A stretch of 64,000 nucleotides of DNA from Paragordius varius (GCA_964247055.1 OZ176055.1:6076001-6140000); one strand, 5' to 3'; shown: positions 1 through 64,000, counted from the stretch's first letter. Notes: generated by a model from the sequence alone, not told the origin. Made by a program: numbers and translations.

Positions 1-554
1 GTTCTTCTCTCAATATAGCTTGTGTAGGAAAACAACGGGCCCACATACCCTGATAAAAATATAAAAATAGACAATTAAATAAGAGCAAAAAATATAATTG
101 TTGAGGATATGTACCTCCATAAAGAAGACACCCTTTTGGTTAGCCAATTTTATCATTTCCTCTGTCTCACGATAATTCATACCCAGGGGTTTTTCGCACA
201 AAATATTTTTATTGTATTTAAGCAACATTTTAACAACTTTAAGGTGCTCACTATTAATGACCGAAACATATATTACGTCTAAATATGACAAATAAAAACA
301 AACCTAATTCAGAATCTTTGCCTAATTCTTCATAACTTCCATATGCTTTTGGAATTTGACGTTCAGAGGCAAAAGTTTTCGCTTTTTTCAAATCTCTAGC
401 GGCAACGGCCATAATCTATTATAATAAACATATTTTGCACCTTATGTCCATTATCAGGGTCACTTAAGAGACCGATACAGAAATCATTAGAAATTCTACC
501 AGCGGAACATATTCCCCATCTCAATGGTTTATCAGCGGAGGATGAATCAGCCAT
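1..554 (-). CDS. DHDH: Trans-1,2-dihydrobenzene-1,2-diol dehydrogenase-like oxidoreductase (Gfo/Idh/MocA family), 3' end outside window
   Basis: ATG at 554. Spliced translation [25 protein letters not shown]...[14 protein letters not shown]...YGSYEEL...[13 protein letters not shown]...[10 protein letters not shown]...[12 protein letters not shown] has the family motifs. GT-AG introns at 416-440 (25 nt), 279-303 (25 nt) and 50-114 (65 nt) keep the frame. Confidence 0.93.
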
Positions 555-632
555 TTACAAAGCGTGATAATGAAAAACTAAGGTTATTTTTACAACCCAT
601 TCAAAATACCTTACTTAAAAACAATTTTACAT

Positions 633-1100
633 ATGAATATTACCACTGCTGAATTAAAGAAAAAAGCCTTTTTGCGAAGGAATGCGATAGAGATTTTATA
701 TAAAATGCTACAAATCACAAGGTTTGAAGAGAGAGAATTAGAATCATTTGTAAATTAAGCTTATAAATTAAGCTACCATACATTGAGCGGCAGGATTTTT
801 TGGATTTTATCCTAGAAAGATCTTTGGATCCTATTTGTGGTAATCCGTTTTGCACAAATACCGAGGTTTACAAATTTAAATAGTAGCGAGTTAATGAAAG
901 AAAAAGCAAAGTATAAAATAGATAATTCAAAGCAAAAATTGTATTTATCCTCTGAACTTGAAAAATTTTGTAGTGTTAACTGTTACGAAAAAACTTATTC
1001 ACGATTAAATGCCATACCAGAAGTTGCACTTTGGCTTCGCCCCGAATGCCAAGCTTTATTGCAAAATTATGATTTTGAACACGATATTCAGCGCATTTAA
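633..1100 (+). CDS. RPAP2: RPAP2/Rtr1-like RNA Pol II CTD phosphatase, about 139 aa
   Basis: Spliced translation ...ERSLDPICGNPFCTN...KYKIDNSKQKLY...EKFCSVNCY matches the Rtr1/RPAP2 zinc-binding pattern (human ERSIVKLCGYPLC...KYKISTKTNKVY...FCSNFCY). Introns 750-772 (23 nt) and 866-890 (25 nt) are required for frame. Confidence 0.85.
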
Positions 1101-2329
1101 AATATAAATATTATTTCAATAAATTTATCGTTTGCACATATTTCTAATTATATTTTTTGTTTTTCATCCATATCTAGAAAGTAATTAGATTTTGGTTTCT
1201 GTTAGGCCAATTTTTGTCTGTAAAAAATATAACCGGTTCCTCACAAATAATCACGTCCCTAAATTTAATCTAAAATAGTTTTTATTTAGTCAATTTAAAT
1301 ATTCTGAACATAAAATTCAACTATTTTTCTTCCCAAAAGTAAAGTATGCTTTTTGGGTAAATAAACTAATTGGGATCAATGCAGAATTTTTTCCTTATTA
1401 CATTGTATTCTTTTCATTTTTAGTAAATTGGTTAATATATATATATATATATTTAATTGGTTTTAATTAGCGAAAACGTTTAGGCCCTTCATGGGTATTG
1501 GTAGGTTTTTTTTATAAATAAGGCGTAATTTTGTTATAAATGTAATAATCAATGTTTTTGGCTATAATGAAATTATCAATCAATATATTATGATTAAAAA
1601 AAACTTTAATTTTTAATATTTAAATAGGCACAACAGAATCGGCTTCGCCGGCCGCATTTAAAAATATATGTCATTAATAACTATATTATATGGTTTAAGA
1701 GATAAAACTGTAATTATATAAATAACCTATTATTTCACCAATTGCTAATGCCGAAATTATGGAAGCGTTTATTCAAAGTTTAAGAAATTTTTGGATTTCA
1801 TTTATCATATAAATAGCCATATTTACAAATTAAAAAATTTTTTATTTCAAAGTTTTTTGGGCCATATAAAATACCTTGGAGGCCCGCATGTTAAGCACAT
1901 CTTCTTTATATTTTGTTTAGCTATTGTATCCAACCGAAACAATCAGCTGATTTTAAGAATGTATAATTTTTTTGCAAGCCCTAATTAAAACATTAAAGTT
2001 TAATTATTATTTTTAATCATAATTTATTTTCAAAATACAATTATCGTGACTTACATAAAAACCAGAGAACTATTAAGCGGAAAAATGTTTGAAATCTAGG
2101 AATTTTCATTTTTCATTTTTTTTTAATTTGCACTCAAAAGTTCATAGAATGCATATTATTAAATTTGGACAAATATTTAAAAACTATTAAAATATTAAAG
2201 GTAATCGTTCTCGGTACACAACTATCCAAAAGTCAAGGAAGGGTCAATAATCCGACGAAATAGTTTCGGCTTTAGTGTCTTTTTCGGTTTCATTTTTAAT
2301 TTCCTAATATGATTTTGTCAGAATACAAA

Positions 2330-2760
2330 TAATAGATATACAAATTGTGGCGCTTTTGGCCGATTAAGGACTCTTAGAAATTTCGGAAAACTTTCTCCAT
2401 TCAATTCTGTTATGGGCTGTTACGGATTTTTGCAGAGAGATTTGACAGATAAAATAGATTATTATCCAACGAATGCATCTATTTTTTGTTGAAATTCACT
2501 AGTATGGGCATAAGTTATTACCCGTGTAACTAAAAGAAGACGTCTATGAAAAGTACGCAGACGATTAATTCTCAGGCACCATTTTTTTTATCTATCATTA
2601 AGCAAATAAAAGTTGAATATGCGAAAAGGTAACGTCATTTTTTAAGATGGATTAATATGTCGAATTTTTACCTGAAAAAGAACATTTGCTGCGCGGATTG
2701 CTTTTCTCTTCCATCAATAAAAATAGGCAATTTAGAGTAATCGTTTGCTCGTAGATACCT
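2330..2760 (-). mobile_element. Heavily decayed RTE-clade LINE 3' fragment
   Basis: Broken minus-strand peptides (DGREKQ..., ILKNDVTFSHIQLY, RWIIIYF...AHNRIEWRK) weakly echo the RTE ORF C-terminus seen more clearly at 33.3 and 47.7 kb. Confidence 0.35.
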
Positions 2761-3479
2761 ATTAACATGTTCCATCTACTAAAGCATGCAAATGCCCATG
2801 TGAAGGTTGAAACAATGTTCATACATTCGTTCTTTTGGTGAAGATAAAAAGCTCATCCTACCTTCACTTGCGTGCTATAAAACGAGCATATAAAATTGAG
2901 GATCGTAGGATTTTTAATACTTTATAACTTTTGAACTATATGGAATTTTTGAATTCTGAAAAGTGTTCCAAATAAAGTAAACAGTATATTATAATATTTT
3001 AGCTGACAAAAGATTATTTGTTGAAAGTATTATCAAAAATTTTAATTATATTAGAAGGAATTAAAACTAAATAAATACTTGGGTATTTTTTATTAATTAG
3101 CTCTAATTTTTAGTCCAGTATAATTTTCGTTGGCAATTAAAACTAAAAAATGCCATATAATTACTATTTATCAACATTCGACACTATAGTGGATAATCCT
3201 GGGTATATATCATATTTTAATCGTCCAAGTAAGTTTCTTAAATCTATTTTATCTATTATTTATAAATGTACGAGTATTAAGCGAAAATCAATACGAGAGC
3301 TTTTCTTAGCCGATTTTTTAATATGTGGCTTCATCGGAAATCAACCTCAAAAAGTACACTCAACATTCACATAAAATAAACATATGATTTAAAACGAGCC
3401 CATTTCGGTGAAGGTAGAGACACCTTCACATGGGCCAAAGTTGAAAATTAGAAAGGTGTGACAATCTGAAAGAGAGTGA

Positions 3480-4250
3480 ATGTTCTGGTAGACTACGAAA
3501 AGATAACAATGGCAAGAGTTATTAAATGATGAATCAATTCAAATTAACGGCAATTGGGATAAGAATGGAATTTATAGCAAAAAAACTAGCAATAGACATC
3601 TTCAATGGGAAAGGCCAATAAACATGGTAAACGGTTTCCAAACAATTACAATGATGTCAAACCGATATCTCAAATTGAACTGTAAAACCCTGCTTCATTT
3701 TCGCGAAAAGAAATAATTTTGCACCAAGTATGAGGGGTCATGAGCAGTGGGTTTATTGTGTAAATCCAAGGTGAAAAAATCGTAGCTTTCATGCCAAGTC
3801 GTACATCAACTACAGGGCCAAATCGCTTCGGCAAAAAGGCCTTATGTGTCTGCTGGGATCAGAGGTATATAAACTTTTGAAACTCGATGAAACCGTTGTT
3901 AATACACAAGGCTATCGCTAACAAAGTTTATTTTAAACAAGGCATTAATAGAAAAACGATTAGAATGGGCCAGAAGATATGGCAAAATTATTTTTACAAG
4001 AAAATGATGCGTTGACGCAGCAAAATCAGTGAAACACCTTAAAATTTCTTCAATGGGAAATTCTTCCGGATCTGCTGTATTCTCTTCATTTAACGCTATT
4101 GGACTATTATCTCTTTGCATCAATGGGTCACACAGCTCTTCAAAATCTTCAAAGATGTCGAAAAATGGTTTGACGAATGGTTGTCAGCAAGAAACAGATA
4201 AAGACTTATGTTATGACTACACCTGGTGTTTTACATCCTCTTATTTCTTT
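3480..4250 (+). mobile_element. Mariner (Mos1-like) transposase pseudogene
   Basis: Frameshifted or stop-containing peptides MGKANKHGKRFP, HEQWVYCVNP, NRFGKKALCVCWDQ, ALIEKRLEWARRYGKII, WEILPDLLYSLHLTLLDYYLFASMGH and FKDVEKWFDEWLSA follow the Mos1 transposase in order. Confidence 0.9.
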
Positions 4251-4918
4251 TTGAGTTTTCCCGTTATTATGTAACTAAAATAGCTAAATTTTTGCTTGAT
4301 ATCTTTACCTCGTACTCAAACAGGTGAAAAAGCGCTCATATATAGATACTTTAACTAACCTTTCTCCTATCTAAATCTATCATTTGCTGGAAACAAATTA
4401 ATTGTTAAATGAATTGTTTGAATTACCCAGTTTCTAATAGGCTTTTTTGTTATTGAAAAAAAATTTAAGAATAAAAATTAACTTAAAATTACACACATGT
4501 ATTTATGATGCTGAATATCCGAAGTGTTCTTTGATGTTTTTATTAAAAAGACATCAGCCAACGTTAATAAAAGGATCAAATCGAGTTGTTAGCTTCATAA
4601 ACCAAAATAAAATTTAAAGTTTATTATGGATAATAATTAAGGTCCTCTCCAAAGATATATGTGGCTAACCTTGCCAAATCGGACAAAATCCATAAAACAA
4701 TGGATTTAAACAACAAAAATAATTGTTTTTATCATTTATTAAAGAAATACTTAGTATAAATAGTTATATATTAAAAAACTACAAAGCTCTATTGCAATAT
4801 AAATCATTATTATATTTTTTGGTATATATATGATAATATAAGATTAAAACTAACTGTTAAACATAAATTACTATAAATATATAGACATTTATATATATAT
4901 ATATATATATATCAAAGA

Positions 4919-5865
4919 TTAATGTTTGTTAATAGATTCATTGCCATTGTTTAGCAGTAGGCTATCTTCTGTGAGCGTTTCTAAACTTGGAGGGGGAGAC
5001 GCGTTTTCGGGCGTCAAAAAATTATCTTGACTAGGAGAGAGGGGATTTAAATCGGATGGCAAAAGGACACCTTCTTGCACGGCAATCTCAACCTAAAATG
5101 AACCGTTATAGAAATTAATGTTCAAATGATTTTGAACTAATTGATTTCTTTTTTAAATTTTACAGTTAAATTTTTAAATTTGCACATAAAACTATGATTC
5201 GGTTTTGATAAATTATAAGTATAGTTTATAACATATTTTAACAGAAAAATTTAAAAAAATTATTTTCATAACTATTTTCAAATTTTAGGTCCCGAAAAAA
5301 TGGAGACAAAAGGCAAAACCATAATGGATTCTTAGATAGAAGATAAAAAAAAAAAAATTTGGAACCAGCTAATCCAGATATGCTTCCAAATTCATGCTTT
5401 TAAGATCTTGAAAAAGATCAAACATTACATAATTTTAATGTGGGATTTTTTATTAAATTTTATTCCAATCGCCTTAAATTACCAGTCCTCTGTCACTTTC
5501 CGTATCCACGGCAGCAGCTATTAGTTGAGGCAAAACAGTTACGCCTTCAGTCGCGAGAGTTAAATCATATTCGTTCTCGGCAAAATCGCCTTCCTCAATG
5601 TCGAATCCACTTTCATCTTGGTACGAAATATAAAAGATTAGAGTATAAAATAAGCACATACAACCCTTTGGAAACAACCGCAAAGGGCGCCCAACACGTT
5701 CCTGGAGCGAAACATTAAAAATGACATAAAAATACTAAACCTGGACATTACCAAATGTCTAGATAAGGACCTTTGGAATAAGACCGTAAATGGAAACCTT
5801 CAAACATAAAGTCAAAAAGCCATCAAGTATCAAGTAATTATTTGTCTTATTAAATTTATGCATTA
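4919..5865 (-). CDS. Spliced exons of an unrecognised protein region, probably the C-terminal module of the BTBD10-like gene
   Basis: Seven GT-AG-bounded, phase-compatible exons give MHKFNKTNNYLILDGFLTLCLK-TFGNVQ-ERVGRPLRLFPK-DESGFDIEEGDF...DRGL-ILKHEFGSISGLA-ESIMVLPFVSIFSGPKILKI-VEIAVQEGVLLPSDLNPL...SINKH*. Stop at 4919-4921. No family recognised. Confidence 0.6.
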
Positions 5866-5911
5866 CTAAAAAAGTATTGAGCGATAAATTAAATAAAAGT
5901 TTTATTTAAAT

Positions 5912-6094
5912 CAGGGGTGTTCAACACAAATATTTACGCGGGTTGATAAATTTTTGGTTTTATATTTATATCCAAATATTGCCAAATTTTGGATATGATA
6001 TCTTTTAAATAATCGTAATTTTTTTATTAAGATCCATTTTTTTTATTTTTAGATCACTTTTGCTTACCAAAAAAGCGTGTTAAACGACCCCCTG
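5912..6094. mobile_element. hAT-type MITE (CAGGGG termini) with 8-bp TSD
   Basis: Starts caggggtgttcaacac and ends gtgttaaacgaccccctg; atttaaat directly flanks both ends (5904-5911, 6095-6102). Confidence 0.85.
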
Positions 6095-6534
6095 ATTTAA
6101 ATTATGATAAGACTAGAGAAGCTGGATGGTTTCAATAAATATTTAATGACCATTAAGATAATCTAGTTTGTCCAGGAAATATAATTTAACATAAAACTTT
6201 CTTATCAATATATAGATTTCTCCTTTTTATCTTAGCGGTAAAAATGTAAATTAGCTAGTATGCCTAACATATCCACGTTATTCAATAATAGTTTAAAAAG
6301 AGATATAGTTATTTTTATACTGTAAATATAATCATTCATATACTGTTAAATATGGTTGCAAAAATTTTCAATAATCAAAATTGAAAAATATTTCTTTTTA
6401 AAAAGGCAAACCTAACACACAACCTGTTTAAGGAGCAAATATCTTATAATATTTATGAATTAATAGGTTTTTAATATGAAAAAATATCTGTTCGAATTTC
6501 GGAATATCACAATAATATATATGTATATATATAC

Positions 6535-11625
<5,091 letters not shown>

Positions 11626-11668
11626 TTCTTAAATCATCTGTGTTTCTTTTTTCTGCATCTCAGCAAAA

Positions 11669-12027
11669 ATGAGTGATAAGTTGCAGTACGAAATGCAAAG
11701 GTTTGAGCAAGAATTGATGTATGCTATGGATACTAACAGTAACTACTATATTCGTTATTTATGTTTTTAAAATAATGACTAAAACATTGTTTTATTTCCT
11801 AGGCACTCCCGGTCATATGACAGCAGATCAATTTTTGCGGAAATCTTTACCACCTCCACCACCAATAAATCCTCCCCAACAACAACAATCCTATGCTAAT
11901 AATTTGTTTAATATGCCTTCAACAGCAGCTCCCATTTTACCAACTCAATTTATACCACCTCAACTCAAACATCGGTACATGATATTTAAATTTGTTTCTT
12001 AGCTAGTAAATAATTAAGAAATATTTT

Positions 12028-12074
<47 letters not shown>

Positions 12075-15000
12075 CCATTTTCATTCAAACAAAACCTCTT
12101 TTTATTTAATTTAACTGAACATCAAGAAAAAAAATTCTCAAATGTTTAATAATTTTGGCCTTTAACATTTATTCTGAAATATTAAAATTGTTGAATTCGA
12201 TAAAATAGTTATATTATATATACCATTTATAATTCAAATTTACCCTTAAACAATTCAAATTCACCTTCGAACATTTTAAAATGACCTCTGATTTCAAATT
12301 TACCCTAAAAATAAGTTGTTTTGGGCTAATATAACTCATCATTAATATGATATATATTTTTACAACATAGTTTATTGTTTTTTCCGCATTATATTAAAAA
12401 ATAAAGGTAATTTTTAATGTAACCAAGCACAATTTATTTTAGGGTCAATTTGAATTGTTCGAGGGTGAATATGAATTGTTCAAGGGTGAATTTAAACTGT
12501 AAATGGTATATTAACATGAGTGGCTTCTATAATGACTCCGATTGATAAAAATATTTTTATATTCTGCCGTATTTTAAAAACGATAAAAAATTATTATATT
12601 TTATTAATTTTGGCTCATTATGACAGTAAAACCAAGTTGTAGGAAGATTTTTATTCAAATATTATGGCTTCATTTGAAATCCTGCGGAATGATTAGCTTT
12701 AAGTTAATTAGTTTTTATGCATAATGTTTATTCCAAAAAAAGTCAGTGTGAAGGGTATACCGACCTGGCTCCACTATCATCTGTAATATACGTTATGAGT
12801 AAAATATACATTACTATTTTTTTATTAATTAATGCTGCCAGATAGCATATACCATTTGCACTTTAAGAGAGTCCTTGAACACTTCAAGTTTGTCCTTTGA
12901 CTTTTTTGTGTTTTTAACTTTTATCCATCAAATCGTTTTTCATTTATCTATTTTACCTCTTTTAACCTATTTTCTATTATTTAGCATAAATTTTAAATCA
13001 ATAACAACTTTCAATGATTCAGAAACCGTATAACTTAAATAATTTTTTTAAATTATTTAAAATATTTATAAGAATACACGTAATTAAAAAAATATACAAG
13101 TTTTCTGCATTATTATTCACAAAATTTTATTGAAAAAATTAAAGTTAATAATTTTGTTAAATTGAAAAAAATAAGTTTAAAACAAAAAACTGGTTTTTGA
13201 ATACAAATTGTTATATTTAAATAAACAAATATATAATAGATAAGGAAAATTAGGTCAAATAATATTAAATAATAAAATTGATGCAAATATTATGGTTAAA
13301 TTAAAATTTAAAAATTTTAAGGATCAACTTGAAATGTTCAAGGACCAACTTAAAGTGTTCAAAGACCAACGTAAAATGTTTAAGGACCAACTTAAATTGT
13401 TCAAGGACACTCTTGGTGCAAATGGTATACTATAAAGCAAAGAAGAGTATTATTGGCTTTATAGTTATTTTTTATACTACTACTTTTAACCAATAATATT
13501 GATTGATCTTTGCCATATATGCTCTCTGTTTGGGGCAATATTTAAATAGTTATTCGGTATTTTTTGTGAGTTTTTTTTTATAAAAATCTAACTTTTTTTT
13601 AGTATGATGATGACTCAACAATCTCCACAAAATCAATTTCAATCGCATCAACAAATGATGTATAATACTGGCGGTCAATTGGAACAACATCAAAGTCATC
13701 AAGCTTATATGCATGCCAATGCGACAAATATTAATCCTATTATGTCATCTCAACTAAATGCTCAACAAACAAACGTATCATTTGTCATGCAAAATAAAAC
13801 CAATGTTAATACGGTTAATTATTCTTGTTCCACAAGTGGTGGTGGTGTTAATAATCAAAATTTGGGTACTACTCCGACAAACACATCAAACAATAGGTAA
13901 TTGATTTTTTTTTAATTCAATGAAATGAGAAAGTTTTAATAGCGTTGTAAAAGATATTGCATATAAACTCTTAAACAATTTATATGCAATGTTTGAATTA
14001 ACATGTGATAAATCTTCTGACTACCTTTGGTGATATATACTTTTTGGATTTTTGCTCAATACTATAAAATAACTAAAATATAAGGTTTATTAATTTATTC
14101 CTTCAGTTATATTATAACAAATAATATAGACATTTGACATGATTTAAAATTAACATTTATGATAAACACTGATTTGTTACTTTTATTTTACAAAAAAATT
14201 AAAAATATATTCATTTTTGGCCGTATATGGTTAGAAAAATGTTGATGGCTAAATAGATACTGCAGAATGGATTCATCAAAGGTCGTATATGGTGTATTTA
14301 GTACATTTTTTTTAACCATGTGCTAATCATTTATTCCTTTTGAATATTCATTTATTTTTTCGTGATAATCATATATTTAGATTTATTGTCAAGCCTCCAT
14401 CTTTCTTGACTGACAAAAATTTAAATGCCAACAGCAATGTTACTAAACCAGAAAAGGTATTTTAATTAATTTGTTTTTTTACATTAATGATGATTAAACA
14501 ATGCTGTATTTACACGATTTTACACTATTTTCCATATCTAGCCCACGATAAAGACGATTGAAAAAACTGAACCAACCATTATATTAGCCGCTCCTTCTGT
14601 TAAATATACCAATACGACCACACCTAAGGCGAATGTATTTATAATATATTTAATCATTGTTTTATCAGTTTTAAATGCTTTTTATTATATGTTTTTTTTG
14701 CTATAAAAATTATAGGCTTTTAGCAAACTTTTACCGACTGATTTGGCTAAACACACACCTCTTGCATATACCCTTAAAAGTAATACCTCTAATGCGACTA
14801 AAACTGCAAAGAATGAAAGTGGATCTTTTACACAGGCCACCTTCACAAGTTATTACTAATTAATTTACATTTGGTTTTTTGATGTTTGATTTCAATTTTA
14901 TTAGAAAGATTGAAAAATTATTTTTTTACATTCTAATGTATTTATTGGAGTATATTATATTGATCGATACATGCTGACTATTATTTTGAACGCAGAATAT

Positions 15001-16743
15001 ACATTCTTCTATTTTTTATTTGAAAAATAAAAATAACTCTGCTTTTCATATGTATGATCCTTTTAAAGTATTACATGTTTTATAATTTTTCTTGCAGATC
15101 AAACTCAATTGCTCCCAAATGTTACGCCATTGGTATCAGATACTCCAATGACCCCTAAAATTACAATTCTTAAGGATTCTTCTAAGATCGCATTTTCTAA
15201 CAATGCGTTATCAACAAATCATAAAAATTCTACTGGCGAAGACGTAAAAAGTAAAAAAGACAAAAAGAATAAGAAAAAAAAGAAAAAGTCAAACAATAAT
15301 AATCCCATGAATCAAAACACAAGCACTACTAATCCTTTGACTTTGGTGCATGGGGGGACCTCGTCTGGGGTTGGGGCACCTCCCCTCAAGAAAAATAAAA
15401 TTATTGTCCGTTATTCTGAAGGCTCGTGTTGGTTTGATCCATCATTGCTGGATTGGGATCCTAGTACCCTTTTTAGAATTATTAATACAATTTGAAATTA
15501 CTAATTATTATATAATCTAATACTTTAAATTACATTACATTTTCTACAATTTTAGGATAGGGTATATCGATCTTATTAACTTTGTAATAATTATTTTATT
15601 TGGCTTACAATAAATTTTTGCATCAATCGTACTTAAAAATTTTATTAATCATTTTTTAATAATTTTATATTCAGTGAACTATACTTTACTAGTTTTTCAA
15701 TAAGTAATACCAGGTAGTATGCAGCAAAGAGTTTTATTATTGGATAGCGAGAAAAAATAACTACAAGCCATTAATATTTCTCTTTGCTGAGTATGCTATC
15801 TGGCAACACCTAACGAAAACTAGCTATTTATTCATAATTTTTACTAATTTACAATAAAGTTATATCCATTAAACAGATGATTATCGAATATTTTGTGGTG
15901 ATTTGGGAAACGAAGTAACTGATGAGGTGTTAGCCCGTGCTTTTAACCGTTATCCCTCGTTTCAGAGGGCTCGTGTTATACGTGATAAACGGAACAATAA
16001 AACCAAAGGTTACGGTTTCGTAAGTTTTAAAGATGCCCTTGATTACGCCAAAGCCATGAAAGAAATGAATGGTAATATTTTTTTTTGAGTTAGCTAAGTA
16101 GGATGGTTGTTTTGTGGTTTTTAATTTGAAAATTGTTTTTACAATATTTTTTAATATCCATATTTTTTTATTCTTGATTTTTCTTTAAAACATATGTTAT
16201 TACCATTTTAAATTATAAATTTGACCAATATATTAATTTACAGTTTTATTCCTTATTTTGCGACCCAAAATGATAGGCTATGATAATTAAGATATAAGGA
16301 ATTAGGTGTTCTTTATTTTAAATTTTACCGTAAACGATATAATTTATGCTTAATGACAATATACTCTTGCAAAATATTTTGAATGATTTAAGATTAATAT
16401 CATTAAACTCATGAAGTTAAAAGTTTCTACTACTTGTCCGTATTGTTGGATGATCCCATTTTGTAAACTTACACTCTTCAATTTTTGAAGTCTTATGATT
16501 CAATTATTCATTAGAATAAATAATATTCTTGGAAATGATATCTAGAAGTTTTTATATCCTTTTTTTCATTAATTTTTTATACGTTTTAAAGTTAAATAAA
16601 AATTTTTTTGATAAATAGGAAAGTATGTGGGAGGAAGACCCGTTAAATTGCGTAAAAGCATCTGGAGAGAACGGAATCTTGATTTGGTTCGCAAAAAGAT
16701 CAAAGATAAACAAAAACTTGTGGCTGAAATCAAGGCTTTGTAA
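11669..16743 (+). CDS. RBM42: RNA-binding protein 42 (single C-terminal RRM)
   Basis: Starts MSDKLQYEMQRFEQELM, has Pro/Gln-rich middle exons, and ends CWFDPSLLDWDP-DDYRIFCGDLGNEVTDEVLARAFNRYPSFQRARVIRDKRNNKTKGYGFVSFKD...MNG-KYVGGRPVKLRKSIWRERNLDLVRKK...AL*. Confidence 0.95.
12031..12072. repeat. (TA)n microsatellite
   Basis: Uninterrupted AT dinucleotide run. Confidence 0.95.
12223..12506. mobile_element. MITE family A (CCATTTA...TAAATGG termini, TA/TATA flanks, subterminal aattcaaattcaccc repeats)
   Basis: Terminal inverted repeats with inverted subterminal repeats. Related copies near 9303, 24150-24390, 46077-46305, 55049-55296 and 56617-56952. Confidence 0.85.
12852..13425. mobile_element. 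MITE family B (CCATTTGCAC...GTGCAAATGG) with 21-bp subterminal tandem repeats
   Basis: 10-bp perfect TIR flanked by tata. Four units like aaggaccaacttaaagtgttc at 13319-13402, mirrored inverted at the left end. Confidence 0.85.
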
Positions 16744-17297
16744 TGTAGGACTAAACTATTTTTCTAACAAATATATATGTTAATGGTTAATTGATAAATA
16801 AATGTAACGTGATTGATTATTTTAGTTTGAATACTAATTTCAAAATTGTGCGTTTTTTAACGTTAAAAATAATATAATTTGCAATATAAAAATAAATTGG
16901 AGGCCTGTAATTGGATAAGTAAAACAGTAAAATCTCAATAATTATTACTTTCGCAAGATCATAAAGCTCCACCTTTTTAAACATTAATATACAGTTCAAT
17001 TTCAGTTGATGTGACGTTTTAAAAATTTGGATAATTTCATCGGGTAATTTTTCTTTGAAGCACAACGAAATATTTTAATATAATGTAATATCAAGTACGA
17101 CCCTAATGAACAGGTTTTTAAAACCGTTTAGATCTGGTTTGACCCTTTGCCACGTTTTCTTTTAAATTCTCCAACAACAACAGATTTAGGGTCTAGTTTT
17201 GGCAATTTTGATTCCCCAAGACAATTAACATAATACATCACTTAATCAAATAATATTTAAATTTTATACATTATTTATTTAATAAATATATATGGTG

Positions 17298-20200
17298 TTA
17301 AAACATTCCTTTGGAATATTTAATATCACTCTTATGTTTGCGGGCATGATTGGCTATGTGGTGTTTATGCTTTTCTTTATACGCATAATTTTTGTTTTGA
17401 TTCATGGGATTTGTGCTAATTTTCGATTGAGTGGGTAAGGAAGTTTTTGACGCACCTATATATATATATATATAATATTAAAATAGTATGAATGATTTAA
17501 ACTACGTTATAATATATTACTAAAAGTTGAGGTTTTACACCTCAGAAGTTTTGCAATAAAAAATGGTAAAGATAAAACAAAGGAACTAAACAAACATTTT
17601 CACAAAAAAACAACCATCCATACAGTTAAAAACCTTGATTGCTACAATTCATTGTGAACACAATTGTGAAATATAAAATAGTGTAAGTGTATTTATATAT
17701 ATTTACTCTCAAAAGTTAAATATAAATAAACAAGGTATAAAATAGATTTGATAGTTTTTAGTTTTAACGTTTTGTTTGTATGATAAACATTAAAGTTACT
17801 AATATATAAATGTATTTTACCAGAATTTTTAGTTGAAGGGGTGTCTGCATCAGAATTACTTGATTCTTTATCATTTTTAAGATTAGATAATCCATGGGTA
17901 AATCCCGTTTCATAAGTCGTATCATCATATTCGTCTTCGTATTCAAGATCAGGGTGATTGGGACTAAAATAATAGAGCGAATATTTGTGTTAAATTTTTT
18001 AATTTAAACATTAAATTTAATATAAACCGAGGTTATTTAATTTTTTCCATGTTTTTGTCTAAATTTTTATACATTTCAAATGATGTGAATTAATAAACTT
18101 ACATTTATCATTCTAGAGATGTGATAAAAACACTTTTTAATTTTTGTTTAAAATTACCATTTTTATAAATCAATTTTATACATAAGTGTCGCTAATTTTT
18201 AACCTAATTAAATAAAAATTAAAATTCTCGTAAATATCAAAATTTTCGATACAATAATATTTTATCAATATTATTGTTTATTAAAAAAGATTTTGCCATG
18301 TATTAAAAATTTTGGATATAGTTTAATTTAATAAATTTAACCCCTATACTTTTTATTTATCCATTCATTTTGTGGGAAATTGCCCGTTTTAAGATAATTT
18401 CTTTCGTGATATTCTTCGTTCACTGCAATAGAGCTTAATGATTCATCTTGGCTAATACCATATTCCTCACCACCATGCCATAAATTATGTTTGGAAATAA
18501 AAGTTTTTGTTAATTCTCGGCCTTCGCATTCCTCCGCACGGTTAGACTTAGTGTTGGGCAATTTTGCATTAGGTGCTTGGGGATATTTGAAACTAAACAT
18601 ATAATTGATCTTAAATGCGTATGGAATAAAAGTTGAGAAATGAAAATCTTATTTTATTATATATATACAATTAAGCGTAATTTAAAATAAATTTACTAAT
18701 ATTTTTATTTAAAAATTAAAAACAAACATATTATTATTGTTGTTTCGAATAAAAAAATATTAAGGTTTGTTGTTTGCATCAAAAGTCGCACCACAAAAAT
18801 ATAAATACAACTATAGCAATACGCTAAAATTAAAAAATTATAAAGACAAAGCGTTATGAAGAGATTAATAATATTTTTGTTATAGCTACAACTGTATTTT
18901 TTAGTTTTTTTATATAACTTTTGTGATTGACGATTGTGAAATATATAATTTAGAGTTTACCAATACACTTATCAACATTTCTCATTTTACAACTGTTATG
19001 TTTAATAACTTAATTGTTTTTGTTAACTTATCTCAATTAACCTTTTCTATATTAATTAACTTAATTGACCTTTTTAAGCTTTAGTTAATTGTTAATGAAA
19101 ATATAATGTTCTCCTTCCTATTGCCTTAGTGCATCATACACTTTTGCCCTTGTTACGTTAAATATGTATATTACCTTGGTTGAAAAGGCTTTCACCTAAA
19201 TACTGTAATCATATGCTAAAGCCAAATTTAGAACTTTATTTAACCCGACTGGGGTATCATTGTCTAATGTCCTCAGGTACCTGCTAAGTATTTCTGCCTC
19301 TAGTTGTTTTTCCTTCAAACCGCATATGAATACATCCCGTATTATCTCGTCGATGTTACCTTTGAACTGGCATGCGGCAGCTAAATTTTTTTGTCTTATC
19401 AAATCCAAGAATACAGGATAATAATGATAATATTAAAGTCATCTTTCTTGCCCAATCGGGTATTGATAATGTTTCTAAACAATTCTTTTACCCCCTTAAC
19501 ACTGTAAACATTTCTTGGGAGGAGATAAAGCTGAGGTTAAAATATTACAACTAACGAAAAATACTTTTCTAGCCAGATTAATTTCTTTTAATCGGAACGA
19601 CTATCGGGTCAAGGATTCTTGGAATTTTTTATAAGACTCAAAAATTTAGCCGCCGCATGCGAGTTCAAAGGGAACATTGACGAGCTAATACGGGACGTAT
19701 TTATATATGGTTGAAAAAAACCAGAGACCGAACTACTTAACAGGTACCCGAGGGCATTAGACAATGATACACCGGTGGGGTTGAATAAAGATTTTAATTT
19801 GGCTTTAGCATATGAAAGTTCTCGCCTGGAAGCTGGTTTTATTTTATACTTTTTACTGATATATAAATAAAAATGTTATCCTTTTCTCTTACCTAAGAAG
19901 ATAAGTAAGAATATCGACCCTCATGCTTTGAGGAACAAAAAGACGGTCACCTAGATATAGAAGGCCGTATGACTCTTCGATATCATTTCTCAGTAATTTA
20001 TAGGACTGCACCCCCGGATGAGACCAATCATTAGTCTTTCGTGCTGCTTTAATATGTTTACATACCTCATCGCTCATAGTTTCTTTAAGCACCCTCTCCT
20101 TGTTTAAGTTTAACTCCTAACACCATAGCAACCGGACCTCCTGCGCTATATCCTCGTCATTGTCACACTCTTCAGTTATCTCAGTTGGTAGTCTTGATAG

Positions 20201-23200
20201 TGAGTCTGCTAGATTTTCGGTTCCCGGGTAGTACATAATGTTGAAGTCTAAAATGAGTTTATGAAATCCATCTTAGCAATTTACTATTGTTTAGCTCGCC
20301 TAATACACGTTGATGCCCGAATAAATTGATAAAAGGTTTATGGTCTGTTCTGATATCGAATTTTCTACCATATAAAAATGTTTTAAATTTCTCTAGAACC
20401 AAAAGAATGGCTTTTGCCTCTTTTTTTACAACCGAAGAATTTTTCTGCTTAGGGAATACTAGTTAATTTTTAAGAATAATAGCCTTTTAATCTCTTCACT
20501 TAATTTTTTTTGTAGGGCCAAAAAAACCCTTCTAGCCCGAAATACTCGGCCCCTACTATTGTTTTCTAAAATATGTTTATGGATTGCCCTTTCCAACAAC
20601 CCAATTTGTTTTCAAATAAAGACTTAAATTTATTGTAAATATCGGTTGTGTGATATAATTCATTAGGCAATGGGATATCGAATAGCTGGATCCAATCCAT
20701 GCCAAATATTAAATACCACAAAACGTTTTCAACATTAGATAAAGATGCTTATCTTCGAATTCCACACCCGGAATCTCAAAATCTTCTTACAATATCCACA
20801 CCTCTTGGGGTTTTTTAAATATATTAAGCTCCCTTTTGGTCTGTCGCGTGCACCTAGTTTTTTCCAACAGATCATGGATATTAGGGGATTGTAAGGGAAC
20901 AACGGTATACTTAGATGATGTAATTGTTACGGCGGAAACGGATGAGGAGCATTATAGAAACCCAACAGAAATTGAAGGGTCTTAAATTATAAAAAAAGAT
21001 AAAATAAAGCTTAAGGAAGTAGAATATTTGGGTTTATATCAGAAAAAAGTATAAAACCAGCGAGCAGTAATAAGGCCATTCGCGAGTGTCCAGCCCCTAA
21101 AGATTAACCACTCCGATCGTTTTTGGGCCTTTTAAACTTTCATTCATGATTTATACCTTTTGTAAATACAATTGTCAACGAACTTCATTAGCTAGCTGGT
21201 TCCAAAAATCCAGAACGCCGGTTAAACCAGGTACCGTGGGCTTAGTCAGCACATCACAATGGTATAAATGAGATACCTGCACGACTATTTCTAAAACGAA
21301 ATTTACCGACACCGCTGTCCTGGATGAAAGGCAAACCAAAGGATTATATTGATGGCACCTCAGATATTATACGTGAGTTCATTCCAGGTGAAAAAGTATT
21401 TATAAAGGATGAGTTAGCAACCGGTTGTATCAAAGATAGAAGTAGGGTTTACAAAAACATACTTATCAATTGAGAGGGCGAAGAGATGGTCCATATGAAC
21501 TTAAGCTAGCCGACCAGAAAGAATTGGAATCGGAACAACAGAATAATAATGATAATATCATAGCCACCCACTCGGTCTACAATATCAATAATGATAATAC
21601 CAATCCTTCCCCGATATTTGTCAATAATTCCACAATAATAAACAAACTCCCAACGGCGATAAGATTGCAGGACCCTCAAGCATGGAAGTACCAGTCGAGA
21701 GACGCTATCCCACCAGAAGCCGAAAAGCCCCTGACAGATACACAAATCACTTTTAAATTTAGATAGGAGATATGTTATGTTTAATAACATAATTGTTTTT
21801 GTTAATTTAAATCAATTGACCTTTTCTATTATAGTTAACTTAACTGACCTTATATAAGCTTTAGTTAATTGTGAATGAAAATAAAATGTTATCCTTCTCT
21901 CTTAGTGCATACATTTGTCCTTGTTACGTTAGAAATGTATATTATCTTGGTTGTGAATGCTTTCACCTAAATACTGTAATAATGAACCTTATGCAAATAT
22001 ATAACTTGGTTGTGAATGCTTTCATCTAAATATTGTAATATTTAACCTTAAAAAAAGCAACCTTGCTCTAAAACTATATATAATGCATTATTTATAATGT
22101 TACAATGATTTCCTTTTGTTATTAACATTATTATCAACGACCTAAAACACGAGGTTATATCATAAAAAATCAAGGATATAAAAATATGGTTGTATTTATA
22201 CAAATAGTTTTTTAATTATCAAGTTTTGCCTTTATAATGATTTGTTTATAAAAATAATTACTAAGGTTTGAAGCTTGAGTCAGGAGGCTGAGGGTGAGAT
22301 TTTTGTTGAGTATGTTCATCCATGGGTATAGCTAAATAATCGGTATGAAATATTTTATTAATATTAAATGTCGTTCCAGCGTTAATAAATTTAAGGATAT
22401 GAATGTCAATTTATTGAAACATATAATTGGTAATTATTGCGATTTAAAAAATAACCCTAAAATATATTTATTAATTAAAATTTTTAAAAGTATATAACTT
22501 AATAAAATGTTGACGGATAAACGGCCTAAAAAATTATGAAAATAAATTTTTTTTCTGACCTTGACTATTTTCTTCCAAATTTGGTGGTATATTGTTATCC
22601 ATCAGTGCATTTAAAGCCTAAAATAATATATATATTAATGCAATATTTTGAACTGAATATTTTCACAATAAACATTTTTACCCGATCTAAATTTGTATCG
22701 TAATACTTCAAAACTGCCATTGCCCTATCAACCGTGAGGTTTGGGAATAATTCAATGATAGTATTTATAGACGCCTGATTAATTCTCTAAAATATAGAAA
22801 TATATGTTTTTTGAAAAAAAAACAATAAATATAACTAAAATTAAGTCAAAATAAATGGGAAAAAGCGTATAAAATTATTAATTGATTAAAGATCATTTCT
22901 ACTCTTTAATTATATTGTAAAATGCGTGATTTTTTACTTTTTTTAATACTAAAATAAAAAAATAAAATCGGTTTATTTTGTTATCTTAAATTAGTAAAGT
23001 TTTTTTATTATTGTATATGATGAAAAACAGATTTTCCGAATTTAAATAAAAAAACACTTAAAAGCCAATTTCTTATACATTTGGATCATATTTCGAATTT
23101 TAAAAGGCCATGATTTTGGGCTGTTAAAAATTGCGTGTATCATTCCACAAACCAAATAATTTGTAGATATTAGATAACAACAATAAAATATATTTGATAA

Positions 23201-26200
23201 TTTTCTAGAAAATTATGAATCCTATTATCATATATTATATATTTGACAAAATTTAAGAAAAAATATTTTTCCACCTTTCATTTTTTAATAAATGTTAATA
23301 TTATATATATATAAATTAAAACCTGATAAAATTTCATATAAATTAAAAAGGAAATTTATAACCTCGATAGAATCCGCGTGTATTGCTGAGGTGTTGGATG
23401 TACTTGGTCCATCATTTTCATAATCATTTATTTTAAGTAAATTATTATTTGTTATGGTATTTTCTGGTGTCGTGATTTTCTAATAATAAAATTATAGTTG
23501 ATGACAAATTAGGGAATATATAGTTTAAAGAATTTAAAATGAGCTATTATGTAATTACCATTTTTAAATTAGTTTAAAATTCGCTTCAATAAATATACAG
23601 CCAGTCTAAAATAGATATGTTTTTGAGGCGTAAATATTTATGACAAATAAAAAGGGATTTTTAGCCCAGCAAAATATGTCTTCTTTTATAAAAAATTTAT
23701 TTTGGAATTTTAAAATACAAAATTATTTCAAATAATTCAATTGTTTCTAAAAAATAAAGTAATAAAACGTAAAAAATTGAATAAAAGTTTGCTACACTGT
23801 TGTCAAATATATATATATATATATATACCATTTCGTTTCCACTATTAATTTGTTCGGTTAATGCTTGATTACAAATCGATAATAGATCATTCTTTAATTG
23901 ACTCAATTCCTGAGCCTTTGTTTCGATTTGTTGAAGGGATTTATTAGATGTTTGGGCTCCTTTTTTAGATGATGTACTACCTTATACAATAATGATATTT
24001 GGAGTTAAAAATTGTCCTAAATAGTTAAAACTAAGATTTGAAAAAGATATATCTAACTTCTCAAAACGTTTTTAATAAAAACTTTATAAAATTATATATA
24101 ATAAATTAACGCCATAGTTTTTACATGTATCGGGATTAATTAAAACCCTTGATATTAACTCTTGAATTTTACCTTAAAATTATGTGTTTTTGGGATAATG
24201 GAACTCATTTTTGATATGTATTATATGATATTTATCATTTTTTCTGTATTGAGGTTTTTAACCAAGTTTTAGTTTTAAAAATATTTAGTAATAATTGATT
24301 TTTCAAAGACACAATTTATTTTTAAGGTATATAAATGCTTAAAAGTGGAGTTGAAGTGTTCAAGGGTAGACTTGAGATGCAAATGGGTATAATTATATAA
24401 TTATTTTATGAAAAAAATAAAAAATTTATATTATATTTACTATTTTGTTCGGATTGTTTAAGAGCGTCAGCCATGTATGGAATTAAAAATGTGTGAATCC
24501 ATTTGGATTGTCGCAATTTATTGCACCAGCTTTATTATATACAGGTAAAAAAACATTTGTTTATAACTATTATATTTATTGGGATGAGATATATATTTAC
24601 AATCTTTCGAAATAAATTAAGCTTTTATGAAATTTATGAAATTCAATAGTATAATTTAAATAACCATTGAAATGAGGAAATTAAAAATAAATGTTATATC
24701 AAATATATTAAATATATAGTCGCAAAAAATAAAATCTTACGTTTATATATATAAAATCTTTACTTGGGGTATGATAATAGTGTCGTTTCTATCAAATCAC
24801 ACAAAAAGGTAAGTTTGGTTAAAGTTATGGACCTTTTAAGCCCGGCATTTTCGTTTTCCGTTTCGTGAATATGGTATATAGAGGTGGATAGAAATTGTTT
24901 AAGTATACTCTGATAGGTTTGTATCATTAAGTCAGCAGCATAATTTAGATATATCGTACATAACTTTGCTTGATCTCTAAATTACCAGAAAAAGACTGCG
25001 GTTAATATCCAAATTATTGGCATATATATATATATATATATGTGTGTATGTTACGATGTTAAAAGATTGGTTGATTTCACAAACTGTTTATTGGGGAGGT
25101 ATATGGTTTCATACATGATAGCCAGACTATAAAATGATAAATATATCAATATAAATTATCTCTAATATTTAAGTTATAAGAAAACTTTACGATAAAAATT
25201 TTATTTTGTAGAAAAAATTGTTTGGATCTTTCAGTAAAAACTTTTATTTGTACGCAAAAAATGCATACTTTTTATGATATCCTTGATTAGGGTCAATTAA
25301 ATAGGGTGCAAGAATGTCGCAACATAAACTATTAGTTTGATGAATACTGTAGATAGTTTCGTGGAAAAGGCATATGGAAGAATAATATAAATCAAACGAA
25401 AATTCGTTCTCCAACCAACACCCATCAGGGGTTGGCTGTGAAGAGTTTCCCTCATACACATTAGATAGAGAAACTGTCGCATCTACTAATGTCTAGAAAA
25501 AATGTTAGATATATATTAAATATATACAAGGTGATTTAATTTTATGTCCAAAAAAATTTGTTGACCAAAATTTGCTCCATGTATTGTTTATTCATTTAAG
25601 TAGTTCTTAAAAGCTTAAGTCGAAATTAATTGGGTTAAATTATTAAGATATGTCTGTAAATTCGTTGTTTGATCGCCAAAATTTACCAGCAAAATATCTA
25701 AAATATAAAAATTATCGATGGTTAGTCAAATACAAAATATATAATAAAACATTATATACGGAAAGAAACCGAGAGCATGGAACCGTTTTTAACAAGCGAA
25801 ACTGCGGTTTCAAAATAAAATAACTTTTTTTACAATTTTACTGATTTAAACCTTATTTTGAAATATTGTTTTCTATATTTTATCAATCATAAATTAATGT
25901 TGCTTACAGAAAAATGCAGCATACAAATTTATTCTTAAATACATAGGCTTTTAAATTAAAAAAGATACTCAATTATTTAACTAAAAAACAATGGAAGCGG
26001 AACCAAAACACAATTTTTTGGCCAAAAATAATTTACAGGAACTATTTACGGATATTATTTATAAATATTTAAACCTAAATTTAAAGATAAAATTTCGTAC
26101 AATCAAAATTAACTTAAAACGGTTCGAACAATTCATATAAAAACATTGTTTCATATGCCAAAATATTAATAAAAATTACTTGATTTATCATTTGTTCGAT

Positions 26201-27129
26201 TTGATTTATAAGGGTTGTTTTTATGGTTGAAACTTTCAACAGCATATTCTTAACCGCTTTTGACAGCAATGAATGATTAGTTTCGCCATATACGTTTATG
26301 AAATTTATCAGAGTATTGCCATTATTGAACAAAAATGAATTTGAGCCCAGAATGTGTTTAAAAAGTCGTTCGGCCTCTTTCTCAGCATATGAACGGTCAA
26401 AATCCTTGAAAACAAAAATTAAATGGTAAAAATTTAGTAAATCTTATATTTAAAAAAACATCCAAAATTTTTGACTATTTGGCTCGTGGATTTGATTAAA
26501 TTTAATTGTGCAACTGAAACTAAAGATACGACTTGTATTATACCATTTATAATATACATAATAATTTAGTTTTTTATAATTTTTAAAACGCTTGATTTAT
26601 AAATAAATTTTAACAGTTAGTTTTAATTTTATGATTAATAAATTTTAAAGATATATTTAATAAGATATTAATACCATTAATGAAACAAGTGTTTATAAAA
26701 ATTTATGTTACTTTATGTTGGTAATAATCAATTAGTTCCTTATACGTTGTGCATCGAATACAAAGTAATAAAACAAGTTTAAAAATTTCTTGTTCGATTT
26801 CTGAATGCGCTTGTCTTTCATCCTCAATAATTTGAAAAGGTCTAAAAGCTTTACGATATATTTTACTTCGGAAATCGTTCTAAATATATATTTATAAAGC
26901 TAATAAGATTTTCATCGAAAATCAAATGATTCCAAAAAGATATTGATGGTATTTTCAAAAGTTTTTTCAAATATCCCGATATATTTTGTTTTATTTCAAA
27001 ATCATTTCCAAAATTATAGGTGGTTATATTAGGAAATAAGACATCAGGTATTATATGAATCGGATTCTACTTATTAATAAAGGCAAAAACCTCTTCTGCA
27101 GAAAATTTTACAAAGCTTTTGTAAGTCAT
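17298..27129 (-). CDS. ASCC2: Activating signal cointegrator 1 complex subunit 2 (CUE domain)
   Basis: ATG 27129. YLKKLLKIPSISFWNHLIFDENL...YLERFP and FKLVLLLCIRCTTYKE match the ASCC2 N-terminus. CUE-like INTIIELFPNLTVDRAMAVLKYYDTNLDR-ALNALMD at about 22.6-22.8 kb, then LEYEDEYDDTTY, and C-terminal KHHIANHARKHKSDIKYSKGMF*. Introns 27067-27090 (24 nt) and 26842-26866 (25 nt). Confidence 0.88.
18994..22040 (+). mobile_element. Decayed, internally rearranged Ty3/gypsy LTR retrotransposon in an ASCC2 intron
   Basis: Direct repeats starting TGTTATGTTTAATAAC at 18994 and 21773, the second preceded by a purine tract. Gag-like AACEFKGNIDELIRDVF; RT-like KLPFGLSRAPSFFQQIMD and YLDDVIV, plus FLGLLNF; RNaseH/integrase-like pieces at about 19.9-20.6 kb lie on the opposite strand. 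End coordinate approximate. Confidence 0.88.
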
Positions 27130-27169
27130 TACGAAGGCGTGGTTTTTACATATGTTCTAACGTTTTGTG

Positions 27170-30100
27170 ATGCCAGTTGAACTAGAGAAAAATTTGAACG
27201 AGTTTATTTTCATATTTTATTGGTATTTAGCTTAACCCTTTCGTTCAATACAGCCATTTGTGTTCGATGTAACGAAGGGTTTGCAGTTGAGGAGCAAATC
27301 GTTAATACAAACGGGGAATTATGGCATCAAAGCTGTTTTGTGTAAATTTTAATAAATATATTTTTTAGGTGCGTACAATGTTTTCAACCGTTTCCTGATG
27401 GTGTATTTTACGAGGTATTTTTATTAAATATTTATTATAGGGCAAAAAAACTACTAAATAAAATTGAATTGACAAAAATAATTTCCTAATATAGCTTGTT
27501 TTAATTATAATTACCTTTTAAAATCATATAATAAGTCAAATTTTGTAAATTATTTGCAAAAACCTTAATAAAACTATATTTTAGTATCAATTAGTTTTCT
27601 ACCTTATGCCATAATTGTAATCTTAAGCTTGTGCCTTTTAAAAGTATAAGTAATTACTATATAAATAACACCTTTGTTCACACATACCTTAAAATCTTAA
27701 TGGTGTTTAAATTTTTAATTTATTTACTCTTTATATAGCACGAAGGTAGAAAGTACTGTGAACACGATTTTCATGTTTTGTATGCTCCGTGTTGTTCTTC
27801 TTGTGGTAAAATATTCATTATCTTTTTACCCAAAATCCCATACTCATATTCTTTTGCATTTTTAAACCTTTTGGGGTCGTCTTCTACCACAAGCGATTTT
27901 GATTAATAATAATCCTTAAAAAATCTAAAATTTGAGTAAAATATTTATCACAAATTTCTTTTATTAAATTGAAAAAACTGGCAAACAAAAATTTTAAAGC
28001 GCCGACAACAAAATTTTGGTATTTTTTAAAAAACAGCCCTGTTTCAAATGGATTTTTAAGGTATCTTGATTTTAGACTTTGAAAATTGAAAAATAAATTT
28101 TCCAATATATAATGGAATATTCTTTAATGATAATATTGAAAAACAATTAATATAAAGTTTTTAGTTTACATATTTAAAGCTTTGGGACAAAATACTCCCT
28201 AATATATATCAGTCATATAAAATATTGAAAAGGTAGTTAAGCAATAACTAACAAATACCTGCAAAATTTATTAATTTATGATTAGGTGAATTTATTATTG
28301 GGCGCGTGATTAAAGCCATGAACGCTAATTGGCACCCAGATTGTTTTACGTGCGCAAATTGTCAAACCATATTGGCGGATATTGGTTTTGTTCGTATCAA
28401 TAACAAGTATATATTATTATGTATTTTATTCAATAAAGATTATAAATTGCTATCACAATTATGTTTCAATAGATCTTATGACACTATAATAAAAAAGTTA
28501 TTTTATAATCATTTGTTCGTGTTTTATCAAGAACTGTTACCAATACATATATAAATTGAATCATGAAACGTAAACTAATGTAAAATTGGATATTTAACAA
28601 AATATATTTTTGCTTTATATAAATGTTTTAAATAAACTTTATTTTTTGTTAAGGGCTTTTTGCAAAGATTGTAGTTTGAAGGAGCGTATAGAGGGCCTTG
28701 GTAAAATGCAATGTTTCAAATGCAAGTAATTTTTTTCATTTTATTCGTATAATTTAATTTGTCATACACATATATTTCATTACATACATTAGACAAGCTA
28801 TTGATGAACAATATTTAGTGTTTCAAAATGAACCCTATCACCCATATCATTTCAATTGCAAATCTTGCGGGTAAAAGATTACTAATTCTAATTTGGAATA
28901 TTACATTTATTTTGAAAATTATAAGATTAAAACAATTTTAGTAATGAATTGGACAGTGATGCACGGGAATACAAAAGCGAACTATATTGCCTCAAATGTT
29001 ATGATAGATTAGGAGCAGTTCCAATATGCGGAGCCTGCCGGTAAGCTTTCAATTTTGATCCGTTATTAAGTTTAATAATATATTAATTGACCTTCGAAAA
29101 TTAGTGCAAAAAAGAAAATCGCCATATTTCAATAAATATATATGTTTACAATTTTAATTATAAAAACGTTTTGTTGAAGTTTTTGAGATTATTGATTCTT
29201 AACATGTATAGCATAACATAGAATACAATATGTTTAAAAACAAAATAATGTATATTTTCTAAAAAAGAAAAAAAAGAATCCGAGAGGGGTATGGTAAATT
29301 TTAAGAGACTTAAGGTAGTGGGTAACAATTGGTCGTTGATTATGAACACGTCTGCCTTTTTTCATTTCACCTTGTTTATCTATTATCATATAATAATCAT
29401 TATATTGTATATAAACTATTTTAATTTTTACTATTAATTTTTTGGTTTTTACTGTAAATATATTATATACCATTTAACCATCAATCATAGCATTTGGTTT
29501 TGTATCAATTGAATTTTTTCCATTTTTCAATCAAATTAAAATTTTGAATGGATATTATATAGAACGAAATATATATTACTGTTTTTTTTAAACAAGAAGC
29601 ACGATTTCATTAATAATATATTTTTACAACTATATATATATATATATAACTTTTAAACAGTCGCCCAATCGAAGATGCCCGTGTAGTAAGGGCCATGGGC
29701 AAAACTTGGCACCCTCAGCACTTTGTATGCGGTAAGTGTGAAAGACCCTTTTTGGGTTCACGACATTACGCTTATAAAGGCATACCCTACTGTGAAACAC
29801 ATTACCATGCCTTGTTTGGGAGTGTTTGTTTTGCCTGTAATAACGTTATCGCTGGCGATGGTATATATTGTTTTTATGTTTCAATAGATATTGAGAGCTA
29901 AAATTCGTTGGTTTCCTAATTTTTTAATTTTTAACAATTAAGGAAATAATACAGTAAAAAATGAAATTATATAGACTGAGCGAAAAAAATAAAAGACAAC
30001 CATATCGTTTGAACATTAATTTTTCTTTTGGCTTGCAAAATGGCAAATAATGTTAATTAGTAACACACACAGTTATATATTTCAAAATTCTAATATTATT

Positions 30101-30477
30101 TATGTAGAAAAGTCAAGTTTTTAAAAAGTATGGCGACCTTTATTAAAAAATATTTCTCTATATAAGGTGTTGATTTTACAAACAATTATATATATGTACT
30201 TGCAGCTTTTACGGCTTTGAATAAGGCTTGGTGTCCGGAGCATTTTGCATGTTATGGTTGTGACACACGTATGACTCAGAAAAGCAAATTTTTTGAAGTG
30301 GACCTAAAACCCGTATGTAAGAAATGTTATGAAAAACTGCCGTCTGAATTCAAAAAACGTATTTCAGCAATCACAAACAATAACACTACTGACACAAGCG
30401 GAAGGCTAAGTGGTGGATTAACTTTACTTGGAGGAGGAGTAGGAGGAGGTCGTAATTCCTTATCTCCGACCAAATAA
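27170..30477 (+). CDS. LIMS1: PINCH / LIMS1 (UNC-97-like), five LIM domains
   Basis: Ten exons give CVRCNEGF...[45 protein letters not shown]...[21 protein letters not shown]...[23 protein letters not shown]...[13 protein letters not shown]...[16 protein letters not shown]. Introns 27202-27230 (29 nt) and 27342-27368 (27 nt). Confidence 0.97.
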
Positions 30478-30991
30478 AAATTATTTTTTTTTCGTGCTAC
30501 AAATATTTTATAAAAAGGGCATTTTTGACAGTTTACTTTGGTAATCTGTTCATAAACTATGCATTTTAACACTTTCAATGTATATGATGACATATTTTTA
30601 TTTTTGTTGTAATCAAGAAGGATCACCTTTTTAAATACTTCTTAAGAACACTAAATATGAGCTTCCAACAACTAAAAATTATATTATTATTGTATTACTA
30701 ATCAGTAAATAATTTATTTATATATATAAGTAAAAATAAATTATGTGCAATGAATATGTGTGTAAATCTGGTATGGATTTTAGTTTGGATAAGAATACAA
30801 AATGTTTGGTTACAAATTCAACTTGCTAATCACAAGAAGTATTTAAATGTGCGCCCCTTAAAATTCAGTTAAATATTGCCAATTTTCATATTCTAAATGT
30901 AAAAAATGCTGAAAATAAATTATGTCATGTTTAAAACGATGTTATTGATAAAATCCAATTTTTCTCAATATATAAAAATGGATTTGCTAAA

Positions 30992-32269
<1,278 letters not shown>

Positions 32270-33239
32270 GCCGTAAACGCGTATTTATGATTAACATTTG
32301 TTTCAAATTTGCCACGGTGCTAAAACATGCGCATTATAAAAATAAATATTAGAAGGGACCTCTATTTGTAACTTTTTTTATATACGGTATTGACTATGGC
32401 AAAAACAATGATAACAACATTTATAATATAGAACGGAGTCGCAAATCGGGGGTATATAAAAACTATCTTGATGAATATATATATATTAATCACAAAAATT
32501 ATCAGGAATTGGTGCTTGTCATTTTGGCTTATACGAGGGATTTAAGAAAGTTATTTGCACTTTTGTGGTGCTCCCTATTAGTAAATGGCAATATTTGCGC
32601 TCATTTTTTAAAATATATAATATACTACATATAAAAAGCATAAAAAAAATTAATGTGGGGTCCAAAGTCCCAATTCTTCCTCTAAGAGCTGTTCTATAAA
32701 AAAATTTTAAAATACAGGGATCGCATGATAAATATTTTTATATGCTTAATTTTATAAAAAATATTATAAAGTACATACGTTTTTTATAAATAAATTTTTT
32801 TAGTTTAATTTTGTTAAAGCGTCATCATACTATCTTGATGCATGAAAATAGTTAAAAAAGCACCTCTATATAATTCCGTAATGCTGAACATTTCTATTTG
32901 GTGATTATTAAGAACACAATTTTATATTTAGCATATTGAAGGCGAACGAATGTTTATAAAAATTTTGAGTTAAAAAAATGTTAGGCATAATTATGTGGGA
33001 AAATTGTTTTTAAATGTCTGAAAGCGCTTTTATACCGTTTCCGTCATGCCTCAAATTAGTATGAATGCTTCAATTGAATCTAGCTCAAATTTTAATTTTT
33101 AAAAATATGATGTTTTTAACAATCGATTCGAATTGGGGTATCACAATAACTCAATATTTAAGTTATTATATTCAAAAATCTACTGAAGAAACGGATCCAG
33201 TTTAATTATATGCTTCTATCCTAATGTTATTGTTGTTAT

Positions 33240-33460
33240 AAGCTAGTCATGCAGTGACTCTTGGTTTTCTCATAAATTAGTGTTCTCCATTTTTGACGAT
33301 CTTGTGATTCTCTCAAAAATTGAGGAAAAGTTCGGTTTGTTATTGATTTAAGCATGTCGATCCACCGCTTTTTTGGTCGGCCCCTTCTGCGGGTGCCATA
33401 TACCAACCCAAAAGTATGCTTTTTCTAGCGAGTCGGATCCCAGGATATGACCCAGATAAA
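33240..33460 (-). mobile_element. 5'-truncated RTE-clade LINE (3' end only)
   Basis: YLGHILGSDSLEK then, after a frameshift, GTRRRGRPKKRWIDML...SQDRQKWR, followed by a caa-rich tail. This is the typical RTE ORF C-terminus. Confidence 0.8.
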
Positions 33461-33875
33461 TAAATAAGCCAAAATATCTAAAAATTTATTTGTAAAAAAA
33501 ATTCAGTAACAAACTACTTTCGCGCCATTTTTATTTGCATCATTTTTGCAAAATATCGTATTTATTTTTTACCTAAAATTAAGTTTACTTTGGTATTAAA
33601 ATGACATTCGTTGATAACAGAAAAAGCGATATATTTTGCCTATGTCACATGTCATGTTAGCTAAATTTTTACCTTGAGGTTTTACCTATGAATAATTAAT
33701 AAGAAATATTTTTGAATGATATTTTTTATATTTCAGTTTATTAATGTATTTTAGTGAGACTTTTGCCATAGTTTATTTTATTTTTTTTAATATTTTTTAA
33801 ACAATTCTGGGGTATTTAACTAGCCCAAATCAAAGGGCTCAAATTAATGTGCTGTATCCAAGTGTCAACAGATAA

Positions 33876-34780
33876 CACTGGACAACAAATTTTTCTGCCA
33901 CTCGAGTTTTTTGCATTTTCTGATATTTAGTATCATTTTAACAGTAAATCTGAAATAATAATTATAACTCGATGGAAGAATTTTGTATGATTTGATTTTT
34001 TTGATTATGCGCCCTCTTTATCAAAATTTTACTAAAAAATGTTTTTCTTTAAAAAAATATACATGCCCATTTGTAATATATCATTCGAAAGAGTAATAAA
34101 AACTCTATAAAATGCGTACTAATATGTATTACATCGACAGTTAATATTGGACACAAAGAGCGACAAGCGCACGAAGCGAGAGCATTTTTTTAATTATTAT
34201 ATTTTTAAAACTTATGGATGAAAATAGCCCAAACTTTGTTTAGATGGTGATGAATGTCCAAAAAAGATAAAAGAAATTTTTTGATTGAAACATTTTTTAT
34301 TGCTTTTATGTCACTCAAAACAGCCATTTTTAAGTTTTTGTTTTTAAAATTACCATCTCATCAATATTAATTTATTTTCTTTACAAGGCTGATAATTTCG
34401 AAATTTTGAAGATAAAAACAAATTTTAAGGTATTTTTGATCTATAGCCATTATGTAATAAATTTACAGTTATAACTATGCATTTTAATATCCACTAGGTA
34501 AAATATTTATGATAATAATAATTTTTATTAAAAAAAGCAAACCAAAAACTTTTTCAAACATTTTTTAAATTAAATACTAATATAACCCTATTAATTATAT
34601 TAAAATAATTTATATGATTTTAAAATTAGTTTGTCTGCGAAAATTCTTGATTTTAAGGATTGAAAATTTTGACCATTTAAATCCAAATAACTTTTACATC
34701 CGATTGATTTAAATGATTTACTACCATTTAAAAGATGCAGTTTTTGCGCTCTTGAATGATATAAAATACATGGCTTCATA
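33876..34780. mobile_element. Truncated copy of the CACTA-type MITE found at 48549-49674 (inverted)
   Basis: Begins taa-CACTGGACAACAAATTT and is a near reverse complement of the other copy over about 0.9 kb. Confidence 0.85.
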
Positions 34781-35611
34781 TAAACTTTTTTTCCAGTTTT
34801 TTATATGGACCCATTACCTATGTATCCTTAATTTCTTTAAAGACACAAGGCCCGAAAACCCATATATTTTAGTTATAGAAAATATATGCTTTAAAAATGT
34901 GTTTTGTGTGCACTCTGTAAAATAATTTACAAGGTTTCATAAAATTGCACCCTTTTAATATGATAAAGACTTTTGTCAATCTTAAACTATTTTAACTTTT
35001 TACAAAAGGTTTTTGCAAACTTTTACAACTGTATTTCGAAAAGGATATACTTTATACATTATTAACATGTATGGTTCGCTTTTTCGATTTTATTTCTGAA
35101 CTGTTGTTACTTTACTTTTTAATTAGCTGAGAAAAAATCGAGGGGGGTGAAAAGAATTACATTAATTTTACATGCTGATAACATAAAATCATTATAACTT
35201 TGGGGGCGAAAAAAATAATGATAAGGTCGGTCTAGACAAAAAATGATCGGGTTTCAGTGCAATCATTATCTCACCCTTATTATACCTTCTTCTATAATAA
35301 GTTATTTCATTTAAGATAATGATATAAATATGATGTTAAAATTAAATTCAATACATATATTTTTTAAACGGTCACATTTGTTGCGCCATTTCACCATATA
35401 ATGTTAGAGTTGTAATTTTGGGTTTTTAGATAGTATTGAAGTATTATAATTTAAAATCAAAGATATTTATTGGATTTAATTTTAAAACGTATTATTTAAG
35501 TTTTATAAAGGGATCTATATAAAACAATCAATATATTTAAAGTTACATTTATTAGTATCTAATTAAACATTACAATCTTTAATTAATTTTTTAATGGTAA
35601 TTACGGAATTG

Positions 35612-38600
35612 ATTGAACCATTCCTTATTTTTATGCCGTGATCAGACAAATTTCCAATGCAAGCAATCGACGCCAAAATCATATCGGGCAAAATGATGTC
35701 TTCAGGGTGGCGTTTGAGTAATTTTATAGTTAGATTGGAGTTTTCTTGTTTTAACAAAACCTTTTATAAATCATTGATTATTTTATATAAAATATATTTG
35801 TTGTTGCAAATTAACGAAACAGCCAAAGTGATAGGTTAGCCCAAGAAAGATGAGAAGGCTAGTGTACTTATTCAACTAAATAGATTTACAAAATACCCCA
35901 CACTTAATAATTTCATGTGGGTTTTGTGTTTTAGCTGCAAAAAAAACATCCTAAAGCCGTTTAATTTCCACAAACATTATAAACAAAATATATAAAGCAA
36001 TTAACAATTATAATATGAAATTTAAAGTTGCTTAAAATTCTAGCTTTAAAAATTATATAAAAAATGGAAAACACATAAAATTGATAGAAACCGGCGACAC
36101 GGGTGTGATATAAAACAGATTGTATACAGTTATCACTATGATCGAAAAAAGGGAAACCAATATACTTATCGTTTTAAAACTTAAAAGAGGAAATTGAAAT
36201 AATTTTTAGATTCAAAATTTTTTGGTAAGCTACTTGTCGGGAATATAGGGGGCATTACTTTTAAAAATTATTTTTGATACCAAATATTATGTAAATATAA
36301 TTACTAACCTTATCTGATGTTCGAAATGAATAAGTAGTATGAAATCTTTCCTTTAAATTAAACAAGAGGTAACTGCATTCAGTATTTCTTTGCACAACAT
36401 CGATTACGATCTAAAATGACATGTACTTAATTATTATTATATAAATATATATTATCACAATAAAATTGTTATTTAAATCTTTAAATCCATAAATTTTAGC
36501 TATGATTGGAACGATGTTTATTTTGGGATAAAATAATGATTAAATAGCATAAATAATGTCATTCATAGATTTGGCTTTTAGCATAAATTTTTTTATTTTT
36601 ATTGAATATCTTCAAAATATCAAAAATAATTTTCGCCTTTTGTAGTTATAAATTTAATTTGATATGCGTTAAAAATAAAAATTTATTTTAATTATTTTTG
36701 GGAACACATGTTTTCAAAATTTTCAGATCTGTTATGACTCTGCCCACCACCAGGTCAAAATTCTTAAAAATGGTCATTCAAAAATCAACTTATAATGCAA
36801 ATGAGAGCTATTTATTTTTTTCCACCACGGTCACTATAAGCGAAATGTGCAAAATTCAAAAATGATTTTCACTGGAACGCACCACATTTTACAATATGAT
36901 AAATATATAAAAAATAAAACTCAAAAATCTATCCAAGATCCTTAAGCGCCTACGGTGTACAGTTCTGCTTGAAAAAGTGGCTATAGGACTTTTATAGATT
37001 TTTTCACAAAATTTATTAAATTATATATCATGGTCTGTCTTTACCAAAAAATGATTTGGTCAATACGGCCCTCTCAAAATACCCCATGTGTAAAACAATG
37101 GCTTATTATGCATGACTTTAAATTTGACTAAAGAGGCCATAATCGACATTTAAAGGCCAAAGTTATATCCTGGCTTATTTATGAAAATAGGGTGCCTGAT
37201 TTATCATAAATTCTGCCTTTATGGCAGATATTAGCAGATGCACATAAATTTATAATATTTTATAATATCGTGGTGATTAAAATTAATAACAGTTGTAAAA
37301 TCCGTAATATAATAATTTTGAATAGAAAATTAATTGAAAGATAATTATAAACAAAATTTATAAACGATATGTGAAACCCTTTCGTTAATAGTAATCGTAG
37401 ACTAGTTTCGTGCTTGTTAGCACTCATCAGTACGACACAACTATTTGACTTGGGGTTTTCACATATCGATTTCGTGTATATATATATATATATATATATA
37501 TATCCAACTTTGCAATTTTGGTATAAATGCAGTTGGTTATACATTTTTTAAATTAAATTTATATACGAAATCGATATGTGAAAACCCCAAGTCAAATAGT
37601 TGGTCGTACTGATAAGTGCTAGCAAGCACCAAACTAGTCTGCGATTTCTATTGACGAAGGGTTTCATATATCGTTTATAATTTCTGTTTATAATCTTTCA
37701 ATTAATTTTCTATTTAAAATTATTATTATACTAGCGTAAATCTCGTGCTGCTACTCAGCCCAGGGAAGTCCTTCGGACTTCTGGGAAGGTGGGGGAGGGG
37801 GGCTATTTGAAATAAGGGACAATAAAATGGTCCACATATGTGGATTATTTCGAAACATTATTTAATAGATATGATTTTATAGGAATTATAAACGGTGCAT
37901 TCATAGTAATATATTGTTTAATTGGGGGAAAAATAGATTTAAAAAACTATTAATGTGGACTTTGTTTTTTTTTAAAAAATGGCATTTTACGGGGGGAGCG
38001 GGTAAAAAGAGAGACAAATCAAAAGGGCGAGACGACTTTGTTCGGCGCAATCAAAAATAACTAAAAAAATCATATTTGAAATTGAATGATCCAACACGTT
38101 CTCCAGAAAATTGTCTCAAAGACACGATTTTTGTGGACTTCTGTTTTCAAAAACAAACCCGTTTTTCACACGGGGTGGGCCCGAACTGGGGGCCTATTTC
38201 AAAAAAAGGCGAAGCTATTGTCGGGACATTTATTAATGATTATATTTTTTCGATATTTGGATTTAATTGGGTCTACCGGTTTCCCGGTACCAGATCACAA
38301 AGCCAGCATTTTCCATTTTTATAAATATATATATATTACGGATTTTACAACTGTTATTACAAAACATAATCAATCCGTCATTTACCATTATAATATCATC
38401 TTAGATTAAAATTAATGTTAAAAAACTAGAAAAAAATTTACAATATTTATGTTAAAAATATGAAAACTCCCATCAATCAAATCGTTACTTATATTAATAT
38501 AATAAGTTTATAGTTTCTTTTCCTCAAACTTTTACCCAGAACTACGGTAAGAAGTTTACTGTAGCCTTATATTTGAAATTTATTCAACAAATAACATAAT

Positions 38601-41600
38601 TCGTTTCAAAAAATCAATTTTGTTATTAAACCAACATAAAATGGTATTTGATCTATAATTATTATATGTGCTGTTAATTGATAATTTTATTTATAGTATA
38701 AAAAAAACTTTAATCTTATATAAAAAATTTAATTCAGGCTGCTTTTCTAAAAATATTTGGTGGTTTTATGCAACCCGCAACGCAGTAGGTACACAGCTTT
38801 TTTACAAATTATTGATCTACCACAAAGAATAACTTTTTAGGTAATTTAGGGGCCGTTTGGACTATTCCGGTTCTAAGTCGCTGAATCCCCTTTGATAATT
38901 AATAAGATAATAATTAAGGTGTTTTTAAATTACAGTTAATATTTTTAACATTGCGAAACAATACCGTTAGCGTTGTGGTTATCGTAAAGTTAGTCCATTG
39001 CTCTGAAATTTTAAGAATGTAATTCAAATTTTGGAAGAGGTTGAGTTTCACACTATTTCTTATTTTAATCCATTTAAATACGGAACTAATCCATAACCAA
39101 TAATAATATCTATCGACAGTAATGGGAACGTTTCTAATTAATAATATTTTTAATCTATAAAGTATTAAATTAATAATTTTACCAAATCTTTTGATATTGT
39201 TTAAATCAGGGGTGCCCAACAAAAATGGCTTTGCAGGCCGTCATTTGATATAAATATATGGACATTCATATATAATTTATTATATTTCAAACGTAAAAAC
39301 TGTAATATGCAAACCAACATAACAATTTTTTTCTGATTCTTGCCAAGACTAAATTAAAAAATTGTTTAAGAAATGTTGATTTAATTATTATTTCGTTAGC
39401 ATTTTATAATCTATGGATCTTTACATTTTTCGCGTGCCGCGTGTTGGACACCCCTAGTCTATTATAGGCTATTGATTAAATAAGCTAATTTAGTTTTTAT
39501 GTTTTTATGACAGAGTAAAAATTTGGTCAGGAATGTATTGAATTGTACTAAAAGTTCTTAAAGCATACTTAGAGGCGTAGCTGCAGGACAGGATATTGCA
39601 CTGGGCGCCATAGTTGAAGGGGAGCCGGATTTAAAATTTTTCAATTTTATTTCAAAAAAATAGTAGATATTTAAAAGTTTTTATTTTAACTAAGACATAA
39701 AAAAATGACCAATTTATGAGTTAGTTTAAATTTGATTATGCGATTGGTTGAATGGAGGGGGAGGGGGACGCGGGATTTATGCACCGGGGGCCAGCAAGCT
39801 AGGCTTCTAAGCATACCCTTAGGAGCGATATAAATTTCGAGTTACCTATAAAATTTGCCGTACTTTTAATATATGAATTTAAGTAATAATGTATTTGTTT
39901 CCTATTTCCTGTAAAAACAGGTGCCATAAACCAAAAAATCTTTTTATTTTTTACACCTATTCAATATTTAAAACCGTATCTATTTAACTTTTTATGAGAA
40001 GTGGAATATTAAATTAATTTTTTGTTATTGTGAGACAAATCAAAAAACCCTTTTGTAAAAACATTGGTTAGTAATTATGATCTAAACAGCAATGTTTTAA
40101 ATATAATTTTCATTTTTTTAGTTTATCGATCAGGTGTTAAGCATTGATTTGATACCAACTCTATCCTGAAATGCAATAAATATGGTAATAACCAAAAAAA
40201 TATTAAAATTATAGCAAATATATAATTATAAACACAATTATAGTTTCTATCAAATAATTTTTCATGTAATTTGGATTTTTTATTTTAGCCATTTTGAATA
40301 ATGAATTTAAAAACAAGGGTCTTTATCCATAACGAGGCTTTGTAAAATGTTTGTTTATTAACATTATCCCTATTACACACAGTATTATTGAAAACTCTGT
40401 TAACTAACCTATATTTTTACCTCAACTCAATTTGTGAATCATTAACTAAGAAATTGTACAATCCGGAATGTGTTACAAGCTTGCAAATGAAATCGATTGA
40501 GATAAAATAATCTATTTAAGCGAAATAAATTAATTTCATATAGTTGATTGTGCAGCTCTAGGATATAAAATATTCTTTGTCAAAAAACTTTATGAGGATC
40601 GTTAACAACAACCCATTTTAACCATTCAATACTTTTTATGTAAAAGGAATCGGTTATTTAATGGGGATAAAATGATTTTATGAAATTTATAAAAAGTATC
40701 CTTAAACATAATGCTATGGATTACAATAATAGTTATTTTTACCTTTACGAAACTTGCGTGTCATATCGTAACGATCATAACCTGAATATTATTATATAAA
40801 AATTTAGAATACTTTCGCCACATGATTCAATTACAACTGTTAATTCAGACTGGGGTATTAAATCATTGTTAGGGAATGATGTTTCGTTCGATGAATACAT
40901 TTCCAGCGCAGCTAAAATCATATTTGGCACATACAAATGATCCCGTAAAACAATGTAGGAGGGATAAATGTCGAAAACTTGTAATATACTGTTACCATGT
41001 TGATAAAATCGAGTCTAAATTGATGTTTGAGTATATATATCAATACTGTTTAGCGGAGGGGTATCCAACACACGGGGGTCCGCAACTCTTTGTGCGGTTC
41101 GAATTTTTTCAGAATCATACATATCTTAAAATCTAATTTTAAAAACCATTTTTCGCAATTACACTATTTGCAAGGTGCCCCCCAAATTTTTTCGGGTTTG
41201 AAACCTAATGAGTTTCAGTAGACAAAAATGCATAAATTAGAACAACGAATCACCATAAATTTGACAGACCATTTATATAATATATAAATAAGTGACCAAT
41301 ATTCTATTATAATTAGCCTAATATATCAATATTAAAAGTTTGTTCTCTCAAAAATAAATAAAACCGAATCGTTAAACCTGATTGACCAAGTCTTATCATA
41401 ATTGCAGAATTATGTTAAAAATTATTTTAACTTAGCATTGTACAATCAGCTAGACTTGAGAGCGACATTTGGTTTTGGTAATTACTATTTTTAATAAGGG
41501 AATCCCATCATTCAAATGGGACCTATTCAATTGGTACGTTTACTAAAAAATTATCAATTCCAATTGGAACATAATTTGACATATGAAACTCAAAAGGCTT

Positions 41601-44600
41601 ATTCAATTAATATTTACATTTCTGTAAACATAAAAATCAAATCCTTTCTTAAATTTTTTAATTAGGGTTCAGGCTTTATATATCAATTTTAAAATATTTA
41701 ATTGAAAACAAAAAAAGTTACTAAATATGGTTTTGTATCCGTCAAAATGGGGTCGATATAAACTTCAGTTAGATTGTCATCGGGTTGTATATGAACACCA
41801 TACGAATAATGAGAATCTCGATTTCTAACATACAAAGCTTTCAACATTGATCCATTGATATCTATGTAATACTAAAAAATATTGGTTATCAATATTTTTA
41901 AATATAATGTTGCTTCATTTTTTTAGTTAATTAATTTATTATATACATATATTTAAGATGCAACCTATACCTAACAGTGATATCTTTTGGGCACTTTCAA
42001 TTGTTTTTACAATGTTCAAAATTTTTTGTCAAAAATTTATATTGAAAACATTGCTATTTTTGGATAACCCCGTTAAATAAAAAAGGGAGATCTTTGAAAT
42101 CACTGAAAAATGTCATTTAAGAACTAGCTGTCCCTGTCGCGCGTTGTTACTAAGCCTGACTGATGATTAGATAATTGGCCTAAAATATTACAATAAACTG
42201 AATGGAAAATATAAACATTTACATCCCTTTGAGGATTTCAAATTCACTCATATTAAACAAATTCTTCATATTAAAACTGTCCCTTATTCAAGATTGATAT
42301 GATTACATCATTTAACAAAAAGCAATGTATGTCCTATTAGGATTTTTAAAACTATTTTAAATATTTTTTTAAATATACCAATTATTTTTACGCACTCTTA
42401 AAATCAGAAAAGGAATCTCCTTTTGAGGATTCGAAACTAGTCGCTGAATTGTCATTTTTAAATTCGCTTTTTTAATAAATCTTTTATAATTTTATCATAC
42501 AACTTTGAAAATTTTCGTTTTTCCATGGAACAAAGGTTTTAATATATGGTATTCTTTTTACCCATATACTGGGAATTATCCAAAAGGGTTAAAAAAGTCA
42601 GTTAGGGAATTTATGATGAGTATAAATCCCAGAAACTCGTTTTACTTGATAATATTTTAAAGCGAATTTTATATGGGGTGGAGCCCTGCCTAGCAACAAA
42701 TTAAAATGCTTAGCAAAAATTTAACAGAACGTTGACAAATTCATATGCCCTTATACGCATATAAAATTGCTTTAAATTTTTGCAAGACATTTTAGGCGAG
42801 CGGCTAAATGCAAAGTTTCGAAAACAGTGGGTTTGTCACTGTCTACATATTTATAATACAGACCAAAAATATTTGATAAAATATCTAAGAATAATCATGG
42901 TGTTTTTGTTGATTGTTCCATATTGCAAAAGTTGCGCATATTTTGCTAAAAAAAATTGAAAATGCTGCATTCCAAAAATTATCATTATAAAATTAAATCG
43001 ATATCTTTATAATTGATTTATAGATGTGATAGCAGAAAGTCTTAAATTTTTGGACCCCTCAAAAATGCGGTTATCTCAAAATATGCGTGAAAATGCCGAG
43101 ATGTGGCGATAATAATTTATGATATGCGGTAGATTATGGCGCAAAATTTACCCATTTTCCGAAAGATTTATCCCATCCGATATATTAAATAATCCAATTT
43201 TGGAGGAATACACTATACGGCTTATTAAACAATGAGTGTAAAAATACAAGTTTTATTCGAATGGCTTTATACTCCGAATCGATATAGAGACGTGGCTGGA
43301 ATGCGAATCTTATTTGAAAATAAAAAATGTTAGATCTGGCCACATTCATAAAAAAATAAAAAAATCGATTAAATATCTATTTGCGTCCACGTTAATTTTA
43401 CAAAACCATTAATTGTACAATGACCCTCTCTAAAAACGGTGGGGCTAAACAGTGGGCTAATTAAATATAAGGCTTTGTGACGTTCGTCGCATTTATATAA
43501 ATTTAAAAAACATTTATTATTGAAACTGAATGGGAGTACAAGTTTTCCGAAAACAAGCATCAAACTCAACATTTTAGGGATTTGGATTTTTTCAAAATTT
43601 TATTTTTATGATGGGGAAAACAGGAATCTATTTAAATGGCCTAGCATCCTGGGAACATATTTAAATAATAAAATATTTTAAATAAATCCGCACGTCAAAA
43701 AATTGATTCAAAGTCTACATTACCTATTTAATATAACAAAAAATGCTAATTTTTAAATTAAATAATTTACATAATTATTATTATTTCACTTAGCTGCAAA
43801 AAGCGATATTGATAAGTTATGTGCTATTGGAAGAGTAAATAGGGTTGAAATACTAAAAAAGAAATGTATTTGACGTTAAAAATTGTACACTATAGTACGG
43901 GCCAAATAAAAAATATAATATCTTTGCAGGTAAAAACTGATGTAAACTAGTCTTAGATCGCTTAATTACAACCTTGGTAGTTTAGCCAGAGTAGCAATTC
44001 AGAAATCCAAAATATACATTTGGCCTTTGCGTATTACTAACACTTCAGAGCCTTTTCAATTTTTTGTCCTAGTATATATATTGTAGTTTTATAGCCCAGA
44101 GTTCAATTTTGTAACATTGTTATTGAGTTTAGTTAAAATTAAATTATGCAACCTTGTTCTCATGAATTAGATAAAAAAGCTTATATTTTTACAGTTTTGT
44201 TAGAGTCTGATTTAGAAACAGCTCCTAAATACGATTAAAACGAGCAGCTGATATTAAAATAAAAATATATCAAATTTTTGCTGGTAAAATAGAGCCTTTA
44301 ATTATTTTATTCTAACCCTAATATACATTCATTTGTCTGTTGCATTAGCAATTCAAAAAACATAGAAAAAAATGGCGGAGAAGTTTGAGCTTTTTAAAAT
44401 TTGATAATGCGCCTAAAAGACTAAAAAAACATAATTTTTATTTCGGCTTAAAAGCTTATATACTTATTAAAATACACAAATATTAAATAACTTTGGATAA
44501 AATTAACTTAAAGGTCATGGAATATGAAAAATCTCTTGAAATGATAAAATTATTTGAAAATTCCCTTCAAATTTATTTAGTTACTACTACTGCATAATCC

Positions 44601-45053
44601 CAAAAAATATTATAGTGCTAAAGGTATTAATGATTTTTTATATAATAATCTGAAAAAAATTACATCATTGTTAAACATTGCTCGCATAGAATTAAAAATT
44701 AGATAATCGTTCGGCACCAAATAATGGAAATAGGAGGAGGAATTAGTTGAAAATTTATATTGTGGAAACCGGCAAACTATAATCCCCTCATATGTATGCA
44801 GTAATGTCATATTTCTTATCTGTGATATTCTATTAAATACTATTATATTTTTGCAAAACCATATAAAAATAATTTAATTATACCTTTGAGATATAAAATT
44901 TATATCAAAAGAATTAAATTCTGGGAGAGCCATATTACAAAGATATATATATGAATTAACTCTAAGATAGCTTAAATACAGGTAAATTACTAAGACACTG
45001 ATTATATTTATCATATTATTAGATATAACAATTGCAAAAAAGTTTATTGACAT
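35612..45053 (-). CDS. Unrecognised multi-exon gene or tandem paralog cluster, putative secreted/membrane glycoprotein(s)
   Basis: Signal-peptide-like ORF from ATG 45053/45014 ending at a GT donor. Clean AG/GT-bounded open exons at 41722-41871, 40813-41014 and 40743-40781, plus about 40421-40511, 39847-39956 and 35612-35760. Introns of 31 nt (40782-40812) and 24 nt (40397-40420). Many N-x-S/T sequons. Connectivity between exons is not resolved. Confidence 0.5.
37284..38359. repeat. Foldback (long inverted repeat) element, interrupted by a Helitron
   Basis: Arms about 37284-37478 and 37562-37730 are near-perfect reverse complements around a loop containing (TA)n. The right arm resumes at about 38333-38359 after the Helitron. 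Confidence 0.85.
37731..38332 (-). mobile_element. Non-autonomous Helitron, copy A
   Basis: CTAG end with nearby hairpin gaagtcc-ttc-ggacttc. Reverse-complement homolog of 53364-53930. Confidence 0.8.
39207..39456. mobile_element. hAT-type MITE (CAGGGG termini)
   Basis: gtttaaat-caggggtgcccaac at the left and gttggacacccct at the right; right TSD degenerate. Confidence 0.7.
39570..39809. mobile_element. hAT-type MITE (TAGAGGCGTAGC termini)
   Basis: Imperfect TIR tagaggcgtagc / gctaggcttcta; 8-bp flanks agcatact / agcatacc. Confidence 0.75.
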
Positions 45054-45111
45054 TTGATTGGTACAAACATTTGCTTAGCTTCACTATTTTTTGAAAGGTT
45101 ACGTTTCCCTT

Positions 45112-46531
45112 ATGAGGTTTAATTATTTTTAATAAAAGCAATCTGCGTCTACAAAAACGTTTAGCTTCATGCGTTTTGAAGTGTGGAAAAAGGAAAGTAT
45201 GGTTAGATCCAAATGAAGTAAATGAAATATCCAATGCTAATTCAAGTAATTGTGGTTTTATATATCTTAGGACAAAGCATCCGAAAATTAGTTAAAGATG
45301 GTCTTATTATTAAACGGCTAGAGGCTATACATTCAAGAGCAAGAGTTCGTAAAAATATTATTGCACGAAAGAAAGGTAGACACACCGGCCCCGGTAAAAG
45401 AAAAGGGACCGCTAATGCTCGTATGCCCGAAAAAGTTTTATGGATGCGACGCATACGAGTTCTGAGACGGTTATTGAAAAAATATAGAGATGCCAAAAAA
45501 ATAGACAAACATTTGTAAGTAATTAGATATTATTTGGATCATTCTTAGTTAATATATTTATTCTATTAAAAATATATACGCGTTTTCTGATACTAAAACT
45601 ATTTTTAAATGCATAATTTATTCAATCTAATCAATATTTGTGTATATTAAGCGTGTTTAATAGTTTACAAATGTTTTTCATTTTAACGCTAAATAATACC
45701 AAATTATTTTTATTACCTTTAATTTTTTGGTTTTTTAAAAGGATACCCTTTTGACAATCCATATGGTTAGGCTATTTTTTAGATGGTTATAATTTTTTGC
45801 TTTTGAAAGGTAATTATGAAAATTGTTATATATTTTTCTTGCCATTTTTTGAAATATTAATTACAGGTATCATTCATTATATATGAAAGCCAAGGGTAAT
45901 GTTTTCAAAAACAAGCGCAATTTAATGGAATTTATTCATAAGAAAAAGGCTGAAAATACCCGAGCTAAGCAAATAAGGTATAATACTTATATCTATTTTC
46001 TGTTGATTTAATTTATATTTCTATAAAAACCGTATAATTTTTATATAATTTATATCCTTTCTTATATAAATATATACCATTGTTCAAATTCATCCTGGAA
46101 CAATTCAAATTCACCCTTAAAATAAATTATGTGTTTTCGAAATATATAACTCATTATTAATATGAAATATTTTTTTATGGCATAATTTATTATTTTTCAG
46201 CATTATTTTAATTTAAAATTTCTATTATTTAAAAATATATAAAATAGGTAATTTTTAATCTTAAAAAAACATATTTTATTTGAGGGTGAATTCATATTGT
46301 AAATATTATATATATAAATTTTTTTAAATATGGCATAAAATTTACTTGCTAATATTATTAATATATATAATAAAATTATTTCTTAATAACTTTGTACTCT
46401 AATTTATTTTTAGCGATCAAGCCGAAGCTAGAAGAGCTAAAGTTAAAGAGTCAAGAAAGCGGAAAGAAGAACGCGCCGCTTTGAAAAAGGTTGGTGGGGA
46501 TATGGTTAAACCTACTGATGATACAAAATAA
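45112..46531 (+). CDS. RPL19: 60S ribosomal protein L19 (eL19)
   Basis: [28 protein letters not shown]...[20 protein letters not shown]...[17 protein letters not shown]...DQAEARRAK. Introns 45117-45138 (22 nt) and 45246-45270 (25 nt), then two longer introns. Confidence 0.98.
46077..46305. mobile_element. MITE family A copy in an RPL19 intron
   Basis: tataccat left end, aattcaaattcaccc repeats, inverted gggtgaatt at the right; degenerate right terminus. Confidence 0.7.
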
Positions 46532-47649
46532 ATATTTCATGATTTATATTATTATTATTGAAACAGCATCGCAAAATGTTTGACAGTTGGTATTTAAATT
46601 ATACATGATAAGTCTTAAATGGAAAGTGTGTGTTTGCGTATGCAATTATGTTATAATATTAATTGAGTTACAAATTACCAATCTCGAGTTGTATTTGTGT
46701 CAGATAGAGGGCTGAAATGTATAATGCTTTTCAACAGTGTTAGGTTTTCGGTCGTTAAAAATTAACCTTTCACTTAATAACACACGGTAATTCACAGTTA
46801 AAACCACAAATAACTGCCTATGGACATTTTATTCCCCCAATAACATTTCGATTAGAATTGGGTTGGAAACCCCCTTGTAAACATTAAAATGATGTTGAAG
46901 TAAAGGCATTTAATTTCTGACTGAAACCGATCACTATTTTATTTTAAAGAAAAAAATATGGCAAATTATTTTAGCGCTATTTTTATTGATATATTGTTTT
47001 TTGGATTTTAAAAGAACTTTTACACAGTTCCCAAAATCGTGATTTATAAAAATGTCCTGTGAAATATATATATTTTGAGAGATAATTATATTAGGATTCA
47101 CATGGTGCTTTTAGTTTGGGGCCTTAGAGTCATTTAAATACTTATATATAAAATATATGGTTTTTTGGTATTTGCATATCGCAAAAGTGCAAAATTTGCG
47201 CATATACTTTATTTCAAAAAATATTAATATAATATATCATAAACTAATTTAAAATATATATTTGTGTGCATCGAAGTCTCAATTTAATCACCTCTGAGAT
47301 AGACAAATTTTTAATAAAATAAACGCCAAAAATTTAGAGATTGCCCCATATTTTAACTATGCTAGAATATTTAATCAAACATTTTTATTAAATGCATAAT
47401 TTTTATTTTGAATCAAACGATATGAAGCACTTTATGTATTGCTAAAACACCTTTTCTATAAAATTTAATGAATTTTATTTTGGAGAATTTTGTAAAAACT
47501 TTTGAATTGAAACATTTTTATATTTTAGTAGGCGCAGGGCCGTCAACGACCCCATTTCGAATCGAAGCACATGTGAATATATAGAGCACATGTGAATATA
47601 TAGAGTGAATGATAAATGAAATTTAGGCTAACTTGCTACAATTATCGGC

Positions 47650-50070
47650 GTATAACGGGTGGTAGAACTGGTTGGTTGGTTATTCGTAGTAAACGACTTT
47701 TTGGATATAATTTTCAATATTGATATCCACTCTATATCCGCTACATTATTATCGTTCAATGTCATCTTAATCTCATATTTTATTATGTCTAACCACTTCA
47801 TCGGTGGTTGCCCTCGTTTGCTTTGTCCTTTACATTCCCAAACATTGTGTCTTTCTCTATAAATGTTCTTTTTAGAATTATCTCCAAAAATGTTTGTTGA
47901 TTTATTTCTGTAGCTATATTTTTATTCTTAATTTTATCTTTCCAGGTGTATCCTAGCACCTATGCAGCAGCTCCTTTCAAAAGCCATGAGACTTTCTTTG
48001 TCTCTTTTTGAGAGTCCAGCTTTGACAACTATACGTGGTAACCGGGAGAACAGTACAGTAATCTTTTTTAGTTGGAATCCCTACGCTTTTTGTTTTTCCA
48101 AATCTTTATTAATTTTGCCTTCGGTTCTATACCCAATCCTATTCTCTTTCTAACGTCAGGAGTGGAAGACCCATCCACGGAAATTTTAGCACACAAAAAA
48201 TTTAATTGATAACTGCTTCTATTCTGACTTAAATTTTTGTTATTAAAAGTTCGTGATTGCTAGAGCAATCACTGTTTTTTGTCTGTTTTTGTATCGAGTA
48301 TAGAGCTTTTCCATTTGACATATTATATAATCGATTTGGTTTTTTAAATTTTCCGCATGGAGAGGTCCATGTGTACAGCCTCTTTTTGTGTTGTGGAAAC
48401 TATGTGTTGGTTATCATCTCGTTTTCCTGGCAAATATTGATCAATGCCCCCCCTCCAACCTCGTTTCGTTCTTCCAACCCATATGGACTGACTATTTGAT
48501 CTACACTACCTCTACCAATTTTACTGTTTCAATCACCTCCTATGATAACACTAGACAACAAATTTTAACTTTTTTTAACTGCCATTCTTGTAAATTTAAA
48601 ATTTATTTCATTAAAGTACATAATTAGTATATCTGAAAAGAAAATTGGTCTAGCATGGAAGAATTTTTTTATATTAGAGATTATCGATAATTTTTGGCCG
48701 CGATTTAACATTAAACTCGAAATTTCGAAAATTAAAAGTTTTAGATATGAAGCCAAGTATTTTATATCATTCGAAAGAGCGCAAAAAACTGCATCTTTTA
48801 AATGGTAGTAAGTCATTTAAATCAATCGGATGTAAAAGTTATTTGGATTTAAATGGTCGAAATTTTCAATCCTTAAATAAGTCAAGAATTTTCACAGAAA
48901 AACTAATTTGAAAATCATATAAATTATTTTAATTTAATTATTAGGGTTATATTAGTATTTAATTTAAAAAAAATGTTTGAAAAAGCTTTTGGCTTGCTTT
49001 TTTAATAAAAATTATTATTATCATAAATATTTTACCTAGTGGATACTAAAATGCATAGTTATAACTGTAAATTTATTACATAATGGCTATAAAAAGATCA
49101 AAAATACCTTAAACTTTGTTTTTATCTTTAAAATTTCGAAATTATCAGCATTATAAAGAAAATAAATTAATATTGATGAGATGGTAGTTTTTAAAAAACA
49201 AAAAACTTAAAAATGGCTGTTTTGAGGGACATAAAAGCAAGAAAAAAATGTTTTAATCAAAAAAACTTTCTTGTGTTATCTTTTTTGGACATTCATCACC
49301 ATCTAAACAAAGTTTGAGCTATTTTCATCCATTAGTTTTAAAAATATAATAATTATAAAAAATACTCTCGCTTCGCGCGTTTGTCGCTCTTTGTGTCCAA
49401 TATTAACTGTCGATGTAATACATATTAGTATGGATTTTATAGAGTTTTTATTACTCTTTCGAATGATATATTACAAATGGGCATTACTTGTATATTTTGA
49501 AAGAAAAATATTTTTTTGTAAAATTTTGATAAAGAGGGCGCATTATCAAAAAAATCAAATTATACAAAATTCTTCCAACGAGTTATAATTTTTATTTCAG
49601 ATTTTCTGTTAAAATGATACTAAATATCAAAAAATTTAAAAAACTCGAATGGCAGAAAAATTTGTTGTCCAGTGTAATCATATATACTTTCTTCGTTTCA
49701 TTCAAAACTATTTGCAGCTTTGCATAAAAATCCATATCTTCTTTAATTTGATGTAGCAGTATAGACTACTATGTATGTAAATTTAAGTGGCTTAGCATTC
49801 AGCCTAATACACATACCTTGTATACCGCATAAGTAATTAGACTTTTATTCGTTTTTAATACCGCAACGCCTTCTGATTTTTGGTCATCTCTCCCCGCTCT
49901 TAACAATGTATATTTTTCGTTTTGTGCTTTCACGCTACCTTCTTGCTTAGTTTCCGTTAAAGCCAGTATATCCAAGTTCAATCTTTCCATTTCTCTTTCA
50001 ATTATAACCTGTTTGGTTTCTGTTAATGAACGCACATTCCAGCACCCGATTTTAGTCGGGTGCATCAATT
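47650..50070 (-). mobile_element. RTE-clade (BovB-like) LINE relic with internal deletion of most of RT, split by a MITE
   Basis: APE endonuclease motifs IGCWNVRSL...LDILALTE, IIGGD.NSKIG and PYGLEERNE...HKKRLYTWTSPCG, plus a following QIDY-like motif. These are joined directly to C-terminal DVRKRIGLG...YSCQSWTLKK...RGQPPMKWLD. Confidence 0.88.
48549..49674. mobile_element. CACTA/EnSpm-type non-autonomous element with 3-bp TSD
   Basis: TIR CACTAGACAACAAATTT / AAATTTGTTGTCCAGTG with taa on both sides. Removing it restores the RTE peptide VYMIIIGGD. Confidence 0.88.
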
Positions 50071-50457
50071 ACATGGTTCTATAACTATTTTTGGAAAAAC
50101 CTTAACAAATATTTGATTATAGTTATATTAATTTTGGGTTATTATTTATATGTAAAAATTAATTTTTATTTGCAACGGCAAAAGGGTGTGATTCTGTTAA
50201 AACCATTAATATTTTTAACATTGTAGATATCAAACATAACCAATTTATTGTAAGAATCATTTGATTATAAAAAACATTTTTTCTGATTGTAGCAATAAAC
50301 ATTTATCACATGTTAAAATTAAACTAATCATGATTGTGTTATTGTTGAACTTATAAAAATATTGTCATCGCATTCGTTTTGATATAAAAAAATGTTGTAA
50401 ATTATATATTCATTGTGCGTTAGATGCTAAAATTACATATATATATATTTCATATAT

Positions 50458-53400
50458 TTAATCAACATTGATGCTACAAACATTTTCATTAGCTATCAAT
50501 GGAGACTCATTTATTGCATGTTGTGGTGGTAGGCTACTGAGAAGTGAGGTGCGATTAATTAACTGATCATTTTGTTGCATCGAATTGAATATTGCAGTTA
50601 GTATGATTTGACGATCTGTATCAGTTAACTTGGCAAAGTCTTGACTAGATCTAATGTGATAAAATTTTACGCGTTTATGAAGAAAAAAGGTTTTTATTAC
50701 AGAGGAAAATTGAACTATCAAAACGTATAAAAACCAAAAGACTAATATTATTTTTAATAAGCAGATACTTTGTAAAACCCTGATTGCAACATAAACTATA
50801 TAAATTTAAATTATATAATTGAGTGCATTACCACTTTACTTCTCTTATCCCGGTTCGCAACTTAAAACAATTTAAAATTGTTACAAATATATTTGTATAT
50901 TTAGTTACGTTCTGTCCTTTGGAATTTTTTTATCATAATGTTTTCCGAGAAATTATAGAAGATACTTATAAAAATATTAAATTCTTTAAAATTTTTGAAA
51001 AAAATTGTTTAAAGTTAAAAAAAAGTATACTTTATTTGGACATACATAATCCCATTTATTGCATTTACCAAGTCAAGGATCGCAGTTATGGCCGGTCGTT
51101 GTATATGCAAAGATGATAGAAATGTATTTGAAAAGTATCGATTATTAATTTTTGCATTATTATTATTATTATTGTGATGGTTTAATCCGTTTCCTTCAGA
51201 TTTTTCTGGCCCGTTTGACGCACAATTATTGGGTATATATTTCCCTGCATTAAGGCACCTTTGCATAGCAACGGCTTGTTTTGTTAAATGTTTTATGCAA
51301 GTAGCACTTTCTATTGTTTTATCATGTCCTTCACCTAACTATGTTAAAATGACATTATTTATTCATTTAAATCAGGGGTGTCCCACATGAGGCCATCTGA
51401 GGCTTTATGTGCGGCCCGCGAAAAATTTAATTGATATTTCTCAAACAATTTTTCTAAATATGTTTATCCAATTGGCAAGAACTAAAAAAATTGTTACATT
51501 ATCTATAATTGCCCATATATAGTTTAAATGCGGCCTTCCGGTCAGCTATTTTTTAAATATTCCTAAAAGCATAATTCCATAAATTGTAATTATCGATATT
51601 AAAACACGTACTAAGATTTTGTATATGGCATAAGATTGTTTTTCCTTCATGAGTGCCAATCGGAAGTTCCCCTGGCAAGAAAAAACTCCGGCAATTAGGT
51701 GATGTATTACGGCCGTTTTTATACTAACTTCCCCATAATACCTTTAAAAAACATATGTTTTTTATCAAAAAAATTTATTTTACAGCGAAAGATAGGACGT
51801 AAAACGTGTACGACAGATTTTAAAAATTACCATATTTAAAACGTTGATTTTATTACAACTTTGAACAGTGGCGTACCGAGCATTTGCGGCGCCTGAGGCA
51901 AATCAATAATGACAGGTATTCTCCGTAAAAACGCAATTTTAATCAAGCGTTTTTTATCAGCTGTTGGGTAAGGAGCTACTCCCCTTAAACTGCACCACCA
52001 TATCGAAATTGCGTTATTTAGGAGTTAATTTTCAAAAACATATCAGGCCATATAAGTTTAATATAGGCCTGAAATATTACCCGTAAATGTCAAAAATTTA
52101 AGTCCAGCGGTTTTTTTTAAATTAGCCGTTAATTAGGCCCTTTACGCCCTAAAAAATGCGCTATCATTTAACTATTACTTAGTTTTGAAGCCATTCCAAA
52201 AACTATTAATAACATAAGGAATGAATGATGATTCCAGTTATTACCCTATAAAGGCAAATTTTTCGAACGTCTTTTTTATATTGGCTTCTGGGTAGGGAGC
52301 TACCCGCCAACAACTGCCCCCTTTGGAGACAAATTTGAGAAAACTTATCAAGCAATATGAGTTCAATAAGGGCTTGAAATATTACCTTAAAAAGGCAAAA
52401 ATTTGAGTAGAGCGGTTTTATTAAATTAACCCTTAATTAGGCCTTTGCCCTGAAAAAATGCACCACCGTAGAATGACTTTGTGGTTTTGGGGCACCACGA
52501 GAGCATATGGAATCAATCATGATTCCAGGTATCACCCGAATTAAGGCAAAAAATTTAATTGAGCTTTTTTTGTTTCGCTCCTGGTTAGAGGCTACCCGCG
52601 TAAAACTGCGTCCAATCTCGATACATGGCCTTTGGAGCCAAATTTCAGAAAACCTATCAATGAATTTCATAATAATTCCAGATAATCCCCATATGAGGGC
52701 AAAAATTTTAACCAGCGCTTTTTTATACCTGCCTTGGGTTAGGAGTACCCGCCAAAAACTGGTCCACTATATAGTTGCTTTGTTTTGGAGCTAATTTACA
52801 GAAAATTATGAAGCCATATGAGCTCATTAAAATATTGAAATATTATCCGTAACTAGATAAAAAAAATCAGGCGTTTTTTATAGCCGTTAATTTGTGGCCT
52901 TTATGCCCTAAAAATACGCCATCTTATAACAATAATTTAGTGTTGAGGTATTTTTTCGAAACCCCATATATGGTATCAAAGATGATTCCAAATATTTGCC
53001 ATCAAGAAGCCATACGAGTTCAGTTAAACACATTTCTGGGGAATTTGTATAATATCATTCTTTCCTTTAAAAAGGCTACCGATCATTATAATATCTTGTA
53101 TAAATTTACTATGACTCAGAAGATGTTAAAGAAATTTATAAAAATGTAGATTTATTTTTGTAAATCTCTTAAAACCGAAATAATCCTGATAAATGTTATC
53201 AACAAAATTTATAAGCGTTTTTCGAATTGTTGGAGTCGTTGAGAAACTCGCTATCATAAATGGGGTCGGGAATTACAAAAGTTTAAGAAGCCTGATCTAT
53301 ATGATAGTAAATTTATTCATTTTTAAATGCATAAATATTCTAATAAATTCTATAATATGGAAATCTATATATTTATAAAAATGGAAAGTAGTGGCTTTGT

Positions 53401-56400
53401 GATCTGTTTCCGAAAAACCGGTAGACCCATTCAAATCCAAACATTGAAAAAATATAATCATTAATAAATGCCCCGACAATAGCTTCGCCCTTTTTTGAAA
53501 TAGGCCCCCAGTTCGGGCACACCCCGTGTGAAAAATGGGTTTTTTTTGAAAACAGAAGTCCACAAAAATCGTGTCTTTGAGACAATCTTTCGGAGAACGT
53601 GTTGAACCATATTTCAAATGTGATTTTTATTTGCTCATTACCGATTGCGCCGAACATGGTCGTCTCGCTTTTATAATTTAGGCCCTATATTTACCCGCTC
53701 CCCCCATAAAATGCCATTTTTTTCAAAAAACAAAGTCCACAAAAATAATTTTTAAATCTATTTTTCGCCCTAGGTATGAGACCGTTTGGCCCAAGTAAAC
53801 AATATATTAGTATGAATGCACCGTTTTAAAATTTTATGAGATGATAGCTATTAAATAATGTTTCGAAATACTTTTTCAAATAGCGCCCCCCTCCCACCCG
53901 GGAGTCCGAAGGACTTCCTATTTTCGCTAGTTATATATAAAAATAATGTTTTTGTTGCATATATTGAATTGATCTTATGATAATGGCCAACAATAATGAT
54001 TTAAAAAATAATTGTAAATCTAGGATGATTTTACAATACATAAGAATTACAATGAATTTTATTTAATAAATTATTAATTATATGAAGATTTTATCACTTG
54101 GAAAGGAAAAAAACAACTAAGAAAAAAAATATCTTTTATGTAAAAATTTTTCGGGCTTTTGATATTGCAAAATTATCAATTTCATTAAAATCTATCATAT
54201 TTATTTTTCCACTCTCAACAATGTTAATCATTCTCGTTTTCCGGTATAAGTGAATAATAGTGTATATATTTTGGGGATTATTATATTGCTGAAAAATCTC
54301 ATTTGAAAGTTCTTATTATTTTTGCATAATTAAAATTCAATTTTAAAAAATCATTTAGGCGCCCCTAAATAACGGCGCCCGGGGCATGATGCACCCCCTT
54401 GCCCCCCCCCCCCCCTCGGTACGCCCCTGACTTTGAAACGTAATAATAAATTTATTAACAATTTATATCTCTATTTTTTATTTTACATAACAATGATTAT
54501 TAATAAAATAAGGTTAAAATAGTAGAATAGTGGTCTTTTAAGCTAATATTTTTTTAGTTTTCATGTATTGTCGGTATATTCTCAATATTTACTGTAAAGT
54601 ATATAGACAATACTGCATTAATTACGCTTTTATATTCCTAACTTTATAGCTGTTATATTAAATAAAGGTTACTTTTTGGATAAATACAAGGCATTTTCGA
54701 GATAAATCATAGACTGATCATACATACCATTTGCATATAGAATTAGACCCAAGTTACTCTGATAAATTTATAAAAATAATTAGTTTTATCGAATATTTCT
54801 AAAATTGGAAAATGAAAAAATTTAAAGTTATAACATACATCGATAGATATAAATTCAGGATGATCATTTTGTAACACTATTAGAAGGAGTAAATATCGAG
54901 CCCTGTAAAGCAATTTGAGTGAACAAGTTAGTCGGAAATTTGCCAAATAATAAATGGCTAAATTTACCTAGAAAAGTAGATATATTAACATTATTAAATT
55001 ATAATAAAAAACGTTTTTTGAATTTTTTATTATTAAACAATACAATCTACGATTACAATTCAAATTCACCCTAAACATAAATTATGAAGTTTCGGGCTAA
55101 TGTAACTAATCATTAATATAAAATATATCTTCATGGCATAGTTTATTATTTTTTCAGTATTATATTCTAATTTTAAACAAAATTTAATTTTTTTAAAAAA
55201 TATAAAATATAGGTGGATTTTACTATTCAACTACACAAAATTCATTTTAGGGTAAATTTGAAATGTTTAAGGGTGAATTTAAAAAATTGTAAATGGTATA
55301 TATAATTAATTTATACATAATCCAAAATTGTGTTGGGATGATCTATCCCGTGAATCCTTTCACTCATGATTGTGGCTTTGTATTGAAAGGCCAGTGCCTG
55401 TGCATAAATTAAAATTCATATATTTAAAAAATGATATATTTTTAATTAGAATGGATTCAAAATGGAATTAAGGTTTACCTGTAATCTTTCTCCAATCAAA
55501 TAACACAATCGTGACATGAGACGTAGGCATGAAGCGATTTCCGGGTGAAGTGGTCCATATATATTGTTCATAATGTTAAGGGATTCTGAAAAGAGTTCTA
55601 GAGCCTCTTTCAATGCACCATCTTGGACCCTGGCTTGTCCGGCTAGGTAAAATGCATGGGCATCACTAGACTATATATGACACAAACATTTTAATTCTTA
55701 TTTGTTAAAATTGTCCTTTGTGACTTAATTATTGCTTTAAAGTTTACAATATCCATTATGATTTACGGTTACTCATTTATTATAAAGGATGGAAAGAGTT
55801 TAAATAATTGAATATAATTCTAAACTTGGTTGTAACCAGCCTATGTTTTCTTTTATGAAAACGAAAATCTTACCTTGTGATTCATGTGTTTTACAATAGG
55901 GATAAGGTTGATGATATCATCCTCGCAAAATATTATATTTCCCGATTTATGAGTGGGTGAAGCATTTACACAGTTTTCAAATGTATATTCTCGCAATACA
56001 ATTTGTATACCAGTCACAATACAAAGCCGACGTAGGATAGCTGAAAATTTAATGTCATTTGCCTTGCAAAATTGATGGAAAGTTGTAAACTCACTATAAC
56101 ACATATATATTTATAAGTTTTATATTCCAAAAATTTGGAATTAAATATAATTTTTACTCATCAAATTCGTATAGATAGTTTTCTTTTATATCATTCAATA
56201 AAATTTTCCACAAAGAACCCGGTGTAAGATTTGTCCAATTCCATTGATCTAATAAATATAATAGATCAGGGTTTAGTCGTTATAAATCCATTCATTGTGA
56301 CCAATTTTTATAACCAGCCAAAAACTTTTGAAGCTAGTGATAATAAATATTTTTTTATTTCCCAAAAATTAAATTATTAACCAAATACGGATTGCATTAA

Positions 56401-58108
56401 TAAAAAGTTTACCATGAAAAATCGATATTTTATGATGGTTTACCTTCAGGAATTTTTAACGTTAACTATAACAATGCAACAAAATATAAAAATTTAAAAT
56501 TTTGCATTATTTGATTGTAAATAAAAACGGATTTATATTAAATACATATTAATTTTGAATGGTCATTAGCCTGGTAATCTGGTTCTTTTTTAATCGTTCA
56601 AAAATTTAATAATATACCACTTACAATTCAAATTCACCTTTGAACAATTCTCACCCTTAAATAATTTAAATTCCCCCTTGAACAATTCAAATTCACCCTT
56701 GAACAATTACCCTCGAACAATTCACCCTAAAAATAAATTATGAAATTTCAGTCTAATATACATCATTAAAATTAAATATATTTTTATGGCATAGATTAAT
56801 TTTTCAGTATTATTTTAATTTTAAACCAAATTTCTTTTTTTAAAAATATAAAAAAATATATAATTAATTTAAAAAAACACAATTTATTTTAGGGTGAATT
56901 TGAATTGTTCGAAGGCGAATTTGAATTGTTAAGGGTGAAGAACTGTAAATGGTATATTTGAATTTTAAACTGTTAACTCTAAGCCCGTTCCAGTTTTATT
57001 AATAATTATGAATGAATAAAATGATTTTATAGTAATAAGTACAGTTGGATTCAGAAGAATTATAATTTGAGTGATGAGATCCTGTTGTATTACTACCACT
57101 TTTTTTCCTTTTACCATTTTTTCTTCTATTAGCTATATTGCCATTGTTATTGATGCTATTTTCAATATGATTGATTTTATTTTCTGATTGAGTGTTTTGT
57201 ACATTTAGGCTTAAAGCCATAATATGAGCTGGTAAAGGTACACTTTCCAACGGACAAAACAAACAATTCAGGAAATGGCTAATCATGATACACAGGTAGG
57301 AGGAATCACAATTACGAATCAAGCCTTTAAGGACGTGTTTGCAAGCACGTATAATCATTTCTGAGCAAGTTAAATTCTACGAAAGATAATAATTCATTTA
57401 TAGGAAAGATTATTTATGTAGCGTTTAAAAAAAATTAAATGAGCTTACAATCAGGTAGCTAAGCTTTGAAACGCTTTCCGGTTGCAAACATTTCGTTTTT
57501 TCATAAATCATTTTAGTCAATACTCCCAAATATCTTATGTTTATACCACGACCATGCAGGATTGATACTAAAGAACTTCCCTCAATAGGTATTACACTAA
57601 GATTTGTAAATTCACCAATCTAAATAAATGTTATTGTAAAAATAATTTATTTTCCACTTATCAGATCCTGCAAAAATATAAACGCATTCAATGAAATTAA
57701 AATTAGAATGGTAATTTTTTTGGTAGACTGACTGACATAAAACATATTTTAACAAATTTTACCAGTTCAGGGATTTGATGGTGTATAATGAAATCAGCGG
57801 CATCCAGTAATAAATTTTGCTCGGCTTTCAATTTTTTATTCTAAAATCAGAAAATTATATTAGCCCAATTTTTTTTTCAAAAAAGGACTAGTTAGCCCAT
57901 TTTTTTATTATGATTTAAAAAAACTGAATACAGGGTTTTATATATACTTCACACGGATCATGAGTAACAAAGTTTGAAAATGCATCTGGATTAAATTTCA
58001 ATTCATTGTATGAAATTGGGAATTTAGTTCGAAACACCATTCCATGTTCAATATTAAGCAGTTCATTTTTGATTTTATCTAGACCGGATTATTGTTATTA
58101 AATTTTGG

Positions 58109-58150
<42 letters not shown>

Positions 58151-61100
58151 GTTAGTTGTTTAATACACGGTATTGAAAATATTAATCTTTCTCTTAAAAG
58201 ACACTTACTTCCAAATCCTAAATTTTAAATAAAAAGTTAAATTAGATTGGGTGCTATGCTACGAAAAATCAAAGTTATTTTATTATTTCTATCTAATTTT
58301 AAGCAATTTTTGCGTTAACACAAACATTTTTACTACCCATTGTCAACAGTAAAATGTCAAGAGAACGTCAAAATAACATTATGGAAAATGCACAATTGAT
58401 GAAACCAAAAAACAACCCAAAAATATTTTTGACAATAGGTAAAAGTTTTTAAATATAGCATCATTAAACAGATAAATATTTTTGGGATATTAAATTAGTA
58501 AATATAGATATACTTTTATCATCGTCACTTTCGTCTCGATCTTCCAATGCATTTATATCCTACAAATATACGACAAAAAATATTTAATGATATGGCAGTA
58601 GGATATATGTCATAAAAAAATAAATTAGTTTCTTTTCCTCCTCCCGACTTACCATAGAATCAATGGCAGAATCTTTGTCTGACAAATTTGGTGACACATT
58701 ACCGGCCAAAGTAATTTGGCGTTGATTTTGGTTCGCTTGCATTTCGTTTAAAACATTATTGTCATTAGGTGGATTGTTGCAAAGGTGTTGTTTTTGTCCA
58801 TCCATTGAAGTTTTTTCCGTCACTACTAATCCCAAAAGTTTGTTTAATTTATCTTGAAGTTCTAAAACTTGAGTTTCCATTATGGAGGAGCCTAGAGTGT
58901 TTTAAGCGAAATTATGTGTTTAAAACCACTAACAAAATAATTTGATGGCAAATATTAGAATGTGAATAATACGGCAATATCATTTTAGTTGGGATGAAAT
59001 TAAAATTGTTTACCGCTTTGTCCTGTTTGATTGTCGGTTGGTATTGTTTCATCATTATTATCTGTTAAAAGATTTTTAATGTTAATGCTTCTTCCATTAG
59101 TAGAAAGGAAGGTAGAATCCGTTTTACTTATGTTAGCTAATAGATCCTCATCAAAGGCGGCGGCACCTAAATCACTACTGCTCCTTCCATTCCCATTAAA
59201 AAGGTTCAAAAGGTCCCGTATTTGCGTGTTACTGCTGTCACAATTTCTAACGACCAACACATGTTCCATGAAAGCTTCAACTAATTCGGCTCGTAAAATA
59301 GCTAGCGAATGCTTATAAGACTTTGGAGGTAAGCCGTACTTGAGTGTTGACGCTTGACTTATTTTAAGACAAACGACGTCCTCTTTGTCATACCCTTCAT
59401 TCTGTTCACTCCTAGGGATGTAATTGGTAAAATTCATATCGGGCGGAAGCGTTCGAAAAAGATCCAATAAGTATTTGCGCTTATCATTACCTATTATACC
59501 TTTCGTTTCGTACGATGTGTAAAGGTTAATGGACCGAGATTTATACGGTTGGGTATTCTCATTAGTGTCGTTATCTGAGATACCGTCTTTTGCGTCTTCA
59601 GAAATTACGACTGAATGAGATGCAATATGTAAACGATTTGCCGCTTTTTCAAGAATTTCCACATATTCCGGGTGTGTTCTTATTAAAATTTTCTTGTCTT
59701 TGCAAGTTTCCTGATTTGCTTGACAATTAGAATCTGTAGGGCCAGTATTTTGGTCATCAGAAACAGAAGGATGTGTTGAAGGATTGGATGTAGAATCAAT
59801 AGATCCATACACTACTAATTCCTCTTGTTCACGTTCGAGAATACCTGGAACATTTAATATAATATTTTTTTAAATTATTGGATTGAATTATTAAAATTTT
59901 TATTAGCAAAAAAAATAATTCATAAAATTTTGCAAAAATAATTTTGATTGATTCTGTTAAAATCTAATTTTCTTAGGTTATTGCTGAGAAAATTTGTTTT
60001 TCCGGGATCGGTTATATCCATAATATAGCGCAAATCTTATACCATTTATCAATTAAGATTGAATCGTTTCATTGTATATCAAATATAATAAAATAAACGC
60101 AATGTTAATAAAAATTAAGCAGAAACGTTATTATACCTGGAATAATAGTTTGAGCGGTTACACGATAGCCCTTAAAATCTATGATAGCAGTTCCTAGGGT
60201 ACATAATTTTTCAATATCCAAATCATTATACAATTCTACGCCCTTTAAGTCATTAGCCTATAAGTTAATAATAAGTTATTAATAAAATCTTTAGAGGTAG
60301 ATGATATTTGCTTTAGATTTGTATTAATATAGAGATAATACAGTAAAAATTACATGTCTAATATTTTTCTTAAAAACACAACCATCCTTTTGTAATATTT
60401 TAATATTTTTGACATTAATTATATTATTCCCATTGTAAGATGTATAAGTGTTACCAATTTACACCGGTAATTCTCATTTTGCGAGACAGAAGGATAGGTT
60501 ATTAAAAAATTCCTGGTTTAAAAAATATGGTAGTCTTTAAAAAAAAATTTAATTTTTACTGTATAATATATTATGTTAATTTGTTGAGAAAAATAATTAA
60601 AAAATAATAAGATTAAAAAAAAGAAGGTAATAAAATTTTTAATGTTTTACAGGAGCCACATATGCCGCACTATCACCTCCCACTTCTTTGTAATGGTCGC
60701 GAATATCAAATCCATAACTGAAGAAAATATTGTTCCAAATAAACATGTGCATTCTGTCGATCGATAGATAGATAAAATTATAGAGTAATATAAGAGCAAT
60801 TAATTACTTTTTGAAAAAATTTTATAGCAAAATTTGTCCACAAAATTCATATGTTTGAATCTTGGAAATATTTGGAAATTATAGGAAGTGAACTTAAAAA
60901 TTATGACTAAAACAAGAATAGTTTTTTTTCTTTGAGATATTTAAAAATACTTTAAATAAAAATGTTAACTTTTCAGATTCCCCTGGATTAATGGGTAAAG
61001 CATTGCCATTCACTATACATTGGGCCCCTTTGATTGCAGCCTGAGTTAGGTCAGAACCGACTTTGAAAACAGCTCTATCCCGTATAATTTTGTTGTACAG

Positions 61101-63671
61101 AGCATTTGAAGATTTCATTTTATTGGCTAAATCACCGGGATTTTCATCATTACCATTCTAATATCGGCATTTTAAATTATAAAATATATTAGAATAAACT
61201 TTCAAAAGCTTTAAATTAAGGATTCATAAATTACTTATTAGCAAAAAAGTACCGTAAAAATCATTTCCCGTGTACTTTGGAGTTCTTCATTCCAATCTCG
61301 ATTTTGTCCTGGAACATGATCTTCGAATCCCAACCGAGATTCATATGCTTTACAAAAAAAACACTTTTATTGGTTTACAGTGAAAATTATTATAAGGGCT
61401 ATGCATTTAAAGTAAAAGTAATACTTTTTTTAAAAAAAACCAATATTTTATCCTTGATATTTTGTTTATAACCAAAAAGATTACTAAATTGTAAAATATA
61501 TAATTGAGTGTGTTACTAATATATCTATACTCCTTATTTCAGCACTCCAAACGATAGGTTAAAAATATAATTAAGGTTAATAGATTAGGTTGCCCTGACA
61601 AAAATAATAAATTGATTTTACACGTTTTGTCTTTATAAATTTAATTATAAGATTTCTTAATAATGAATCCGCATTTTATGAAAAAATAATAATAAAATAA
61701 GCTAAAACCATCTTCAGCCCGATAATAATCTGAGTTGTGTTGTAATTGTGGGATAATCCATGAGGTCGTAGTCATAAAAGGTAATGGAACTTTTTCTAAC
61801 GAATTCTGATTACATCGTTTTTTCATTATGTCAACAATGTTTCGTTTGAATTTGAAACTAACCTATAAAATCATTTATTGTAAAAAAAGATATCATATGC
61901 AACTATATATTTACATTTATCTCTATGGATATGAAAAAGATTTAAAAAGCAAAAAAATAATTAACCTTTGACAATAAGTCAAAAAGGGAGTGATAAATTT
62001 GAGATTCTCCGTGGTTCGTTAAAATTGGCAAAGGATTAAAAATTGTATCAGTAGACCTGCGCATAACATATTATATTTTTCGTAAAATTTATACAATATT
62101 ATATATTAATGGTTATTTAATTGATTATTGATTATGACGAATCCATAACTGCTTAAAAAACGAAGGATAATACTAGTTTATTTTATAATTTCCTAAAAAA
62201 GACCAAATTCAATCAAAATATTCAAAACTTGTATCAATATACCTCTAAATTTTATTAAAACACAGAAAAGGCAAACTAGTTTAGAAATAGCATAATTTTT
62301 AATGTTACTCCTATAAAATAATAACTAAAACATAAAGGGGTTATGATACGGATAGCATGTTTTCCCCAATAACGTATAAAAAATTTATTTAACTATTTTT
62401 TAGGTTTGGTTTTTTTATTTATTAATTTACAAATGAGTTAAGATGAGTGAATTAAAATTTTTTAAAATAAGTTTCAATAAATTCTAGTTCAATACATTAA
62501 GGCACACAACTTTAAAAAATTATATAAAGCCAGTTATGAAACTGCTTTATTTCGGTATGTATATATTGCCGTTTACCGTGTAAAAAAATTCTTAAAATTC
62601 CCGAAACATTTATAAACTATCAAAAAATTATACAAATAACAACGTTTTAATTGAAAAATTATTTGCCTTTATATAAATAAAGAAAATTACAGATTAATGT
62701 AAAATCCCTTTCTGCAGGCTGTAATGTGATACACCTTTTCCTCTATAGTTGTTACAGTAAGATAGGCTAAATCTCCTATAAACCATTCATAAACAATATA
62801 AATATATATTAAATATAAAAGCAAAAAAAATAAAACAAATTTTATGATTTATGGGAAAAATAATTTTTATATATAAAAAAAATTAGCTAAATAATAAATA
62901 TTTTGTTTAACCTCTGTACCTTTTAATTTGCGTTGTGAGGGAGGTGGGTTCCATTGATTAAAATGAACTGATCTTAAGCATGGGATATGCTGTAATTTGT
63001 ATTAAAAATTATATTAATTGTCGCAAAATATTAATAACGTGTTGAGGGTAAAGTCAAATTAAAGTTCGACGCAAATTTAAATTTTATTTTTAACATAAAT
63101 TAGGTTTTTTAATTAATTTAATAATATACAGTAGCTGTGGTAAAAAACACCAAGGTTGCATATTTCAACAAATTTTCCCTTATAAATTTAAATTTATTGG
63201 TTTTTTACTAATGGACAAACTATTTAACTAATATACGGTACTGTAATTATTTGTTTTAGCCGTGATTTTATCCGCTTAATAAATAATATAATTATTAACA
63301 TCATTGCAAAATATGCCACCATAATCTGTACAAATTATATAATTTGCAAATTTTACACAAATTCTCTTATATAACACATAAAACGATCTTTCATTCTTTG
63401 CCGTAAGAAATATATAAACCACCAAAACAACATGATAATGAATAAACCTTTTCTTTAAGATTAACCGGATGAAGTGGTAATAACCTAATCTCTTTACTGT
63501 TTTGTGGGTCGTTTTTACTAGTTTGATTGGAGGTTTTTTGAGTATTTGATAAATTATCTCCATGATGTGCAACTATTAGAATATCGGGCGAAGGTAAAAG
63601 ACTTTCCTCTGTAGTTTGGGTCGCGATAGGTGTATGCAAAAGTTTAATCATATTTTGTTTCTCCAAATGTT
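50458..63671 (-). CDS. CLUH: Clustered mitochondria protein (Clu/CLUH), 5' end probably outside window
   Basis: [44 protein letters not shown]...[49 protein letters not shown] exons ([42 protein letters not shown]) and [11 protein letters not shown]. Stop at 50458. Confidence 0.95.
51373..51545. mobile_element. Partial hAT-type MITE (CAGGGG left end)
   Basis: atttaaat-caggggtgtcccac...gcggcccgcg; right end not identified. Confidence 0.5.
51866..54429. mobile_element. 2.56-kb non-autonomous hAT element in a CLUH intron
   Basis: TIR cagtggcgtaccgag / ctcggtacgcccctg with a perfect 8-bp TSD actttgaa (51858-51865, 54430-54437). Contains a degenerate tandem array and a Helitron. Confidence 0.92.
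53364..53930 (+). mobile_element. Non-autonomous Helitron, copy B
   Basis: 5' TC(TATATATTTATAAAAATG), 3' hairpin ggagtcc-gaa-ggacttcc then CTAG; inserted between A (53363) and T (53931). Confidence 0.88.
55049..55296. mobile_element. MITE family A copy
   Basis: aattcaaattcaccc left subterminus and gggtgaattt...taaatggtata right end. Confidence 0.75.
56617..56952. mobile_element. MITE family A copy with expanded subterminal repeats
   Basis: tata-ccacttacaattc...gaactgtaaatgg-tata, with multiple ttgaacaattcaaattcaccc units. Confidence 0.85.
58111..58147. repeat. (TA)n microsatellite
   Basis: Uninterrupted AT dinucleotide run. Confidence 0.95.
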
Positions 63672-64000
63672 CTATCATTTATAAACATATATATGTAAAA
63701 AAATCTTTTTTGCTATGTATATAACAGGACTTGGAACCCGAGTCTAAATTTTGAACCGGTTCTAACACGATTTTTAAAAATTTTAACTGGTTACGGTTCT
63801 TGCACTTTACGTTTTTTTCGATTCTAAAGTTTTTATAAAATCGAATTTCCGGTTCTCATCGTGGAACAACGCCTGGTTTCAGGCCTTGGTTTATAACTAA
63901 AGAGTGCAGAATCCCTGATATCTAAATACAGCAAAAGGTTATTAATCAAACAGTCATTATCGTTGGTTTTATGGATTTAATTGGTTAATAATCATAATTA

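Follow-up and report, generated by a model that had tools for sequence, protein, structure and literature searches.

Micro-introns at the starts of seven genes

The window analysed here is a stretch of 64,000 nt from Paragordius varius (GCA_964247055.1 OZ176055.1:6076001-6140000) with a GC content of 28%. Seven ordinary genes in it each start with one to three introns of 22–29 nt, and nearly all later introns of the same genes measure from 54 nt to several kb. The preliminary description had listed 14 such segments; read on the gene strand, all 14 were verified as running from GT to AG at the lengths (22–29 nt) and coordinates it had given, eight of them on the minus strand. They lie in the genes for DHDH, RPAP2, a BTBD10/KCTD20-type protein, ASCC2, PINCH, TVP23 and RPL19 and in one gene near 40.4 kb. 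A further micro-intron of 23 nt was found in TVP23 (31904–31926). The gene models were built exon by exon with phases carried across each intron, and homology searches were run per exon. All exons of the seven named genes are open when the phase is carried in this way. The features are as follows.

279–303, minus strand: DHDH intron 2, 25 nt, phase 1; exons abut at 67/68/69 of macaque DHDH (2o48)
416–440, minus strand: DHDH intron 1, 25 nt, phase 0, ATG at 554; exons abut at 30/31 of 2o48
750–772, plus strand: RPAP2 intron 1, 23 nt, phase 0, ATG at 633; position and phase equal those of a 39-nt intron in Gordionus
866–890, plus strand: RPAP2 intron 2, 25 nt, phase 0, GAG acceptor; doubtful
11235–11258, minus strand: BTBD10/KCTD20-type intron 1, 24 nt, phase 1, in-frame stop, ATG at 11625; upstream exon non-conserved
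About 18593–22103, minus strand: ASCC2 long intron, about 3.5 kb, bounds approximate; holds a decayed LTR retroelement
26842–26866, minus strand: ASCC2 intron 2, 25 nt, phase 2; frame logic
27067–27090, minus strand: ASCC2 intron 1, 24 nt, phase 0, in-frame TAG at its end, ATG at 27129; frame logic only
27202–27230, plus strand: PINCH/LIMS intron 1, 29 nt, phase 2, ATG at 27170; frame logic
27342–27368, plus strand: PINCH intron 2, 27 nt, phase 2, in-frame stop; inside LIM1, at 36/37–52/53 of 2kbx
31904–31926, minus strand: TVP23 intron 3, 23 nt, phase 0; the DUF846 profile runs across it (78, then 83 at residue 10)
32007–32029, minus strand: TVP23 intron 2, 23 nt, phase 1; at 52/54 of Pfam DUF846
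32185–32207, minus strand: TVP23 intron 1, 23 nt, phase 2, ATG at 32269; frame logic only
40397–40420, minus strand: candidate intron in the gene near 40.4 kb, 24 nt, in-frame stop; resembles the class
45117–45138, plus strand: RPL19 intron 1, 22 nt, phase 2, ATG at 45112; orthologous intron site
45246–45270, plus strand: RPL19 intron 2, 25 nt, phase 1; orthologous intron site

The interior of the micro-introns has a GC content of 13%. GTATCC is the consensus of U12 donors, and none of the micro-introns begins with it; all are of the GT-AG type. They thus appear to be genuine major-class (U2-type) introns, mostly of ancestral origin, and we infer from the sequence that they are removed by splicing. 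Each of the 15 introns contains several adenosines 6–17 nt from its 3′ end, while a fixed branch motif (an A or TAA at a constant position) was not found across the 15. AGs at nt 10–21 are skipped in six introns of the named genes and in the candidate at 40397–40420, in line with a length floor near 22 nt. Retention would shift the frame for 11 of the 15 segments, and all four segments with a length of 3n would introduce an in-frame stop. This pattern is partly a detection bias, since a 3n intron without a stop would resemble an insertion.

The coexistence of such introns with multi-kb introns holding transposable elements, as previously described, is borne out by ASCC2. In the LTR element of its intron of about 3.5 kb, RT RNase H was detected, and terminal direct repeats that are 80–93% alike lie 2.77 kb apart. 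The gene near 40.4 kb received no identity from Pfam or Atlas and no homologue. Candidate introns of 24–31 nt are seen at 40.4–40.8 kb and are possibly far inside a gene. A 21-nt intron (about 11719–11739) is possible at the beginning of RBM42 but was left uncounted, as a 63-nt alternative fits equally well.

Placement of the junctions

Seven junctions (279–303, 416–440, 750–772, 27342–27368, 32007–32029, 45117–45138 and 45246–45270) are fixed by homology, with exons that abut without gaps against PDB entries, Pfam or orthologues. The match of DHDH exon 1 to 2o48 is weak (E 0.22). For PINCH, the end of exon 2 corresponds to residue 36 of 2kbx and residue 2 of exon 4 to residue 54, which leaves room for exactly one split codon plus the 15 exon 3 residues. 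TVP23 exons 2 and 3 cover DUF846 positions 3–52 and 54–78. In RPL19, intron 1 has the position and phase of an intron of about 4.7 kb in the cockroach Diploptera, and the site of intron 2 holds an intron of about 2.4 kb in Diploptera and of 1461 and 192 nt in two other animal contigs. Altogether, intron position and phase are common to orthologues for introns 1 and 2 of both RPL19 and RPAP2. The chance of finding a GT..AG segment of such a length at a preset gap is 0.002 for an exact fit and 0.022 with a slide of 6 nt, and the joint chance for the seven junctions is about 1e-12 or less.

Five junctions (11235–11258, 26842–26866, 27067–27090, 27202–27230 and 32185–32207) are placed by frame logic: they are required for a start codon or an open frame, and one flank is non-conserved. 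The ASCC2 exon upstream of intron 2 matches 6yxq weakly up to residue 102 and the downstream exon gave no match. PINCH exon 2 has no in-frame ATG ahead of LIM1. Metagenome scans with PINCH exon 9 and BTBD10 exon 6 returned no match, and homologue searches with ASCC2 exon 2 or TVP23 exon 2 alone were blank, with a length filter that leaves out full-length kin. The earlier statement that conserved proteins are in frame only if the segments are removed was too strong for these five junctions.

That the segments are not introns at all, and represent assembly insertions, pseudogenes or misread coding sequence, is very improbable. Six junctions have no homology on one or both sides, and 866–890 has an odd acceptor and resembles old coding sequence, as this reading would have it. 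Against it, each break in frame is a GT..AG segment of 22–29 nt with 13% GC, several of them at ancestral intron sites, the chance is at most 0.022 per segment, and RPL19 and PINCH are otherwise intact. An artefact is likelier for 866–890 and 40397–40420 than for the class as a whole.

RPAP2 deserves separate treatment. A search with its exon 3 against 1.84 billion cluster representatives gave a single real relative (E 2.7e-7, 45% identity), the 132-residue RPAP2 of the horsehair worm Gordionus sp. m RMFG-2023; the second match of that search was a repetitive peptide and not a relative. The RPAP2 of Gordionus montsenyensis (CAK9304566.1, GCA_954871325.2) is, like that of the window, a short protein consisting only of the Rtr1 domain (132 vs. 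139 aa), and its gene has two introns at equal positions and phases and 27% GC. Unlike in the window, these introns are 39 and 111 nt long, and exon 3 shares only 45% protein identity. Judged by this one gene, the window is probably from a hairworm species distant from Gordionus; dicyemid, myxozoan and flatworm origins were set aside once this match had been found. The Gordionus assembly has 26.93% GC and 64% repeats (10.1101/2023.06.26.546503). No synteny with the Gordionus locus was found beyond RPAP2 itself.

In position and phase, the segment at 866–890 agrees with the 111-nt Gordionus intron, and no other choice preserves the zinc-ligand cysteine together with the protein length. Each of 11 other frame-keeping GT/GC..AG options was rejected, as the conserved cysteine or the next residue would be lost or a gap of at least seven residues would arise. 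Yet the first 15 nt of the segment encode VYKFK, identical to the opening five residues of Gordionus exon 3, and agree with that exon at 13 of 15 nt, a match equalled by 5 of the 5437 15-mers in the window that start with GT; the exon after the segment begins with LMKEK. The adjoining 25-mers 856–880 and 881–905 are alike at 14 of 25 positions, which 0.9% of positions equal. The segment may have arisen as a new intron out of former coding sequence, following loss of the ancestral intron and an insertion or duplication of 25 nt, or it may reflect a local assembly or allele problem. This doubtful segment should on its own carry no weight as evidence for a length ruler.

Position and length of the introns

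The 49 modelled introns fall into two groups, 14 of 22–29 nt and 35 of at least 54 nt (median 216 nt), with none in between. Micro-introns are therefore a minority in this one window, and lengths below 30 nt are not the dominant class. Measured from the ATG and not from the transcription start, 14 of the 15 introns within 400 nt of the start codon are micro-introns, compared with 0 of 34 beyond 400 nt (minimum 54 nt). This bias is significant (Fisher p 2e-11) and remains so without CLU (p 6e-8), a gene that contributes 18 of the modelled introns and starts outside the window. In each of the five genes with both length classes, the micro-introns precede the longer ones (within-gene shuffle p 2.6e-5). 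The one exception within 400 nt is PINCH intron 3, which is 324 nt long and begins 245 nt from the ATG. First introns are the longest in Drosophila (PMC4889658), and the length trend is thus reversed here. The "dual recognition mode" proposed in the preliminary description is plausible, although the organising feature, the confinement of micro-introns to roughly the first 400 nt after the ATG, had been missed.

The donors differ in part: GTT occurs in 6 of 14 micro-introns and 3 of 35 long introns (p 0.011), while the overall match to U1 is not significantly different (5.0 vs. 5.5, p 0.15). The start codons of three head-to-head gene pairs lie 78, 43 and 40 nt apart, and those of RPL19 and a candidate opposite gene about 58 nt apart.

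These short distances are what would be expected if the introns are real and their 5′ bias stems from mutational or selective compaction of the promoter zone, through a deletion bias or the exclusion of insertions near the transcription start, with a 22-nt intron spliceable anywhere in a gene. The DNA outside the introns is compact too, the Gordionus RPAP2 introns are already down to 39 nt (intron 1) and 111 nt (intron 2), and the candidate introns of 24–31 nt at 40.4–40.8 kb may be deep in a gene. However, the sharp gap between 29 and 54 nt among the 49 introns and the weaker donors fit a distinct recognition mode better than a smooth gradient of deletions, and we regard compaction as possible but rather unlikely.

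Relation to known micro-introns and a proposed explanation

In a 2026 survey of 51 animal genomes, introns below 30 nt were seen only in myxobolids and Dicyema, which have reduced genomes; Nematomorpha are not mentioned in its text (PMC13644364). Our literature search found no published report of hairworm intron lengths, nor of 5′-clustered micro-introns or introns below 30 nt in hairworms. The introns of the window are 22–29 nt long, and PINCH, BTBD10 and the best match in Gordionus mark the DNA as animal. The size class had previously been ascribed to Paramecium and dicyemids, a list that is incomplete, as myxobolid cnidarians also have introns of 22–27 nt. Myxobolid and Dicyema introns (PMC13644364; PMC6543705) resemble those described here in their GT-AG ends, length of 22–29 nt, conserved positions, donors reduced towards GT, absence of a pyrimidine tract and clustering with other short introns, and in belonging to parasitic animals. 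In those animals they form the bulk of all introns (median 22–27 nt) in reduced genomes. In the window, by contrast, they are a 5′-restricted minority (14 of 49) beside introns of 54 nt to several kb, in repeat-rich DNA of a different phylum.

The layout is that of flatworms, with adjacent micro-introns at the 5′ end of genes beside long introns. The liver fluke Opisthorchis felineus has 5′-clustered microintrons of about 37 nt beside kb-sized introns (PMC6530080), and tapeworm intron lengths peak at 36 and 73 nt (PMC5036155). The flatworm microintrons likewise form a separate short class, mutually adjacent and 5′-enriched with kb introns alongside, and intron definition has been proposed for them. 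They peak at about 37 nt compared with 22–29 nt here, and the fluke splice sites are closer to consensus, whereas the donors in the window are weaker at +3 and enriched in GTT. The 5′ restriction looks sharper in the window than in flatworms, in a small sample. The window thus combines the intron size of myxobolids and dicyemids with the layout of flukes, in another phylum.

The ciliates Paramecium and Stentor share the size range with the window and, as in the window, retained forms expose a stop or a frameshift; Paramecium has a bias against 3n introns without a stop. Unlike the window, the ciliates have no long-intron class. Stentor introns of 15–16 nt are cited in the animal survey (PMC13644364).

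An altered spliceosome, in which SF3b or U2AF is trimmed, U2/U6 are changed or a special factor serves short introns, could in principle explain lengths of 22 nt, which are far under the usual animal minimum of about 50–90 nt (PMC13644364). The preliminary description had taken the tiny introns to imply either such a modification or a dual recognition mode. It is not required: myxobolids with introns of 22–27 nt keep a conserved U2 snRNA and U2AF1/2 (PMC13644364), and tiny introns alone do not therefore imply a modified spliceosome. No RNA families and no snRNA or splicing-factor genes were found within the window, and a general alteration would leave the 5′ restriction unexplained. We consider this explanation improbable.

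The reading we favour, with a probability of roughly 0.55, is that ancestral introns shrank in promoter-proximal positions, where cap-aided recognition across the intron tolerates them. In one hairworm lineage, mostly ancestral GT-AG introns would have shrunk to a floor of about 22 nt, with the shrinkage limited to the first 400 nt or so of genes. An essentially ordinary spliceosome would recognise both ends across the intron, with a short run rich in A serving as the branch site and without a pyrimidine tract. Near the cap, the cap-binding complex may help to load U1 and then the later snRNPs, such that tiny introns with weak donors are tolerated. Introns further downstream, which would lack help from the cap, would need stronger GTA donors and at least 54 nt, and could take up transposons. 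Mis-spliced copies are presumably cleared by nonsense-mediated decay, which we propose because retention in every case shifts the frame or brings in a stop. Published work shows that the cap-binding complex promotes removal of the first intron at several assembly steps (PMC7462061), and weak donors near the cap in Drosophila suggest a reach of about 250 nt (PMC4889658).

Several observations sit less well with cap-aided recognition. PINCH intron 3 (324 nt) begins only 245 nt from the ATG. The cap effects described so far act largely on the first intron, but here the second and third introns are tiny as well, and the overall U1 match does not differ significantly. The candidate at 40397–40420, if real, may sit more than 1.4 kb inside its gene. 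Four head-to-head pairs with about 40–80 nt between ATGs point to compaction of the whole promoter zone and not to an effect on splicing alone.

More generally, and only tentatively, cap- or promoter-coupled spliceosome assembly may bring the shortest possible intron down from about 50 to 22 nt in a cap-proximal zone of about 400 nt, with a hairworm lineage as the third animal group below 30 nt. If true, there would be two length floors within one transcript, and this would be the first group in which such introns are restricted to the vicinity of the cap. The presence of tiny and long introns in one transcript would provide an internal control for minimum intron length and for the influence of the cap, and a repeat-rich hairworm genome with tiny introns only at gene starts would mean that intron shrinkage is separable from genome reduction. 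Gene-prediction software that demands a high minimum intron length would probably mis-annotate many 5′ ends in this lineage.

RPAP2 and its second intron

The RPAP2 gene (window 633-1100) encodes a protein of 139 residues that contains nothing beyond the Rtr1 domain, and the protein of another hairworm, Gordionus, is similar (132 residues). In other animals RPAP2 is a far longer protein. The doubtful second micro-intron of the gene (866-890) lies at the position of a 111-nt Gordionus intron. Its opening sequence encodes five residues identical to those with which Gordionus exon 3 begins, and in the region 856-905 the segments 856-880 and 881-905 are alike at 14 of 25 positions. This intron may be a gain derived from coding sequence, at a site that had held an intron before.

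Divergent gene pairs and 5' UTRs

Head-to-head gene pairs, with start codons and the distance between them
554 (-) and 633 (+): DHDH/RPAP2, 78 nt, certain
11625 (-) and 11669: BTBD10/KCTD20-type gene and its neighbour, 43 nt, certain
27129 (-) and 27170 (+): ASCC2/PINCH, 40 nt, certain
about 45053 and 45112 (+): the latter RPL19, about 58 nt, candidate pair

As the start codons of these three certain pairs and one candidate pair are so close, the 5' UTRs have to be very short or overlapping. A pyrimidine tract and an AG lie immediately 5' of the RBM42 ATG. For RPL19, a pyrimidine run at 45100-45111 abuts the ATG and looks like a ribosomal-protein TOP/TCT start; in that case the 5' UTR would be about 10 nt long.

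Other intron and exon candidates

In the gene at 40.4 kb (-), more GT..AG candidate introns of 29-31 nt were seen at 40714-40811 (-); gene modelling with these candidates gave no consistent model there. The 5' end of RBM42 (11719-11802, +) could hold either introns of 21 and 49 nt or a single 63-nt intron. CLU has a possible 9-nt micro-exon (58209-58217, -) flanked by introns of 296 and 130 nt. The exon at 35566-35763 (-) has armadillo-repeat features according to Atlas (score 0.96).

Retroelement remnants

Remnants in the window
18994-22050: decayed LTR retroelement within an ASCC2 intron, RT RNase H remnant, broken frames
47631-50068 (-) and 33239-33485 (-): broken LINE-like remnants, weak endonuclease domain match

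The terminal repeats of the LTR retroelement are 80-93% alike.
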